Below, in pieces: positions 1 through 64,000 of a DNA stretch of 64,000 bases. How positions within the stretch are numbered: position 1 is the stretch's first letter; every line of letters begins with the position of its first letter. Below the pieces are notes generated by a model. It did not search any database and was not told where the DNA came from. It saw nothing but the letters and a program-made list of their open reading frames with translations. Origin of the DNA: an uncultured Actinomycetota bacterium (lineage in GTDB: Bacteria > Actinomycetota > Actinomycetes > Actinomycetales > Dermatophilaceae); assembly GCA_963745335.1 (NCBI GenBank), contig CAVUXP010000010.1, positions 8,459-72,458 of the forward strand, read 5' to 3'. A program made the translations under genes and the position numbers.

Positions 1-897
1 ACGAGCATCGCCCTGTCAGGCCCATGGTCGAGATCCGTCACGGGTCCGCTCATCGTCGTCTCCGGGGTGACGATGAGCGTGCTCGCCGTCGACGTCATGA
101 CCGGATCCCGCCTCCAGCTGTCCTCGCTCATGGGTCTCCAACCGGTCATCGCCGGCCGGTTCTACGGCATGGGCAACGTGACCTTCGCCCTCTTCGCGAC
201 CTCGGCCCTGTTCCTCGCCACCGGTCTGTCCTCCCTCGTCGTCCGGCAGAGCCGGACCCGGGCGGCGGCCATCGTCGCCATCATCGGCGGCGCGGCGGTC
301 ATCGTCGACGGCGCGCCGTTCTGGGGCGCCGACGGCGGCGGCCCCCCGGCCCTCGTCCCCGGCATCGCCTACTTCGTCCTCGCCGTCCTCGGGATCCGGA
401 TGACGATCCGCCGCGGGCTGCTCATCGCTCTCGGCTCCGTCCTGCTCTTCCTCACCATCGCGGTGATCGACTGGCTCCGCCCCCCGGAGCAGCGCAGCCA
501 CCTCGGCGCCTTCATCCAGGCGATCATCGACGGCAACGCCTCCGACATCGTCATCCGCAAGGCCCAGCAGAACTTCGAGATCCTCCACAGCAACATGCCA
601 CTCACCCTGCTCGTGCCGGCGGCGCTCATCTTCGTCTTCTACGTCCTCGCCCGGCCGACCTCCTGGGGGTCCCGGTCCCTCCACGGCTCGTTCGAGGCCG
701 TGCCGACCCTGCGCCCGGGGCTCGTCGCCGTCCTCGTCACGGTGACGATCGGCTTCGCCATCAACGACTCCGGCGTCGCGATCCCCGCCGTCGCCGCGAC
801 GGTCGGCGTCCCGCTCATCGTGTCGGTCGCCGTCCGCGTCCTCGAGGACGAGGCCCGGGCCACCGCCCCCACCCGGGCGACCCGGCGTCGCCGGTAG
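1..897 (+). CDS. integral membrane protein, C-terminal portion (gene starts upstream of window)
   Basis: Frame is open from base 1 to the stop at 895-897. Translation is a series of hydrophobic helices (GRFYGMGNVTFALFATSALFLATGL, LLFLTIAVIDWL, LVAVLVTVTIGFAINDSG). Strong G/C third-position bias. Confidence 0.6.
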   Translation, partial: TSIALSGPWSRSVTGPLIVVSGVTMSVLAVDVMTGSRLQLSSLMGLQPVIAGRFYGMGNVTFALFATSALFLATGLSSLVVRQSRTRAAAIVAIIGGAAVIVDGAPFWGADGGGPPALVPGIAYFVLAVLGIRMTIRRGLLIALGSVLLFLTIAVIDWLRPPEQRSHLGAFIQAIIDGNASDIVIRKAQQNFEILHSNMPLTLLVPAALIFVFYVLARPTSWGSRSLHGSFEAVPTLRPGLVAVLVTVTIGFAINDSGVAIPAVAATVGVPLIVSVAVRVLEDEARATAPTRATRRRR

Positions 898-966
898 GCC
901 CGGGCCACCATCCGGTATGCCGCGGCCTCGGGCCGCGCCGTGGCGGCGCCGGGTCGCGGTCCTCGG

Positions 967-1701
967 TCAGCGGCGGCGGAGGCGACGGGCGGTGAGGGCC
1001 AGCCAGACGTCGCGGTACTGCGCGGCGCGGTGCAGCTGGCTGCGCAGGTCGGTCCCGCTCACCCGGTGCTGCAGCTCGCACGGCACCTCGAGCACCCGCA
1101 GCCCCGCGGTGAGGACGTCGGTCGTCAGCCCGACCTCGACGCCCCAGCCGCGGGCCAAGGGCGAGGCCGCGGCGTACGCCTCGGCGGTGAGGCAGCGCAT
1201 CCCGGACAGGGGCTGCACGGGGCTGAACCCGGTGAGCCGCTCGATCCCGTCGCGGGCGAGACGGACGACGAACCCGTGCCCGCCGCCGGCGCTCGCCTGG
1301 GGCGGGAGCGTCGCGATCGTCATGTCGGCCTCACCGGCGGCAACCGGCGTGACGAGAACGGACAGGTTCGCGGCGGTCTCCTGGAGGTCCCCGTCGACGA
1401 AGAGGAGATGCCGGGGCGGGTGTCCCTCGCGGGCCTCCTCGGACCGGACCCGGACGACGCCGGTCTGCAGAGCCGCCGCCTTCCCCCGGTTGCGCGGGTG
1501 TCGGACGACGAGCGCGCCCGCCCGCTCGGCCACCGCCGCGGTGTCGTCCGTGCTCCCGTCGTCCACGACGACGACGAGGTCGACCTCGGGCAGGTCGCGC
1601 ACCGCCGCGATCGTCGCCTCGATCCGGTCGGCCTCGTCCTTGCACGGCACCACCGCCGCGACGCCCGGGTGGGGAGTCGGTGTGCTCGGCTGGTCGGGCA
1701 T
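967..1701 (-). CDS. family 2 glycosyltransferase
   Basis: ORF 967..1869 trimmed to the ATG at 1699-1701 (MPDQPST). GT-A motifs VVVDDGSTDDT, NRGKAAAL and FVDGD (DxD). Confidence 0.8.
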   Translation of the reverse strand: MPDQPSTPTPHPGVAAVVPCKDEADRIEATIAAVRDLPEVDLVVVVDDGSTDDTAAVAERAGALVVRHPRNRGKAAALQTGVVRVRSEEAREGHPPRHLLFVDGDLQETAANLSVLVTPVAAGEADMTIATLPPQASAGGGHGFVVRLARDGIERLTGFSPVQPLSGMRCLTAEAYAAASPLARGWGVEVGLTTDVLTAGLRVLEVPCELQHRVSGTDLRSQLHRAAQYRDVWLALTARRLRRR

Positions 1702-1709
1702 CGATGACC

Positions 1710-2603
1710 TCAGCGGAGGGTGACCTGGCGGCTCAGCAGCCCGGAACGGGCCCGGCGCTCCTCGGCGGTGAGGGGGGAGTCGGAGGCGAGGGCCGCGGCA
1801 TACCGGGTGCCCCACGCGGCAAGGGGCTCCTCGTAGTCCTCGGCCTCCAGCTCCGGGTCGAGGTCCCACACCGGGACGAGGAGCCCGCAGCTGCGGAACG
1901 CGCCGAGCAGCCGGGTGCCCTCACCGAGGCCGTCGTCGCCGGCCGCGTGGAGGCGAGCCAGCGCGTCGGTGGCCGCGTCCTCGTCGTCGGGCAGGACGAG
2001 CCGGACGTGGGTGCGGTCGCCGAGCCGGACCCAGTAGGCCGACGGGAGTGCCGCCAGCCGCACGGTCGGCACGACGGCCTCGTTGGCCCGTTCGAGCGAC
2101 TCCTGACCGTCCTCGTCGAGCTCCTGGCCCTCGACCCAGAAGTCGAAGCCGTCGTGGAGGACGACCTCGATCGGCGCCGAGGTGTCGATGAGGTCCTGCA
2201 ACCGGGGGGTCTGCGCCGTCGGCGGCGGAACGGTGACGAGCGGGGTGCCGGCCTCCAGCTCGGTCGTCGCGAGGATCTGCCCCGCGAGGTCACGGGAGGC
2301 GTCGCCGGACGACCCGCCGGACTGGGTGGCCACGAGGAGGGTGCCGTCGTTGCGGTGCAGCCCCGGCCAGGCGAGGGGCAGGACCGTCGTCACCGTCACC
2401 TCGGCGCCCTTCTCGGGGGCGGCCGGACCGACGAGGGTCACCGTCGCGGTCGCCGCCGGCAGGATCTCGCGGATGGCGACCCACTCGGTCTCGCCGGGCA
2501 GGCCCGCGAACGGACGGGGGTCGAAGCGGACCGGCTCGGGGCGCGTGCGCCGGGCAGCGGTCTGGCCGTCGGCGGAGCGACGGCGGCGAGAGGCCTTACC
2601 CAT
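1710..2603 (-). CDS. conserved actinobacterial protein, DUF5926-like
   Basis: MGKASRRRR basic N-terminus; EWVAIREILPAATA, LLVPVWDLD and C-terminal SRQVTLR match my memory of the DUF5926 family. ATG at 2601-2603. Confidence 0.6.
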   Translation of the reverse strand: MGKASRRRRSADGQTAARRTRPEPVRFDPRPFAGLPGETEWVAIREILPAATATVTLVGPAAPEKGAEVTVTTVLPLAWPGLHRNDGTLLVATQSGGSSGDASRDLAGQILATTELEAGTPLVTVPPPTAQTPRLQDLIDTSAPIEVVLHDGFDFWVEGQELDEDGQESLERANEAVVPTVRLAALPSAYWVRLGDRTHVRLVLPDDEDAATDALARLHAAGDDGLGEGTRLLGAFRSCGLLVPVWDLDPELEAEDYEEPLAAWGTRYAAALASDSPLTAEERRARSGLLSRQVTLR

Positions 2604-2705
2604 GACGACCACCCTAACGGGCTGCGGCGGGGCCCGATGCGCACCCGGCCGCCGGACGGGGGCGGTACCGGGACCGCTTCGCGACGGTGCGTGCGCCGAG
2701 GGCGC

Positions 2706-3134
2706 TCAGGTGGCCCGGCGGCGGGTCGGGCCACCGAGGGAGGCCCAGACCGTGACGGCGCCGCGGTCCTCGATGACGCCCCACTCGTGGGCGAGGGAGC
2801 GGACGATGCGCAGGCCGCGGCCGGTCGGCGACCACACGGTGCGCGGGGCGGGCCGTGGGGAGGTCGTGCCCCCGCCGTCGGTGACGTCGATCTCGACGAT
2901 GGTCCCGCGGACCTTCCACTTGACGCGCATCGTGCCGTCGGTGAGCGGCGTCGCATGCCGGACGGCATTGGCGACGAGCTCGGAGACGACGATCTCGGCC
3001 TCGTCGATGAGCTGCTCGGGCAGCTGTCGGGCCTCGAGGTCGAGAACGAGGGCGTGCCGGACCTGGGCGACGGAGGCCGCGGACCACGGGGCGCGGATCA
3101 CCTGACCCGACCCGTCGCCCGCCGCGCCGCTCAT
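2706..3134 (-). CDS. ATP-binding anti-sigma-factor-like protein (RsbW/SpoIIAB-type HATPase)
   Basis: VVSELVANAVRHA (N-box) and SPTGRGLRIVRSLA (G-box) in ORF 2706..3272. ATG at 3132-3134 taken as start; an upstream GTG is possible. Confidence 0.7.
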   Translation of the reverse strand: MSGAAGDGSGQVIRAPWSAASVAQVRHALVLDLEARQLPEQLIDEAEIVVSELVANAVRHATPLTDGTMRVKWKVRGTIVEIDVTDGGGTTSPRPAPRTVWSPTGRGLRIVRSLAHEWGVIEDRGAVTVWASLGGPTRRRAT

Positions 3135-3240
3135 GTCGATCGGCTCACCGTGGGACAGCACCACGCGCCCGCTCCCCACCGTGGGGACGGGCTCGGCTGT
3201 GGTCTGTTTTGGGGCGCTCACCACCCAGAATGGTAACGAA

Positions 3241-4173
3241 TCACGCGTGTTCCGACACCAGGTCGAGAACATCCGCGGGACGGTTGGTGATGATGACGTC
3301 CACGCCGAGGTCGAGGCATCGCTCGATGTCCTCCCTCCGGTCCACCGTCCACACGTAGACCTGGTGGCCCCGGCGCTGGTGCGCCCGAACGGCTTTCGTG
3401 CTTCGCCGGACGATCTTCATGTCCAACCCGACGGCATGGACTCCCTTGGGGAGGGACCCGTCCCACGAGAGGGCGGGAGTGCCCCGCTCGACGAGATAGA
3501 CGAGGGGAACCCGGGGGGCCAGGGCGCGCAGCCGCTGCAGGGCGATGGCCGAGAAGGACATGACCCGCACGTGCGGAAGTCCCGGCCGGTCGCCGTCGGC
3601 CAGCCCGTACTCCCTCAGCACCTGGACGAGCTGGCGCTCGACGAGACCGCCGTAGCGGGTGGGGTGCTTGGTCTCGATGAGGGTGACCGGCTCGCCCTCC
3701 TGGGAGCTGAGCGCATCAAGCAGCCGTCGGAGCGTCAGCAGGTGGCCGCGCTCGGGGTCGGAGTCCGGCGCCTCGGCCTCGTCGGCCCGCTGCTCGTGCT
3801 TCCAGGACGCCCAGTCGAGCTGCTGGAGGTGCGCGAGCTCGAGGGTCGAGACGACGCCGTGCCCGTTGCTCGTCCGGTCGACCCGTCGATCGTGGACGCA
3901 GACGAGATGGGTGTCCGCCGTCAGCCGGACGTCGCACTCGACCCCGTGGGCCCCCTCGCGTGCCGCTCGCAGATAGGCCGCGAGGGTGTGCTCCGCTTCG
4001 ACGGCACTGGCGCCGCGATGGGCGATGACGACGGGGGTCGACCGAGTCAGCGACAGGGGCAGCTCGCTCACCGGACCATCGTTGCAGACGACGTCGACCG
4101 GAGGATCACCGGCACACGACGATCGGGTGAACTCCCGAGCCCGGCTCCCCCGTCCGGCGCGGGCGCGACTCAC
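3241..4173 (-). CDS. glycerophosphodiester phosphodiesterase
   Basis: VIAHRGASAVEAEHTLAAY, GVECDVRLTADTHLV and VYVWTVD are GDPD-family motifs. The true start may be the internal GTG near 4071. Confidence 0.85.
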   Translation of the reverse strand: MSRARAGRGSRAREFTRSSCAGDPPVDVVCNDGPVSELPLSLTRSTPVVIAHRGASAVEAEHTLAAYLRAAREGAHGVECDVRLTADTHLVCVHDRRVDRTSNGHGVVSTLELAHLQQLDWASWKHEQRADEAEAPDSDPERGHLLTLRRLLDALSSQEGEPVTLIETKHPTRYGGLVERQLVQVLREYGLADGDRPGLPHVRVMSFSAIALQRLRALAPRVPLVYLVERGTPALSWDGSLPKGVHAVGLDMKIVRRSTKAVRAHQRRGHQVYVWTVDRREDIERCLDLGVDVIITNRPADVLDLVSEHA

Positions 4174-4202
4174 AGACGGGCGAGCCCTACCGTTGACCCA
4201 TC

Positions 4203-4685
4203 GTGAGCCTGCCGCCCTTCCAGCACCTCGTCGACGCCCACTGGCGCGATGTCGCCCGCCTCGCCCACGCCCTCGCCGGGCCGGTCGACGGGGACGACGT
4301 GGCCCAGCAGGCCTGGACGCAGGCGCTCGCGGCCTACCCGCGGCTCACGAGCACCCGGAACCTGCGTGGCTGGCTGCTCACGATCACCCACCGCTGCGCG
4401 ATGGATGTCCACCGCGGGCGGGCACGACGCGCCGTTCCCCACGAGGACCCCTCCGTCCTCGCCGAGGCACCGGCCCTGCCGCCCCCCGAGCCCGGCGACG
4501 ACGGCCTGTGGGCCCGGGTCGCGTCCCTGCCGGCGCGACAGCGCGAGGCCGTCGTCCTCCGCTTCGTCGCCGACCTCGACCACCGCCACATCGCCGAGGC
4601 CCTCGGCACCACCCCGACGATGAGCCGCCGGCTCGTCAGCGACGCCCTCGCCGCCTTGCGCCTCGAACCGGAGGATGCGCCATGA
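4203..4685 (+). CDS. ECF-type sigma-70 family RNA polymerase sigma factor
   Basis: Region 2 (DVAQQAWTQAL, GWLLTITHRCAMDVHR) and region 4 HTH (LPARQREAVVLRFVADLDHRHIAEALG). Stop overlaps the next start (ATGA at 4682-4685). Confidence 0.8.
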   Translation: MSLPPFQHLVDAHWRDVARLAHALAGPVDGDDVAQQAWTQALAAYPRLTSTRNLRGWLLTITHRCAMDVHRGRARRAVPHEDPSVLAEAPALPPPEPGDDGLWARVASLPARQREAVVLRFVADLDHRHIAEALGTTPTMSRRLVSDALAALRLEPEDAP

Positions 4686-5267
4686 CCAACCCCCTCAGCG
4701 AAGCCTTCACCCCCGACGTCCACCCGCCCACGCTGCCGACGACCGACGTCTCCTACGTCCTCGAGGACACCGCCGTCGGCCGGATGCTCCTCGCCGTCAC
4801 GGCCGAGGGGGCACTGGTCGCCAGCGCGTATGCCCCCGACACCACCGCCGAGGACACCGTGCTCCAGCGGCTCGCCGACCGGGTCAGCCCGCGGGTCCTG
4901 CGTCACGCGGGGCCGCTGGACGGGGCGCGGCGCGAGCTCGCGGCATACCTGGCTGGCCGGACGCGGACCCTCGACCATCGCACCGACCTCGCCCTCGCCG
5001 GCCCGTTCCAGCGCGAGGTTCTCACGACGCTCGCGGAGACCGTCCGCTTCGGCGAGCGCACGACGTACGGCGCGCTGGCCGCCGCGGCCGAGCATCCCGG
5101 CGCGTCGAGGGCGGTCGGCACCGCCCTCGGCCACAACCCGCTGTGCATCTTCGTCGCGTGCCACCGGGTGCTCCCGGCCGGCGCGCCGGGAGGGCGGCGA
5201 CGTGGGCGGGTATGCCGGGGGCCCGGCCGCCAAGGCCTTCCTCCTCGCGCTCGAGCAGCGGCGCTAG
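4682..5267 (+). pseudogene. ogt: methylated-DNA-protein-cysteine methyltransferase (Ogt), frame-shifted as assembled
   Basis: The N-terminal part lies in the frame of ORF 3986..6778 (MTNPLSEAF ... GHNPLCIFVACHRVL). The C-terminal GGYAGGPAAKAFLLALEQRR* lies in the frame of ORF 4830..5267. Span length is 586 nt (not a multiple of 3), with the shift near 5175-5192. Confidence 0.8.
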
Positions 5268-6706
5268 CCGGTCCTCGGCGGCGGGACCTCGTCGAGCGCG
5301 CCGCGCGCCTCGAGCTCGGCGACCAGCCGCGCGTGCATCGTCTCGTCGATGACGAACTTCGCCCGCCAGATGAGGTATCCGACGACGACACACGCTGCCG
5401 GGATGACCATCATCGCGACCTTGACGATGGCGATGCCCCCGCTCGTCATGTCCGCCGGCCCGGAGGCGTCGTTGATGCCGGACAGGATCGCCGCGGCCCC
5501 GACGATGGCGGTGTTCATGGCGCCCGAGGTCTTGTTGATGAAGGGCTGGAGCGCGAAGGTGACGGCGTTGTTGCGCTGGCCGAGCTTGACCTGTCCGTAC
5601 TCGATCGTGTCCGCCTGGAAGACGATCATGAGCAGCTGGATGACGGCCGCCGCGAGGAAGAGCGAGAAGGCGGCGATGCCGAGGACGAGGAGGTTCATCG
5701 GCGCGACGATGAACAGTGCATACGACGCGAGGGCGACGACGGTGGCGATCGTGTAGAGCCGGCCCCGCCGCCACCGCTTGCTGAACCAGGGGAAGAGGGC
5801 GAAGCCGGCGAGCTGCCCCACGCCGACGAAGACCGCGAAGAGCGGGAAGACGCCCTCGTCGCCGTAGACGTACTTGAAGAAGTAGAGCCCGAAGGCGCCG
5901 GTCGTGCCGTAGCCGACCATGAAGAGCAGGTATGCCGTGGCCGTCCAGAGCAGCTGGTCGTTGCGGAACAGGGCGCGCGCCAGCTCGCGGAGCCCGGTGG
6001 GCGCGCCGCTGAGGTCGACCCCCCGCGGCTCGCGCACGCCGAGGACGGTCACCGCCATGCCGAGGAGCATGACGACGACGATGGCGACGGCCGCGAGCTG
6101 GAAGGCCCGGGTGGCGCTGCCGGTCGCGGAGGTGAGGGCGTCCGTCAGCGGGACGATCCCGGCGACGACCGCGAACTGGCCGATGCTGGCGAAGATCTTG
6201 GCCACCGAACCGAGGTCCTCGCGCTCCGTCGGGTTGAGCGACAGGGCGGGCAGCTGGGACCAGTAGGGGATGTCGTGCGCCGTCCAGCTGATCCCCCACA
6301 GCAGGTTGAGGACCGCGAAGACGGCGACGAACGACGTGCCGCTGAGACCGGAGTCGGTGAAGAGGACGACGGTGAGCAGGGCCGACGCGAGACCGCCGAC
6401 GACGAGCCACGGCTTGAACTGGCCCCACCGGGAGCGGGTGCTGTCGACGACCGCCCCCATGACCGGGTCGAGGAGCGCGTCGACGATGCGGATCGCGAGC
6501 AGCAGGCCGGTGATCCACCACATCGTCGAGTTGGGGACGTTGACGATGTCGGTGAGGTAGTAGATGAGGTAGAGCGAGACGAGGGCGTAGACCATGTCGC
6601 GTCCGAGGGTGCCGACGCCGAAGGTCCACCGGTTGCGGGCGAACTCCGCCGTGCGCGTTGCGCTCGCGGGGAGCGGCTCCGGAACCGCGGCCGTCGTCTC
6701 GCTCAT
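5264..6706 (-). CDS. glycoside-pentoside-hexuronide (GPH) family cation symporter
   Basis: ORF 5264..7228 trimmed to ATG 6704-6706 (MSETTAAV). Twelve-helix profile with LDPVMGAVVDSTRSRWGQFKPW, typical of MelB/YicJ-type carriers. Confidence 0.85.
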   Translation of the reverse strand: MSETTAAVPEPLPASATRTAEFARNRWTFGVGTLGRDMVYALVSLYLIYYLTDIVNVPNSTMWWITGLLLAIRIVDALLDPVMGAVVDSTRSRWGQFKPWLVVGGLASALLTVVLFTDSGLSGTSFVAVFAVLNLLWGISWTAHDIPYWSQLPALSLNPTEREDLGSVAKIFASIGQFAVVAGIVPLTDALTSATGSATRAFQLAAVAIVVVMLLGMAVTVLGVREPRGVDLSGAPTGLRELARALFRNDQLLWTATAYLLFMVGYGTTGAFGLYFFKYVYGDEGVFPLFAVFVGVGQLAGFALFPWFSKRWRRGRLYTIATVVALASYALFIVAPMNLLVLGIAAFSLFLAAAVIQLLMIVFQADTIEYGQVKLGQRNNAVTFALQPFINKTSGAMNTAIVGAAAILSGINDASGPADMTSGGIAIVKVAMMVIPAACVVVGYLIWRAKFVIDETMHARLVAELEARGALDEVPPPRTG

Positions 6707-6824
6707 GGCGGCATACTCCTCCACCCCATCGGCCCGGCGATAGTGCCGCACGGCGGCACCGACGACATCGCCGGGTAGGCGTCGCACCCCCACGGACGGC
6801 GCGGCGCGGCATCCTCCGTCGGGT

Positions 6825-6852
6825 TGATATTCAACAAAAATGTTGAATATCA
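6825..6852. promoter_or_regulatory. 12-4-12 perfect inverted repeat, probable ArsR operator in a divergent promoter region
   Basis: TGATATTCAACA-AAAA-TGTTGAATATCA; an AT-rich island in GC-rich DNA between the GPH start (6706) and the ArsR start (6860). Confidence 0.6.
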
Positions 6853-6859
6853 TCCAGGG

Positions 6860-7222
6860 GTGACCATCGCCGTCGACGACCGCATCACCGAGACCTTCCG
6901 GGCGCTCGGCGACCCCGTGCGGTTCTCGATGGTCGAGTACCTCAGCCGCCACGGCGAGGCGACCGTCACCGATCTCGCCGGGTTGTTCCCCATCTCGCTC
7001 CAGGCCGTCTCGCGGCACATCAAGGTCCTGGAGAAGGCCGGGGTCGTCTCGCAGCACCGCCAGGGCCGCGAGCGCCCGGTCGCCCTCGAGTCCGAGGATG
7101 TCGCGGCCGCCGTCGGGTGGCTGACGGTACGGCTCGCGCGGCTGGAGCGGCGCTATGCCCGGCTCGACACCCTGCTGACCGAGCTCACCGAGCTCACCGA
7201 CGACGAGGACAACAGCCGATGA
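6860..7222 (+). CDS. ArsR/SmtB family transcriptional regulator
   Basis: FRALGDPVRFSMVEYL ... TVTDLAGLFPISLQAVSRHIKVLEKAGVV (winged HTH). GTG at 6860 preceded by AGGGG. The TTG at 6824 in the track lies inside the operator palindrome. Confidence 0.85.
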   Translation: MTIAVDDRITETFRALGDPVRFSMVEYLSRHGEATVTDLAGLFPISLQAVSRHIKVLEKAGVVSQHRQGRERPVALESEDVAAAVGWLTVRLARLERRYARLDTLLTELTELTDDEDNSR

Positions 7223-7704
7223 CCGCAACCACCGTCCACGCCCGCGCCGGGGAGATGGCCCTCACCTTCTCCCGCGAGTTCTCCGCTCCGGCGGCGCTCG
7301 TCTTCCGCGCCCACACCGAGTCCGACCTCTTCGCCCGGTGGATGGGGCCGGAGGGCACGACCTGCCGGATGGAGACCTTCGACGCCCGGACCGGCGGCGC
7401 CTTCCGCTACACCGTCGTCGGCCGGACCGCGACGTTCACCTTCTTCGGCGCCTACCACGAGGTCCGCGAGCCGGACCGGATCGTGCACACGTGGGAGTAC
7501 GAGGGTGACCCGGGGCGCCCGACCCTGGAGAGCCTCACCCTGGTCGACCTCCCGGACGGCCGGTGCCGGCTCGACGGCCTGTCGGTCTACACCTCGGCCG
7601 CGCACTGCGCCGAGATGCTCGCCTTCGACGAGACCGGTGCGGGCATGGACGAGAACTTCACCCGTCTCGACGGCGTCCTCGCCGCGCTCCGCACGGCACA
7701 CTAG
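7219..7704 (+). CDS. SRPBCC-superfamily protein, AHSA1 (activator of Hsp90 ATPase homolog 1-like) domain
   Basis: MTATTVHA ... FSAPAALVFRAHTESDLFARWMGPEG ... IVHTWEYEG. ATGA overlap with the ArsR stop. ArsR-AHSA1 pairing is a common module. Confidence 0.85.
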   Translation: MTATTVHARAGEMALTFSREFSAPAALVFRAHTESDLFARWMGPEGTTCRMETFDARTGGAFRYTVVGRTATFTFFGAYHEVREPDRIVHTWEYEGDPGRPTLESLTLVDLPDGRCRLDGLSVYTSAAHCAEMLAFDETGAGMDENFTRLDGVLAALRTAH

Positions 7705-7752
7705 GAGGATCGGCGCGCAACGAGGCGCGCGGGGTCAGCGGGGAGGCCAGCC

Positions 7753-10460
7753 GTGTCGGATGCACCCATACCTCGCCCGCCGAGCAAGTCCGACGGTCGT
7801 CGCGACGAGGCGCCCAGCGTCGCCGCCATGCGGTCCACCACCGAGACCATGGCGGCCCGCCCGCCGATGGGGCCGGACGACGAGAGCCTGCGCCGGGCCG
7901 AGACATCGGCCGTCGTGGCCGAGATGCACATGGGGGTGCGGGGGGCATGGAGCATCGCCGGCTTCGCCGGTCTGCTCGTCGTGCTCGCCCTCATGCGCAC
8001 CAGCGGCATCCTCCCGGTCGGGAGCGCGGCGACCGACGATCCGGCGGCAAGCCCCTGGCCGCGCAGTACCCTCGCGCTGGTCCTCCTCGTCGTGGGCGCC
8101 CAGGTGGTCATGCTCCTCATCGTCGCCGAGCACTGGGTCGGCCCGGCGCTCGCCACGACGACGCCGCAGGCATCCCTTTCCGCGGCGATGGCGGTGCGGC
8201 GTCGATTCGCCCGACCCGACGGTCAGCCCGTCACGCCGGAGCCCTGGACCGAGAGCTACCGCGTCGGCTCGGCCGAACTCGAACGACTGCGTCGCCACAC
8301 CCGCTACCTGTTCGAACCGGCGATCCGGCTGCGGGACGGCGCGGTGACCTCCTGCTCGGAGCCGGCCTCAACGTCGTCGTCGTCGGCATCGTCCTGCTCG
8401 GGCTGACCTGGGTCAGCGTGTTGCTGGCCGTCGTCTTCGGGGTCGTCACCCCGGAGCGCGATCCGGTGGTTGTCTCCGGCAGCCCGAACACCGGCTACTC
8501 GGACCCGGGGCCCATCATCGCCTTGCACGTCGCCCAGGGGTGGGGGGTCGGACAGTGGGTGGCGCTGCTCTCCGTGGCCGGCGTCGCGCTGCTCGTCGTC
8601 GGGGCGATGACGATCGCCGCGTGGCGTGAGGCACGGGTGTTCGACCAGGCCGACCCCGACGACGAACGACGGCGTCAGGCGACGAGCCGGATGGACCTCG
8701 TCCAGCGGTGGCGCCCGCACGTCCTGGCCGCCGGCGCCATCTGGCTCCTCCTCTCCTTCGCCCTTCCGGCCGGTGCCGTCGGAGTCGTGTCGCTCACGAC
8801 CCACAACCAGCCGATGGCCAGCGTCGGCGGGGCCCTGCACGCGCTGGGCTTCGGCTCACACGACATGTGCTCCGCCGCCTTCCGGGACAGCGTGGAGGCC
8901 GCCGCCCTCCAGGCGTCGACCGAGGCCCGGATCAGCCCCAACGAGACGCGCACGGCGACGGCGGGGGCCTGCGGCTTCGAGACGACCGTGGCCCGCACCC
9001 TCGACACCCAGGGCGACAGCGATCCCGCCAACGACGTGCTGCCCGACACCGGCCGGATCGACCTGGGCTGGCAGCCGAGCGGCGCGCTGCAGATCGGCGG
9101 GATCTGGGCCCTGCTGGCAGCGATCGTCGGGATGCTCCGCCGGGGCCCGACGCCGGAGACGCAAGCGGCCGACAGCCGGACGGATCGGCTCAAGCGCACG
9201 CTGCTCACCTGGCTCCCGCTCACGCTCGCGGGGCTCGTGGCGGCATACCTCCTGCTGTTGTGGACCTTCCACTACCTCATCGAGCTCCCTGGGCGGGGAC
9301 GCACTCCTTCGTCGCGTGGACCGCTGGGCTGCTCGCACTGGCCTGTGTCCTGTGCTACCTCGTCGACGCGAACGCGACGTCGATGCACGGCTTCTACCGA
9401 GCTCGGCTGGCCGACGCGTTCTGTGTCGGCGTCGATCCGTCGGGGGCTGCCGGCCCGCTGCCGGCGCGCCGGGTCTACCGCTTCTCCGAGCTGGGTGGGG
9501 TGCGCCTCAACATCGTCGCGACTCTCAACTCGCGCTACCCGAACGAGGCACCGACGATGCGCGGGGGCTTCCCGCTCGTCTTCTCCTCGGACGGGATCCT
9601 CGTGGCCCGTGAGGAGCGGCGCACGTACCGCGTCGACATGGCGCGCTTCGAGGACTACGCAGGTCCCGGCCGCTCCTCGGTCATGGCGGCCGTCGCCGTG
9701 AGCGGTGCGGCCATCTCGCCGCTGATGGGGCGGTTCGGCGTCCAGATGGCTCCGTACCGGATCCTCCTGACCCTGCTCAACCTGCGCGTCGGAACCTGGG
9801 TCCGCAACCCGCTGCACGCGCGCGCGATCGACCCCGACGAGCCTCGCGCGGCCCCCGCCCCGGAGGGCTGGCTCTGGCTGACGAGCAAGCCGGGTCTCGC
9901 CCAGATCGCCACCGAGGCGGCCGGGGCGTCGTCGGCGAACCGACGATGGGTCTATCTCAGCGATGGAGGCCACCTCGACAACACCGGCCTCGTGGAGTGC
10001 GTGCGGCACTGCGTCTGCCTCGGTCGCGGGGGACGGATCGTCGTCCTCGACGCGAGCAACGACCCTCCGGGCACCTGGTCGGCCGTGGGTGACGCCATCG
10101 CCGTGATCCGGGCCGACCTCGACATCGACCTGCAGCGCCGTCCCGTCGTGCCCGACGACGTCGATGCGCCGCCGCCGCCGTGGGCGCGCAGGTACGTCGG
10201 CGGCGGCCTCGAGGTCCTCGTCGTCAAGGCGGTGAGGGTCGAGCGCGCCGGCCCCGGACGCCGCCGCGGGAACGGTGGACTGGACCGCCCCGCTGCCGCC
10301 CAACGTCCAGTCCTTCCAGCTCACCAACAAGGACTTCCCCCGGGCGTCGACCGCGCGGCAGAAGTTCGGCGACCTCGAGTTCGAGGCCTACCGGGGCCTG
10401 GGGTATGCCGCGACCCGGGCCGCCCTGCTCTCGGCGGGTTGGGTGTCGCCGGACCCCTGA
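7753..10460 (+). pseudogene. large membrane protein with a patatin/cPLA2-like C-terminal region, spread over four frames as assembled
   Basis: Coding-like text runs through ORF 7753..8406, then the frame of 7563..9701 (from about 8340), then the frame of 8708..10486 (from about 9290), then ORF 10275..10460. Motifs: MHGFYRARLADAF, AVSGAAISPLMG, YLSDGGHLDNTGL, FPRASTARQKFGDLEFEAYRGLG. Confidence 0.55.
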
Positions 10461-10469
10461 CCGAGGTGC

Positions 10470-11468
10470 TCAGATCTCGCGCTTGAGGTCGCGCTCGATG
10501 AGCAGCCGCAGGACGCCTTCGGGCGTCAGGCCGTCGTAGAGGAGGCGGTAGACGGCCTCGCTGATCGGCATGTCGACGTCGAGCGAGTGGGCGAGCCCTC
10601 GCACCGACTTGGCGTTGATGACGCCCTCGGCGACCTGGCCCAGCTCGGCCTGGATCTCCTCGAGCGAGCGGCCCTGGCCGAGGCCGTAGCCGACCCGGTA
10701 GTTGCGCGACTTGACCGACGTGCAGGTGAGCATGAGGTCCCCCATGCCCGCCAGGCCCGAGAGGGTGAGCGGGTTGGCGCCCTTGGCGATGCCCAGCCGG
10801 GTGATCTCGGCGAGGCCACGGGTGACGAGGGCGGCCCGGGCGTTGGCCTCGAAGCCCATCCCGTCGGCGAGCCCGGTCGCGATGGCGACGACGTTCTTCG
10901 TGCAGCCGCCGATCTCGACACCGATGACGTCGTGCGTCGTGTACGGACGGAACCACCCGGTGTGGAAGGCCTCCTGCACCTGCTGGGCGACCCGGTGCCA
11001 GTGGGCGGCGACGGTGACGGCGGTCGGCAGGCCCTTGGCGACCTCGATGGCGAACGACGGGCCGGAGAGGAAGGTGAGGTAGGGGTGGTGCTCGACGGGC
11101 AGGACGTCCTCGAGGACCTCGCTCATCGTCATGAGCGTGTCCATCTCGACGCCCTTGGTGACGGAGACGATCGGTGCCTGGGGCGGCAGGTCCGGCAGGA
11201 TCCGGACCGCCACCGACCGCATCGCCTGCGAGGGGACGGCGAGGACGAGGAGGTCGGCGCCGCGGACCGCCGTCGACAGGTCTGCCTCGCTCGTCAGCGA
11301 CGGCGGCAGCGCGATGTCGGGGAGGTACCGGGTGTTCTCGTGACGCTCCGCGATCTGGTCGAGGGGCACCGGATCGATGTCCCACATGACGACGTCCCAG
11401 CCCTTGCCGGCCAACAGGGCGCCGAGTGCCGTGCCCCATGAGCCCGCGCCGATGACCGTCGCGCGCAT
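10470..11468 (-). CDS. gpsA: NAD(P)H-dependent glycerol-3-phosphate dehydrogenase
   Basis: [16 protein letters not shown] Rossmann start; [33 protein letters not shown] at 11466-11468. Confidence 0.95.
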
Positions 11469-11806
11469 CTGGATCCTCCGCCCGTCGTCGGTCCGGTCGG
11501 CCCGGGGCGCCGACCGTGCGCCCGATGCTAGCCCGCCCCCCGGGCCCTGGCGATCCGCGGGCGAGGGTTGCGTCGGGCCATGGGGTCGGTGTCGACCGCA
11601 TGGCATGGCGTCCTCGTCGTGGGGGTAGGGGTGCGTCGTCCCCCGCTGACCGCCGGACGGAACCCGGCTGACGGCGCCGATCCGGGCGGCATACGATGGT
11701 CGACGGTGAGCCGGGAAGCCTGGTCGGCATCGTCGTCCACCGCATCCCAGGAAGTCCCGCGTTGACACCATCACCCGCGACCGCCACGGGCGGGCGCCGT
11801 GGCCTC

Positions 11807-13243
11807 ATGCACAGCCGGCTCGTGCTGCTGCTCGCCTTCGCGTTCGCCGTCATGGCCGACCCCGTCTCCTCCGTCGCGTATGCCGTGGAGGCGGCCCTGC
11901 GCGCCCTCGAGGGCGACCTGTCCCTCCTCCTGCCGACGATGACGCTCGTCGTCGCGATCATCGCCCTCGTCATCGTCAACTACCACCAGCTCGTCGGCCG
12001 CTACCCGCACGGCGGGGGCGCGTCCGCGGCCACCGGCGAGGCCTTCGGGGACGGGTGGTCCTTCATCCCGATCGGCGCCCTCTTCGTCGACTTCGTCCTC
12101 ACCATCGCCATCAGCGCGTCGGCCGGCGCGTCGGCGATGATCGCCTACGTCCCGGCCCTCGCGACATACCGGCTGCCCATCGCCGTCGGGCTCGTCCTCC
12201 TCGTCGGGGCCGGCACGTGGTTCGGCCACCTCGGCCGGCTCGTCTTCGCGACGATGACCATCGCCTTCATCGCCGTGGCCGGGACCGTCCTCGCCTTCGG
12301 CCTCACGGCACAGCCCCAGCCGACCGGGACGATCACCTCGACGGCCGGGCACCCGGCATACCTCGCCATCGCCCTCGCCTTCCCCGTCGCGATGGCCCTC
12401 GCCACCGGCGTCGAGGCGCCGTCCTCGGCGATCGCCCAGCTCGGGCAGCTCGACGACGACGGCCGGCGCAGCTTCGGACGGTGGACGCTGTGGCTGACGA
12501 TGGGCATCGTCGGCACGATCACCCTCGGCCTCGCGTACGAGGCGACCCGGCTCAGGGTCGGCGTGCCGCACGACGAGACGACCCAGATCGCCGAGCTGGC
12601 CCGGGTCGCGTCGCCGCACGCCGTCTTCTTCGTCTTCCAGCTCGTCACGGCCCTGCTGCTGCTGTCGGCGGCGAGCTCGTCGTTCCAGGCCGGGCCGGGG
12701 CTGCTCAAGGCGCTGGCCCGCCACGAGGGCGACGGCGAGGTCCGGGGCATGCTGCCCTCGGTCCTCGGCCGGACCAACGAGCACCACACCCCCTACTGGG
12801 GTGTCCTCGTCTTCGTCGTCGTCGCCGTCGCGGCCGTCGTCGCCGCCGGCGGGCGGGACCAGGAGCTCGTCCTCTTCTATGCCGTGTCGGTGTTCCTCAG
12901 CTTCCTCTCGGGGCTGCTCGCCATGGCGCTGTTCTCCTTCAGGGACCGGCGGCGCGGATTCCTCATGCTCAACCTCCTCGGCGCCGTCGTCGTGGGCTTC
13001 ACCCTCGCCGTCAACCTCTCCCGCGGGGCACCGGTCGTCAGCCTCGCCGCCTCGCTCCTCGTCGCCGGCATCCTCTACCGCTCGTGGGTGCGGGCCGGAC
13101 GCCCCGGTGGCGTGCGCCAGCTGGCCGCCGAGGCCGAGGGCCCGGCTCCGGACGACGACGGCGCGGACCAGGGCGCCCCGGAGCGGGAGGACGCCCTCGC
13201 GCCGGGCCCGGCCGACGGCGGCCCTCGACCCCCGACGCCGTGA
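11807..13243 (+). CDS. APC-superfamily amino acid/polyamine permease-like membrane protein
   Basis: ORF 11696..13243 trimmed to MHSRLVLLLAF. About 12 helices with a low-complexity acidic/proline tail. Family assignment from overall architecture only. Confidence 0.65.
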   Translation: MHSRLVLLLAFAFAVMADPVSSVAYAVEAALRALEGDLSLLLPTMTLVVAIIALVIVNYHQLVGRYPHGGGASAATGEAFGDGWSFIPIGALFVDFVLTIAISASAGASAMIAYVPALATYRLPIAVGLVLLVGAGTWFGHLGRLVFATMTIAFIAVAGTVLAFGLTAQPQPTGTITSTAGHPAYLAIALAFPVAMALATGVEAPSSAIAQLGQLDDDGRRSFGRWTLWLTMGIVGTITLGLAYEATRLRVGVPHDETTQIAELARVASPHAVFFVFQLVTALLLLSAASSSFQAGPGLLKALARHEGDGEVRGMLPSVLGRTNEHHTPYWGVLVFVVVAVAAVVAAGGRDQELVLFYAVSVFLSFLSGLLAMALFSFRDRRRGFLMLNLLGAVVVGFTLAVNLSRGAPVVSLAASLLVAGILYRSWVRAGRPGGVRQLAAEAEGPAPDDDGADQGAPEREDALAPGPADGGPRPPTP

Positions 13244-13255
13244 GAGGCTGCTGAC

Positions 13256-14465
13256 GTGCTGCTCCTCGCGTTCGCGGCGGTCCTGCTCGTCGCCGTGCTG
13301 TTCTCGCACCTCGCGCACCGGACGGTGCTGTCGACGGCCGCGCTGTTCCTCGTCGCCGGCTTCCTCCTCGGCGGCGGGGTGCTCGACGTCGTCGACCTCC
13401 ACGCCGACGACCCGATCGTGTCCGAGCTCGCCACCCTGGCGCTCTTCTCGGTCCTGTTCACCGACGGCATGCGGGTCGGCTGGCACGACCTGCGCGCCGC
13501 GTGGCGGCTTCCCGGGCGGGCCCTCGGGCTCGGGCTGCCGCTGACCCTCGTCATCACCGCGCTGCTCGCGCACCTGCTCACCGACCTCAGCTGGGTCGAG
13601 AGCTTCCTCATCGGAGCGGTGCTGTCGCCGACCGACCCGGTCTTCGCCGCGGCTCTCGTCGGCAACGACATGGTCCCGGGGCGGCTGCGTCACCTGCTCA
13701 ACGTCGAGTCCGGCGTCAACGACGGGCTCGCGCTGCCCTTCGTCATCGTCCTGCTCAGCATCGCCAGTGGCGGCGAGAGACACATCGGCCACGTCTCCGC
13801 CGAGCTCGCCGGGGGCGTCGCGATCGGGGTGGTCGTCCCCTACCTCGCGATCAAGATCGAGCAGTCCCGCTTCTTCCAGGCCGCCGGGAAGTACGAGGCG
13901 CTCAACGCCGTGGCCATCGGCCTGCTCGTCCTCGCCCTCGCCGAGGTGACGAAGGCCAACCTCTTCCTCGCGGCGTTCGCGGCGGGGATCACCGTGGCGT
14001 CGACGGGGCAGCGCCAGCGGGAGACCTTCGAGGAGTTCGGCGAGCTCATCGCCGAGATCCTCAAGCTCGGCGGCCCTCCTCGTCTTCGGCGCCCTCATCA
14101 CCCCGACCTTCATCGCCGAGATCCCCCTCGGGGGCTGGGTCTTCGCGATCCTCGCGCTCATCGTCGCCCGGCCCCTGGCCCTCTTCATCGCCCTCGCCCG
14201 CTCGAAGCTGTCGATGCGAGAACAGCTGGCCGCCGCGTGGTTCGGGCCGAAGGGCTTCGCCTCGGTCGTCTACGGATTGCTCGTGCTCAACTCCGGGATC
14301 GACTCGGCCGACCAGATCTTCCATCTCGTCGCGATCACCGTGGCGCTGTCGATCCTCCTGCACTCCTCGACCGACATCATCGTGGCCCGCTCGTTCGACG
14401 AGCCGCACGAGACCCCGGACTGGCAGGGCGAGGTCGAGATGGAGACGTCCCCCGAGACGACCTGA
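13256..14465 (+). pseudogene. cation:proton antiporter (CPA1, NhaP-type Na+/H+ exchanger), frame-shifted as assembled
   Basis: The N-terminal 270 aa lie in ORF 13256..14755 (LFTDGMRV, SPTDPV, ESGVNDGLALPF). The continuation LLVFGALITPTF...MREQLAAAWFGPKGFASVVY lies in the frame of ORF 14214..14465. Shift near 14070-14076; span is 1210 nt. Confidence 0.8.
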
Positions 14466-14492
14466 CCCACCGGTCGGGTGAACCGTCGGGGA

Positions 14493-14849
14493 TCAGGAGG
14501 GAGGGCTCAGGTCGGCGAGGGCGTCGTCGCCTCCCTCGGCGTATGCCGCCCAGTCCCCGCCCCGCCGCCGCGGCACGACGACGGACCACCGGCGTTCGGC
14601 GGCGCGGAGGGCTTCGGCCTCGGAGAACCCCCGGCGCAGCGCGCGCTGGACCTCGGCGGCGACGAACGCGCGGCCCTCGTGGTACTTCCCGCCCGGGAAC
14701 GCGGCGCCGCTGCGGGCGATGGTGCACATCGACGCGCCCCCGGCCAGGAGGGTGAGGCGTTCCTCCGCGTCCCGGCGCACGGCGTCCGCGCGGTCGAGGA
14801 GGCCACCGTCGGTGGGACGGGGCGACTCGACGGCGGGGACATCGGTCAT
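14493..14849 (-). CDS. hypothetical protein
   Basis: ORF 14493..14903 trimmed to MTDVPAVE. High G/C3. Lies directly downstream of the P-II gene on the same strand. No motif recognised. Confidence 0.4.
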   Translation of the reverse strand: MTDVPAVESPRPTDGGLLDRADAVRRDAEERLTLLAGGASMCTIARSGAAFPGGKYHEGRAFVAAEVQRALRRGFSEAEALRAAERRWSVVVPRRRGGDWAAYAEGGDDALADLSPPS

Positions 14850-14951
14850 GGCCCCATCGTGCCGGTCGCCCCCGGTCGAGGGCCAGGGCCGCGCGAAGGC
14901 CACCGTCCCGGGCGGGCGAGCGGCATTCCGGCGGAGCCGGCCCGGCTCCGA

Positions 14952-15410
<459 letters not shown>

Positions 15411-15436
15411 TCACCAGGACGGACGGGAGGGTGGCG

Positions 15437-15835
15437 ATGGCAGAACGGGACGCGACGCGGCGGCCCCCGACGCGCCGCACCAGCCGCCACGCTCACCCCT
15501 GCGGACCGTTCCGGTCCTCGAGCCGGACTTCTACGCGGCCATCCACCGGCGACTCGTCGCGGCCGGCGGCCACGACGCGGCCGCCGACATCGCCTACGCC
15601 GTCGGCAACGCGCTCTTCAACACCGGGCTCCGCTTCCTTCGCGAGACCGGCGCCACCGACGCGGCTCGGCGTTTCCGCGCCCTCTACGGCCGGCGCAGCC
15701 GCGAGGACCACGGCGTCGCCGACCGGATGATCGACTTCCTCGTCGACCACGACCCAGTCCGTCCAGGCCCGCCCGGACGGGTTCATCGAGCGGCTGCTCG
15801 ACCGCCTCGAGGCCGTCCTCAGCGACCCGGACTAG
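15437..15835 (+). pseudogene. hypothetical protein, apparently crossing three frames
   Basis: ATG 15437 behind GGGAGGG. Coding-like text LEPDFYAAIHRRLVAAGGHDAAADIAYAVGNALFNTGLRFL lies in the frame of ORF 15397. The end QSVQARPDGFIERLLDRLEAVLSDPD* lies in a third frame. Candidate shift sites are the C5 run at 15464-15468 and about 15765. Confidence 0.3.
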
Positions 15836-16775
15836 CGGGACAGCGCCGCGATCTCGTCCGGCGTCGCGTTGCCCCCGGTGACGACGACCGCGCAGCGCTC
15901 CGGACGGTCGGGGTCGGCGAGGAGCCCGGCGAGCGCCGCGGCCCCCGCACCCTCGGCGAGGGTGTGTGCGCGGGCAGCGAGCAGGGCGGCCGCCGCCGTG
16001 ATGGCGTCGTCGTCGACGAGGACGAAGCCATCGAGCCGGGTCCGCAGCACCGACTGGGGCAGCGCGAAACCGGTTCCGGTCGCCAGCCCGCTCATCCGCG
16101 TCCGGCACGGCGCCGTGACGATCTCGCCGGCTCGCCAGGAGCGGTATGCCGCCGGGGCCGCCGCGGACTGGACGGCGATGACCCGGCAGGTGGGCGCGAG
16201 CGCGTCCCGGACGAGGCAGGCACCCGCGGCGCCGCTCCCGCTGCCCGTCGGGACGTAGACCGCCTCGAGGTCGGGGTGGGCCCGCAGGAGCTCGAGGTAG
16301 ACGGTGGCGTGGCCGTGGATGATGGCCGGGGTGTCACCGGGGTCGACGTAGGTGAGGCCCTCGTCAGGGCGATGGCCCGGGCCCGGGCGACCGCCTCGGT
16401 CATCGTCGGGCCGTGGAGCACCACCTCGGCACCAAGGGACCGGACGGCGTCGAGCTTGACCTCCGGCGACCCGACCGGGGCGACGACGACGGCGCGGAAG
16501 CCACCGAGCCGACCGGCATACGCCATGGACTGGGCATGGTTCCCCGTCGACGCGGTGACGATCCCTCGGACCTCCCGCCCGGCGAGGGTGGCCGCGAGGT
16601 TGACCCCACCGCGGACCTTGAACGCGCCGGTCGGCTGGACGTTCTCGTGCTTGACGACGACGCGGACCCCGGCGGCGGCGTCCAGGAGCGGGTAGCTCCA
16701 GGCGGGGGTCGGGGGCAGCTCGGCCGCGACGGCCCGTCCGGCCGCGAGGACACCGTCGAAGGTGAGGGGCTGCAT
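15832..16775 (-). pseudogene. PLP-dependent threonine/serine dehydratase family enzyme, frame-shifted as assembled
   Basis: N-terminus MQPLTFDG ... KHENVQPTGAFKVRGG ... TASTGNHAQSMAY lies in the frame of ORF 16092..17738. The rest (DEGLTYVDPGD ... VPTGSGSGAAG ... VVVTGGN) was read by hand in the frame of ORF 15832..16095. Shift near 16365. Confidence 0.8.
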
Positions 16776-16819
16776 GGGCGACAGTGTGCCGAACGGCGGG
16801 CCACCCGGTCCGGCAGGGG

Positions 16820-17599
16820 TCAGGAGGGGGGCTCGCCCGGGGACATGACGGCGAACGGCTCGCCGTCCGGGCCCTGGAGGAGGAGGAGCCGGCCGAACTC
16901 GAAGCCGAACGGCTCGCGGGCGACCTTCCCTCCGGCCGGCTCGACCCGTTCGACGAGGGCGTCGACGTCGGCGACCTGGAAGGTCACCGACCACCCGGTG
17001 AAGCCGGGGTCGGTGGCCGCGCCGATGCCGCCCGCGGGCCGCTGGCCCCCGGGCACGCTGAAGAGGGAGTACGGCGTCCCCTCCATGCCCATGTCGAGGT
17101 AGGTGTAGCCGAACACGGCCGCGTAGAACGCCTGCGCCGCGGGGTGGTCGGCGGTCATGAGGTCGCACCACGCCACGGCGCCGTCGGCGTTCGCGAGGTC
17201 GAAGCCCGTGTGGATGCCGGACTGCCAGGCACCGAACCTCGAGCCCGTCGGGTCGAGCCACAGCCCCATCGACCCCAGCGGGCCGACCGACATCGGCTCG
17301 GCGAGGGTACGGGCGCCGGCGGCGGTCGCCGCGGCGTCCGTCGCCGCGATGTCGTCGGTGGCGAGGTAGACCGACCACCCGTGCGGGGTCTGCTCCGTTC
17401 CGGGCGCCGTCGGGGACAGCCCGGCCACCGGGTGACCGTCGACGAGCGCGCTGCGGTAGCCCCCGAAACCGGGCGAGGGCTCGCCGAAGGACCAGCCGAG
17501 CAGGCCGCCATAGAACGCCGTCGACCGCTCCAGGTCGCTCACGATGATGTCGACCCAGCACGGCGTTCCCGCCGGCCACGCGTCGGGATGCTCGGTCAC
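16820..17599 (-). CDS. two-domain VOC (glyoxalase/bleomycin-resistance) family protein
   Basis: VTEHPDAWPAGTPCWVDIIVSDLERSTAFYGGLLGW, with a second repeat AWCDLMTADHPAAQAFYAAVFGY. GTG start at 17597-17599 within ORF 16820..18058. Confidence 0.8.
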   Translation of the reverse strand: MTEHPDAWPAGTPCWVDIIVSDLERSTAFYGGLLGWSFGEPSPGFGGYRSALVDGHPVAGLSPTAPGTEQTPHGWSVYLATDDIAATDAAATAAGARTLAEPMSVGPLGSMGLWLDPTGSRFGAWQSGIHTGFDLANADGAVAWCDLMTADHPAAQAFYAAVFGYTYLDMGMEGTPYSLFSVPGGQRPAGGIGAATDPGFTGWSVTFQVADVDALVERVEPAGGKVAREPFGFEFGRLLLLQGPDGEPFAVMSPGEPPS

Positions 17600-17749
17600 G
17601 CTGCTCTCCGTCCGCCGGACCTGGGTCGGCACCGGTCCGGATGACCAGGCCTCCCCCGTGGGGCCCCACGCTACGCGCGGCCGGAACGGATGTGGGCGAC
17701 ACGCCGTGCCCACCAGGCACGATGGGGCGCGGCGGCATACCGTAGGGAT

Positions 17750-18608
17750 GTGTTCACCGAGATCGCGGACCGGGTGTGGACGGCACGGTTCCCGCAGTGG
17801 GACGTCACGGTGGGCCTTGTCGCGGGGCATGACGGGGCGGTCGTCGTCGACACGCGCGCCAGCGCGCGCCAGGGGCGCGAGATCGTCACCCTCATCCGGG
17901 AGCTCGACCCCCGCATCCGGGTGACGCACGTCGTCAACACCCACGTCCACTTCGACCACACCTTCGGCAACACCGCCTTCCCGTCGGTGCCCGTCCTCGC
18001 CCACGAGAACACCGCGCGGGCGGCCATCGCCGACGCCGTCCGCATCAAGGGGCGTCATCCGACGCGACCCCGAGGGATACGAGCCGCTCGGCTATACGAG
18101 CGAGGACGTCCAGGACGCCCTCAACACGATCGTCCGGCCGGCCGACCGGACCTTCACCGAGACCGAGACGATCGACCTCGGGGACCGCCGGGTCACCCTC
18201 GCCCATGCGGGCCGCGGGCACACCGACGGGGACGTCTTCGTCATCGTCTCCGGGACCCCGGTCGTCTTCCTCGGCGATCTCGTCGAGCAGTCGGCCCCGC
18301 CGAGCCTCGGCGTGGACTGCTGGCCTCTGGAATGGGCTCCCACCCTCGACTCGATCCGCGCCAAGATCGCCGCCGACGCCGTCATCGTCCCCGGCCACGG
18401 GACCCCGGTCGATCTCGACTTCGTCGCCCGCCAGCGCGAGGAGCTCGACACGGTCGCCTCGGTCATCCGGCAACGCCGCCACTCGGGCATGGACCTCGCG
18501 ACGGCCCAGTCGGAGCCGGACGACCGGCTCCCCTATCCTCTCGAGTCGCTGCGGCACGCCTTCGCGCGCGGCTGGGAGCAGATGCGGGCGCCGGGCCAGC
18601 TCGCCTGA
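17750..18608 (+). pseudogene. MBL-fold metallo-hydrolase, frame-shifted as assembled
   Basis: VVNTHVHFDHTFGN (HxHxDH) lies in ORF 17690..18673. The continuation AHAGRGHTDGDVFV ... VPGHGTPVD lies in the frame of ORF 18312..18608. Shift near 18050-18055. Confidence 0.75.
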
Positions 18609-18630
18609 GCGACCGACCTGCTCGACCTGC

Positions 18631-19024
18631 TCAGCGCGCCGCGCCGAGGACGGGGAACGCGACGAAGTCGTGACAGTGGATGAGGTGGTCGTAGCGCGGT
18701 GCGCTGCGGCTGCGGCATCCGTGCCAGCCCCTCCTCCGCACCGAGCCGACGCGGCGCGCCCAGGTCCACCCAGTCCCGCCCGAAGCGCATCCGGGCCCCG
18801 CCGGCCGCCTCGACGTTCTTCAACCACTGGACCCGCGGGCCGTAGGTCAGCGCGACGGTCACCTCCTCGCCGTGCCGGAACGCCATGATCGGCGTCTGTC
18901 TCACCGTTCCGGTCCGTCGCCCGACGTGCTCGAGGGCGACGAGGTCGAGATGGCCGACGAGGTGGATCATCCCCTTGTTGAGTACCCGGGCGTTGAACCG
19001 GGTGATGGCGAGCGGCATGGGCAT
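18631..19024 (-). pseudogene. nitroreductase-family deazaflavin (F420)-dependent oxidoreductase-like protein (DUF385/Ddn-like), probable 3' frame shift
   Basis: MPMPLAITRFNARVLNKGMIHL ... LEHVGRRTGTVRQTPIMAF ... ALTYGPRVQWLKNVEAAGGA. GAGGAGG RBS. The unshifted frame runs to 18533 with low-complexity text. A shift near 18695 gives YDHLIHCHDFVAFPVLGAAR* ending at 18631. Confidence 0.6.
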
Positions 19025-19195
19025 GGCGCCTCCTCGGCGCCGACCGGCGGGTCTCCGCCACCGGCCGCTCCGGCCGGTGACACCGGCCAGAGTAAGGCGT
19101 ACCTTACCTGGCGCAGTCCCGGCGCCATCCTGCACAGGTACTGCGTGGGGGGACTCCATCCAGGTCACCCACGCACGAGCACAAAGGAGTGTTCG

Positions 19196-20296
19196 ATGTC
19201 GGTGAGACGACACAGGTACGTCGTGGCGGCCCTTGCGGGCGCCACGGCGCTGGGGATCACCACGGCCCCATCCGCATCCGCAGCGCATCCGCACCATTGG
19301 ACGCGCACCCTGTCGATGAATGCCGCGGCGCCGTTCAGCGTCGCGCTGAGCAAGGGGAAGGTCTACTTCGCCGACGGCGGGACGAGCGCCGTCATGAAGA
19401 TCACGGCAGCGGGCGACCAGGTCGTCGCCTCCGGCCCGCAGCCCGGTGAGGTGGCCGGGCTCGCGTTCTCGCCCGACGGCAGGTCCATGGCCTACACGAC
19501 GACGGACTACACCAACGGCGCGACGACGCTGACGATCCGCCGGGCGGGGCACGCCGACGTCGTGGCCGACCTCAGCGGCTACGAGCAGAGCGCCAACCCG
19601 GACGCGGGACAGACCTACGGCATCGTCGCGGGCGGGAACCCCTGTGCCGAGGCGGTTCTCGAACAGCTCTCCGGTCTCCCGGCGACGTACACCGGCGTCC
19701 TGGACTCCCATCCGTACGCCGTGTCGTGGCTCGGCAGGGGTGCGTGGGCCGTCGCCGACGCGGGCGGCAACGACATCCTCCGGGTCAGCGCGTCCGGGCA
19801 CGTCTCGACCATCGGCCTGGTGCCACCCCAGCCGGTCACCCTGACGGCCGAGATGGTCGCCGGCCTGGGGGCGCCGGACTGCCTCGTCGGCGTGACCTAC
19901 GCCTTCGAGGGAGTGCCGACCGATGTCGAGCGCGACAGCCACGGCGCGCTGTGGGTCACCACCCTGCCGGGCGGACCCGAGGACCCCAGCCTCGGCGCCC
20001 GCGGCTCGCTGTACCGGATGAACCCGCACACCGGGTCGGCACATCGGATGGCGACCGGCTTCCTCGGGGCGACCGATGTCGCGATCGCGCCCAACGGCAC
20101 GGCCTACGTCACCGAGCTGTTCGCCGGGAAGGTCACGCGGCTCGCCCACGGCCACCGGGGGACCCTCAAGGAGATCGCCTCCCCGCTGTCGGTCGAGGTC
20201 AAGGGTGACGCCCTCTATGTCGGGACCCTCGGTGAGATCGACGAGAGCACCGGCGAGGTCATCACGCCCGGGACGGTGGTGAAGATCAAGCGCTGA
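19196..20296 (+). CDS. secreted beta-propeller protein (ScyD/ScyE-like)
   Basis: ATG 19196 behind AAAGGAG. Signal peptide [29 protein letters not shown]. Repeated G..YV/ADGG blades. The family name is tentative. Confidence 0.55.
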
Positions 20297-20346
20297 GCGA
20301 CCCGGTCCGACGACGGGACCACCCGGCTCTCCGGGCAAGACCGGCT

Positions 20347-20384
20347 CCCACCCCACCGCCTCGGCCATGAGGCGGCGGGGTGGG
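20347..20384 (+). terminator. GC-rich stem-loop downstream of the propeller gene
   Basis: CCCACCCCACCGCCTC-GGCCAT-GAGGCGGCGGGGTGGG pairs at 15 of 16 positions. No U-tract. Confidence 0.35.
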
Positions 20385-20414
20385 ATGCTGGGGCCATCAC
20401 CCCGTGGAGGCGGC

Positions 20415-21431
20415 ATGAGCGAGACGATGTGGGCCTGGGTGGTCGAGCATCCCGGACCGATCGACGAGGGGCCGCTGCGCCTCACCGAGCGAGCCGTCCC
20501 CGAGCCCGCCGCCGGTGAGGTGCTCGTCCGGGTCCGGGCGTGCGGCGTGTGCCGGACCGACCTGCACGTCAGCGAGGGCGACCTGGCGGTGCACCGGGAG
20601 CGGGTCGTGCCCGGGCACGAGGTCGTCGGCGAGGTCGTGGCCCAGGGCCCCGGGACCTCGCGCTTCGCGACCGGGGCGCGGGTCGGCATCGCCTGGCTGC
20701 GGCATACCTGCGGGGTATGCCGCTGGTGCCGCACCGGTCGGGAGAACCTCTGCCCCGACTCCCGCTACACGGGGTGGGACGAGGACGGCGGGTACGCCGA
20801 GTACGCGACGGTGCCCGAGGCCTTCGCCTACCCGATCCCCGACGACGTCGACGACGCGAGCGCGGCCCCGCTGCTCTGCGCGGGGATCATCGGCTACCGC
20901 TCCCTCGTGCGCGCGCAGCTGCCGCCCGGCGGACGGCTCGGCATCTACGGGTTCGGCGCCAGCGCACACCTCACCGCCCAGATCGCCCTCGCCCAGGGCG
21001 CCGAGCTGCACGTCCTCACCCGGGGGGAGGGCGCCCGACGGCTGGCCCTCGAGCTGGGGGCCGCGTCCGCCGGTGAGGCCTATGCCGCGCCGCCGGTCCC
21101 GCTCGACGCCGCCATTGTCTTCGCGCCGGTCGGCGACCTCGTGCCGGTCGCGCTCGAGGCGCTCGACGCCGGAGGGACCCTGGCCCTTGCCGGGATCCAC
21201 CTCAGCGACATCCCCACCCTGGACTACCAGCGGCACGTCTTCCGCGAGCGGACGCTGACGAGCGTCACGAGCAACACCCGACGCGACGGCGAGGAGCTGC
21301 TGCGACTCGCCGCCCGGCTCCGCGTGCGCCCGACGACGACGACGTACCCCCTCGAGCACGCGGACGCCGCGCTGCGCGACCTCGCGCACGGGGAGATCAC
21401 CGGTGCGGCGGTCCTCACCCTGGGCGGGTGA
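20415..21431 (+). CDS. zinc-dependent alcohol dehydrogenase
   Basis: [17 protein letters not shown], structural-zinc C-x2-C-x2-C-x7-C ([15 protein letters not shown]), and [13 protein letters not shown] fold. Confidence 0.9.
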
Positions 21432-21490
21432 CGGCCGACCGGACCGGGCGCACGCTGGCGAGACGCCCACCCACCTCGGCCGGCGACGGC

Positions 21491-22423
21491 TCAGCCGTTG
21501 GCGTAGCTGGCCCGGACGAGCGGCAGGGCGCGCCGGAGCGTCTCGGCGTCCGTCACCCGGACCTCGAGGTAGCCGGTGCCGAAGTGACCGAGCCGGCTGA
21601 CGTCGCGGGTGAAGTCGTCGTCGAGCTCGACGCTGTCCGGGTCGAGGCGCAGATAGAGCAGCAGGGCGTTCTCGCGCCGGTCGACCTCGACGCAGGTGAA
21701 GTTCCGTAGTCGCCGGAACGCGATGTACGTGTCGCGGACCCGGCGGGTCACGTCCTCACCCAGCCCCTCGACGAAGTCGGCGAGCGCGGCATACGAGACG
21801 CGCAGCTCCTCCGGCGCCTCGGCGAGGTCCTCGGACACGGTGCGGTATGCCGCGTGCGCGTGGGCCCCGTTCCCGGATGGGTCGGCGGCCGGCGGCGCGG
21901 GCGAGGCGGCGGCGGACCGGTCGACCCGGCCGGAGGTGAGGTGCTCGAGCGTGAGCAGGTCGTCCTCGAGGCGGGTGCAGCGGACGAGGTCGACCGGGCG
22001 GGCGAGCTGCTCGGCGAGGTGCACGTCGTAGCGGGTGAAGGCCTCGGCGACGGCGACGAGCCGGGCCCCGTCCCAGTCGATGACCTCGTCGGCCCCCGGT
22101 CCGTGCCGCTCGCTCACGAGCAGCCGGAGGTCGGCCCGGTGGTCGAGGAGCCAGTCGAGGAAGAACACTCCCCGGGCGAGCGCCCCGTCCTCGGGGCCGC
22201 TCGCGACCTCGACGACGGTCGGGGCGGCGTTCTCGTCGAGACCGACGACGGCGATCCGGCCCCCGTGTCGCGAGCCGGTGGCGTAGTCGGTCGCGAGCGG
22301 CGTGACACCGAGCATCGCCTCGGCGTTCGCGGCCACGAGGTCTCGCAGCGGCGCACCGTCGCCGCCGGCGAGGATCTCCACCGCGTCGCCGCCGCGGACA
22401 CGGAAGACCGTGACGTCGGGCAT
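21491..22423 (-). CDS. NucS/DUF91-like nuclease-fold N-domain fused to a DUF5655-like C-domain
   Basis: ATG 22421-22423 behind GGAGGGGG. GRIAVVGLDENAAPTVVEVA (PD-(D/E)xK-like core). C-terminal YIAFRRLRNFTCVEV ... LLLYLRLDP ... RDVSRLGHFGTGYLEV. Confidence 0.55.
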   Translation of the reverse strand: MPDVTVFRVRGGDAVEILAGGDGAPLRDLVAANAEAMLGVTPLATDYATGSRHGGRIAVVGLDENAAPTVVEVASGPEDGALARGVFFLDWLLDHRADLRLLVSERHGPGADEVIDWDGARLVAVAEAFTRYDVHLAEQLARPVDLVRCTRLEDDLLTLEHLTSGRVDRSAAASPAPPAADPSGNGAHAHAAYRTVSEDLAEAPEELRVSYAALADFVEGLGEDVTRRVRDTYIAFRRLRNFTCVEVDRRENALLLYLRLDPDSVELDDDFTRDVSRLGHFGTGYLEVRVTDAETLRRALPLVRASYANG

Positions 22424-22598
22424 GGTTCCCCCTCCAGTGGCCCCGCCAGGAAGGGGCCGAGGCCCGACCGGGCGGGCCCGGTACCAGGGTAGAGCGGCGG
22501 CGGCAGCGGGCGGGTCGGTTTCGGGGTCCACGATAGGCGGAGCAGCGTCCCGGGGCCGCGACGGCGCGCGGCCGCACCGACGCGTCGGCCGGCGGGGT

Positions 22599-24748
22599 CT
22601 ACCGGGCTGCCGACGTCTCCGACGCGGCGCGGGCCGCGCCCGCCTGCACGGCCGTGAGGGCGATCGTGTAGACGATGTCCTCGACGAGGGCGCCCCGGCT
22701 GAGGTCGTTGACCGGCCGGGCGAGGCCCTGGAGCATCGGGCCGATGCTGACGACGTCGGCGCTGCGCTGGACGGCCTTGTACGTCGTGTTGCCGGTGTCG
22801 AGGTCGGGGAAGACGAAGACGGTCGCCCGACCGGCGACGAGGCTGCCCGGCCGCTTGCTCTTGCCGACCGAGCGCGAGGCGGCGGCGTCGTACTGCAGCG
22901 GCCCGTCGACGGCGAGGTCGGGGCGCCGCTCGCGGACGATGCGGGTCGCCTCGACGACCTTCTCGACGTCCTGGCCGGCGCCGGACTCGCCGGTGCTGAA
23001 GCTGATCATCGCGACCCGGGGCTCGATGCCGAAGGCCGCGGCCGACCCGGCGCTCTGGATGGCGATGTCGGCGAGCTGGTCGGCCGTCGGGTTCGTGTTG
23101 ATGGCGCAGTCCCCGTAGACGAGCACCTCGTCGGGCAGGCACATGAAGAACACCGACGAGACGAGCGAGGAGTCCGGCGCCGTCCCGAGGATCTGGAGGG
23201 CGGGGCGGACCGTGTGGGCGGTCGTGTGCTCGGCGCCGGCGACGAGGCCGGCGACCTCGCCGGCGTGGACCATCATCGTGCCGACGGTGATCGGGTCGGT
23301 GAGGAGGCGCTCCCGGGAGACGTCCTCGGTCCAGCCCTTGTGGGCGCGCAGCGCGGTGAGCGGCGCGACGTAGCGCTCGGCGACCTCCTCGGGGTCGATG
23401 ATCTCGAGGGTGGCCGGAGTCTCGAGTCCGAGGTTGGCGATCCGGGTCCGCACCGCCTCCGGCGGGCCGAGGAGGACCGGGCCGGGCGATGCCCCGGTGA
23501 GCGCACTCGACCGCGGCGCGGAGGGTGCGCGGCTCGAGGCCCTCGGGCAGGACGATCCGGGCGTCGGCCCGCCGGGCGAGGTCGACGAGCCGGAACCGGA
23601 AGGCCGCCGGGCTCAGGCGCCGCGCCTCCGGGGCGGACAGGACTCCGGCGATGACCTCGTCGTCGAAGGCCGCCGCGCCGTGCGCCATGACCGCCTCGCC
23701 CCGGGAGACGTCGTCGGCCGAGAGCTCGATGTCGATGTCCTGGACGAGGGTCACGGCGTCGTAGGTCATGACGTCCGTCGCCAGGACCGGCAGCCCGGTC
23801 TCGACGGCGGAACGGCACAGCGACCAGACGGTGGGGTCCGGGTCGACGCCCGCACTGAGGAGGAGGGCAGCGAGCGGCGTCCCGCCGAGAGCGGCGAGGC
23901 TCGCCGCCATGATGACGTCGTGCCGGTCGCCGGGTACGACGATGAGCTCCCCCTCGGTCAGCACCCGCAGGCCGCCCGGGACGGCCTGCGCGAAGACCGA
24001 GGTCCCCTTGATCCGACGGTCGAGGTCCCCCTCGTTGAGGACCCGACAGCCGGTCTCGCGGACGAGGTCCCGCACCCGGGGCTGGGTCAGCTCGGCGCGG
24101 TAGGGAATGGCCGCGAGCAGCCGGAGCCCGCGCCGCTCCAGGGCCCGGCCGAGCAGCTCCATGACCGACGCGTCCCCCGTCGGGGCGCGGTTGACGATGC
24201 AGCCGACGACGCGGGTCGTCTCGCCCGCCGAGTAGGTCGCCATCGTGATGGCCAGGCCCTCGGCGAGATGGTCGACCGCCTCGCCGAGGACGGCCGTGGT
24301 GTCGGTGCCCGGCGGCTGGCTGCTCTCGAGGGGCGGGAAGGTGCCGACGAGGACGACGTCGGCGTTGAGCGCCCGGGCCATCGCCTGGTTGACCCGTCCC
24401 GAGTAGATCTGGGTCGGGCCGGGGTTGAGGCCCTCGGTGACGACGACGTCGTGGTTATCCCCGGCCTGCCAGCGGGTGACGACCTCCTCGAGGACGGCGT
24501 CGATCCCGCCGGTGCTCAGCATCTCGTCGAGGGCGTCAGCCGGCAGCGGGTCCGCCGGGCGCAGCGGCGTGAGCGCCCGGACCAGCGCGGCGGAGACGTC
24601 GACCCGGCCGTCGGGGCCGCGGCTGGCCGAGCGGCCGGAAGTACCCGACGTCGACGCCACGCTCGTCGAGTGCGCGCAGCAGCCCGAGGCAGGCACTGGT
24701 CAGCCCGACGCGGGGCCCGCTCGGGGCAACCAGGAGGGTTCGCGCCAT
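22599..24748 (-). pseudogene. pta: phosphate acetyltransferase, two frame shifts as assembled
   Basis: The N-terminus is ORF 24536..24748 (MARTLLVAPSG ... VGYFRPL). The middle lies in the frame of ORF 22114..24696. The PTA_PTB domain is ORF 22599..23453 ([16 protein letters not shown]). Shifts near 24635 and 23485. Confidence 0.9.
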
Positions 24749-24755
24749 CGTCCGG

Positions 24756-25971
24756 TCACTCCTCGTCCGCCGGCCGGGTCAGCCGGATCGTGTCCATCGC
24801 GATCATGAGCTCCTCGTCGGTCGGGACGACGAGGACCGCAGGCCCGTCTCCCGCGTCGATCCGTCCCGCGGAGGTGGGTGCCGTGCCCGGCGTTGCGGTC
24901 GGCGTCGAGGGTGAGCCCGAGGAAGCCCAGGGCCGAGACCGTCCGGGCCCGGACCCGATCGTCGTGCTCGCCGATCCCGCCGGTGAAGGCGAGGGCGTCG
25001 AGCCGGCCGAGGCCGACGACGAGCCCGGCGATCGCCGTCGCGAGCCGGTAGACGAAGACGTCGACCGCGAGCGCCGCCCGCTCGTCGCCCGCGTCGAACG
25101 CCTCCCACATCTCCCGCATGTCGTTCGTCGCGCCGGAGAGCCCGAGCAGCCCGCTCTCCTGGTTGAGCAGCGTGGTCACGGCGTGGGCGGACAGGCCGTG
25201 GGCGTCGTCGAGATAGGTGAAGATCCCCGGGTCGATGTCACCGGAACGGGTGCCCATGACGAGGCCCTCGAGCGGGGTCAGGCCCATCGTCGTGTCGACC
25301 GACCGGCCGCCGAGGACCGCCGTCGCGCTGCAGCCGTTGCCGAGGTGGGCGACGACGACGGCGAGATCGGCCGGGTCCTGCCCGAGCAGCTCGGCCGTCC
25401 GGGCGCTGACGTAGCGGTGGCTCGTGCCGTGGAAGCCGTAGCGGCGCACGCCGTACTCGGCATACCAGGTCTCGGGCACGGCATACCGGTAGGCCCGGGG
25501 CGGCATCGTCTGGTGGAACGCGGTGTCGAACACCGCGACCTGCGGCACGTCCGGCCAGGCGTGGAGCGCCGCCTTGATCCCGAGCAGGCCGGGCGGGTTG
25601 TGCAGGGGCGCGAGGGGCGAGAACTCCTCGATGGCGTCGATGACGTCCTCGGAGATGAGGACCGAGTCGGAGAAGCGCTCTCCGCCGTGGACGACGCGAT
25701 GCCCCACGCCGACCGGGTGCAGCGATGGCTCGAGCCCGCCGACCGCGTCGACGATGGCGCCGACCGCCGACCGGTGGGACGTGCCGTCGAGCGGTCCCTC
25801 GGAGCGGCCCTCGGGGCCGTCGAGCCGCAGCCACGCCTCGTCGCTGCCGAGCCGCTCCGCGAGGCCGGAGAGCACCCGCCCCCCGGATCCGGAGTCGATG
25901 AGGGCGAACTTGAGCGACGAGCTCCCCGCGTTGATGACGAGGACCGTCGAGGATGGCGCCTGGTCGGGCAT
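24756..25971 (-). pseudogene. ackA: acetate kinase, C-terminal frame shift as assembled
   Basis: MPDQAPSSTVLVINAGSSSLKF ... HRVVHGG ... GFHGTSH lies in ORF 24700..26460. The true tail SAGRIDAGDGPAVLVVPTDEELMIAMDT was read by hand in another frame. Shift near 24875; span is 1216 nt. Confidence 0.9.
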
Positions 25972-26036
25972 GGTTCCTCGCTCTGCTGCCGGGGACGGTG
26001 GTCGGCCGCCGTCCCAGCGTAATGTCGTGTGCCAGG

Positions 26037-26744
26037 TCACTCGGGGTCGGGTGCGCCCTCCTGCCGGCCGTATGCCGGCTCGCCCGGTCGCGCGCGGACC
26101 CGCGCCAGGAGGCCGCCCAGGGGAGGCGGCACCGCGGCCGGGTCGAGGCGCTCGGCGAGCAGCTCGCCGTAGCGGATCTTGCGCATCGACCGGGTGCCGA
26201 GGAAGCGGCGCAGCTGCGCGGTGACCGGGCGGTCGCGCTGGGCCGGCTGGCTCTGGAAGAGACGGAAGGAGTCGAGCTCGCGCTGCTCGGCGAGGACGGT
26301 CTCGACCCGGGCGATCCCGAGGGCCCGGATGAGCTCGTCCTCGAGGTCCTCGACGCACACGAAGAACCCGAGGTCGGCGAGGTCGTCGCGGTCGAGACCC
26401 CGGCCGAAGCCCGCCCGTTCGAGCCCGCCCGCGACGTACCGCTCCTCGGCGGCGTCGCACAGGCCCGCGAGGGTCAGTCGGTCGCTCAGCGGACCGAGGC
26501 GCTCGAGGTAGTGGCCGATGTTCGTTGCGCCGCCGATGACGACGACCTCGACGCCGTCGTCGCGCAGATCTCCACCGCCGAGCCGGGCCACCGCCTCGAC
26601 CGCGGCCCGGTCGCTGGGCCCCTCGACGAGGACGACCGCCTCGGCGGTGGCGGCGCGGTCCACGGCACGCTCGACGGCGGCCTCGAGGCGGCTCGGCCCG
26701 CCCTCACCCGGCTCTCCTCGGTAGCGGACCCCCGTGCGCGTCAC
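26037..26744 (-). CDS. TOPRIM-domain protein (OLD-nuclease-like, lacking the ATPase domain)
   Basis: VVLVEGPSDRAAVEAVA ... VVVIGGATN ... LAGLCDAAEE ... FVCVEDLEDELIRALG ... QLRRFLGTRSMRKIRYG. Conserved actinobacterial family as I recall it. Confidence 0.65.
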   Translation of the reverse strand: MTRTGVRYRGEPGEGGPSRLEAAVERAVDRAATAEAVVLVEGPSDRAAVEAVARLGGGDLRDDGVEVVVIGGATNIGHYLERLGPLSDRLTLAGLCDAAEERYVAGGLERAGFGRGLDRDDLADLGFFVCVEDLEDELIRALGIARVETVLAEQRELDSFRLFQSQPAQRDRPVTAQLRRFLGTRSMRKIRYGELLAERLDPAAVPPPLGGLLARVRARPGEPAYGRQEGAPDPE

Positions 26745-26756
26745 GACCCGCCCGCC

Positions 26757-27488
26757 TCAGACGTGCCGGTTGCGGTCGACGGCGGCGGCGCGCCGGACGC
26801 TCCGGCGCACCCTCGTCTCGTCGCCGATGGCGATCCGGCCGGGCTTCTCGACCGAGCAGTAGACGCCGAGCCGCAGGTCGCGCTCGCGCGCGAGCGCACC
26901 GAGGAGCGGGGTCGTCGACCCGAGGCCGTCCTGGGCGAGGTCGACCATCCGGCAGCGCTCGATCCGCTCGACGACGTGGAGCCCGGCCGTGCCGACGGAG
27001 AGGGCCATGTCGACCCAGGTCTCCTCGATGAAGGGCACGCTCGTCGTGAGGACGATGTTCGGACGCAGCCGCCGAGGGTCGACGTCGACGCCGAGGTGGT
27101 GTCGGCACCATTCGAGCGACGCGGTGCCGACGAGGGAGACCTGGCCCGCGTCCTGGTGGGGGAGCCCGCCCTCGGGGCTCACGCGCACCGCGGCACCCAT
27201 GGCGGCGGAGAGGTGGGCGTCGAGGTCGGGGTCGCCGACCCGCCACGAGCCTTCCGGCCCGGTGACGCGGACGTGGCCGCGGTCGGTGTGGGCCGCGTGG
27301 TCGAACACCGCGTCCCGGCGGCGGAACCGGCTCGTCGTCTTGCCGGAGGCGAGGCGACCGTCGTCGTCGACGACGGCATACCAGCGGTCGCCGACGAGCC
27401 CCCGCTGGTCGAGCGTGACCGCGGGGAGCGCCTCGCCGCCCATGGACTTCACCGGGTAGCGGCGGAGCATGGCGACGGGGAAGGACAC
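26757..27488 (-). CDS. MOSC domain-containing protein
   Basis: LRRYPVKSMGGEAL ... GLVGDRWYAVVD ... RLRPNIVL ... ERCRMVD. Confidence 0.85.
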   Translation of the reverse strand: MSFPVAMLRRYPVKSMGGEALPAVTLDQRGLVGDRWYAVVDDDGRLASGKTTSRFRRRDAVFDHAAHTDRGHVRVTGPEGSWRVGDPDLDAHLSAAMGAAVRVSPEGGLPHQDAGQVSLVGTASLEWCRHHLGVDVDPRRLRPNIVLTTSVPFIEETWVDMALSVGTAGLHVVERIERCRMVDLAQDGLGSTTPLLGALARERDLRLGVYCSVEKPGRIAIGDETRVRRSVRRAAAVDRNRHV

Positions 27489-28120
27489 GTCGGCACGCTA
27501 GCGCGCGGCGGGGCGGTGCCACCATGCCCCGGGCGCGACCGCGACCCCCGAGGACCGGTCAGCCGGCGGCCGCGGACCAGCGCGGTGAGCCGCTCGATCG
27601 CGGCGTCCGCCGGGGCCCGGTCGCCGGTCACCGCGACCTCGAAGAGCAGACCCCGGGCGGCCGCCAGCGACAGATGCGCCAGGTCGCGGGCGGCCCGGTC
27701 GTCGAGGCCGACCCGCAGGTACGCCTCGGTGAGCGGGCCGACCCAGCCGGCGACGAGCCAGTCGCGCAGCGAGGCGGCATACGGCTTGCCCTGCATCGCC
27801 GCCCCGGAGAGCTCGAAGAAGAGGGGTGCGAAGGTCTCGGCCCGCGCTGCGACGTGCTCCCAGAACGCGGCGCCGGCCTCGAAGGGGTCTCCGCTCGTGG
27901 CGAGCAGCTCCTCCATCGCGGTTCGCTCGCCGCGCTCGACGGCCTCGACGACCGCGCTGAGCAACCCCTCGCGGGAGCCGAAGTGGTAGATGAGCATGCG
28001 ATGGCTGGTCCCGATCCCGGCGGCGAGCGTGCGCAGGCTCGTGTCGCCGATGCCGTTCGCGGCGAACCACCCGACCGCTCGGGCGAGGAGGTCCTCGCGG
28101 GGGGTGGCGGCCGGCGTCAC
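27449..28120 (-). CDS. TetR/AcrR family transcriptional regulator
   Basis: GTG 28118-28120 overlaps the upstream stop (GTGA). GIGDTSLRTLAAGIGTSHRMLIYHFGSREGLL HTH. The last 30 or so codons look non-coding, so the 3' end is uncertain. Confidence 0.8.
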   Translation of the reverse strand: MTPAATPREDLLARAVGWFAANGIGDTSLRTLAAGIGTSHRMLIYHFGSREGLLSAVVEAVERGERTAMEELLATSGDPFEAGAAFWEHVAARAETFAPLFFELSGAAMQGKPYAASLRDWLVAGWVGPLTEAYLRVGLDDRAARDLAHLSLAAARGLLFEVAVTGDRAPADAAIERLTALVRGRRLTGPRGSRSRPGHGGTAPPRASVPTCPSPSPCSAATR

Positions 28121-28548
28121 GAGCCGGCCGGGTGCGCGGACTCGGCCCGCGCGGCGAGCGCCGCGGCCTCGGTCTCGAGATAGCGACGGGTCAGCCGTCC
28201 GTACCCGAGCCGGATGAGCCACGCGAGCGGCCCGGACCAGTCGATGGCCAGGGCGATCTCGGTGCCGTCGGCCGTCGGACGCAGCTCGTGCCGGCCGACG
28301 GACGTGACCCCGGGGGCGTGGGACTCCCAGGTGAAGCCGGCACCCGGTCGCCAGTCGGTCACCGTCCAGCGGGCCCGGGGCAGGCGCGGCTGGCGCAGGT
28401 CGTATGCCGTGCCGACCCCGTCGGGGGCGCCCGGCGCGACGGGCTCGGCGGCGTCGACGGTGGGGAGCCACTCGGGCCAGCGCCGGAGGTCGGACAGGAT
28501 CGGCCACAGCTCGTCGGGGGTGGCGCTCGTGAGGCGGGTCGTGTGCAT
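28117..28548 (-). CDS. SRPBCC (START/polyketide-cyclase-like) family protein
   Basis: ATPDELWPILSDLRRWPEWLPTV; 143 aa. First gene of an SRPBCC-TetR-MOSC string. Confidence 0.8.
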   Translation of the reverse strand: MHTTRLTSATPDELWPILSDLRRWPEWLPTVDAAEPVAPGAPDGVGTAYDLRQPRLPRARWTVTDWRPGAGFTWESHAPGVTSVGRHELRPTADGTEIALAIDWSGPLAWLIRLGYGRLTRRYLETEAAALAARAESAHPAGS

Positions 28549-28570
28549 GTACCAAATGGTACATGCACAC
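28541..28570. promoter_or_regulatory. 30-bp palindrome (14-bp perfect arms), probable TetR operator
   Basis: GTGTGCATGTACCA-AA-TGGTACATGCACAC. It covers the ATG (28546-28548) of the SRPBCC gene. Confidence 0.6.
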
Positions 28571-28728
28571 GCCTGGCGATCGCAAGGCGCCGCGTGGCAG
28601 CAGCCGCTCCCGACAGCAGCCGCTCCCGACAGCGCCGCTCAGCGGCTGCTCCACGACCGACGCCCGCCCGCCGACCGCGCGGCCACCCCCGTCCGACGGC
28701 TGGCCGCCGACCGCGCAGGCCTCCTGCC

Positions 28729-28829
28729 GAGCACTTCACCCCGGAACGTGGCACTTCACCCCGGGAAGGTTCCCCGGCGAAGTGCCACATTCCCGCCTGC
28801 GGCGGGAAAGTTGTGGCAGGGGGCGGGCG
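28729..28829. repeat. family-B interspersed element, copy 1 (about 100 bp, hairpin-rich)
   Basis: GTGGCACTTCACCCCGGGAAGGTTCCCCGGCGAAGTGCCAC followed by TTCCCGCCTGCGGCGGGAA. Its reverse complement aligns at roughly 85% by eye with 58144-58240. Confidence 0.65.
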
Positions 28830-28842
28830 CTAGGGTCGGGAC

Positions 28843-29922
28843 GTGGACAGTGGGCTGGGTGGGCTGGGTGGGCTGGGTGGGCTGCGCCTGTGGGTCCGGG
28901 CCGAGACCCGGGCGACCGAGCGCCGCGCCCCGATCGTGCCGGACGACGCGGCGCGGCTCGTCGCGGCCGGGGCGCGGGTCACCGTCGAGGACGCCCCCAC
29001 GCGCGTGTTCCCCACGAGCGCGTATGCCGCGGCCGGCTGCGACGTGGCCGCGCCGGGGACCTGGGCCACGGCGCCCGACGACGCCTGCATCGTCGGGATC
29101 AAGGAGCTGCCCGACGAGCCGCGGGCCCTGCGGCATACGCACGTCTTCTTCGCCCACGCGTTCAAGGGACAGGAGGGGGCGGACGAGGTCCTCGCCCGGT
29201 TCGCCGAGGGCGGCGGGGAGCTGCTCGACGTCGAGTACCTCACCGTCGACGGGCGCCGGGTCGTCGCCTTCGGCTACTGGGCGGGCTACGTCGGCGCGGC
29301 CCTCGGGGTTCTCGCCGCCCGAGGGGGCCTGACCGGGCCGGTGACACCGTCGACGCGAGCGGAGCTCGACGCGGCCATCGCCTCCGACGGGCAGCCGCTG
29401 CGCGCCCTCGTCGTCGGCGCCCTCGGCCGGAGTGGCCGGGGTGCGGTCGACGCGCTCGGCGTGGCCGGGGCCACGGTGACCGCGTGGGACGTCGCCGAGA
29501 CCACCGACCTGGACCGGTCGGCGATCCTCGACCACGACCTCCTCGTCAACTGCGTCGCCTCGTCGGTTCCGGCCCCGCCCTTCGTCCGCCCCGAGGACCT
29601 CGTCGACGAGACCCGGCCGCTGCGCACGATCGCCGACGTGACGTGCGACGTGACGAGTGAGCACAACCTCCTGCCGGTCAACCGGGCCATCACGACGTGG
29701 GAGAGCCCGGTCCGCCTCGTCCGCGCCGGCGAGCACCCGGTCGGCGTCATCGCCATCGACAACCTCCCGAGCCTGCTCCCCCGCGAGGCGAGCCTCGACT
29801 TCTCGGCCCAGCTGACCGCCGTCCTGGCCGACCTGCCGGGCCGCCGCGGCCCGTGGGCGGCGGCGGCCCAGGCGTATGCCGCCTCGGCGAGGGGTGGCGA
29901 TCGGCCCCATCACGGCGCCTGA
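28843..29922 (+). CDS. saccharopine dehydrogenase (L-lysine-forming, LYS1-like; AlaDH/PNT fold)
   Basis: LRLWVRAETRATERRAPIVP ... GIKELP ... HTHVFFAHAFKGQ ... VVGALGRSGRGA. GTG 28843 is the only canonical in-frame start. The 3' end runs into a family-A repeat. Confidence 0.75.
   Translation: MDSGLGGLGGLGGLRLWVRAETRATERRAPIVPDDAARLVAAGARVTVEDAPTRVFPTSAYAAAGCDVAAPGTWATAPDDACIVGIKELPDEPRALRHTHVFFAHAFKGQEGADEVLARFAEGGGELLDVEYLTVDGRRVVAFGYWAGYVGAALGVLAARGGLTGPVTPSTRAELDAAIASDGQPLRALVVGALGRSGRGAVDALGVAGATVTAWDVAETTDLDRSAILDHDLLVNCVASSVPAPPFVRPEDLVDETRPLRTIADVTCDVTSEHNLLPVNRAITTWESPVRLVRAGEHPVGVIAIDNLPSLLPREASLDFSAQLTAVLADLPGRRGPWAAAAQAYAASARGGDRPHHGA
28851..28886 (+). repeat. 9-bp tandem repeat x4 in the 5' end of the saccharopine dehydrogenase ORF
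   Basis: TGGGCTGGG x3 plus TGGGCTGCG; in frame it encodes GLGGLGGLGGL. Confidence 0.85.
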
Positions 29923-29944
29923 CGGGGCCGATCCCCACCTCTCG
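29888..29944. repeat. family-A hairpin repeat, single copy
   Basis: CGAGGGGTGGCGATCGGCCCC-ATCACGGCGCCTGAC-GGGGCCGATCCCCACCTCTCG. Lies between the convergent saccharopine dehydrogenase and nirK genes and supplies the former's stop codon. Confidence 0.8.
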
Positions 29945-29976
29945 CCGGGCGTGGTCTGTCGGGCCCGGGTCCTGGG

Positions 29977-31414
29977 TCAGGGCCTCACGTCGAACATGCC
30001 GTGGGCGCCGCGCTCGGCGTCGACCATGAGGTGCGACACGAAGGGGTAGTGGCCGGCCTCGGCGAAGGTCAGCTCGACGAAGCCGCCCTCCGCGGGCTGC
30101 AGCCCCAGCGCCTGGCTCGCGCCCGACTCCGCATTCCCCCGACGGAGGCGGTAGGCCCCCTCGGCGAACACGGTGTCGAACTGCCCGCCGACGACGTGGA
30201 ATGCCGTGGGCCGGTTCGGTCCCGCGTCGAGGACCCACACCCGGACCCGGTCACCGACGCGAGCGGTCAGCGGATGAGCGTCGTACTGCCGCGCCGCCCC
30301 GTTGAAGACGACGGCGTCCGGCCGCTCGGCGGCGACCTTGGCGGCATCCACCGGGCCGCCCTGCGGACCGAAGTACAGCTCGGACTGGACGACGACGTAC
30401 TCCTCGTCGACGGCAGCCAGTCCGGGCGGGTCGATGACGACCGCCCCGAACATCCCGTTGGCGATGTGCACCGACATCGGCGCCGTCGAGCAGTGGTAGA
30501 GCCAGATGCCCGAGTGCGTTGCGGTGAAGCGATAGTGGAGCGACTCGCCAGGGGCGATGGTCCGCATGACGGCGTCCGGCGCCACCTGTCCGGCGTGGAA
30601 GTCGATCGAGTGGCTCATCGACGCGTGGTTGACGAGGGTGATGTCGAAGACGTCGCCGACCCGACCGTGCAGGACCGGCCCGGGAGCCTCGCCCCCGAAG
30701 GTCCACAGCCGCTGGGTGACCCCCGGCGCGACCTCGCGCTCCACCTCCTCGATCGGGAGGGTCAGTCGATGGACCGTTCCGGCCCCGAGTGCCGGCAGGG
30801 CCGCGGGGTATGCCGGCCGGTTGGGGTCGGGGGTCGCCGAGGGGTCGTAGGTCGCGTCGCCCGGACCCGACGTCCCCGGACCCGACGTCCCCGGACCCGA
30901 CGTCCCCGGACCCGGTGTCGCGGGACCCGGCCGCGGACGTCGTGGCGGCGCCGGTGACCACGATGTGCAGGACCATCCCCATCTGACGATGGCCGCCGAC
31001 GGAGCACCAGCCGTCGAGGTCGCGCCCGACGATCCCGGCGTCGAGCCGGCCGCTCGCCCCGGGGTCGAGGCGGCCGGTCGTCCGGCCGGTCTCGAGGGTG
31101 AGGTCGTGGACGAGCGACGCGTCCGCATTCCGCACGAGGAGGACCAGCCGGTTGCCGACGGGGACCTCGACGGTGTCGGGCGAGAAGCGCATGCCGTCGG
31201 CGGTGACCGTCACCTCGCTCGTCCGTCCGGTCGGCGCGACCGTCCCGGCGAGGGGGTGCGTGGAGGACCCGGTGCCCACTCCGAGGGACACGGCGACGGC
31301 GAGGACGACGAGGCCCCCCATCGCGGAGGCACGGGTGCGCCCGGTCGACGGGACCGCGTCGGCGGAGGGACCCGCTCCGGACCGGCTCGGGCCGCGGCGG
31401 GAGGGTTGCCCCAC
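29977..31414 (-). pseudogene. nirK: copper-containing nitrite reductase with an extra N-terminal cupredoxin domain, frame-shifted in the linker as assembled
   Basis: The N-terminal part lies in ORF 30251..31414 (signal/TM segment, then a type-1 Cu site HDLTLE ... WCSVGGHRQMGM). The NirK core lies in ORF 29977..31128 (HSIDFHAGQ, LYHCSTAPMSVHIANGMFG). Shift near 30857-30862. The start could be GTG 31414 or ATG 31321. Confidence 0.85.
30860..30919 (-). repeat. 15-bp tandem repeat x4 encoding the nirK interdomain linker
   Basis: Plus strand CCCGGACCCGACGTC x3 plus one degenerate unit. It encodes GSGDV repeats in the N-terminal frame (GPGTS in the C-terminal frame). Confidence 0.85.
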
Positions 31415-31419
31415 CCGTC

Positions 31420-32654
31420 GCCGCCGCGGCCTTGGCCGTCCGGGCGACCCGGCTCACGTCGAGCACGAGCCCGAGGAAGCCGGCCAGGCCGGCGAGAACG
31501 AGGCCCCATCCGATGAGGGTGAGCCGATGACCCGTCGGCAGAAGGGCGATGAGCAGCCCACCGTTGACGAGCACGAGACGCAGCGCGCCGCCTCGCTCCA
31601 TGGCCGCGTGCGTCGCACGGGCCACGCTGGGACCGCCGCCGAGCGCGACGGGAAGCAGGTGGGACAGGGCACCGACGAGGACCTGACCCGCGAACCCCGC
31701 GGCGAGCGCCGGCGTCACCCAGAGGAGCCGCTCCTCGGCCTCCTCCCAGGTCGGGGCCGTGCCGACGAGGACGGCGACGGACCCGACGACGCCGGCCAGC
31801 CAGGCCACGGAGGCCAGCACCGACCAGGTGGGGAAGGCCGAGGGCCGCTTCGCCCGGAGCGTGGCGACGAAGGGCCTGCCGAGGATGACGATCCCGACGA
31901 GGTATGCCGCCACCCCGGCCGCCGTGGCCGTCATCGCCCCCGCGGCCGCCGAGCCGACGGCGGCGAGGAGACCCCCGACGAGGACGGGCAACGCCCGACG
32001 CGCCGCCCGCTCCGAGCCGTCGGCCATCCGGGTGCGCAGCATGGTCGGCCACAGCGTGACGAGGGTGCCGAGGACGGTGAGGCCGACCCAGCCGAGGACG
32101 TTGACGAGGACGTGGGCCACGACGAGGCGCTGCTCCGGCACGCCGGTCCGGTCCGTCGCGAGCTGGGTGCCGAAGAGGGCGCCGACCGGCAGGAGCGCCG
32201 CGGCCGCCACGTAGTAGCGGACGACGAGCGCGAAGCGCGAGGCGAGGGCACGCCGCACCTGACGGACGAGGGAGATCGCGTGCCAGGCCGCGGCATACGC
32301 GACGCCACTCGCCCCGAGGACGATGCACGGCCAGATCGATCCGACGACGCCGACGAGGACGAGGAGGGCACCGAGGTTCAGCAGGGCGAGGCGGAGCGTC
32401 CGACGCCGCAGTGCGGCCGGGGGGACGGGGGTGTGGAGCAGCGTGTCGGCGAAATGCTGGCTCCAGACGAGGATCGAGTGGCTGACCGCGCCGAGGACGA
32501 CGAGATGGATGAGCAGCCAGCGTGGTGCGTCGTAGAAGGGATGGAGGGCGGCGACGAGAACCGTCGCGAGGAGCCACCCCGCCGCCGGAAGGTCGCGCAG
32601 TGGCGAGAACCCGCGGCGGGACGCGGAGACCGTGGTCGTCGGGCGGATCGTCAT
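31420..32654 (-). CDS. polytopic membrane protein of unknown function (3' end unresolved)
   Basis: ATG 32652-32654 overlaps the upstream stop (ATGA). About 10-12 helices (MTIRPTTTVSAS ... WLLIHLVVLGAVSHSILVW). Its frame has no stop until 30762, deep inside nirK, so another indel or an unusual junction is likely near 31400-31460. Confidence 0.5.
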
Positions 32655-33790
32655 GCGGGCCTCCGGATGGCGGACCAGGCGGCCACCGCGACGAAGGCGA
32701 GCAGCGCGAGGACGGTGACGAACGCGCCGGTGCGCCACGCGTCGGCCCACCCGAGCGCGTCCCCGAGCCAGAGCCGGACGACGAGGCCGCCGTGGAGGGC
32801 GGCGGCCACCCAGGCCATGGCCGGGTGGTAGGGCAGCGGGCGCCGGAGGACGGCAGGGAGGATGACCGGCGCATGGGCGAGGATCATCGAGATGGTGAAC
32901 CCGAGGAACGTCGCGTGGACCGCGGCGTCGTAGCCCGGACCGGTCAGCACCTCGCCGGCGAGGAGCCAGATGCCGCCGGTCACGGCCAGCCACCCATAGC
33001 CCAGGAGGAGGCAGGCGGCCGTGAAGCGGGGCAGGCCGGTGGACCGGATCGTCCGGCGCGCGACGTCCGACGCCGCGAGCCAGCCGACGAGCCCGAGGAG
33101 GGCGGCCCCGAGCAGCGGGACGAGGCCCGGCTGGACGGTGGCGGCCGCGGTGGCCACGACGAGGCCTCCGGACAGACCGACGAGCCAGGCCGCCCGGCGC
33201 TCGCCGATCTGCAGCCGGGCGAGCTCGAGGCGCTCCCCCGCGATGGTGAGGACGACGAAGCCGACCAGCCAGGGCAGCAGCCGGGGGATCTCCTCACCCC
33301 GCAGCCACAGCACCGTCGCTCCGAGGGCCAGCATCGCGCCGACCGCCTGGACGAGGACGGCGTCGTCCTCCTGGCGCCGCCACAGCGGGACATAGACCGC
33401 GGCGAGCCCCGCCGAACCCAGGACGAGGAGCGTCTGCCCCCACGGCATCGGCAGGGGTGAGAGAAGGGACAGCGACCCCGCCGCGAGCAACGCCGGGGCG
33501 GCGAAGCCCCCGGGCCGGCGCAGGGCCACCGCGCGCTCGAGGGCGATGAGCGTCCCGACGAAGCCGAGCACCATGAGCGGGCCGTGGATCTCCGGCAGCC
33601 GCTCCGCGGTGACCGGCGCGGGGAGCCCGATGAGGAGGGTGGCGGCGTCGAGGCCGGCGAGGAGGGCGACCCCGGCGGCGAGGAGGAAGGGCAGGCGGTG
33701 CCAGGGGAAGGGTGTCGTCCGCGGGTATGCCGCCGGGGCGCCCGAGCGCGCTCGGGTCGGGCCGGTCGCCGGCGCCGAGACCCCGGTCAC
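32651..33790 (-). CDS. polytopic membrane protein of unknown function
   Basis: GTG 33788-33790 overlaps the regulator stop (GTGA). About 10 helices with conserved-looking His segments (EIHGPLMVLGFVGTLIALERA, HATFLGFTISMILAHAP). An NnrS-like role is only a guess. Confidence 0.55.
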   Translation of the reverse strand: MTGVSAPATGPTRARSGAPAAYPRTTPFPWHRLPFLLAAGVALLAGLDAATLLIGLPAPVTAERLPEIHGPLMVLGFVGTLIALERAVALRRPGGFAAPALLAAGSLSLLSPLPMPWGQTLLVLGSAGLAAVYVPLWRRQEDDAVLVQAVGAMLALGATVLWLRGEEIPRLLPWLVGFVVLTIAGERLELARLQIGERRAAWLVGLSGGLVVATAAATVQPGLVPLLGAALLGLVGWLAASDVARRTIRSTGLPRFTAACLLLGYGWLAVTGGIWLLAGEVLTGPGYDAAVHATFLGFTISMILAHAPVILPAVLRRPLPYHPAMAWVAAALHGGLVVRLWLGDALGWADAWRTGAFVTVLALLAFVAVAAWSAIRRPA

Positions 33791-34519
33791 GGCGTCGCCC
33801 CGGAGGCCGGGTCGAGGTGGACGAGGCAGGCACCGGGTTCGGCGAACGGCACCAGCCTGGTCACCGTCGCCTCGTCCCCCCACGTGTGCAGGGCGCCGCG
33901 GATGATGCCGGCGTGGACGCTGCACACGACGTCGGGATACTGCCGGGCCGCGTCGAGCAGCGGGCAGCGGGTGAGCCGGACCGTCCGCACCTCGTCGTCG
34001 GCGGTGGGCGCGAAGCGGAGCCGGTCGAGGAGATCGAGCAGGCCCCGTCGGGGCCGCTACGTCGGAGCCGTCGTGCTCGAGGGGGTGCGCCTCGGCCAAC
34101 CCCTCGCCCCAGCTCCACCCGCCCGCCGTGGCCCGCTCCACCGCGTCCTCGGTCCCCGCGAGGCTCGCCGCGAGCGTGGCGGCGAGGGCGGCATACTCCT
34201 CCCCCGCGCCGCTCCCGGTCCGCGGCGCCGGCCGGTACCGCCAGGCCGGGCGGCCCCGGCCCTGGGGGGCCGAGCGTTCCCGGCCCACGAGCCCGTCCGC
34301 CTCGAGGGCGATGAGGTGCTCACGGACGGTGTTGGGGTGCAGGCCCATCGACGTGGCGAGCTCGACGAGGGTCGGCGGCTCGGGGGTTCGGCGGAGGGCG
34401 GCGAGCACGGCCGCCTGCGAGGGTGAGGGGCCGGCGACGGTCCCGGCCGCCGGCGTCGCGTCGGCCGGGAGCGGACCGAGCCCGTCGGGGGCTCGGCGGG
34501 AACCCGAGTTATTTTTCAC
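33787..34519 (-). pseudogene. winged-helix transcriptional regulator with a C-terminal Cys/His motif, frame-shifted as assembled
   Basis: HTH PTLVELATSMGLHPNTVREHLIALEADGLV lies in ORF 32651..34648. The C-terminal VRLTRCPLLDAARQYPDVVCSVHAGIIRG lies in ORF 33787..33990. Shift near 34045. The GTG 34519 start is tentative. Confidence 0.65.
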
Positions 34520-34542
34520 GGCTCTGAGTGTAAATAAATGCT

Positions 34543-34688
34543 GGCCGATCGCCAAATCCCCCGCCCGAGGGGTGGCGATCCGCCCCATCAGGGCCGCGGA
34601 AGGGGCCGATCGCCACCCCTCGGGACGGGTGAGGCGGCCCATCGCCACCCCTCGGGGCGGGTGAGGGGGCCGATCGCCACCCCTCGCG
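34543..34688. repeat. family-A repeat array: one full hairpin plus two extra right arms
   Basis: CGAGGGGTGGCGATCCGCCCC-ATCAGGGCCGCGGAA-GGGGCCGATCGCCACCCCTCG, then GGCGGCCCATCGCCACCCCTCG and GGGGGCCGATCGCCACCCCTCG, each preceded by GGGTGAG. Confidence 0.85.
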
Positions 34689-34707
34689 GTTCCGCCGCCG
34701 CGGCGCG

Positions 34708-35298
34708 GTGACGGACACCGGCCCCCGCTCGCGTGACACGATGTCGCGGGTGAACGACACGCCGCGGACGTCGATCGAGCGACTGCGCCACCGCACCGGA
34801 CACCGGTGGCTCCGGGTCGGGGGCGTCATGGCCCTCACCGTCCTCGCCTACTTCCTCGTGCCACTGGGCAGCGAGGACGCCCGGATCGGCCCACGGATCG
34901 TGGCGACCGTCGCGCTGTTCGCCGTCCTCGTCTGGGCGATCGTGCGGCAGATGCGAACCGACCCCGAGGCCGTCGGCATCCTCGCGATCCTCCTCGTGCT
35001 CGTCGTCGTCGGCTTCGCGCTGACCTTCTACGGCGTCGAGCAGGCGGACCCCGGGCAGTTCACCGAGCTGCACACCCGCACCGACGCGCTCTACTTCACC
35101 GTGACGATGATGGCGACCGTCGGCTTCGGTGACGTCCATCCCGTCGGCCAGACCGCCCGCGCGCTCGTCACCCTCGCCATCGCCTTCGACGTCATCGTCG
35201 TCGCGTCCCTGGCCCGGGCCATCGCCCGGGCGGCCGGAAGCCGCGTCACGTCCGGACGCCACCCCACGACCGATCGCACCGAGGACGCACCCTCATGA
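34708..35298 (+). CDS. two-TM potassium channel (KcsA-like)
   Basis: Selectivity filter TVTMMATVGFGD flanked by two helices. GTG 34708 (ATG 34741 is an alternative). Confidence 0.85.
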   Translation: MTDTGPRSRDTMSRVNDTPRTSIERLRHRTGHRWLRVGGVMALTVLAYFLVPLGSEDARIGPRIVATVALFAVLVWAIVRQMRTDPEAVGILAILLVLVVVGFALTFYGVEQADPGQFTELHTRTDALYFTVTMMATVGFGDVHPVGQTARALVTLAIAFDVIVVASLARAIARAAGSRVTSGRHPTTDRTEDAPS

Positions 35299-35310
35299 GC
35301 GAGCCGGCCG

Positions 35311-36579
35311 GTGGCCCGGTCCCCGGGACCCCCGGAGAGCCGAGACCACCGCGAGGCCGAGACCCGGGAGACCGAGGGGACGACACCCGGGCGCGCCGCC
35401 GGACGGCTCGTCGCGATCTCGCTCGGCTACGGCACCGTCGCCGGCCTCGTCGCCGCCGTCACCCTGTGGCTCATGACGAGCGTCACGCATCTCGTGTGGG
35501 GCGTCTCGGACGCCCGCTGGTACATCGTCCTCGCCGTCCTCGTCGGCGGCGCCCTCATCGCCGTCATGCGTCGGGCCAGTGGCGACCTCGACATCCCGGA
35601 GCAGCTGAGCGAGTCGCACGACCCGATCGCCATCAAGAAGAAGGCGACGCTGTTCCTCGCCCTCTCCGCGATCGTCGCCGTCGGGTTCGGCGGCGCCGTC
35701 GGCCCGGAGGCCGGCCTGCTGGCCGTCACCGCCGAGTGCTCGGCCATCGTCGCGATGCTCATCGCCCGGACCCGGGCCGAGCAGCGCGTCGTCGGGGAGG
35801 CCGGCGCGGCCGGGGCCCTCGCGGCCCTCTTCGGATCGCCACCCGGCGCCGCGGCATACGAGGACGACGAGCTCGGCACCCCCAAGGCGCTCGCCTTCCT
35901 CGCGGCGTCCGGCGGCCTCGTCGGGTTCGTCGTCGGGGTGCGGTGGCTGCTTCCCGGCGGCGGGTTCATCATCCACCTGCCCGACCGGGTCGCGACGATG
36001 GACGGGAGCGACCTGCTGTATGCCGTCGTCCCCGGCATCGCCGGCGCCCTCGCCGGGCTCGGGTTCCTCCTCGTCCTGCCCCGGCTGAGCGAGCTCGTCC
36101 ACCGGGTCCCCGGTCTGGTCGCCCAGACGATGGTGGGCACGGCGGCCTTCGCGGTGCTGGCCGCGGTCATCCCGGAGGTGCGCTTCTCCGGGCACCACGA
36201 GCTCGAGGTCGTCGGGCGGCTCGGGGAGGACGGGTCGTGGTGGACGCTCGTCGCACTCGGCATCGCGAAGGTCCTCGCCCTGTCCATCTGCCTGTCGAGC
36301 GGCTGGAAGGGCGGGATCTACTTCCCGCTCGCCTTCGTCGGCGCGGCGGTCGGGGTCGCGACGCTGGCGCTGGTTCCGGGCGCCCCCGGCACCGTGGCCC
36401 TCGTCGCCGGCATGGCGGCCGCCGCGACGGTCGGCATGCGCAAGCCGGTGGCCGTCCTCCTCATCACCGTCCTGCTCCTCCAGCCGCCGAACGTCGGGTC
36501 GGTGACGGTCGGGGTGGCCGTCGGCTTCCTCCTCCTCAAGGCGCTGGGCGACCGGCTTCCCGAGCCGACCGGGCACTGA
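35311..36579 (+). CDS. ClC-family chloride channel/antiporter homolog (divergent motifs)
   Basis: GFGGAVGPEAGLLAV (GxEGP-like), SGWKGGIYFPLAFVGA (GxFxP), about 10-11 helices. An ATG at 35295 overlapping the K+ channel stop lies in another frame, so the 5' end is uncertain. Confidence 0.75.
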   Translation: MARSPGPPESRDHREAETRETEGTTPGRAAGRLVAISLGYGTVAGLVAAVTLWLMTSVTHLVWGVSDARWYIVLAVLVGGALIAVMRRASGDLDIPEQLSESHDPIAIKKKATLFLALSAIVAVGFGGAVGPEAGLLAVTAECSAIVAMLIARTRAEQRVVGEAGAAGALAALFGSPPGAAAYEDDELGTPKALAFLAASGGLVGFVVGVRWLLPGGGFIIHLPDRVATMDGSDLLYAVVPGIAGALAGLGFLLVLPRLSELVHRVPGLVAQTMVGTAAFAVLAAVIPEVRFSGHHELEVVGRLGEDGSWWTLVALGIAKVLALSICLSSGWKGGIYFPLAFVGAAVGVATLALVPGAPGTVALVAGMAAAATVGMRKPVAVLLITVLLLQPPNVGSVTVGVAVGFLLLKALGDRLPEPTGH

Positions 36580-36586
36580 CGCTTCG

Positions 36587-36712
36587 CCCCCGAACCCGCC
36601 CGGGCCCGCCGAGGGGTGGGGATGTGCCCCCACCCGAACCCGCCGGGACCCACCGAGGGGTGGGGATGTGCCCCATCAGGGCGCCCGAAGGGGCGGATTG
36701 CCACCCCTCGGC
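36587..36712. repeat. family-A repeat array: two extra left arms plus one full hairpin
   Basis: Two copies of CCGAACCCGCC...CGAGGGGTGGGGATGTGCCCC, then ATCAGGGCGCCCGAA-GGGGCGGATTGCCACCCCTCG. This mirrors the arrangement of the 34543-34688 array. Confidence 0.85.
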
Positions 36713-36762
36713 GGGTATGCCGCGGCGCTCGCCTCACCGGTGGCCCGGCTCCGGCGGGGCGG

Positions 36763-37452
36763 CTAGCGCGTCCTCAGCTCCGCGCAGGCGAGGATGTCGC
36801 CGGCGGTGCACTGGTCCTGCAGGGCCGCGCTCGGGGCCTGGCTGTAGGAGTTGCCGAGGCCGTAGTTCGTCCTCTTCGGGTAGCCCAGGGACTCGAGGAG
36901 CTGGCAGGCCGTCAGCTCCTTCTCGTAGACGCAGGCCACCTGCGCGGATGCCTCGGTGGGGAAGTCCTGCCGGTCATCGACCGGCACCGACTCGACGGCG
37001 ACGAGGAAGTGGGCGTTGACCCAGCCCCCCGTCGCGAGCAGCGGCGTGCCGATCTCCCACCAGACGCCGCCGTCGGCGACGACCCGGCAGCTCGCGACCC
37101 GGGAGTCGGTGTCGACCGTCGTGCCGGGCGGCAGGACGTCGATCTCGTCGGTCGAGGCGCCGGCGAGCTGATGGGCGACGAGGCCGCCGTCGGGGTCGTT
37201 CTGCGGGATGTTCCACACGACGTACTGCCTGCCGGTCGGCCGCTGGTCCGCGCGACAGGCCGACGGGGCGGCCGCCGCGGCCCCGGACCCCGCGGCGGCC
37301 GTCGTCGACGGGCTCGGGGACTCGCTCGGCGACTCGGTGCTCGTGCCCTCGGCGGACTGGGTCACCTCCGCCGTCGGCGAGGGCGAGCCGGCGCACCCGG
37401 ACAGCATCGCGCCACCGAGCAGGAGCAGCCCGATGGGAGCAAGTCGTCGCAT
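36763..37452 (-). CDS. lipoprotein of unknown function
   Basis: MRRLAPIGLLLLGGAMLSGCAG lipobox, a Ser/Pro/Thr-rich linker, and a Cys-containing globular C-domain. ATG 37450-37452 within ORF 36763..38328. Confidence 0.65.
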   Translation of the reverse strand: MRRLAPIGLLLLGGAMLSGCAGSPSPTAEVTQSAEGTSTESPSESPSPSTTAAAGSGAAAAAPSACRADQRPTGRQYVVWNIPQNDPDGGLVAHQLAGASTDEIDVLPPGTTVDTDSRVASCRVVADGGVWWEIGTPLLATGGWVNAHFLVAVESVPVDDRQDFPTEASAQVACVYEKELTACQLLESLGYPKRTNYGLGNSYSQAPSAALQDQCTAGDILACAELRTR

Positions 37453-37495
37453 GGTCGCGCCTTCCCCGGACGGGGCCCAGGCGCCCCGACGAGGT

Positions 37496-38503
37496 TCAGC
37501 CAACCACGCCCGGGTCGGCCGTGGGGGGCTCCGCGGCGTCGAGTTCCTCGGCGCCCGCCGCGAGGAGCCGGGTGCCGAGCGCCCGCACCGCCTCGCGCAC
37601 GGCCCCGGACCCGAGCACGCGGAAGGGGCCGGGAATGCCGGCCAGCTCCTCGGCATACCACGCCGGGTTGCTCGTGCTGCCGACCAGCCGCGTCCGGTCG
37701 CCGTCGATCGCCTCGAGCCGGCCGAGGGTCCGGGGGACGCACCGGGCGACCCGCTCCGGGGGCGCGTCGATGACGACCTCGACCTCGTGGTCCCATCCCG
37801 CGGCGAGATGCTCCTCGAGGGCGAGGACCGGGTCGAGATCGGCCGGTGGGGCGAGGCCCGGGCCGACCGGGTCGACCGAGCGCACCCGGTCGACCCGGTA
37901 GGCCCGGACGGCGTCGGCGCGGACCGAGCGGCACAGCAGGTACCACCGGCTGTGCCGGACGACGACGGCCCAGGGGTCCACCTCGAGGTCGAGGTCGGCA
38001 CCGGCCTCCGAGCGGTAGCCGAGCCGGACCCGACGGCGCTGCGCGCAGGCCTCGACGAGCGCGACGGTGTGCTCGGGACGGGGGCGGGCGGCAGCGCGGT
38101 CCGGGGCCGGGGCGGTCTGGTGGCGGACGGCCTCGGCCTGGGCCGCGACGGCCTCGGGCAGGGAGCGGAGGATCTTGCCGAGGGCGGTGCCGACGGGGTC
38201 CTCGGCGCTGGCCGCGTCGTGGTGCCCGTCGAGGACGGCCATGACGAGCCCCAGCGCCTCGTCCGCCGTGAAGAGCAGCGGCGGCGGGCGCAGGCCGCGC
38301 CCGGGCCGGTAGCCCCCGGCGGGGCCACTCACCGAGGCAATGGGGATCCCCGCCTCGCGCAGGATCGCGACGTAGCGGCGGGCCGCCCGCGCCGTCACCC
38401 CGAGCCGCTCGGCGAGGCCGTCGGCCGTGATGCCGGGCCGGCTCTGGACGAGCTCGAGGGCGAGGAGGGCGCGGGCCGTCGGGCTCGTCTCGGTGATCGT
38501 CAT
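37496..38503 (-). CDS. HTH-WYL domain transcriptional regulator (YafY-like)
   Basis: MTITETSPTARALLALELVQSRPGITADGLAERLGVTARAARRYVAILREAGIP ... VDPWAVVVRHSRWYLL (WYL). Confidence 0.85.
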   Translation of the reverse strand: MTITETSPTARALLALELVQSRPGITADGLAERLGVTARAARRYVAILREAGIPIASVSGPAGGYRPGRGLRPPPLLFTADEALGLVMAVLDGHHDAASAEDPVGTALGKILRSLPEAVAAQAEAVRHQTAPAPDRAAARPRPEHTVALVEACAQRRRVRLGYRSEAGADLDLEVDPWAVVVRHSRWYLLCRSVRADAVRAYRVDRVRSVDPVGPGLAPPADLDPVLALEEHLAAGWDHEVEVVIDAPPERVARCVPRTLGRLEAIDGDRTRLVGSTSNPAWYAEELAGIPGPFRVLGSGAVREAVRALGTRLLAAGAEELDAAEPPTADPGVVG

Positions 38504-38570
38504 CGCCGCTCTCTCCCGTCTCCGCCGTTCGCGGAAGGAAACCGTCCTCAATGCACCCTACGGTGGCCCC

Positions 38571-39387
38571 ATGACACCGAAGGAGCTCCGCCACGAGGAC
38601 CTCACCGGGGGCGACGCTCGACCATGTCGACCTCACCGGGGCGACGCTCGACCACGTCGACCTCACCGACGCGACGCTGCGGATGGTCGACCTCACCCGG
38701 GCCCGGTTCCGCGGCGTCGCCGTCCACCACACGAGCATCCGTGGCGCCGAGCTCGTCGACGTCGACATCAGCGGCGACGTCGACGGGTTGCGGGTCAACG
38801 GGGTCGACGTCACGGCATACGTCGAGGCGGAGCTGACCCGACGCCACCCCGAGCGGGCCCTCCTCGAGCCGCGCACCGCCGACGGTTTCCGAGAGGTGTG
38901 GCCGGTCCTCGAGGGGCTCTGGGCCGAGACCGTCGAGCGGGCCCGCGCCCTCGAGGCACGCTCGCCGGGGATCCTCCACGAGCGGGTCGGTGACGAGTGG
39001 TCCTTCATCGAGACCCTCCGCCACCTCGTCTTCGCCACCGACGCCTGGGTATGCCGCGTCGTCCTCGGCGACCCGAGCCCGTGGGACCCGCTCGACCTCC
39101 CGTTCGACGAGATGGGCGACATCCCCGAGGTCCCGTGGGACCGCGAGGCCCGCCCGAGCCTCGACGCGGTCCTCGCGCTGCGCGCCCAGCGGATGGCGAC
39201 CGTCGGCCGGGTCCTCGCCGACCTCACCGACGCCCGGCTCGCCGAGTCGACCGAGCCGGTGACCGAGCCCGGCTATCCCGAGTCGCGCAGCTACCCCGTC
39301 TCGCGGGCCCTGCTCGCCATCCTCAGCGAGGAGTGGTGGCACCGGCAGTATGCCGAGCGCGACCTCGCCGTCCTCGCCGCCCGCTGA
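38571..39387 (+). pseudogene. pentapeptide-repeat / DinB-family fusion protein, frame-shifted at a G5 run
   Basis: ATG 38571 (MTPKELRHEDLTG). The text DLTGATLDHVDLTGATLDHVDLTDATL is recovered if GGGGG 38607-38611 is read as GGGG, as in the second copy (38638-38641). The remainder is ORF 38683..39387 (WSFIETLRHLVFATDAW, EEWWHRQYAERD). Confidence 0.75.
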
Positions 39388-39503
39388 CCCCGACGACCGA
39401 CGACCCTCGACCAACCTCCTGGACCGGCCGGACCGCGGCCGAGCCCGAGGACCACCGACCACCCCCAGACCGAGACCAGCCACCACCCCAGGAGCGACCC
39501 TCG

Positions 39504-40076
39504 ATGGCCACCGTCATCCTCTTCCACCACATCCAGGGCCTCACCTCCGGCGTCGAGGCCTTCGCCGAGGCGCTGCGCGGGGACGGACACGTCGTCCACA
39601 CCCCCGACTCCTTCGAGGGCCGCACGTTCGCCTCGATCGAGGAGGGCCAGGCCTACCTCGGCGAGATCGGCTTCGGCACCGCCGCCACGCGGGCGGTGGC
39701 CGCCGCCGAGGACCTACCCGCCGACGCCGTCTACGGAGGGTTCTCCCTCGGGGTCATGCCCGCGATGCGGCTCATCGAGACCCGGCCGGGTGCCCGCGGT
39801 GGACTGCTCTACCACGGGTTCGTCGACCCGGCGGAGTTCGGCGCCTGGCCCGCGGGCGTCCCGGCCCAGATCCACGCGATGGACGCCGACCCGTTCTTCG
39901 TCGACGAGGGCGACATCGTCCCGGCTCGCGCCTTCGTCGAGGCCACCGAGGGTGCCGAGCTCTTCCTCTACCCCGGCGCCGAGCACCTGTTCACGGACGG
40001 CTCGCTCGCGGCATACGACGCGGCCGCGACGGCACTCGTCCTCGAGCGCAGCCGGGAGTTCCTCGCGCGGCTCTGA
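39504..40076 (+). CDS. dienelactone hydrolase family protein
   Basis: ATG 39504 behind AGGAG. MATVILFHHIQGLTSGV ... YGGFSLGV ... YPGAEHLF. Confidence 0.8.
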   Translation: MATVILFHHIQGLTSGVEAFAEALRGDGHVVHTPDSFEGRTFASIEEGQAYLGEIGFGTAATRAVAAAEDLPADAVYGGFSLGVMPAMRLIETRPGARGGLLYHGFVDPAEFGAWPAGVPAQIHAMDADPFFVDEGDIVPARAFVEATEGAELFLYPGAEHLFTDGSLAAYDAAATALVLERSREFLARL

Positions 40077-40082
40077 CGCCGA

Positions 40083-40141
40083 CCAGGGGTGGGGATCCGC
40101 CCCATCAGGGCGCGCGATGGGGCCGATCGCCACCCGTCGCG
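40083..40141. repeat. family-A hairpin repeat, single copy
   Basis: CCAGGGGTGGGGATCCGCCCC-ATCAGGGCGCGCGAT-GGGGCCGATCGCCACCCGTCG, between two convergent gene ends. Confidence 0.8.
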
Positions 40142-40148
40142 GCGGGCG

Positions 40149-40364
40149 TCACTCCCAGGGGCGCTCCCGGACGTCCGCGTCGCGCGACAGCTCCGGGGCG
40201 TCGAGCGAGAACGGCCCGCGGGTCCGCGTCACGTCCTGGAACAGCGCGGTGCCGGGGTTGAAGATGTACTGCGCCCGGCGCAGAACCCAGAGCAGCCCGA
40301 GGGGGATGGCCCGCAGCACCCGCCCGGTCGCGTGCCGGATCGTCGTGGGCCGCGAGCTCGTCAT
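40149..40364 (-). CDS. small hypothetical protein (71 aa)
   Basis: Almost every codon ends in G/C, which supports coding. No motif recognised. Confidence 0.45.
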   Translation of the reverse strand: MTSSRPTTIRHATGRVLRAIPLGLLWVLRRAQYIFNPGTALFQDVTRTRGPFSLDAPELSRDADVRERPWE

Positions 40365-40402
40365 CGACCCACGGTACCAACCGAGCCGGTCGAGGAGCGG
40401 TC

Positions 40403-41467
40403 GTGACGTCGGCCGTCGGGCCCTCGGTCGGCGGAGCGCCGCGATGGGAGAATGGCCGGGTGAGTCAGCCCGGCCCGACCTCCACTCCCGTGCTCACCGG
40501 CATCCCTGCGCCCAGTAACACCTTCGTCGTCCCGGGCGCGAAGATCCTGTACGTCTCGGTGACGAAGGTCGCGTGCACGAGCCTGCGGTGGATGATCGCC
40601 GACCTCGCGGGAGAGGACCTCGAGTCCTTCTACGATGCCCCGTCGGCGCACCAGACCCGGCTCATGACCATCCACCGCGAGCGCTCGTTCTGGAAGCTGG
40701 CTCCCCAGCTCGGCCGCGCCCCCGAGGAGCTGCGCGCCGAGATCTCGCCCGACAACGGATGGCTCGTCTTCGCGGTCGTCCGCGACCCGTGGAGCCGGCT
40801 GTGGTCGGCGTGGCAGTCGAAGTTCCTCGTCCGGCATACCCCCTACGTCCGTCACTACGAGCAGGAGCCGTGGTTCCCCCGGCCGGTCACCTCGCAGGAG
40901 GGGGTCATCGAGGACTTCGCCCGGTTCGTCGAGGCGGCGCCGTGGCAGAGCCACCTACGGCTGCGCCACGACCGGCACTTCCGGCCGCAGGTGGACTCGG
41001 TGGCACCGTCGGGCATCGCCTACTCGCGGATCTACGACCTCGCCCGGCTCGACGAGCTCTTCGACGACCTCCACGCCCACCTCGAGGGGCTCGGCATGGA
41101 CCGCGAGCTCTACCTGCCCCGCGCCAACGAGACGCCACTGCCGCTCATCCGGCCCGTCTACCCGGATGCGCTGCTCGACCGGGTGGAGGAGCTGTATGCC
41201 GCGGACGTCGCCGCCTTCGGGGACCGATGGGACCGCGACACGATCCGCTTCAAGGGCGAGTCCTGGACGGCCGACGCGCTCGAGCACGCGGCCTACCACG
41301 GGGTGGCGAACGAACGGATCGGCGACCTCTCGGCGACGGTCAAGCGGCTCCAGCGCGAGCTCGCCGCCCAGCGGGCCGAGGGGCCGATCGGCCGGCTCAG
41401 CGCACACGCCGCCCGCCTCAAGCACGGTCCGCTGCGCGACCAGGTGCGCCGCGCCCTCGGCCGCTGA
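40403..41467 (+). CDS. sulfotransferase family protein (Sulfotransfer_2-like)
   Basis: GTG 40403 behind GAGGAG. ILYVSVTKVACTSLRWM ... FAVVRDPWSRLWSAWQSKF. Confidence 0.7.
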   Translation: MTSAVGPSVGGAPRWENGRVSQPGPTSTPVLTGIPAPSNTFVVPGAKILYVSVTKVACTSLRWMIADLAGEDLESFYDAPSAHQTRLMTIHRERSFWKLAPQLGRAPEELRAEISPDNGWLVFAVVRDPWSRLWSAWQSKFLVRHTPYVRHYEQEPWFPRPVTSQEGVIEDFARFVEAAPWQSHLRLRHDRHFRPQVDSVAPSGIAYSRIYDLARLDELFDDLHAHLEGLGMDRELYLPRANETPLPLIRPVYPDALLDRVEELYAADVAAFGDRWDRDTIRFKGESWTADALEHAAYHGVANERIGDLSATVKRLQRELAAQRAEGPIGRLSAHAARLKHGPLRDQVRRALGR

Positions 41468-41687
41468 CCCGCCCCTCGAGCTCGACGCGCCCCGGGCCGC
41501 TCGCCCCGACGGCTGTGAGCGGTTCGGGATTGTGAGACGCGGTATTGCACTCACGCTCGGTTCTGAGACACGGCCGGCTCCGGACTTCGAGACCGGGCCC
41601 GCACGGTTGACCCTTGCGCCCTCCTGGCTGGCCCGTCGCTGCGAGGTTGCTGCATATGCGGCGGAGTGCAGCGGGTCTCGGCGACGG

Positions 41688-42020
41688 CTACCGGCTGAGG
41701 TCGACGATGCAGAACAGCGTTCCGACAGGGTCAGCGAGCACGACAAAGTCGGCGTCGTCGGGATACTCCCAATCGACCCGTGTAGCACCCAGAGCGGTGA
41801 GGCGGTCAACCTCCGCGAGCTGCTCTTGTGCACTGTCGACCCAGAGGTCCAGATGGGTCCGGTCGTCCTCGTCCAGGTGCAGGCGAGGGCCGGTTCCGAC
41901 CTCGGGGACCAAGAACGCCGGGTTGTGCGGCTGCCTCGAGTAGCCCAGCGCTGCGGACCAGAACCCGCCGGCCACCTCGACGTCCCGAACGTTCATCACC
42001 ACGGCCCCGAGTCGCACCAT
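41688..42020 (-). CDS. VOC (glyoxalase-like) family protein
   Basis: MVRLGAVVMNVRDVEVAGGFWSAALGY ... LADPVGTLFCIV. ORF 41688..42194 trimmed. Confidence 0.7.
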   Translation of the reverse strand: MVRLGAVVMNVRDVEVAGGFWSAALGYSRQPHNPAFLVPEVGTGPRLHLDEDDRTHLDLWVDSAQEQLAEVDRLTALGATRVDWEYPDDADFVVLADPVGTLFCIVDLSR

Positions 42021-42444
42021 GCCCGGAACCCTCGCACAGGCGTCCTCGGTGCGACAACGCCCCACGGGCACCCCGAGGAGGTCGATCTCCCCAGAGTCGC
42101 CGCCGTCCGGGTCAGCCGCCGTGGGGACGGTCGACTGGCGGCGTATGGGGCACCGCCGTCCGCCTGTCCTCCGTCGACTCGCGACGGGTCGCATCCCTCA
42201 TCTGCTGTGCCGTCGCATGGGTGGGCGTGTGTGTCGAACCAGACGCGAGCGACAGCGCCGGTGCGTCGTCGACCTGGCCTGCGGACCGTTGTCAACGGCC
42301 AAGGGAGGGCGGAGTGTGGGCGAGCTGGAACTCGCCTGCACGTCCAGGAGCAGAGCGGGGCCTTGCCGGGTGTCCTTGTGGGCGACGTCGCCTGATCGGG
42401 GGTTGGCCGCGCCGGCTCGGTCGCGGGGCCGCAACGCTTTCGGT

Positions 42445-43103
42445 TCACGCCGTCGAGAGCGCTTCGGCGCGTGTCTTGACGCCGTGGAGGTGGTCGCGGG
42501 ACATGATGAAGTCGGCGGGGACGACGCCGAGGAGGCCGGCGGCGGTGAACCACCATGGCTTGGTGACCCAGCGTGACCTGAAGTGGTAGCGGGTGCGTTG
42601 GCCATCCTCCAGTGGGGTGAGGACGAAGGCCCAGGTCCAGTCGAGCTGGGCGTGCTGTCGCCAGCTCATCGGGAGGTGGCTGTTGGAGCGCAGGACCAGC
42701 GCCCGCTCCGGCTCGAGTTCCACCACGAACAGGCCGCATCGGTCTCCGGCGGCCCGTCCGGGAATGAACGTGCCGACACGGATGTCCTGTAGCTGCGGGA
42801 CGACGCCGTCGGCGCTGGGGCCGTTCGCCGGGAACAGGAGGCGGTCGACCCATCGCGCGGTGTACCACCCGGCTCGACCCCAGCCCATCTGGACCAGCCA
42901 GGGCCAGATCGCCGACGGTGGGGCGTCGATGGTGATGGCGTGGTCGGTCTGCACGGGCGGTTGGGGATGATGCTGTCGCCGGGCAGGACAGCAGCGCGCT
43001 CGGCCGGGGTCGATCCGTAGGTGCGGCCGAGGCGGACCAGGACCGCCTCCGCGCCGGCAGCCACCGCGAGGGCCGACGCCCCCCATGCTGTTCGCGTTCG
43101 CAT
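42445..43103 (-). pseudogene. SRPBCC-like protein, paralog A, frame-shifted as assembled
   Basis: The N-terminus is ORF 42666..43103 (MRTRTAWGASALAV ... LPGDSIIPN). The continuation PVQTDHAITIDAPPSAIWPWLVQMGWGRAGWYT lies in ORF 42445..43086. Shift near 42958. Confidence 0.65.
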
Positions 43104-43104
43104 G

Positions 43105-43800
43105 TCACTCCTCCGTGGCCGTGTGGGGACGTTCGGCTCGTTCGGCGATTCCCAGGAGCATGCGGCGCATCATGGGGAAGTCGCCGAGCTCCATCAGCAG
43201 CAGCGTGACCGGCAGCATCGGCCCGGGGTCGTACCGGGCCTTCAGCCGGGTCACCAGCCGGGTTCCTCCGGCCCCTTCCGGGGTCAGGCGCCAGGACCAG
43301 GTCGAGTCCGGCTTGGCCCAGACCAAGGACCGTGGCTGGTCGAGGATGGCGACGCGGAAGGCGGTGCGCTCGTCCTGCGCTGCGGACATCGGCGCGGCCA
43401 CGTCACCGACGGAGGCGGACTGGAAGGCGCCCAGGATGCTGCGGGCACTGGGGCGGCCGAGATTGTCCACCAGATCATAGGAGTAGAAGCCGGCCCGTCC
43501 GAAGCCGACCTGGACCAGCCACGGCCACACGCGATCCGGCGACGCCTGGATCGAGATCGCTCGGGTGGCAACGAAATGGGCACGCGTCAGCAACTCGTCG
43601 CCCGGCATCGATCCGGCCACCTCCTCGGGTCGCGCGCCCCACTGCAGGTGCCATGCTCGGTATCGCCACGCCAGCGCAGCCGCGCCCCCGGCCGCGCCCG
43701 AGGCACACACCGCTCGACGAACCCGCTCGACACGTCGCGACACGCCAACATCCTCCCCGTGCTGAAGGCGCCTTGGCATGGGACGCCGCGTGAGAGCCAT
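43105..43800 (-). CDS. SRPBCC-like protein, paralog B
   Basis: ISIQASPDRVWPWLVQVGFGRAGFYSYDLVDNLG is clearly paralogous to the downstream gene. Start uncertain (43800 or 43779). Confidence 0.65.
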   Translation of the reverse strand: MALTRRPMPRRLQHGEDVGVSRRVERVRRAVCASGAAGGAAALAWRYRAWHLQWGARPEEVAGSMPGDELLTRAHFVATRAISIQASPDRVWPWLVQVGFGRAGFYSYDLVDNLGRPSARSILGAFQSASVGDVAAPMSAAQDERTAFRVAILDQPRSLVWAKPDSTWSWRLTPEGAGGTRLVTRLKARYDPGPMLPVTLLLMELGDFPMMRRMLLGIAERAERPHTATEE

Positions 43801-43963
43801 CACTGGCCACGCCGTCTCGCGTCCTGCGCCGGTGCGACATGGTTGCGCCGGATGCCTCACGAAAGACGGTACGCGATACGAACCGAGCGGGTGGATCGTC
43901 CCGGCCGCGCGCGATTCTATGTAGCACTTGTAGGTATGGAGTCCGACCGCAGCAGGAGCGAGG

Positions 43964-44315
43964 GTGAGGCCAACAGTTCCGGCGACTGGCGCGCTCCTGG
44001 GAGCAACCGCGGTGTGGGGGCTCGACGTTCGCGGTGACCAAGGGATCGCTCGACGAGCTGGACTCGGCCTCCTTCCTTGCCTGGCGCTTCGGCATCGCAG
44101 GCGTCGTTCTCATCCTGGTGCGGCCGCTCAGCCTGTCGCGCCTGACGCGCTCGGACCGGTTTCGCGCCGCCGTCCTCGGCCTAGCCCTCGCCGCCGGCTT
44201 CCTTCTGCAGACAACCGGGCTGCGCTACACGCTCGTCGGGGTCTCGGGCTTCCTCACGGGAACAGCGGTCGTACTCACCCCCGTTGTGGCCGCGGGCGGA
44301 AGACTGGCCCACTAG
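43964..44315 (+). pseudogene. EamA/DMT transporter fragment (N-terminal third only, also frame-shifted)
   Basis: GALLGATAVWG then (G5 run 44016-44020) STFAVTKGSLDELDSASFLAWRF ... The ORF stops after about 115 aa against the end of the SARP gene, whereas DMT carriers are about 300 aa. Confidence 0.6.
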
Positions 44316-47207
44316 GCGGTCGTCCGATCAGTCCAGGCGAGCGCCCTCTCCGCCGCCAGGTATCCACCCACGACGCTCGCCGCCTCGCGGATCCGTTCCA
44401 GTCGGGTGGTGCCCAGCTCGTCCTCGAGCAGACGGCGCACGGCGGTGTACCTCGGGATGTCGTCACCCATCAGCGGTGGCGCATCGGCTGCGCCCTCGCA
44501 GGCACACAGCAGGAAGGCGCTCTGTTCCGGGCGGCCCATGGCGGCGAGCAGTTCGGCGACGATGCGTAGGCAAGTCCACAGCTGGGGCCAGGCGTCGGTC
44601 TCGAGGGCGATCCGGACGGTCCTGGTGACCTGCGACACGGCGTCGTCAGGCCTCCCGGCGCGCACGAGCGCGGCGAGCAGAGCCACCCGGGCGACCAGCT
44701 CGACATGCCTGGCACCGGTCGTTGCCGCCTCCTCAGCGGCGGCCGCCAGCAGCGACGCTCCGCGGTCGGGGCTTCGGAACGCCGCTTCGCCGGCCGCGTA
44801 GCGCGCGAACGCCTGCACGGACGCGGACCCGGAGCACTCTGCCAGCAGCATCGCCGCCGCCCCTTCGTCGGTGGCGTGCTCGGTGTCCCCCTGATAGCGG
44901 AGCAACAGAGCGAGGCTGCTGTGCGCTTCGGCCTGCAGTGCCGGTGCCAGGTCGGTGATCCGGAGGATCGACCGCCAATGCCGCTCGGCCTCTGCCAGGT
45001 CACCGCCGTAGAGCGCGGCGACGCCCAACGCGGTCTGAGCCAGGAAGCGCGCCCGGACGCTCAGGGGCCCCTTCGAACCGACGAGCAGCGGCTCGGCCAG
45101 CTCACGGCACTGCGAGAGCCGACCCCGTCCGGCGAGCACCATGGCTCCAGCCGCGACGCCACCCGGGTGCACTGCGCCATTCTGGGCGCACGTTCCGCCG
45201 GTCTCGATGACCAGGTCGAGGAGCCGAGGGTGCGCGGACCAGTGTGGGCAGACGCCCAGGGCCTCACTGATCCGCGAGGCGAGGTCGAGGTCCGGCTCGT
45301 CCAGAGCGCTTCTCAAGGCGATCTCGAGGTCCTGGTGATACCGGTCGAGAGTGGCGAGGGCACTCACGCATCGCGGGCCGGTCACGTCCCGTGCGGCCAG
45401 GTCGGTGAGGTCCACGATCCACCGGACGTGTGCCATCCGGGCGGCCTGCGTCCATCCAGAGGCATGGAGGATCCGAGCCGCCTCGGCGCGGAGGACGGTG
45501 AGCATCCGGTACTGCGGCGGGTCGGACGTCTCGGCGACCGCGACCAGGCTGGCGTCGACGAGGTCGGCAAGCATCGGCGCGACCGGCTTCGACGGGGGCT
45601 CCGCCATGGCGGCCACCAGCGACTCGACGGCATCCAGCTCGAACCGGGACGCGAACACGGACAGCATTGCGAACAGCTCGTACTCGGGGCGAGGCAGCAG
45701 ACGAGTCGACCAGTCCACCATGGCAGTCACGCGGTCCGGGTCGAGCATGGAGAGGTCCTGCTCCAGACGGTCGCGCACCGCTTCGGCGCCCAGGACGGCG
45801 ATGCGGGGGGCCACGAGCTCGAGCGCCAGGGGCAGACCGTCGAGCCGGTGACAGATGTCGGCGATGGCCGCGACCCTCTCGGGAGTGACCGCGAACGCGG
45901 GACGGGCATGCCGCACCCGGTCCAGGACCAGCAGCACGGCTGGCGGTTCGTCCCCGGCCGGCACCGGAAGGGGGGCCACCTCCAGCACTCTCTCGTGCGG
46001 AAGCCCGGTTCGTCGGCGGCTGGTGATCACCACGTGCAGCGACGCAACCCGACGCAGGAGGAGGTCGATCCTGCGCGTCAGGTGCTCGAGAAGGTGCTCG
46101 GCGTCGTCGAGCACGAGCAGCGCCGGGAAAGCGCGCAGCCGTGCGACCAGCGCGGCGGGCAGGCCTTCCTCGTCGGCAGTCCCGCTCGTGCGTGCGATCG
46201 CCCTCAGGAGCGCGACGTCGAGGTCCGGCTGCTCCACGTTCGCGAGCTCAGCCACGACGACCGGTAGGCCGGTGAGAGCGGCAAGTCGCGGCAGCGACTC
46301 GGCGACCAGTCGGGTCTTCCCGACGCCGCCCGGCCCGGTGACCGTGACGAGCCGACTGTTTGCCACCGCCGCTGCGAGGCGCGCGGCGTCGCCGTCTCTG
46401 CCGACGAAGAGCGTCGAGGTGTCGACCCACTGCGGCACCGGATGATCCGAGCACCGGCTCAGGTTCCTGGATCACCCGGGACTCGTCGCCGGCCAAGAGG
46501 CGGACGTTGAGCTGCTGCACCGCCGTCGACGGCTCGAGGCCTAGCTCGGCCACCATCAGGGCACGGTGCTCCCGATACCGAGCCAATGCCTGCGCTGTTC
46601 GATCGCACCGATGCAGCGACCTCATCAGCAGCTCCACAGCGTGCTCACGAAACGGCCTCTCGCGCAGCAGGGACTCGAGCCGCCGCACCGCGTCCGCCGG
46701 GTCGCCCAACTCAAGAGCCAGCCGGGCCCGCTCCTCCTGGGCGTCTGCGTGCAGCAGGTCAAGTCGGCTCATCTCAGCAGCCGTCGCGTCCCGATCTGCG
46801 AGGTCCGCGTATGCCGGCCCCCGCCACAGCCCCAGCGCCAGGTCCAGGAGGGCGGCCGACTCCTCCGGCTGTGCCGTCACCGACTCCCGGCACAATCGCT
46901 CGAACCGGCGTGCGTCCACCGCGTCGGCCGGCACGTCGAGCCGGTAGCCGCCGGTCTCTGCCACGATCGCGTCGCTGCCGAGATGCGACCGAAGTCGGGA
47001 GATCACCGTATGCAGCGCGGCCCGCGGGTCGTGTGGCCGGTCCTGGGGCCACGCCGCCTCGATCAGCGCCTCGGCGGAGACGGCTTCGGGGACGTTCAGA
47101 AGCAGGCAGGCCAGCGCCGTCCGGCGGCGTCCTTCGGGCACGGTGACGGCGCGGCCGTCGCGGCTGACACGTAGCGGCCCCAACACCTCGAAGGTGAGGC
47201 CAGCCAT
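44312..47207 (-). pseudogene. AfsR/SARP-family regulator (wHTH-BTAD-NB-ARC ATPase-TPR), one frame shift as assembled
   Basis: The wHTH and BTAD domains lie in ORF 46248..47645 from ATG 47207 (MAGLTFEVLGPLRV ... RLDLLHADAQEERARL). The P-loop TVTGPGGVGKTRL and the TPR-like tail lie in ORF 44312..46438. Shift near 46440. Confidence 0.85.
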
Positions 47208-47294
47208 CCACCCATCGTCGCCCCATCCGAGCGTGTAAGCCAGATGAAAGGCAACTTGGCGAGCGTGGACGCTACAACCACGAGGGAGGACAAC

Positions 47295-47834
47295 ATGTCC
47301 CGGACAGCACCCACCAAGCGCTCCAAGCAACCTCGGCCACAGCCACCCGACCCGCGCCAGGAAGGCGGCCGCAGGCCGGCTCCGGCGCACCTGGTCGCGG
47401 CCGGTGAGGGCGAGCACCTGAGGTTCAGCGGGATGGAGGTGCTGGTTCGGGCGTCCACCGAGTCGACCGGCGGCGCCTTCACCGTGCTGGAGGAGATCGA
47501 CCCCATCGACGTGCCCATGCACGTGCACCACGGGCACGACGAGCTCTTCTACGTACTGGAGGGCGAGCACGTCATCACCGTCGGCGAAACCGGGTACCAC
47601 GCCGGTCCCGGCGACCTGGTGTTCGGGCCGAGGGGCGTGCCGCATGCGCAGGAGCGGCTGGTTCCGCGCGTCGGCCGCATCCTCACCCTGTTCACCCCCG
47701 GCGGGTTCGAGGGCTTCTTCCGCGAACTGGCCGAGGGCGACCTGCGCGGCGTGGTTGACAGTGAGTTCCTGGATCGGATCGCCGCCCGGTACCAGGCGGC
47801 CTGGGTCCGCCCGGCCACGCAGGTTCGGTCATGA
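47295..47834 (+). CDS. cupin domain protein
   Basis: ATG 47295 behind GGGAGGA. VPMHVHHGHDELFYVLEGE ... VFGPRGVPHA. Confidence 0.8.
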   Translation: MSRTAPTKRSKQPRPQPPDPRQEGGRRPAPAHLVAAGEGEHLRFSGMEVLVRASTESTGGAFTVLEEIDPIDVPMHVHHGHDELFYVLEGEHVITVGETGYHAGPGDLVFGPRGVPHAQERLVPRVGRILTLFTPGGFEGFFRELAEGDLRGVVDSEFLDRIAARYQAAWVRPATQVRS

Positions 47835-49093
47835 CCGCCGCCGAGCCCTACGACGTCATCGTCGTCGGCGCGCGCTGCGGCGGCTCGCCGACCGCCATGT
47901 TGCTGGCTCGTCTGGGCTATCACGTGCTCGTGGTGGACCGCAGTCGGTTCCCGTCCGACACGGTGTCGACCCATCTGATCCACCGGCCGGGCATCGCCGC
48001 GCTGCGCCGCTGGGGTCTGCTCGACCGCCTGGTCGCCACCGGCTGCCCCCCGATCGACACCTATCGCTTCGACTTCGGCCCGGTCGTGCTCACCGGAACC
48101 CCACCCGCCGAGGATGGCCGGCGAGACGATGGGGAGCCGCCTGCGCTGTGCCCCCGACGCATCGTGCTGGACCAGCTCCTGCTCGACGCCGCGCGTGAGG
48201 CGGGCGCTGAGGTCCGTGAGGAGTTCAGCGTCCAGGACCTCGTCCGGGACGGGAGCCGGGTCACGGGGATCCGCGGTCGCGGCCCGAAGGGCACCACCAC
48301 AACGGTGCATGCCCGACTGGTCATCGGAGCTGACGGCGCCCACTCCACCATCGCAGAGCTCGTCGGAGCAGACCTCTACCGAGAACAGCCGATGTTGGCC
48401 GGCGCCTACTACTCCTACTGGAGCGGTGCTCCGGTCTCAGCCGCATCGTGGGGCGTCCGCCCCGGCCGCGGTTTCGGCCTGTTCCCCACCCACGACGGGC
48501 TGACCATGGTCCTCGCGGCCTGGCCGCGCTCAGAGCTCCCAGCAGTCAAGCAGGACATCCGGGCCGCCTACCTGGCTGCCGTGCACGACGCGTACCCCGA
48601 GCTGCTGGCCGGTGCGCATCAGGAGGAGCGAGTCGTCGGCCGCGGCTGCGCCAACCACTTCCGGACCGCTGCGGGGCCCGGCTGGGCGCTCGTGGGAGAT
48701 GCCCGATACCTCAAGGACCCTGTCACGGCACAAGGCATCAGCGACGCCTTCCTCGACGCCGAGCACTGCTCGCGAGCGGTTGACCAGTGGTTGTCCGGGG
48801 AACGCAGTTTCGACGAGGCCATGGCCGCCTACCAGCGGGTCCGCGACGAGCAGGTGGCGCAGATCTTCGAGTTCACGACCCAGTTGGCCACACTCGACCC
48901 ACCCCCGGAGCCGATCCAACGGGTGCTCGGAGCGGCCGCCGGGAACCAGGGCGCCATGGACGATTTCGCCGGGGTGTTCGCCGGCACCGTCTCACCCGCG
49001 ACCTTCCTGTCACCTGACCACATGGCGACCCTGATCGGTCCAGCACAGGGCCAACCTGAGGAGGGCCGGGGACGTACTGGGAGTCAGGGGTAG
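47831..49093 (+). CDS. FAD-dependent monooxygenase/oxidoreductase
   Basis: YDVIVVGARCGGSPTA (GxGxxG), LVIGADGAHS, WALVGDARYLKDPVTAQGIS. ATGA overlap with the cupin gene. Confidence 0.85.
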   Translation: MTAAEPYDVIVVGARCGGSPTAMLLARLGYHVLVVDRSRFPSDTVSTHLIHRPGIAALRRWGLLDRLVATGCPPIDTYRFDFGPVVLTGTPPAEDGRRDDGEPPALCPRRIVLDQLLLDAAREAGAEVREEFSVQDLVRDGSRVTGIRGRGPKGTTTTVHARLVIGADGAHSTIAELVGADLYREQPMLAGAYYSYWSGAPVSAASWGVRPGRGFGLFPTHDGLTMVLAAWPRSELPAVKQDIRAAYLAAVHDAYPELLAGAHQEERVVGRGCANHFRTAAGPGWALVGDARYLKDPVTAQGISDAFLDAEHCSRAVDQWLSGERSFDEAMAAYQRVRDEQVAQIFEFTTQLATLDPPPEPIQRVLGAAAGNQGAMDDFAGVFAGTVSPATFLSPDHMATLIGPAQGQPEEGRGRTGSQG

Positions 49094-49117
49094 CTCCAGC
49101 ACCGATGCCCGGCTGGT

Positions 49118-49182
49118 GTCTCACAGTCCGCTGCAGGACGGCCATCCGTCTCACGCAGTCTCATACTCTCGGCTACGTCTCA
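49118..49182 (+). repeat. four direct GTCTCA hexamers in a low-GC spacer
   Basis: GTCTCA at 49118, 49148, 49158 and 49177 (spacings 30, 10 and 19 nt). The inverse TGAGAC occurs twice, at 41533 and 41564. Confidence 0.6.
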
Positions 49183-49208
49183 GGATCGCTCGACGCTGAC
49201 ACGCGCCC

Positions 49209-50465
49209 TCAGGCGTGGTCGCGCAGGTACCGGCCGAAGTGCGGCACGGTGAAGGCGATCCGGCCCCGCTCGCCCGAGTAGATGAGGCCCTTCTTGAGCA
49301 GGGCGTCCCGCGCGGGCGAGAGCGACTGCGGCTTGCGGCCGAGGTGGGCGGCGACGTCGGCCGTGGCGACCGAGTCGGTCCCCGGGTCGGTCCCCTCGCT
49401 GCCGTCCGCGGGCGAGTCTCCCTGCGCCGCACCGGCATACGCGACATCGGCCATCGCGCGGAGGTACTCGCGCTCCCCCGGCGTGGCCCGCTCGAACCGG
49501 CTCCCGAAGAAGCCGACCGCCAGCTCCGCCTCGGCCTCCGGCGCGGCCACGGCGACATCGGCCGCGCCGACCGGCGAGCGGGGTGCGAGGTCCCACACCG
49601 CCTTGCCGTAGGCCTGGACGAAGTAGGGGTAGCCGCCGGTCGCCGCATACATCGCGGCGAGGGCCTCCGGCTCGTAGGCCGCCCCCTCCTCCTCCGCCGG
49701 ACGCACGAGGGCCGCGTCGGCGGCGCCTCGCTCCAGCCGGTCGATCCGGACGTACCGGAAGAGCCGCTCGGAGTAGGACTTCGACGCGGCGAGCACCGAC
49801 GGCAGGTGCGGCAGCCCGGCGCCGACGACGATGACCGGCAGCCGCGACTGGGAGATCTCGTGGGCGGCCGCGCACAGCGCCGAGACGTCCTCGGGGCCGA
49901 GGTCCTGCATCTCGTCGATGAAGACGGCGACGCCGCGGCCCGCGTCCGCCGCCAGCCCGCCGATGTCGGTGAGCAGCTCGACGAGGTCGATCTCGATGTC
50001 GCCGGAGTCGGCACGCCCCGCGACGGCCGGCGCGGTGATGCCGGGGTTCCACCGGTCCCGCAGGCGGGGCGCCCGGCCGGGCCGGCCCGCCGACCCCGTG
50101 ACCTCACGCTGGGCGAAGGCCCGGACGACGCCGAGGGCATGGTCGACCGGCTCCCCCGCCGGGAGGCCGAGCTCGCGGACGGCCTGGTGGAGTGCCGAGG
50201 CGAGGGGCCGGCGGATCGAGGTGTCGGGTCGGGCCTCGAGCTTCCCGGTCCCCCACCCGGCCCGGACCGCCGCCGAGCGCATCGCGTTGAGCAGCACGGT
50301 CTTGCCGACGCCACGCAGGCCGGTGAGGACGACCGAGCGCTCGGGACGGCCCCGGACCACCCGCTCGAGGACGACGTCGAAGCCGTCGAGCTGCTCGTCA
50401 CGGCCGGCCAGCTCGGGCGGGCGCTGCCCGGCCCCGGGGGCATAGGGGTTCCGGATCGGGTCCAC
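49209..50465 (-). CDS. AAA+ ATP-binding protein (Arch_ATPase/ORC-like) with a C-terminal winged helix
   Basis: NPYAPGAGQRPPELAGRD ... VLTGLRGVGKTVLL (Walker A), VAVFIDEMQDL (Walker B), C-terminal LLKKGLIYSGERGRIAFTVPHF. Confidence 0.75.
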   Translation of the reverse strand: MDPIRNPYAPGAGQRPPELAGRDEQLDGFDVVLERVVRGRPERSVVLTGLRGVGKTVLLNAMRSAAVRAGWGTGKLEARPDTSIRRPLASALHQAVRELGLPAGEPVDHALGVVRAFAQREVTGSAGRPGRAPRLRDRWNPGITAPAVAGRADSGDIEIDLVELLTDIGGLAADAGRGVAVFIDEMQDLGPEDVSALCAAAHEISQSRLPVIVVGAGLPHLPSVLAASKSYSERLFRYVRIDRLERGAADAALVRPAEEEGAAYEPEALAAMYAATGGYPYFVQAYGKAVWDLAPRSPVGAADVAVAAPEAEAELAVGFFGSRFERATPGEREYLRAMADVAYAGAAQGDSPADGSEGTDPGTDSVATADVAAHLGRKPQSLSPARDALLKKGLIYSGERGRIAFTVPHFGRYLRDHA

Positions 50466-50565
50466 GATCGGAGGCTATACGGCTTTCTAGCGCCGACGGC
50501 ATACATCCGAATACGGGGCTAGGACGTGTCGGGCCCCTTCCCTCCCGCCCTCCGGGCGCCTATTC

Positions 50566-50583
50566 TTTGAGCAAGTGCTCAAA
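50566..50583. promoter_or_regulatory. 8-2-8 inverted repeat, probable TetR operator
   Basis: TTTGAGCA-AG-TGCTCAAA, with a third half-site TTGCTCA at 50587-50593, just upstream of the TetR RBS. Confidence 0.5.
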
Positions 50584-50603
50584 CCAGTTGCTCAGGAGGC
50601 TCC

Positions 50604-51253
50604 GTGGCCACCACTCGGACCCGCCGAGAAGGCACCTCGCCCCGGGAGAGCAGCAGACACCCGCGCCGCCCTCGTCGCCGCCGCGACCGAGGCCCTCGCC
50701 GAGGTCGGGTTCGCCGGGGCGAGCGCCCGCGAGATCGCCCGCCGGGCGGGGTGCAACCAGGCGCTCGTCTTCTACCACTTCGGCACGGTGCTCGACCTGC
50801 TCCTCGCCGCCCTCGACGCGGTGAGCGAGCGCCGGCTCGCGGCCTACGCGCCGCTGGTGGGGTCGAGCGGGTCGCCCGCCGACCTCGTCGACGCCCTCGG
50901 CGAGGTCGTCCGTGCCGACCTCGCCTCCGGTGACGTCGCCGTCCTCGTCGAGATGGTCGCCGGCGCCCAGTCCGTCCCGGGGCTCGGTCCGCGGGTCGCC
51001 GAGCGGCTCGAGCCGTGGCGCGAGCTGGCGCGCGAGGCGGTGCGCCGCGCCGTCGCGGGTATGCCGTTCGCCGCCCTCGTGCCGGTCGAGGACCTCGCGC
51101 ACGGGGTCGTCGCCGGCGTCCTCGGCCTCGAGCTGCTCGCCACTCTCGACGGGGACCACGACCGCGCGGGCGCCCTCCTGGACCGCCTCGGTGGTCTGGC
51201 GGCCCTCGCCGAGCTCACCACCCCGGTTCGCGGCGCCCGGGGACCCGACATGA
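50604..51253 (+). pseudogene. TetR family transcriptional regulator, probably two frame shifts as assembled
   Basis: GTG 50604 lies 5 nt after AGGAGG (VATTRTRREGTSP). The HTH FAGASAREIARRAGCNQALVFYHFG lies in the frame of ORF 50575. Only the frame of ORF 50912..51253 gives a stop, and it overlaps the next ATG (ATGA 51250-51253). Confidence 0.7.
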
Positions 51254-51675
51254 CCGCCCCGGCCACGGCCCCCGGAGCCGGGCCTCCTCGAGCCGGGGGC
51301 CGCCGCCCCCGCCCGTCCTGGCGCCGGGTCCTCGCCTGGGTGGCCACCGGCGCGGCGGGGGTCGTGGGCGTCCTCGGGATCCTCACGATCGGCATGTTCA
51401 TCCTCCCCGTCGTCTACGTCGCCATCGGCTCGCTCCTTCTCGGCACTCGGCCGCTGCGCTTCGTCGCCGCGGCGCTCATGGCCGAGTCGGCGCCGATGCT
51501 CATCGCCGCGCGGTTCCTCTGGGGGGGACCCGTCCACGAATGCCACGACCTCGCCGACGGCGGCATCACATGCACCGACATCCCCAGCCCCTACCCGTGG
51601 CTCGCTCTCGGCATCGCCCTCCTCGTGGGCGGCGGTGCGTGGTGGGTCGCCCTCGGCCGGCGGACCCGGCCCTAG
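51250..51675 (+). CDS. small membrane protein (3-4 helices)
   Basis: MTAPATAP ... VLAWVATGAAGVVGVLGILTIGMFILPVVYVAIGSLLLG. In the assembled sequence it is in frame with the TetR body, with no intervening stop. Confidence 0.5.
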   Translation: MTAPATAPGAGPPRAGGRRPRPSWRRVLAWVATGAAGVVGVLGILTIGMFILPVVYVAIGSLLLGTRPLRFVAAALMAESAPMLIAARFLWGGPVHECHDLADGGITCTDIPSPYPWLALGIALLVGGGAWWVALGRRTRP

Positions 51676-51684
51676 GCTGGGCGG

Positions 51685-52323
51685 GTGGCGCCCTCCCGAC
51701 CCGCACTGGTGCGTCTGTCGGGGCTCCTCCTCGCCGTCACCCTCGGCAGCGCCCTCGCCGTCATCGTGCTCGGGGGGGACCTCGAACGGGTCCGCCGTGC
51801 CGTCGACGCCAGCGGGGCCTGGGGGCCGCTCGTCTACATCGGGCTGCACATCGTCGTCACCCTCGTCCCGGTCCCGAAGAACCTGCTCGCCGGCATCGCG
51901 GGTGCGCTCTTCGGCCTGACGGCCGGCATCGTCCTGTCCTGGGTCGCCGCGATGGTCAGCGCCTGGGTGACCTTCCTCCTCGCGCGCCGCCTGGGCCACG
52001 ACGCCGTCGCGAGCATCACCGGCCCTCGCATCGACCGAGCCCGGCAGGTGCTGCGCGACCAGGGGCTGCTCGCCGTCGTCGTGGCCAGGCTGACCCCCGT
52101 CGTCCCGTTCACCGTCATCAACTACGGCGCCGGGGTGAGCCCGATCGCTCGGCGCGAGTTCGTCGTCGGGACCGCGATGGGGATCATCCCGGGCACCGTC
52201 GCGTATGCCGCCGTCGGAGCCTCGGCCGGGGAGCACACCTCGGCCATCGGGCTGGCCGGCGGCGCGCTCGTCCTGCTCCTCGTCGCGGCGGGCCTCGTCG
52301 CCCGGCGACTACGCCGGCCCTGA
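51685..52323 (+). CDS. TVP38/TMEM64 (DedA/SNARE-associated) family membrane protein
   Basis: LVPVPKNLLAGIAGALFG ... ARLTPVVPFTVINYGAGVS. Confidence 0.85.
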   Translation: MAPSRPALVRLSGLLLAVTLGSALAVIVLGGDLERVRRAVDASGAWGPLVYIGLHIVVTLVPVPKNLLAGIAGALFGLTAGIVLSWVAAMVSAWVTFLLARRLGHDAVASITGPRIDRARQVLRDQGLLAVVVARLTPVVPFTVINYGAGVSPIARREFVVGTAMGIIPGTVAYAAVGASAGEHTSAIGLAGGALVLLLVAAGLVARRLRRP

Positions 52324-52333
52324 TCGGTCTCCG

Positions 52334-52862
52334 CTACCGCCCGAGCGAACGGTCGCGCAGAGCGACGAGGTGGCCGACGACACCGGGGAGCCATCCCGTC
52401 TCGCCTCGCATCCATCGGGAGGCGACGAGGTTGCCCGGGACCACGGAGAAGGAGCCGCTGAAGCCGCCGGCCACGGCGAGGTCGGTCCCGAAGACGTCCG
52501 TGACGAGCTGCCAGTCCAGGTCGGTATGCCGGTGGAGGTGTTCCCCGATCCCGAGCGCGTAGCGGGTCACGAGGGCGCCGTGGTCCGGCCGGTCCGCGGG
52601 GGTGGCCGACCGACCACGCGGCATACGTCCGGTCGTAGCCGGCGCCGAGCGAGGCGAGGTCGTCGACGTCGACGCCGTCGGCGGCCAGCTCCTCGACGGC
52701 GGCGGCGATCCGGGCCAGATCCGCCTCGGGCGCCGGGGCGACCTTGGGGCGCAGTGGGCGCCCGTCGTCGTCCTCGATGTCGGCGAAGGCCGGGTCGACC
52801 GCACCGGTGACCGGCTCGTCCGGGGCGGACTCCTCCTCGCGGTGTCTCCTGAACAGCGCCAT
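52334..52862 (-). pseudogene. hypothetical protein (DUF3806-like), frame-shifted at a G5 run
   Basis: The N-terminus lies in ORF 52122..52862 (MALFRRHREEES ... YDRTYAAWSVG). The C-terminus ADRPDHGALVTRYALGIGEHLHRHTDLDWQLVTDVFGTDLAV lies in ORF 52334..52804. The junction is at G5 52598-52602. Confidence 0.45.
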
Positions 52863-52910
52863 GCGCGGTCCCCTTCCTCGCCGTCTCGTCTGCCGCGCCG
52901 GGGGCCCGGG

Positions 52911-54011
52911 TCAGGTCGTGACCGGGCCCATCGTCACGACCTCGAACGCGCTGCCCGGGACGCTCTTGAGGGTCCCGAGCTCGTCGTCGCTCCAGCGGCG
53001 GTCGGGCGCACCCGAGATGTACCAGTTCGAGCCGTTGTCAGCCACGATCATGCCGTAGGTCTTGAGTGCCTGGAGGACGACCTTGGCCTGAGGGGGGAAG
53101 CCGGAGATGTCATAGCCCTTCGTCAGCCGAACCCGCATGCCCATGGGCGGCAGGCTCGCCGAGGTGCGGCTGCTCGCGTAGTGACGGGCCGGCGCGACGT
53201 AGGCCCGCCGGGTCGTCGCGACGGTGAAGCGCAGGGCGTGGTCGATGTGGCCGGCCGCCACCTCGTCGTAGCGGACCAGGCCCGGCAGGATCGGCAGTCC
53301 GGCCGCGTCGGCACTCGTCCAGCCGGCCGGGCGGAGCGCGTTGCTCGACAGGTCGAAGACCGCCCCGGACCCCGCGTGCCAGGACGTGCCGCCACCGAGC
53401 GGATGGGCGTCGAACAGCTCGTAGAGCCGCCAGGCGTCCCGGTCCAGGACGATGACGTGCCGGTCGCCGGAGGCGGACGCGCCGCCCTCGATGGGCGCGT
53501 TCGCGGGGATCGGGTACGGGCCCTTGTCGCTCTCGGAGGCGTAGTCGAAGCTGACGGGGACCCGCTTCTGCGAGCCGGAGACGACGACGTACGGGATGCC
53601 GAACGGCCCGCCGTTCCAGTTCGCCCCGAAGTCCGGATGGAGGTGGCCGCTCCGGCCGATCGACGCGATGAGGGTGGCCGACGCGGGGTCGACCGGCGCC
53701 GTGTCGATCCGGGTGTTCCACGCGTTGTCGGCGGGGAAGGGCCGGTTGCCGTGGAGCGACCCGCCGACGCCGAGGGTCGGCGACCGGTGGACGGACCCGC
53801 CGACGGGGTTCCGGGTCGGGAGCGACCCGGCGTGCGCACGTGGCGCGTCGGACGAGGGAGTCGGGCCGGCGGGGCTCGTCGTGGGCACGATCGGGGCGGG
53901 GCGCGCCGCCCTGCTGGCCGTGATGTCCGGGTCGGGGGTGGCACCGCACGCGGCCACGGTCAGGGCGAGGACGACGAGCGCCGTGGCGGCGAGGGCGCGG
54001 CTGCGCCTCAT
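52911..54011 (-). CDS. conserved secreted lipoprotein of unknown function
   Basis: MRRSRALAATALVVLALTVAACG lipobox. Conserved-looking blocks GWTSADAAGLPILPGLVRYDEV, HALRFTV, YGMIVADNGSNWYISG. Confidence 0.7.
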   Translation of the reverse strand: MRRSRALAATALVVLALTVAACGATPDPDITASRAARPAPIVPTTSPAGPTPSSDAPRAHAGSLPTRNPVGGSVHRSPTLGVGGSLHGNRPFPADNAWNTRIDTAPVDPASATLIASIGRSGHLHPDFGANWNGGPFGIPYVVVSGSQKRVPVSFDYASESDKGPYPIPANAPIEGGASASGDRHVIVLDRDAWRLYELFDAHPLGGGTSWHAGSGAVFDLSSNALRPAGWTSADAAGLPILPGLVRYDEVAAGHIDHALRFTVATTRRAYVAPARHYASSRTSASLPPMGMRVRLTKGYDISGFPPQAKVVLQALKTYGMIVADNGSNWYISGAPDRRWSDDELGTLKSVPGSAFEVVTMGPVTT

Positions 54012-54021
54012 GGGCGCGAGA

Positions 54022-54789
54022 CTAGCGCGCCCCCCGGCTCCTCGCGGTCGGGTCGTCCCGAGGCGAGGCAGCGTCGGGGGCCCCGCGTCCGGCCCGGCCG
54101 CTGTGGAAGGCGTAGACCACGAGGGCGGCCCGGTCGCGGCATCCGGTCTTGGCGAGCAGATGGTTGATGTGGGTCTTGACCGTGGCGGTCGACACGACGA
54201 GCCGCGACGCGATCTCGCCGTTCGTGCACCCCTGCGCCACGAGGGCGAGCACCTCCTCCTCCCGGTCGGTGAGGACCACGTCGTCGGACACCACCGGAGC
54301 GACCCCGCCCGGGACGTCGGTCGCGCTCGCGCCGAGGGCGCCACCGCCCACCGGGCGGTCCCCGGACAGCGCCTCGAGGAGCCGGTGCTGGACGCTGGGG
54401 TCGAGATGGGCGTGTCCCTCCATGACGGTGCGGATGGCGTCCCGGATCGCGTCCGCACCCGCGTCCTTGGTGAGGAAGCCCTTCGCCCCTGCCTGCAGGG
54501 CACCGAAGACCAGCGCGTCGTCGTCGGCATACGTCGTGAGGACGATGACGCGGGACCGCAGCCCGCGCTCGGTCAGCTCGCGGGTGGCGCTGACCCCGTC
54601 GAGGGTGGGCATGTGCAGATCCATGAGGACGATGTCGGGGTCGAGGCTCTCGGCCTGGCGGACCGCGTCGGCCCCGTCGACCGCAGAGCCCACGACGGTC
54701 ATCCCCTCGAGCAGCCCGACGAGGAGGGTGAGGCCCTCGCGGACGAGCGTCTGGTCGTCCGCGACGAGGACGCGAGTCGGCTCAGCCAC
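54022..54789 (-). CDS. LuxR/NarL-family response regulator
   Basis: RVLVADDQ ... DIVLMDLHMP receiver, and C-terminal LTDREEEVLALVAQGCTNGEIASRLVVSTATVKTHINHLL. GTG 54787-54789 overlaps the kinase stop. Confidence 0.9.
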   Translation of the reverse strand: MAEPTRVLVADDQTLVREGLTLLVGLLEGMTVVGSAVDGADAVRQAESLDPDIVLMDLHMPTLDGVSATRELTERGLRSRVIVLTTYADDDALVFGALQAGAKGFLTKDAGADAIRDAIRTVMEGHAHLDPSVQHRLLEALSGDRPVGGGALGASATDVPGGVAPVVSDDVVLTDREEEVLALVAQGCTNGEIASRLVVSTATVKTHINHLLAKTGCRDRAALVVYAFHSGRAGRGAPDAASPRDDPTARSRGAR

Positions 54790-55975
54790 CGGACACCTTC
54801 CCGTCCCGCGATCCCTCGCCGAACGGTGCCGGCAGCGACATCCGGACCCGCCACCCCCGCGCGTGCGGGCCGGACTCGCAGTGCCCACCGAGAGCGGCCG
54901 CCCGCTCGGCGAGACCGCCCAGTCCGTAGCCGCCGGACGGTGGCGGGGCGAGGACCTGACCGCCGCCGTCGTCGACGACCTCGACGACGACCGCCTCGTC
55001 CGACCAGGTGACGGTCACCGCGACGTGAGAGCCGGGACCGGCGTGCTTCGTCGCGTTCGTCAGGCTCTCCTGGACACATCGATAGAGCGTCAGGTCCGTC
55101 TGTCCGCTCACCGCGTGCGGTTCGCCGACCACCGTCATCGTGGCGACCAGCCCCCGCAGTCTCGCCTGCTCCACGAGCTCGGCGACGTCCTGCCAGCCGG
55201 GCAGCCGGTCGCCGCGCAGGGTGGCGACGGCCTGTCGGGCGTTGACCAGCCCCGACCTCGTGGCGACCTGTGCGGCGGCGATCTGCTGCACGAGACGCGG
55301 GTCGGCGCTCGTGCGCTCGGCCATGAGCCGGGCGCCCTCGAGCTGGACCGAGAGTCCCGACATCGTGTGGGCGAGGATGTCGTGCAGCTCCCGCGCGAGG
55401 CGGGAACGCTCGGACAGGACGGCGGCACGCTCGGTGGCCGCCTTGGCCTCCTGCTGGGCTCGGAGCAGCTCTTCGGCACGGGCGCGGGCGTCCCGGTTCG
55501 CCGCGGCGAAGGCCGTGGCGAGGAGCAGGAAGCCGGCCCCCATCGCGAGGTTGAGGGCCGCGCTCACCGGATGCTCGGAGGTCAGGGCCTCGGCGGCGCT
55601 GGCCGCGGCGAGGACGATGCCGCCGCCGATGATGGCCGCACGCCTAGGCACCCGCAGCCCCAGTCCGGCCATGGCCATGAACGCGAGGATGAAGCCGGGC
55701 CCGGACGGATGGATGAGGTCCAGTGCCGCACCGGCGAGGCCGGTCGCCAGGAGCGCGGCCACGAGGGGCGGGCCCACCAGCCGGTCGTCGAGCGAGGCGA
55801 TCCAGCCGGTCAGCGCGACGATGGTGAGCGCGACGACGGCCACGGCGGCGGGAGAGCCCTCCGGCAGGCCGTCCACCACCGTCCCGACGGCGATGACCAC
55901 GGCGGCGAGCCAGCCGGCGCGGACGAGCGGTCGCCGAAGCCGCGCCGGGGCGTCGGCCGCGGCGCTGGTCGCCAT
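54782..55975 (-). CDS. sensor histidine kinase (HisKA_3/DesK-NarX type)
   Basis: Four or five N-terminal helices, H-box RLARELHDILAHTMS, and ATP lid GYGLGGLAERAAALGG. Confidence 0.9.
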   Translation of the reverse strand: MATSAAADAPARLRRPLVRAGWLAAVVIAVGTVVDGLPEGSPAAVAVVALTIVALTGWIASLDDRLVGPPLVAALLATGLAGAALDLIHPSGPGFILAFMAMAGLGLRVPRRAAIIGGGIVLAAASAAEALTSEHPVSAALNLAMGAGFLLLATAFAAANRDARARAEELLRAQQEAKAATERAAVLSERSRLARELHDILAHTMSGLSVQLEGARLMAERTSADPRLVQQIAAAQVATRSGLVNARQAVATLRGDRLPGWQDVAELVEQARLRGLVATMTVVGEPHAVSGQTDLTLYRCVQESLTNATKHAGPGSHVAVTVTWSDEAVVVEVVDDGGGQVLAPPPSGGYGLGGLAERAAALGGHCESGPHARGWRVRMSLPAPFGEGSRDGKVSGG

Positions 55976-56095
55976 CGGGGATCGGATCCCTACCGGTGAA
56001 GAGGACATTCGGGGTAAGGATGACCTCACCCCGGCCGGTCCGGCAAGTGGCCGGCTCGACCGGGGTGGTCGGGGTGGACGGCGAGGTCCCCCGCA

Positions 56096-56677
56096 TCAGT
56101 GGGAGAGGCGGTCGGGCGACCCGGCGGCATCGGCTGCGCGCTCGACCTCGACCACGGCGCGGGCCCTGGCGACGCTCCGGTCGACGAGCCCGCCGTTCCG
56201 CTCGGCGACGACGCCGGTGACGATGACGCGGACGGCGACCATGGCCATCGCCATCATGACGAACGCGGCGGTCCAGGCGTCGCCCCCGGTGATGAGGTGG
56301 TCGCGGGAGAAGGTGACGATCCACCCCGTGAACCAGTGGTCGGCGCCGTAGGCGAAGAGCATCCGGCCGCCGATGACGGCGACCCACAGCGCGGCGAACC
56401 CGACCCCGGCGGTCGTGACCACCTGCAGGCCCTCCCGCCGGACGGAGACGAGCATCGCGGCGACGACGCCGAGGGCGGCACCGAGCGCGAGGCCCACCGC
56501 GTCGAGCCAGAGGTCGTTGCCCTGGGTGGGGACGTTGCGCAGGTAGGTGCCGCAGATCGCGACGACGATGAGCAGCGGCAGGAGGAGCCGTCCGCGGTGG
56601 ATCGGCCGGGTGCCGAGGTTGCTCAGCAGAACCCAGGCGAGAAGGCCGAGGTTGAGGACGTACTGGCTGGTGGTCAT
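56096..56677 (-). CDS. membrane protein (DUF1453-like), upstream of the two-component pair
   Basis: MTTSQYVLNLGLLAWVLLSNLG ... with five helices. ATG 56675-56677 within ORF 56096..57178. Confidence 0.55.
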   Translation of the reverse strand: MTTSQYVLNLGLLAWVLLSNLGTRPIHRGRLLLPLLIVVAICGTYLRNVPTQGNDLWLDAVGLALGAALGVVAAMLVSVRREGLQVVTTAGVGFAALWVAVIGGRMLFAYGADHWFTGWIVTFSRDHLITGGDAWTAAFVMMAMAMVAVRVIVTGVVAERNGGLVDRSVARARAVVEVERAADAAGSPDRLSH

Positions 56678-56843
56678 GTCCGAATCGCTCCTTGGTCGGG
56701 GTCGGTGGTCACCGACTCCACGAGGTTCGGCCATGACGGCATCGGCCCGCGTCGGCGCGCGGGTTGAACCTGCGGCGGCGGCCTCCACCCCTGGGTGGAG
56801 GCACGCCGCGGGAACGGACCGGACGGCGGCCCGGTGGCCGGAC

Positions 56844-57761
56844 TCAGGCGGGGGCCGAACCCAGCCCGTCGACGAACTCGGCGACGATCGCGGCGAACCG
56901 CTCCGGCTGGTCCTCCTGGACGAAATGACCGGCGCCCTCGATGACCGTGTGCGCCCGGCCCTGCGCGCCGGGGATCTTCGACTGCATCCACCGGTCGCCG
57001 CCCCGGGTGATCGGGTCGCCGTCGCTGAACGCGGTGAGGAAGGGCACGTCGAGGGTGGCCAGCCGCTCCCACGCGGCCCGGTTGGCGGGGGTGGCGGGGT
57101 CGTCGGGGGTGTTGGGGACGAGGTCGGGGAAGACCCGGATCCCGGCGCAGAAGGACTCGTCGGGGAACGGCGCGGCATACGCGGCGAGCTCGTCCTCGGC
57201 GAGGGGGCGGCGGCAGCCGGAGGCGACCATCCGCGCGACGTCGAGCCGTGGCGCGGTGCGGACCATCTCGCGGAAGAGCTGCCACTCCTGGGGCATCGGG
57301 ACGTCGCCGGTCGGCAGGCCGGTGTTCGACATGACGACCCCGGCGAAGCGGTCGGGGTGCTCGGCGAGCAGTCGCATCCCGATGAGCCCGCCCCAGTCCT
57401 GCCCGACGTAGTGGATGTCGGTCAGCCCGAGGCCGTCGAACAGTCCCGCGCGCAGCCACTCGACGTGCGCGGCATACGAGTAGTCCGCGCGGTCGGTCGG
57501 CTTGTCGGACCGGCCGCACCCGATGAGGTCGGGCACGACGACGCGCAGCCCGGCGGCGACGAGCGGCGGGATCATCCGGCGGTAGAGGTAGCCCCACGTC
57601 GGCTCGCCGTGGACGAGGACGACGACCGGCCCGTCGGCGGGCCCCGCGGTGACGTGGGCCATCCGGAGCCCGCTGGCCGGGTCGGCGTCGACCCAGCCGG
57701 GTTCGTGGTCGAACCCCTCGACGACGTCGAACCGCTCGGCCGGGGTGCGCATGATGTCCAT
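56844..57761 (-). CDS. haloalkane dehalogenase-type alpha/beta hydrolase
   Basis: VLVHGEPTWGYLYR, nucleophile elbow VGQDWGG, C-terminal GAGHFVQED. Start at MDIMRTPAERF. Confidence 0.85.
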   Translation of the reverse strand: MDIMRTPAERFDVVEGFDHEPGWVDADPASGLRMAHVTAGPADGPVVVLVHGEPTWGYLYRRMIPPLVAAGLRVVVPDLIGCGRSDKPTDRADYSYAAHVEWLRAGLFDGLGLTDIHYVGQDWGGLIGMRLLAEHPDRFAGVVMSNTGLPTGDVPMPQEWQLFREMVRTAPRLDVARMVASGCRRPLAEDELAAYAAPFPDESFCAGIRVFPDLVPNTPDDPATPANRAAWERLATLDVPFLTAFSDGDPITRGGDRWMQSKIPGAQGRAHTVIEGAGHFVQEDQPERFAAIVAEFVDGLGSAPA

Positions 57762-57969
57762 CCGGGCAGTATGCCGCTCCACCGCTCCCCCGCTCGCCCC
57801 GGCAGTCCCGGCAGTCCCGGCAGTCCCGCCCCGGCGGGCGAGCCGCGGCCGCGGCGGTCACGGCCGCGGCGGCTGGGCCGTCGCCGCGGGAGTCGCCGCA
57901 GAGTCGCCGCGGGCGTCGGCCCGGCCCGGACCGCGCGTCGGCGTGACAGCGGCCGGTGCGACGGCTGTA

Positions 57970-58191
57970 GTGGTCCCCGTGCGGCGTGCGGAGCAGATCG
58001 GGTGGCTGATGTTCATGGCGAGCGCGATCTTCTTCGGCTGGTCGGGGGTCCGGGCCGGGGACTGGCTCGTCGTCGCCGGGAGCGTCGTCTTCGGCCTCGC
58101 CTGCGTCCTCTTCCTCCTCCCCCACGACCAGCGACTGACCCCGGCCCGCCAGTCCCAACTTCCCCACCTGAGGCGGGAATGTGGCACTTGA
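57970..58191 (+). CDS. small two-helix membrane protein (hypothetical)
   Basis: GWLMFMASAIFFGWSGVRAGDWLVVAGSVVFGLACVLFLL with high G/C3. The last 15 or so codons and the stop lie inside the family-B repeat. Confidence 0.35.
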   Translation: MVPVRRAEQIGWLMFMASAIFFGWSGVRAGDWLVVAGSVVFGLACVLFLLPHDQRLTPARQSQLPHLRRECGT

Positions 58192-58301
58192 CCCCGGAAC
58201 CTTCCGCGGGTGAAGTGCCACCTTCCGGGGTGAAGTGGCCCCGCGACCGGCCCGTGAAGTGGCCCCGCGACCGGCCCGTGAAGTGGCCGCGCGACCGGCC
58301 C
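58144..58301. repeat. family-B element copy 2 (inverted relative to copy 1) plus a 24-bp tandem repeat x3
   Basis: GGGAATGTGGCACTTGACCCCGGAACCTTCCGCGGGTGAAGTGCCAC ... then GTGAAGTGGCCCCGCGACCGGCCC at 58230, 58254 and 58278. Confidence 0.75.
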
Positions 58302-58318
58302 GCCACGTGGCCCGCCCG

Positions 58319-59179
58319 CTACTTGAGGAACTTGCTCGTCCGGCGATCCGCGAGGGGCTTGCCGCCCGTCTGGCACGTCGCGCAGTACTGCAGCGAGGAG
58401 TCGGCGAAGGACACCTCACGCACGACGTCACCGCACACGGGGCACGTCTCGCCGGTGCGCCCGTGCACCCGCATCCCCGCCCGCTTGGCGTCCTTGAGCT
58501 CCTTCGCCGGCTTGCCCGACGCGGCGGCGACGGCGGTGGTCAGCGTCTGGCGGAGCGCGGCATACAGGCTCTGGACGACCTCGGCCGGGAGCGTGTCGGC
58601 GATGGCGAACGGCGAGAGCCGGGCCGCGTGGAGGATCTCGTCGGAGTAGGCGTTGCCGATGCCGGCGATCGTCGACTGGTCGCGCAGGACGCCCTTGATC
58701 TGCGCGCGCCGTCCGGCGAGGATCCCGGCGAACGCCTCCTCGGTGAAGCCGTCGGCGAGCGGGTCGGGCCCGAGCGAGGCGATGCCCGGCACCTCCTGGG
58801 GGTCGGCGACGATGTATGCCGCGAGCCGCTTCTTCGTCCCCGCCTCCGTGAGGTCGAAGCCCGACCCGTCGGAGAAGCGCACTCGCATCGCGATGGGGGA
58901 CTTGCCCGGTCGGAGCATCGCCGTCGACACCTGGTCCGACCACCGCAACCATCCCGCTCGGGCGAGATGGAAGACGAGATGCGTTCCGCCGCAGTCGATG
59001 TCGAGGAACTTGCCGAACCGGGCGACGCCCTCGACGGGGGCCCCGACGAGCGCCTGCGGCGGCGGGTTGAAGGTCTTGAGCACCGAGATCGAGCCGATCT
59101 CGGCCCCGGTCACGGCCAGCCCGGAGGTCCGCTCGGCGAGGAAGTCGGCGAGGGCCTGCACCTCGGGCAGCTCGGGCAT
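58319..59179 (-). CDS. Fpg/Nei family DNA glycosylase/AP lyase
   Basis: MPELPEV catalytic N-terminus, H2TH IKGVLRDQSTIAGIGNAYSDEILH, and zinc finger CPVCG...CATC. Confidence 0.9.
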   Translation of the reverse strand: MPELPEVQALADFLAERTSGLAVTGAEIGSISVLKTFNPPPQALVGAPVEGVARFGKFLDIDCGGTHLVFHLARAGWLRWSDQVSTAMLRPGKSPIAMRVRFSDGSGFDLTEAGTKKRLAAYIVADPQEVPGIASLGPDPLADGFTEEAFAGILAGRRAQIKGVLRDQSTIAGIGNAYSDEILHAARLSPFAIADTLPAEVVQSLYAALRQTLTTAVAAASGKPAKELKDAKRAGMRVHGRTGETCPVCGDVVREVSFADSSLQYCATCQTGGKPLADRRTSKFLK

Positions 59180-59257
59180 GGGTTCAGTCTGCCTCAGCCC
59201 GGCGTCACCGGGACGGTCGCGCGCCGAGCCGACGCCCGGCGCGAGCGGACGTCACCG

Positions 59258-60325
59258 TCACCGGACGACCCGGCGGTCCTCGAGAACGGGACGCAGGAGA
59301 CGGGCCAGCTCGTAGCCGTCCCCACCCCGCAGCACCGGGACGGTGAGGTCGGTGTCCGGCGGCGGGCCGAGGTCGTCCGGCCCGACGGGGATGCCGTTGT
59401 TCATGACCTGCTCCCCGACCGACAGCTGGCGGATCGCGATGGCGCGCACCGCGTCGGGACGGGATGCCGCGAAATCGGTGTAGATGCGCGGGTCGTGCTG
59501 GCCGTCGTCGCCGATGAGGAGCCACTGGACGTGCGGCATCTCGCGAGCCAGCCGATGCAGCGCGCCGCGCTTGTGGGCCTGCCCGGAACGGAACCAGCCG
59601 TCGCTCGTCGGACCCCAGTCGGTGAGAAGCATCGGCCCGACGGGGAAGCCGTTGCGGCGCAGGAATCGCTCGAGGCTCGGGGCGGTGTTCCACGCCCCGG
59701 TCGAGAGGTAGATGATCGGCGCTCCCGGATGGGCGGCCACCAGCTCGCGGTACATCGTCGCCATCCCGGGCACCGCGCGGCGGGACCACTCGGAGCGGAC
59801 GAAGGTGTTCCACGCGGCGACCATCGGCTTGGGCAGCGACGTCGACAGGACGGTGTCGTCGATGTCGCTGATGATCCCGAACCGCTGGGTCGTCCCGGCG
59901 ACGAAGACCGGCAGCTCGACCGGCGTCGCGTCGAGCGAGGTGAGCGTCACGGACTGCCACCCCGTCCCGAGGCCGTGGCCGCGGACGGTGAGGTCGACCA
60001 GGCCCGCCCGGTCGGTCGCCGTCGTGATGGCCCGGTCGTTGACGAGGACGGTGACCGGGACGTCGACGGCCGGGGCGGTGACGAAGGCCCGCCAGCCGCG
60101 CTGGACCTCCTCGGCCGACCGGAGCCGGGCCGGGACCGGATGGTCGCTCTCGCCGTGGCCGCCGTGCCGGCTCATGAGCACCCGGCCGAGGATCCGGACG
60201 AAGCCGGACGTGCCGTAGCCGGTGTGCGGGACGATCCGGGTCCCCCAGCCGCGCTCGCGCAGGGTGTCGGCGACGCGCCGGTTGAGCGCGTCCTCGACGA
60301 TCGCAGCGGCGTGCGGCCGGGCCAT
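59258..60325 (-). CDS. App1-family (DUF2183) phosphatidate phosphatase-like protein
   Basis: GIISDIDDTVL (DxDxT), IYLSTGAWN, LLIGDDGQHDP. Confidence 0.8.
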   Translation of the reverse strand: MARPHAAAIVEDALNRRVADTLRERGWGTRIVPHTGYGTSGFVRILGRVLMSRHGGHGESDHPVPARLRSAEEVQRGWRAFVTAPAVDVPVTVLVNDRAITTATDRAGLVDLTVRGHGLGTGWQSVTLTSLDATPVELPVFVAGTTQRFGIISDIDDTVLSTSLPKPMVAAWNTFVRSEWSRRAVPGMATMYRELVAAHPGAPIIYLSTGAWNTAPSLERFLRRNGFPVGPMLLTDWGPTSDGWFRSGQAHKRGALHRLAREMPHVQWLLIGDDGQHDPRIYTDFAASRPDAVRAIAIRQLSVGEQVMNNGIPVGPDDLGPPPDTDLTVPVLRGGDGYELARLLRPVLEDRRVVR

Positions 60326-60492
60326 ACCGGAACTCTAGACAACCGGCCCGACCCCCGCGGCCCCTCGCCGCAACCGCCCCCATCGCTCGACCGCCCGCCG
60401 GGACGCGGAAGCCGCCCGTCGCCGGAGAACCTCCCCGGCGGACGACAACCGTCCCGTGCGTCCCTCCCGGCCCCCGTGCTTGAGTGGGTGGT

Positions 60493-61260
60493 ATGCCGCC
60501 CACCTACCGCAAGTCCTCCACCCACGTCCCACCGGGCTACTTCGCCTGGGAGGCGGCCGGGCTGCGCTGGCTCTCGGCCGCGAACGGCGCCCCGGCCGTC
60601 GGGGTCGTCGAGGTCGGCGACCACCACCTCGACCTCGTCCGGCTCGACGACGCGTCCCCCGACGCTGGCCACGCCGAGGCCCTGGGGCGCGGGCTGGCCC
60701 GCACCCACGACGCCGGGGCCGCGGCATACGGTGTCCCGCCGGACGGCTGGGAGGGCGACGGGTACCTCGGACCGCTGAGCGAGCCGCTGCCGCTCCCCCT
60801 CGAGCCCACCCCGACGTGGCGCGCCTTCTATGCCGAGCAGCGGATCCGGTTCACGGCCCGCCTCGGCCGCGACCGCGGCACCTACGACGCCGACGACATC
60901 GCCGCCTTCGAGCGGGTGGCGACGCGGCTCGAGGCGGGCGACCTCGACGAGCCCGAGCCGCCGGCACGGCTGCATGGCGACCTGTGGAGCGGAAACGTCA
61001 TGTGGACCCGCGACGGCGCCGTCCTCATCGACCCCGCGGCCCACGGTGGCCACCGGGAGACCGACCTCGCGATGCTTGCCCTCTTCGGCTGCCCGGGCCT
61101 GGAGCGGGTGCTCGCCGCCTACGACGAGGCCCACCCCCTCGCGGAGGGCTGGCGCGACCGGGTCCGGCTGCACCAGCTCCATCCGCTGATGATGCACGCG
61201 GTCCTGTTCGGCGGCGGCTACGTCCGGCAGAGCCTCGCGGTCGCCGACCACTACTCCTGA
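60493..61260 (+). CDS. fructosamine kinase family protein
   Basis: FAWEAAGLRWL ... RLHGDLWSGNVMW ... LIDPAAHGGHRETDLAML. GTG 60484 is an alternative start. Confidence 0.85.
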   Translation: MPPTYRKSSTHVPPGYFAWEAAGLRWLSAANGAPAVGVVEVGDHHLDLVRLDDASPDAGHAEALGRGLARTHDAGAAAYGVPPDGWEGDGYLGPLSEPLPLPLEPTPTWRAFYAEQRIRFTARLGRDRGTYDADDIAAFERVATRLEAGDLDEPEPPARLHGDLWSGNVMWTRDGAVLIDPAAHGGHRETDLAMLALFGCPGLERVLAAYDEAHPLAEGWRDRVRLHQLHPLMMHAVLFGGGYVRQSLAVADHYS

Positions 61261-61422
61261 CGCCCGTCCACCTCCCGACCGCCGTCCCGCCCTCCCTCCC
61301 GTGTGTCCGCGAAGACGGTCGCCATGGCGACCGGAAACCCGGACGCAAGGAGAGGGGACGGCGAGAGAGGGGCGGCGGCGAGAGGGGGCGGCGGCGTCGG
61401 GGGGCGGTGCGAGACTGACGCG

Positions 61423-62955
61423 ATGCAGCTCGCTGACCTCGTTGCGGCGACGACGGCCCTCGCCGCGACCCGGTCCCGCACGGCCAAGACCGCCGTCCTC
61501 GCCGAGCTGATGGCCGCGATGAGCCCGGACGAGGCCGAGGCCGCCGTCGGCATCCTCCTCGGCCGGCCGCGGCAGGGCCGGATCGGGATCGGCTGGCGCA
61601 CCCTGTATGCCGTCCGCGAGTCCGGCGAGGCGCCGCCCGCAGCGGGGCCCACGCTCACCGTCGCCGACGTCGACACCGCCCTCGTCCGGATCGTCGCCGC
61701 CGCCGGTCCCGGCTCGGCGGGCACCCGGCATACCGAGCTGGTCGGCCTGCTCGCCCGCGCCACGGAGGCGGAGCAGGACCTCCTCGGCCGGGCCCTCACC
61801 GGCGAGGTGCGCACCGGCGCCCTCGACGGTCTCGTCACCGACGCGCTCGCCCGCGCCGTCGACCGCCCGGTCGCCGAGGTCCGCCGGGCCGTCATGCTGA
61901 GCGGCACTCTCGGCGGCACGGTCCGGGCCGCCCTCGCCGATCCCGCGTCGCTCGCCGAGGTCGGCCTCGCCGTCGGCACGCCCGTCCAACCGATGCTCGC
62001 CTCGACCGCCACCGGTGTCGCGGCCGCCATCGCGACGACCGGGCGGGCCTCCGTCGAGTACAAGCTCGACGGCGCCCGGATCCAGGTCCACCGTCGCGGC
62101 GACGACGTCGGCGTCTACACCCGCAGCCTCGCCGACATCACCGGCCGGGTCCCCGAGATCGTCGAGGTCGCCCGCTCGCTCCCGGTCCACGAGGCCATCC
62201 TCGACGGCGAGACCCTGTCCCTCGACGAGGCCGGAGCGCCGCGACCGTTCCAGGAGACGATGAGCCGGTTCGGCGCGGAGGCCGCCCGCGAGGTGCTCCT
62301 CGCGCCGTGGTTCTTCGACGTCCTCCACGTCGACGGCGCCGACCTCATCGACCGGCCGCTGTCCGAGCGTCTCGAGGTCCTCGCCCGGATCGCCCCCGCG
62401 CACCGGATGCCCGGGCGGGTGACCGACGATCCCGAGGTCGCGCAACGGGTCATGGACGACGCCCTCGCCGCCGGGCACGAAGGCGTCGTCGTCAAGGACG
62501 TCGACTCCCCGTATGCCGCGGGCCGACGCGGCAAGAGCTGGGTCAAGGTCAAGCCCGTCCACACCTACGACCTCGTCGTCCTCGCCGCCGAGTGGGGCTC
62601 GGGGCGACGCCGGGGATGGCTGTCCAACCTCCACCTCGGCGCCGCGGACCCCGCGGGCGTCGCCGGGGAACCGGGCGGGTTCGTCATGGTGGGCAAGACC
62701 TTCAAGGGGCTCACCGACGAGACACTGCGCTGGCAGACCGAGACCTTCCCCGGCTACGAGGTGCGCAGCACCCGGCAGGCGCTGTTCCTCCGGCCCGAGA
62801 TCGTCGTCGAGATCGCGATCGACGGGGTGCAGCGGTCGAGCCGCTACCCCGGCGGCCTGGCCCTGCGCTTCGCCCGGGTCAAGCGGTACCGCCCGGACAA
62901 GTCCGCCGCCGAGGCCGACCGGATCGAGACCCTCCAGGCGATGCTCCGCAGCTGA
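61423..62955 (+). CDS. ligB: ATP-dependent DNA ligase (LigB type)
   Basis: Adenylation motif SVEYKLDGARIQVH, GHEGVVVKD, SWVKVKP, and the OB-fold tail LRFARVKRYRPDK. ATG 61423 within ORF 61303..62955. Confidence 0.9.
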   Translation: MQLADLVAATTALAATRSRTAKTAVLAELMAAMSPDEAEAAVGILLGRPRQGRIGIGWRTLYAVRESGEAPPAAGPTLTVADVDTALVRIVAAAGPGSAGTRHTELVGLLARATEAEQDLLGRALTGEVRTGALDGLVTDALARAVDRPVAEVRRAVMLSGTLGGTVRAALADPASLAEVGLAVGTPVQPMLASTATGVAAAIATTGRASVEYKLDGARIQVHRRGDDVGVYTRSLADITGRVPEIVEVARSLPVHEAILDGETLSLDEAGAPRPFQETMSRFGAEAAREVLLAPWFFDVLHVDGADLIDRPLSERLEVLARIAPAHRMPGRVTDDPEVAQRVMDDALAAGHEGVVVKDVDSPYAAGRRGKSWVKVKPVHTYDLVVLAAEWGSGRRRGWLSNLHLGAADPAGVAGEPGGFVMVGKTFKGLTDETLRWQTETFPGYEVRSTRQALFLRPEIVVEIAIDGVQRSSRYPGGLALRFARVKRYRPDKSAAEADRIETLQAMLRS

Positions 62956-63007
62956 GGAGGGTCGACACCCTCGCCGGCACCCACGGCATACCGGCGATAC
63001 TGGGCCG

Positions 63008-63700
63008 ATGAGCGAACGGATCACGGTTCCCACGTCCGACGGCCCGATGCCCGCCCAGCTGTGGCGTCCCGAGTCCGGCAGCGGGCCCGGTCTGCTCCTC
63101 GTCCAGGAGATCTTCGGCGTCAGCGCCTACATCCGGCAGCGCGCCGAGGACCTGGCGGCCCTCGGCTACGTCGTCCTCGCCCCGGAGCTGTTCTGGCGGC
63201 TCGGCGTCTCGGAGGTCCCGGCGGGGCCGGACATGCTCCAGGAGGGCATGGGCCTGGCCGGCCGGTTCGACTGGGAGAAGGGCGTCACCGACAGCGTCTC
63301 CGCCCTCTCCGCGCTGCGTGACCTGCCCGAGGTGACCGGCGAGGTCGGGGTGATCGGCTTCTGCTTCGGCGGCGGGATGGGCTTCAACGTCGCGGCCGTC
63401 GACGACCCCGCCGTGCTCGTGTCCTACTACGGCTCGGCGCTGCCCGGCCTGCTCGACCTCGCCCCGCAGGTGACCTGCCCGAGCCTGCACCACTTCGGGC
63501 TCGACGACGCCTACATCGGGGGGTCGACCCTCTCGGCGATCACCGACGCCATCACGCCGCAGGGCGCGGTCGTCGAGACCTACGAGGGCGCCGACCACGC
63601 GTTCGACAACCCGGACTTCGTCAACTTCCACGGCCCCGCGTCCGGAACAGCCTGGGAGCGGACGACGACCTTCCTCGCCGAGCACCTCCCCACCGGCTGA
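63008..63700 (+). CDS. dienelactone hydrolase family protein
   Basis: GLLLVQEIFGVSAYIRQ ... VIGFCFGGG ... GADHAFDNP. Confidence 0.85.
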   Translation: MSERITVPTSDGPMPAQLWRPESGSGPGLLLVQEIFGVSAYIRQRAEDLAALGYVVLAPELFWRLGVSEVPAGPDMLQEGMGLAGRFDWEKGVTDSVSALSALRDLPEVTGEVGVIGFCFGGGMGFNVAAVDDPAVLVSYYGSALPGLLDLAPQVTCPSLHHFGLDDAYIGGSTLSAITDAITPQGAVVETYEGADHAFDNPDFVNFHGPASGTAWERTTTFLAEHLPTG

Positions 63701-63742
63701 ACCGCCCCCCGCTCCCCGCACGCCCCGCTCCGCTCCCCCCCT

Positions 63743-63803
63743 GCAGGAACCTCTGCTAGCAGAGGTTCCTGCCGAACGGGGGTGTTGCAGCATGCCCGTT
63801 CGG
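63743..63803. repeat. 30-bp perfect palindrome followed by a second hairpin
   Basis: GCAGGAACCTCTGCTAGCAGAGGTTCCTGC (63743-63772), then CCGAACGGG-14 nt-CCCGTTCGG (63772-63803), 43 nt after the hydrolase stop. Confidence 0.7.
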
Positions 63804-63815
63804 CAGCAACCTGTC

Positions 63816-63958
63816 CGCCGATGGGCGGGGCGTCGGGCGGCGTCGGGCGGGCGTCGGGCGGTCGCCGACGGGCGGGGCGTCGGGCGGGCGTCGGGCGGGC
63901 GCCGACGGGCGGGGCGTCGGGCGGGCGTCGGGCGGTCGCCGATGGGCGGGGCGACGGG
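63816..63958. repeat. G-rich compound tandem repeat (units of about 37-47 bp, x3-4)
   Basis: CGCCGA(T/C)GGGCGGGGCGTCGGGCGGGCGTCGGGCGG(T)... repeated, with nested GGCGTCGGGCG sub-repeats. It runs towards the window edge. Confidence 0.75.
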
Positions 63959-64000
63959 AGCGGAGGCCCACGGGACACTCGACGGGCCGCCGATGGTCGC

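What the first reader, a model, noticed from the sequence alone, without database searches (positions are those of the whole stretch)
1..64000. Octamer CGGCATAC / GTATGCCG occurs about once per kb and forces rare codons
By eye I count just over 60 copies, split about evenly between strands (roughly 32 versus 31). Approximate positions include 914, 1796, 4941, 5209, 5929, 9239, 10402, 12354, 16143, 20700, 20715, 25467, 25487, 29021, 31901, 35862, 40009, 52201, 57173 and 62511. A zero-order model, assuming about 72% G+C, predicts only about 2 copies. In coding DNA it nearly always spells Ala-Tyr as GCA-TAC or Tyr-Ala as TAT-GCC. GCA and TAT look rare elsewhere in this G/C3-biased sequence. The expected spelling GTACGCCG/CGGCGTAC was seen only at about 1176 and 20801, plus CTACGCCG at 15594. 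A few copies lie in other frames (CGG-CAT-ACx giving Arg-His-Thr five times; GTA-TGC giving Val-Cys twice). Several are non-coding (914, 6708, 11688, 17743, 36713, 50498). Only one copy (46808) lies in 41.5-49.2 kb. The lack of strand skew argues against a Chi- or KOPS-type polar signal. I see three hypotheses. (a) Systematic C-to-T miscalling of a methylated TACGCCG-type motif, in line with the homopolymer indels. (b) A real mutational footprint of deamination at a methylated site, retained mainly where it is synonymous. (c) A HIP1-like selected genomic word. At 20715 the motif T is the first base of a Cys codon in the ADH C-x2-C-x2-C-x7-C zinc site, so at least that copy must be genuine.
Basis: partly seen in the sequence, partly recalled or inferred. 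Interest (0 to 1): 0.75.

Follow-up and report, generated by a model that had tools for sequence, protein, structure and literature searches.

The report
Clade-specific hyper-abundant genomic octamer CGGCATAC
The 8-base word CGGCATAC occurs about once per kilobase on both strands of this actinobacterial DNA and of its relatives (Knoellia, Janibacter, Lapillicoccus); it is a genuine, actively maintained genomic "signature word" of the same kind as DNA-uptake sequences or the cyanobacterial HIP1 octamer, in a bacterial group where I could find no report of one.

Summary
There are 62 exact copies (32 on +, 30 on -), against about 1 expected from dinucleotide shuffles. A codon-aware null gives 38 observed versus 2.4 in called genes.

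It is not a basecalling artefact. Independently sequenced Knoellia (4 species), Janibacter sp. HTCC2649, Lapillicoccus and two MAGs carry it at 0.6-1.0 per kb. Microbacterium, Agromyces, Arthrobacter and Leifsonia do not. It is not a single-site deamination scar either: copies arise by changes at positions 5, 6, 7 and 8, including amino-acid changes.

The octamer itself is the unit kept:
- Identity is 94% inside the 8 bp and 81-82% immediately outside.
- Orthologous retention is 74-100%, against 23-38% for any 8-mer.
- It fills about 54% of synonymously possible sites.
- It has no strand skew and Poisson spacing.
- It is depleted in a lower-GC island at 41-49 kb.

Related lineages carry "dialects": CCGCATAC, CGGCATCC(G), CAGCATCC(G), CGGATCCG. 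The Microbacterium dialect also reaches host density, unoriented, in one small lytic phage cluster.

Best reading: a lineage-specific recognition word for an unidentified DNA-binding activity that works in either orientation, probably inside the cell (HIP1-like class). A DUS/USS-like uptake tag is the main rival. Chi/KOPS membership fails. The mechanism is unresolved.

The parts
915..922 (-). motif copy; G-TAT-GCC-G context, frame call uncertain (probably intergenic or gene edge)
1796..1803 (+). motif copy; Tyr-Ala (G-TAT-GCC-G) in a - strand gene
4941..4948 (+). motif copy; Ala-Tyr (CG-GCA-TAC)
5210..5217 (-). motif copy; Ala-Tyr, frame call borderline
5930..5937 (-). motif copy; Ala-Tyr in MFS transporter gene
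6709..6716 (+). motif copy; Tyr-Ala context near the 5' end of the MFS gene
9241..9248 (+). motif copy; frame call uncertain
10403..10410 (-). motif copy; Tyr-Ala
11687..11694 (+). motif copy; no coding periodicity, probably intergenic
11878..11885 (-). motif copy; Tyr-Ala in amino-acid permease gene
12354..12361 (+). motif copy; Ala-Tyr in amino-acid permease gene
14541..14548 (-). motif copy; frame call uncertain
16144..16151 (-). motif copy; Ala-Tyr
16514..16521 (+). motif copy; Tyr-Ala
17733..17740 (+). motif copy; frame call uncertain, probably non-coding
20700..20707 (+). motif copy; Arg-His-Thr (CGG-CAT-ACC) in zinc ADH, just before the structural zinc site
20715..20722 (-). motif copy; Val-Cys-Arg (GTA-TGC-CGC); its TGC is Cys119 of the C-x2-C-x2-C-x7-C zinc site; inverted partner of the copy at 20700
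21787..21794 (+). motif copy; Tyr-Ala
21845..21852 (-). motif copy; Ala-Tyr
25458..25465 (+). motif copy; Tyr-Ala
25479..25486 (+). motif copy; Tyr-Ala (direct pair with the copy at 25458)
26070..26077 (-). motif copy; frame call uncertain
27374..27381 (+). motif copy; Tyr-Ala
27775..27782 (+). motif copy; Tyr-Ala
28402..28409 (-). motif copy; Ala-Tyr
29022..29029 (-). motif copy; Tyr-Ala in AlaDH/PNT-domain gene
29131..29138 (+). motif copy; Arg-His-Thr in AlaDH/PNT-domain gene
29874..29881 (-). motif copy; frame call uncertain
30808..30815 (-). motif copy; frame call uncertain
31902..31909 (-). motif copy; Ala-Tyr
32291..32298 (+). motif copy; Tyr-Ala
33725..33732 (-). motif copy; frame call uncertain
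34189..34196 (+). motif copy; Tyr-Ala
35852..35859 (+). motif copy; Ala-Tyr in CLC channel gene
36018..36025 (-). motif copy; Tyr-Ala in CLC channel gene
36715..36722 (-). motif copy; frame call uncertain, probably non-coding
37651..37658 (+). motif copy; Tyr-Ala
38813..38820 (+). motif copy; Ala-Tyr
39049..39056 (-). motif copy; Val-Cys-Arg
39348..39355 (-). motif copy; Tyr-Ala
40009..40016 (+). motif copy; Ala-Tyr
40832..40839 (+). motif copy; Arg-His-Thr in sulfotransferase-family gene
41194..41201 (-). motif copy; Tyr-Ala; last copy before the motif-poor island
41202..49432 (.). motif-poor, lower-GC (about 0.71) accessory island holding a glyoxalase-like gene, an AfsR/SARP-type regulator (apparently frameshifted), a cupin and an FAD monooxygenase; 1 copy where 9.0 are expected
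   Evidence: (Poisson P = 0.0012)
46809..46816 (-). motif copy; Ala-Tyr; the only copy inside the island
49433..49440 (+). motif copy; Tyr-Ala in AAA_16 ATPase gene
50497..50504 (+). motif copy; no coding periodicity, probably intergenic
51059..51066 (-). motif copy; CGG-CAT-ACC context
52203..52210 (-). motif copy; Tyr-Ala in VTT-domain gene
52524..52531 (-). motif copy; frame call uncertain
52619..52626 (+). motif copy; frame call uncertain
54525..54532 (+). motif copy; Tyr-Ala
57173..57180 (+). motif copy; Tyr-Ala in alpha/beta hydrolase gene
57470..57477 (+). motif copy; Tyr-Ala in alpha/beta hydrolase gene
57769..57776 (-). motif copy; frame call uncertain (gene start region)
58558..58565 (+). 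motif copy; Tyr-Ala
58814..58821 (-). motif copy; Ala-Tyr
60491..60498 (-). motif copy; frame call uncertain (gene boundary)
60722..60729 (+). motif copy; Ala-Tyr
61605..61612 (-). motif copy; Tyr-Ala in ATP-dependent DNA ligase; unique to this genome (its closest relative has LVAV where this genome has LYAV)
61726..61733 (+). motif copy; Arg-His-Thr in ligase; shared with the closest MAG (L001) only
62511..62518 (-). motif copy; Tyr-Ala at a conserved YAAG site of ligase; outgroups use CCC-TAC-GCC, and the L068 lineage uses its own dialect, G-TAT-GCG-G
62984..62991 (+). motif copy; frame call uncertain

Best explanation
CGGCATAC is a lineage-specific genomic signature word. It is an 8-bp duplex site, read as a whole and in either orientation by an as-yet unidentified sequence-specific DNA-binding activity of this Intrasporangiaceae-like clade.

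Shown:
- Copies arise by ordinary point substitutions wherever only one or two changes are needed. These are mostly synonymous (GCN to GCA, TAC to TAT), but some change amino acids.
- Once formed, copies are retained far better than the surrounding sequence.
- As a result, all long-resident DNA settles at about 1 copy per kb on both strands, and recently acquired DNA lags behind.
- Related lineages have shifted to neighbouring words ('dialects').

Inferred:
- The dialects imply a recognition protein whose specificity evolves in single-base steps.
I consider a cell-surface DNA-uptake receptor less likely.
For: Real and large:
- 62 copies against about 1 expected.
- The codon-aware null gives 38 observed against 2.4.

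Clade-wide:
- 201 copies in 236.5 kb of nine ingroup loci, against 19 in 837 kb of outgroup loci, a 37-fold difference.

The whole word is the target:
- Identity is 0.94 inside the 8 bp and 0.81-0.82 in the adjacent flanks, which equals background.
- Orthologous retention is 74-100% within Knoellia/Janibacter, against 23-38% for arbitrary 8-mers.
- Where a copy is not conserved, the aligned octamer differs at position 5, 6, 7 or 8.

Strong force:
- 56/103 Y-A-(G..) sites and 36/67 [SPTA]-A-Y sites carry the word, against 9/277 and 5/190 in outgroups.
- YA/AY dipeptides and their flanking residues are inflated.
- Amino-acid changes created some copies.

Orientation-independent and unstructured:
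- 98:103 over nine loci; spacing CV is 0.89-1.0, as expected for random placement.

Lags in accessory DNA:
- 1 copy against 9.0 expected in the lower-GC island.

Dialects:
- CCGCATAC in a second Lapillicoccus MAG, including at the same YAAG codon site.
- ACGGCATAC preference in Knoellia.
- CGGCATCC(G), CAGCATCC(G), YGGCATCC and CGGATCCG in Microbacteriaceae, in the same reading frames and with the same rare-codon behaviour.

Intracellular rather than uptake:
- The Microbacterium dialect reaches host density (12-14 copies against 0.8-1.7 expected), in both orientations, in strictly lytic cluster EE phages. These phages have no replication or recombination genes and so depend on host machinery.
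- Six larger Microbacterium phages with their own replication or recombination genes are at the level of a negative control.
Against: - No reader protein, methylation data or functional assay is available.
- No methyltransferase, repair or competence gene is linked to the word in the window.
- The phage argument rests on a sister word in another family and on a single phage cluster. That cluster could instead descend from a long-resident chromosomal element.
- Phage TJE1 of a Tetrasphaera host has chance-level counts, but that host's dialect is unknown.
- HIP1, the nearest analogue, is palindromic. Its own mechanism is unsettled, and recent work links it to transformation, so 'HIP1-like' and 'uptake-like' may not be exclusive.
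- Only about 0.24 Mb of ingroup DNA was examined, not whole genomes.
Confidence: 0.45

Rival explanations
1. DNA-uptake (or DNA-transfer) specificity sequence, like the neisserial DUS or the Pasteurellaceae USS. A surface or translocation receptor prefers DNA carrying the word. Transformation and recombination then spread word-creating mutations through the population by molecular drive.
For: - The genomic signature matches well: a short non-palindromic word at about 1 per kb, with equal strands.
- The excess is extreme.
- It sits in coding DNA at the cost of rare codons and some amino-acid changes.
- Lineage-specific dialects exist.
- Copies are conserved at orthologous sites.
- It is depleted in an accessory island. 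Depletion of DUS is used to find mobile elements in Neisseriaceae (PMC7371117, title and abstract).
Against: - The sister word is at full host density in strictly lytic cluster EE Microbacterium phages, which cannot benefit from chromosomal transformation drive.
- I found no report of uptake specificity in any actinobacterium.
- Natural competence of these genera is unknown to me.
- There is no flanking halo of elevated identity around copies that would suggest recent import tracts.
Confidence: 0.22
2. An orientation-independent protective or 'self' tag that is needed in cis by DNA relying on host machinery. Examples would be a site that attenuates a host nuclease or defence system, or one that recruits a host replication or nucleoid factor. 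It would be maintained by selection on each replicon. This is a more specific version of the best explanation, and its probability partly overlaps with it.
For: - Only the phage cluster without its own replication or recombination genes carries the host word, and it does so at host density.
- Constraint falls sharply on the 8 bp, as for a protein-binding site.
- The word is depleted in newly acquired DNA.
Against: - Per-site selection would have to beat codon preference at more than half of all accessible sites, which is a lot for one site among thousands.
- I know of no such orientation-free tag.
- No defence genes are associated with the word in the window.
Confidence: 0.15
3. A Chi-like regulator of a helicase-nuclease (RecBCD, AddAB or AdnAB), or a KOPS/SRS-like guide for a DNA translocase.
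For: - It is an over-represented, non-palindromic 8-mer with lineage-specific variants.
- Phages that lack recombinases are the ones that carry it. This pattern is known for Chi in lambdoid phages (PMC3784561).
Against: - There is no strand skew in any of nine loci: 98:103 overall and 32:30 in the window.
- In cluster EE phages the sister word is unoriented (9:5, 7:7, 5:4). Real Chi-rich phages have 20 of 23 or 32 of 32 sites in the active orientation (PMC12315714).
- The excess (37- to 60-fold, overriding codon preference) is far larger than I would expect for Chi (my own knowledge).
Confidence: 0.04
4. A mutational footprint of deamination at a methylated cytosine in GTACGCCG, or VSP-type single-position repair bias.
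For: - The commonest single alternative at orthologous sites is CGGCGTAC (7 of 49 non-conserved comparisons).
- GCG-TAC is under-used in the ingroup.
Against: - The natural pool of CGGCGTAC is far too small: its sister word CGGCCTAC occurs 7 times, and GCGTAC has only 10 copies in all.
- Gains also occur at positions 6, 7 and 8, and by transversions.
- Copies are positively retained.
- Dialects differ at positions unrelated to a CpG.
Confidence: 0.02
5. A sequencing, basecalling or adapter artefact.
For: - The window shows signs of indel errors: a split AfsR-like gene, and only about 59% of the window in clean ORFs.
- The word is a substring of the Illumina P7 adapter (my own knowledge).
Against: - The word has the same density in independently produced assemblies of isolates from several genera.
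- It is conserved at orthologous codons.
- One copy encodes an essential Cys codon.
- No copy extends the adapter match beyond chance.
Confidence: 0.01

Closest known systems
HIP1 (highly iterated palindrome 1, GCGATCGC) of cyanobacteria
   Same: - Both are exact octamers present about once per kb, mostly inside genes.
- Both are built by nucleotide substitutions.
- Both are by far the most over-represented 8-mer of the genome, and both have lineage-specific replacement words.
- In both, the cause is unknown and is debated between methyltransferase/repair-linked fixation and a role in DNA transfer (PMC4390886; bioRxiv 10.64898/2026.06.24.733823).
   Different: - HIP1 is a palindrome that overlaps the sites of two known orphan methyltransferases. 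CGGCATAC is asymmetric and no methyltransferase is known for it.
- The phylum differs (Actinomycetota).
- The composition context differs: here it is an A/T-containing word in 74% G+C DNA that forces rare codons.
DNA uptake sequences: DUS of Neisseriaceae and USS of Pasteurellaceae
   Same: - Both are non-palindromic short words at about 1 per kb, with equal numbers on both strands.
- Both have dialects between related lineages.
- Both are conserved at orthologous positions and are depleted in mobile or accessory DNA.
- Both have a measurable effect on protein sequences.
   Different: - No competence, uptake bias or receptor is known for these actinobacteria.
- The word is 8 bp with no flanking preference.
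- The sister dialect is found at host density in a strictly lytic phage cluster, which an uptake drive does not predict.
Chi (crossover hotspot instigator) sites and KOPS/SRS polar octamers
   Same: - All are over-represented, asymmetric words of about 8 bp that differ between lineages and mark 'self' DNA.
- Chi is enriched in phages that lack their own recombinases (PMC3784561).
   Different: - Those signals are polar and skewed with replication, and are strongly oriented in phages (PMC12315714). This word is unskewed in chromosome and phage alike.
- Its excess is much larger.

Membership tests
DUS/USS DNA uptake sequences | Short asymmetric word, hundreds- to thousands-fold more copies than chance, about 1 per kb, equal on both strands | tested here: met
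   62 copies against 0.93 expected. The strand split is 32:30 in the window and 98:103 over nine loci.
DUS/USS DNA uptake sequences | Lineage-specific dialects that share a core | tested here: met
   CGGCATAC, ACGGCATAC, CCGCATAC, CGGCATCC(G), CAGCATCC(G) and CGGATCCG occur in different Micrococcales lineages.
DUS/USS DNA uptake sequences | Under-represented in mobile or recently acquired DNA | tested here: inconclusive
   One lower-GC island has 1 copy against 9 expected. Against that, cluster EE lytic phages carry the sister word at host density.
DUS/USS DNA uptake sequences | Competent cells preferentially take up DNA carrying the word, through a specific receptor | not testable with these tools
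   This needs uptake or transformation assays. I found no literature on uptake specificity in Actinobacteria.
HIP1-type highly iterated octamers | Exact octamer that is the most over-represented 8-mer, about 1 per kb, largely intragenic, spread by substitutions | tested here: met
   It is the top word in an unbiased order-3 Markov scan of the window and of 8 relatives. Copies are gained by point substitutions.
HIP1-type highly iterated octamers | Palindromic | tested here: not met
   CGGCATAC is not its own reverse complement. Only the CGGATCCG dialect of some Microbacterium is palindromic.
HIP1-type highly iterated octamers | Contains the target sites of conserved (orphan) DNA methyltransferases | not testable with these tools
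   No methylome data or whole genomes are available. No methyltransferase gene was found in the window.
Chi sites | Orientation bias co-directional with replication | tested here: not met
   The split is 32:30 in 64 kb, and every one of nine loci is near 1:1.
Chi sites | Strongly oriented in phages that depend on it | tested here: not met
   The sister word in BurtonThePup is split 9:5, 7:7 and 5:4, whereas published Chi-rich phages have 20 of 23 and 32 of 32 in one orientation.
Chi sites | Recognised by RecBCD/AddAB-type helicase-nuclease | not testable with these tools
   This needs a biochemical assay.
KOPS/SRS/AIMS polar words | Strand skew that switches at origin and terminus | tested here: not met
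   No skew was found locally. Whole-genome switching could not be tested.
Methylation-deamination or VSP footprint | Change confined to one C/T position of a methylated site | tested here: not met
   Orthologous alternatives differ at positions 5, 6, 7 and 8, including transversions.
Basecalling artefact at a methylated motif | Absent from independently produced assemblies of related strains | tested here: not met
   The word is present at 0.6-1.0 per kb in Knoellia (4 species), Janibacter sp. HTCC2649 and Lapillicoccus.

The most novel reading that the evidence does not exclude
Micrococcales (Actinomycetota) may possess a previously unrecognised, order-wide system of fast-evolving 8-9 bp 'self' words, each read in either orientation by an unknown intracellular machine.
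- One possibility is a DNA-repair or anti-nuclease discrimination signal in a phylum that lacks MutS/MutL.
- Another is a new kind of replicon 'licence' that host-dependent phages must copy.

On this reading, CGGCATAC is the dialect of the Knoellia/Janibacter/Lapillicoccus clade.
Probability: 0.2. Interest if true: 0.9.

Novelty: new variant of a known kind. Interest (0 to 1): 0.78.

Why it matters
To my knowledge, hyper-abundant genomic words have been established in only a few groups: DUS in Neisseriaceae, USS in Pasteurellaceae and HIP1 in cyanobacteria. Each has become a handle on DNA exchange, self/non-self discrimination and genome evolution.

This would be a new case, in Gram-positive, high-G+C Actinobacteria. 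It has:
- a very clean signal, about 54% occupancy of accessible sites against rare-codon cost;
- a set of dialects that switch even within genera;
- a natural experiment in phages, where one host-dependent lytic cluster carries the word and the others do not.

Together these make the reader protein findable by phylogenetic profiling, and the function testable in culturable hosts such as Microbacterium foliorum and its cluster EE phages, or Janibacter and Knoellia.

There are also practical uses:
- The word is a sharp marker for recently acquired DNA.
- It could support binning and host assignment in metagenomes.
- It is a warning for codon-usage and dN/dS analyses in these genomes.

Tried and rejected
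Literature:
- Searches for the word itself return only primer and adapter hits. From my own knowledge, CGGCATAC is part of the Illumina P7 adapter.
- Nine further searches on uptake sequences, Chi, over-represented octamers and the sister word found no description of this phenomenon.

Database look-ups that gave nothing useful:
- The look-up of encoding contigs with the ADH and ligase proteins found no exact record.
- A viral-contig scan for close inverted pairs of the word returned only chance hairpins in mid-GC contigs and no dense carrier.
- Tetrasphaera phage TJE1 is at chance level, but its host's dialect is unknown, so this is uninformative.
- A plasmid search with the ADH protein found no Intrasporangiaceae plasmid. 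A Frondihabitans plasmid segment shows no clear word and has no chromosomal baseline.

Ideas tested and dropped:
- The apparent 2-3.5-fold 'mild enrichment' of the sister word in larger Microbacterium phages was rejected. An Arthrobacter phage whose host lacks the word scores the same on that baseline.
- The Bobay-type Chi interpretation of the phage pattern was rejected, because the sites are unoriented.
- A flanking conservation halo, which would suggest tract-wise repair or recent conversion, was looked for and not found.
- Regular (quasi-periodic) spacing was looked for and not found.
- PADLOC found no defence genes in the island.

Rejected by reasoning only:
- A primase initiation site or an RNA-level or translation-level signal, because both strands and several reading frames are used equally.

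Full report
**1. The observation**

The window is 73.7% G+C. CGGCATAC occurs exactly 62 times, 32 on the + strand and 30 on the - strand. Expectations under several nulls are far lower:
- Dinucleotide-preserving shuffles give a mean of 0.93 and a maximum of 4.
- Markov models of order 1-3 give 0.9-3.4.
- A codon-aware null shuffles synonymous codons while keeping every protein and the overall codon usage. It gives 2.4 +/- 1.6 (maximum 7 in 500 shuffles) against 38 observed in the GC3-supported coding segments. For five isolate loci it gives 4.1 against 55. This null is conservative, because it keeps the rare codons and dipeptides that the word itself contributes.

The word is a sharp 8-mer:
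- Flanking positions show only background composition.
- 62 of the 66 GCATAC hexamers are preceded by CG.
- The sister words CGGCGTAC (3 copies) and CGGCCTAC (7 copies) are at ordinary levels.

| Context | All 62 copies | 45 confident frame calls |
|---|---|---|
| G-TAT-GCC-G (Tyr-Ala) | 27 | 25 |
| CG-GCA-TAC (Ala-Tyr) | 18 | 13 |
| CGG-CAT-ACx (Arg-His-Thr) | 7 | 5 |
| GTA-TGC-CGx (Val-Cys-Arg) | 6 | 2 |
| Other | 4 | 0 |

TAT and GCA are indeed rare codons. TAT is 39 of 207 Tyr codons, 18 of them inside the word, and GCA is 78 of 1766 Ala codons.

The copy at 20715 supplies Cys119 of the C-x2-C-x2-C-x7-C structural zinc site of an alcohol dehydrogenase.

Only one copy lies between 41194 and 49433. 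That is 1 against 9.0 expected (Poisson P = 0.0012). This stretch has lower G+C, about 0.71 against 0.74-0.76. It encodes accessory functions: a glyoxalase-like protein, an AfsR/SARP-type regulator, a cupin and an FAD monooxygenase. No defence genes were detected there.

**2. It is not an artefact; it is clade-wide**

I used the window's ATP-dependent DNA ligase to fetch 80 related loci from species-representative genomes. The closest is an uncultured Actinomycetota MAG at 81% amino-acid identity, followed by Knoellia, Janibacter and Lapillicoccus at 64-71%.

Counts of the word per locus of about 21.5 kb:

| Locus | Copies |
|---|---|
| Closest MAG (L001) | 20 |
| Knoellia aerolata DSM 18566 | 15 |
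| K. pratensis | 20 |
| Two further Knoellia strains | 19 and 18 |
| Janibacter sp. HTCC2649 | 13 |
| A Lapillicoccus MAG | 21 |
| A second MFD MAG | 13 |
| Every Microbacterium, Agromyces, Arthrobacter, Pseudarthrobacter, Sinomonas and Leifsonia locus | 0-3 |

Pooled, the ingroup has 201 copies in 236.5 kb. G+C-matched outgroups have 19 in 837 kb, a 37-fold difference.

These are independent assemblies of cultured isolates. From my own knowledge, they were made with different technologies (HTCC2649 is a mid-2000s Sanger-era draft). A nanopore-type miscall therefore cannot explain the word.

An adapter origin was also checked. The word lies within the Illumina P7 adapter (my own knowledge), but no copy extends that match beyond chance.

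**3. What kind of force maintains it**

*(a) The whole word is the target.* I used pairwise alignments of syntenic DNA.
- A copy in one species is an exact copy in the other in 74-100% of cases within Knoellia/Janibacter. The figure for arbitrary 8-mer windows in the same alignments is 23-38%.
- For the window against its closest MAG, the figures are 52% and 20%.
- Averaged over 118 sites, identity is 0.94 inside the 8 bp and 0.81-0.82 in the six bases on either side. That equals the background of 0.81. There is no flanking halo.

*(b) Copies are gained by several routes.*
- Where a copy is not conserved, the aligned octamers are CGGCGTAC (7), CGGCATCC (6), CGGCACAC (5), CGGCATGC (4), CGGCATGG (4), CGGCCTAC (3) and others. 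The differences fall at positions 5, 6, 7 and 8 and include transversions.
- In the ligase gene, a conserved YAAG site reads CCC-TAC-GCC in outgroups and CCG-TAT-GCC-G in the ingroup.
- Other copies needed amino-acid changes: PAH to PAY in Knoellia/Janibacter, and LVAV to LYAV in the window.
- This rules out a one-position deamination or VSP-type footprint.

*(c) The force is strong.*
- 56 of 103 Tyr-Ala-(G..) sites and 36 of 67 [Ser/Pro/Thr/Ala]-Ala-Tyr sites carry the word in the ingroup. In outgroups the figures are 9 of 277 and 5 of 190.
- YA and AY dipeptides are inflated: observed/expected is 1.12 and 1.21, against 0.89 and 0.91 in outgroups.
- 75% of YA dipeptides are followed by a G-starting codon, against 42% in outgroups.

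*(d) It is orientation-free and unpatterned.*
- The strand split is 98:103 over nine loci, and no locus departs from 1:1.
- The spacing CV is 1.00, or 0.89 outside the island. The random expectation is 0.98, and 27% of random placements are as regular or more so.
- Close pairs are no more frequent than chance.

**4. Dialects**

A second Lapillicoccus MAG (L068) has no CGGCATAC. It has 6 CCGCATAC in 7.3 kb, and all nine of its GCATAC hexamers are preceded by C. At the conserved YAAG ligase site it uses CTG-TAT-GCG-G, which is its own word.

I ran an unbiased order-3 Markov scan for the most over-represented octamer in every locus:

| Lineage | Top word(s) |
|---|---|
| Window and all eight ingroup loci | CGGCATAC (Knoellia prefers ACGGCATAC) |
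| Most Microbacterium and Agromyces loci | CGGCATCC / GGCATCCG, i.e. (C)GGCATCC(G), at 0.6-1.7 per kb on both strands |
| Two Microbacterium loci | CAGCATCC(G) |
| Several Microbacterium loci, in addition | TGGCATCC |
| The M. azadirachtae group | the palindrome CGGATCCG, 28-56 per 21.5 kb |

The Microbacteriaceae word sits in the same frames as the window's word. G-GAT-GCC-G (Asp-Ala with the rare GAT codon) occurs 133 times and CG-GCA-TCC (with the rare GCA codon) 66 times. I therefore treat these words as one phenomenon, with lineage-specific recognition.

**5. Phages as a natural experiment (sister word only)**

Accession numbers and gene content come from Jacobs-Sera et al. 2020 (PMC7302621).

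- Cluster EE phages are about 17 kb and strictly lytic, with no replication or recombination genes.
- BurtonThePup has 14 CGGCATCC (1.7 expected), 14 GGCATCCG (0.9 expected) and 9 copies of the 9-mer (0.5 expected). Both orientations are interspersed along the genome, at host-like density (0.5-0.8 per kb) and in the same frames.
- The divergent EE member HarperAnne has 12 and 11 copies. It shares 19 sites with BurtonThePup, and 7 sites are lineage-specific.
- Six larger Microbacterium phages encode their own polymerases, recombinases or exonucleases: Percival, MementoMori, Hyperion, Goodman, Zeta1847 and AlexAdler. They score only 2-3.5 times the Markov baseline.
- That is the same score as the Arthrobacter phage Herb, whose host clade lacks the word (8 copies against 2.6 expected). 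The larger phages are therefore not enriched.
- Tetrasphaera phage TJE1 has chance-level CGGCATAC, but its host's dialect is unknown.

'Only phages without their own recombination functions carry the host word' recalls the pattern for Chi in lambdoid phages (PMC3784561). But genuine Chi-rich phages have 20 of 23 or 32 of 32 sites in one orientation (PMC12315714). The EE phages are unoriented, so the Chi reading fails there too.

The EE result is hard to reconcile with a drive that works only through uptake and recombination of chromosomal DNA. It is easier to reconcile with something that acts on, or is required by, DNA that depends on host machinery. The caveats are that this rests on one phage cluster and a sister word, and that EE phages could descend from a long-resident chromosomal element.

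**6. Interpretation**

Shown:
- There is a real, clade-specific, whole-word-constrained, orientation-independent octamer at about 1 per kb.
- It is built by substitutions at a measurable cost to codon usage and protein sequence.
- It lags in accessory DNA.
- Neighbouring lineages use neighbouring words.

Inferred:
- A sequence-specific DNA-binding protein reads the duplex word, and its specificity drifts in single-base steps.
- I rank an intracellular reader of the HIP1-like class first (0.45). This could be methyltransferase- or repair-linked biased fixation, or a cis-acting site needed by host-dependent replicons.
- A DUS/USS-like uptake tag comes second (0.22).
- An explicitly protective 'self' tag is a sub-variant (0.15).
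- Chi/KOPS (0.04), a deamination footprint (0.02) and an artefact (0.01) are effectively excluded by the tests above.

HIP1's own mechanism is unsettled, and recent work ties it to transformation. The first two readings may therefore converge.

**7. Novelty**

Ten full-text searches found no description of this word, of its sister words, or of any uptake-, HIP- or Chi-type signature in Micrococcales. A 2010 survey of abundant oligonucleotides does not mention it in its main text. I therefore file it as a new variant of a known kind of feature, the hyper-abundant genomic signature word. Its mechanism is unresolved and possibly new.

**8. Limits**

- Only about 0.24 Mb of ingroup DNA, from one genomic neighbourhood plus the window, was available. 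Whole-genome distribution and replichore-scale skew are untested.
- Gene calls in the window are approximate, because the assembly seems to carry frameshifts. Frames were therefore assigned from local GC1/2/3 periodicity, and 17 of the 62 calls are marked uncertain.
- No methylation, binding or uptake data exist.

Noticed in passing
window 44312-47645 (- strand): An AfsR/SARP-type regulator is split into two overlapping ORFs in different frames: BTAD + Trans_reg_C at 46248-47645, and AAA_16/STAND/TPR at 44312-46438. This is probably a frameshift from an assembly indel.
   Followed up: partly
window 20700-20722: Two motif copies in inverted orientation, 7 bases apart (CGGCATACCtgcgGGTATGCCG), form a potential 9-bp hairpin inside the ADH zinc-site coding region. 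Close pairs overall are no more frequent than chance.
   Followed up: partly
L005, L011, L013, L024, L040 and most other Microbacterium/Agromyces loci: The sister word (C)GGCATCC(G) occurs at 0.6-1.7 per kb on both strands, in G-GAT-GCC-G and CG-GCA-TCC frames with rare codons. Variants are CAGCATCC(G) in L062 and L076, and TGGCATCC in L040, L052, L058 and L064.
   Followed up: partly
L020, L026, L053 (Microbacterium sp. 8M and M. azadirachtae strains): The palindrome CGGATCCG occurs 28-56 times per 21.5 kb (6-13 expected) and replaces CGGCATCC as the top word. It may be a palindromic dialect containing GGATCC/GATC.
   Followed up: no
L015, L025, L033-L035, L038, L046, L047, L070, L074 (Arthrobacter, Pseudarthrobacter and Paenarthrobacter): CGACGGCG is the top octamer, at 17-31 copies per 21.5 kb against 3-8 expected. 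It contains only G and C, so it may be a codon effect rather than a dialect.
   Followed up: no
L030 (Agromyces sp. H66) and L037 (Sinomonas flava): The cyanobacterial HIP1 octamer GCGATCGC is itself over-represented: 26 copies against 7.3 expected, and 18 against 3.8.
   Followed up: no
L022, L027 (Microbacterium spp.): CTCGCTCA, CTGAGCGA and GAGACGAA/AGACGAAG each occur 15-25 times against 1-2 expected. These are probably parts of one longer dispersed or tandem repeat.
   Followed up: no
L206 (phage BurtonThePup) and L202 (phage Percival): There are phage-specific repeated words. BurtonThePup has the palindrome GACATGTC 16 times (1.3 expected). Percival has GTGTAAAC/CGTTTACA 13-14 times (0.3-0.4 expected). 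These are probably regulatory repeats.
   Followed up: no
window, all copies: From my own knowledge, CGGCATAC is a substring of the Illumina P7 adapter (CAAGCAGAAGACGGCATACGAGAT). This explains why literature searches for the word return only primer and adapter hits. Around the genomic copies, the longest contiguous match to the adapter is 12 nt (one copy), as expected by chance.
   Followed up: yes
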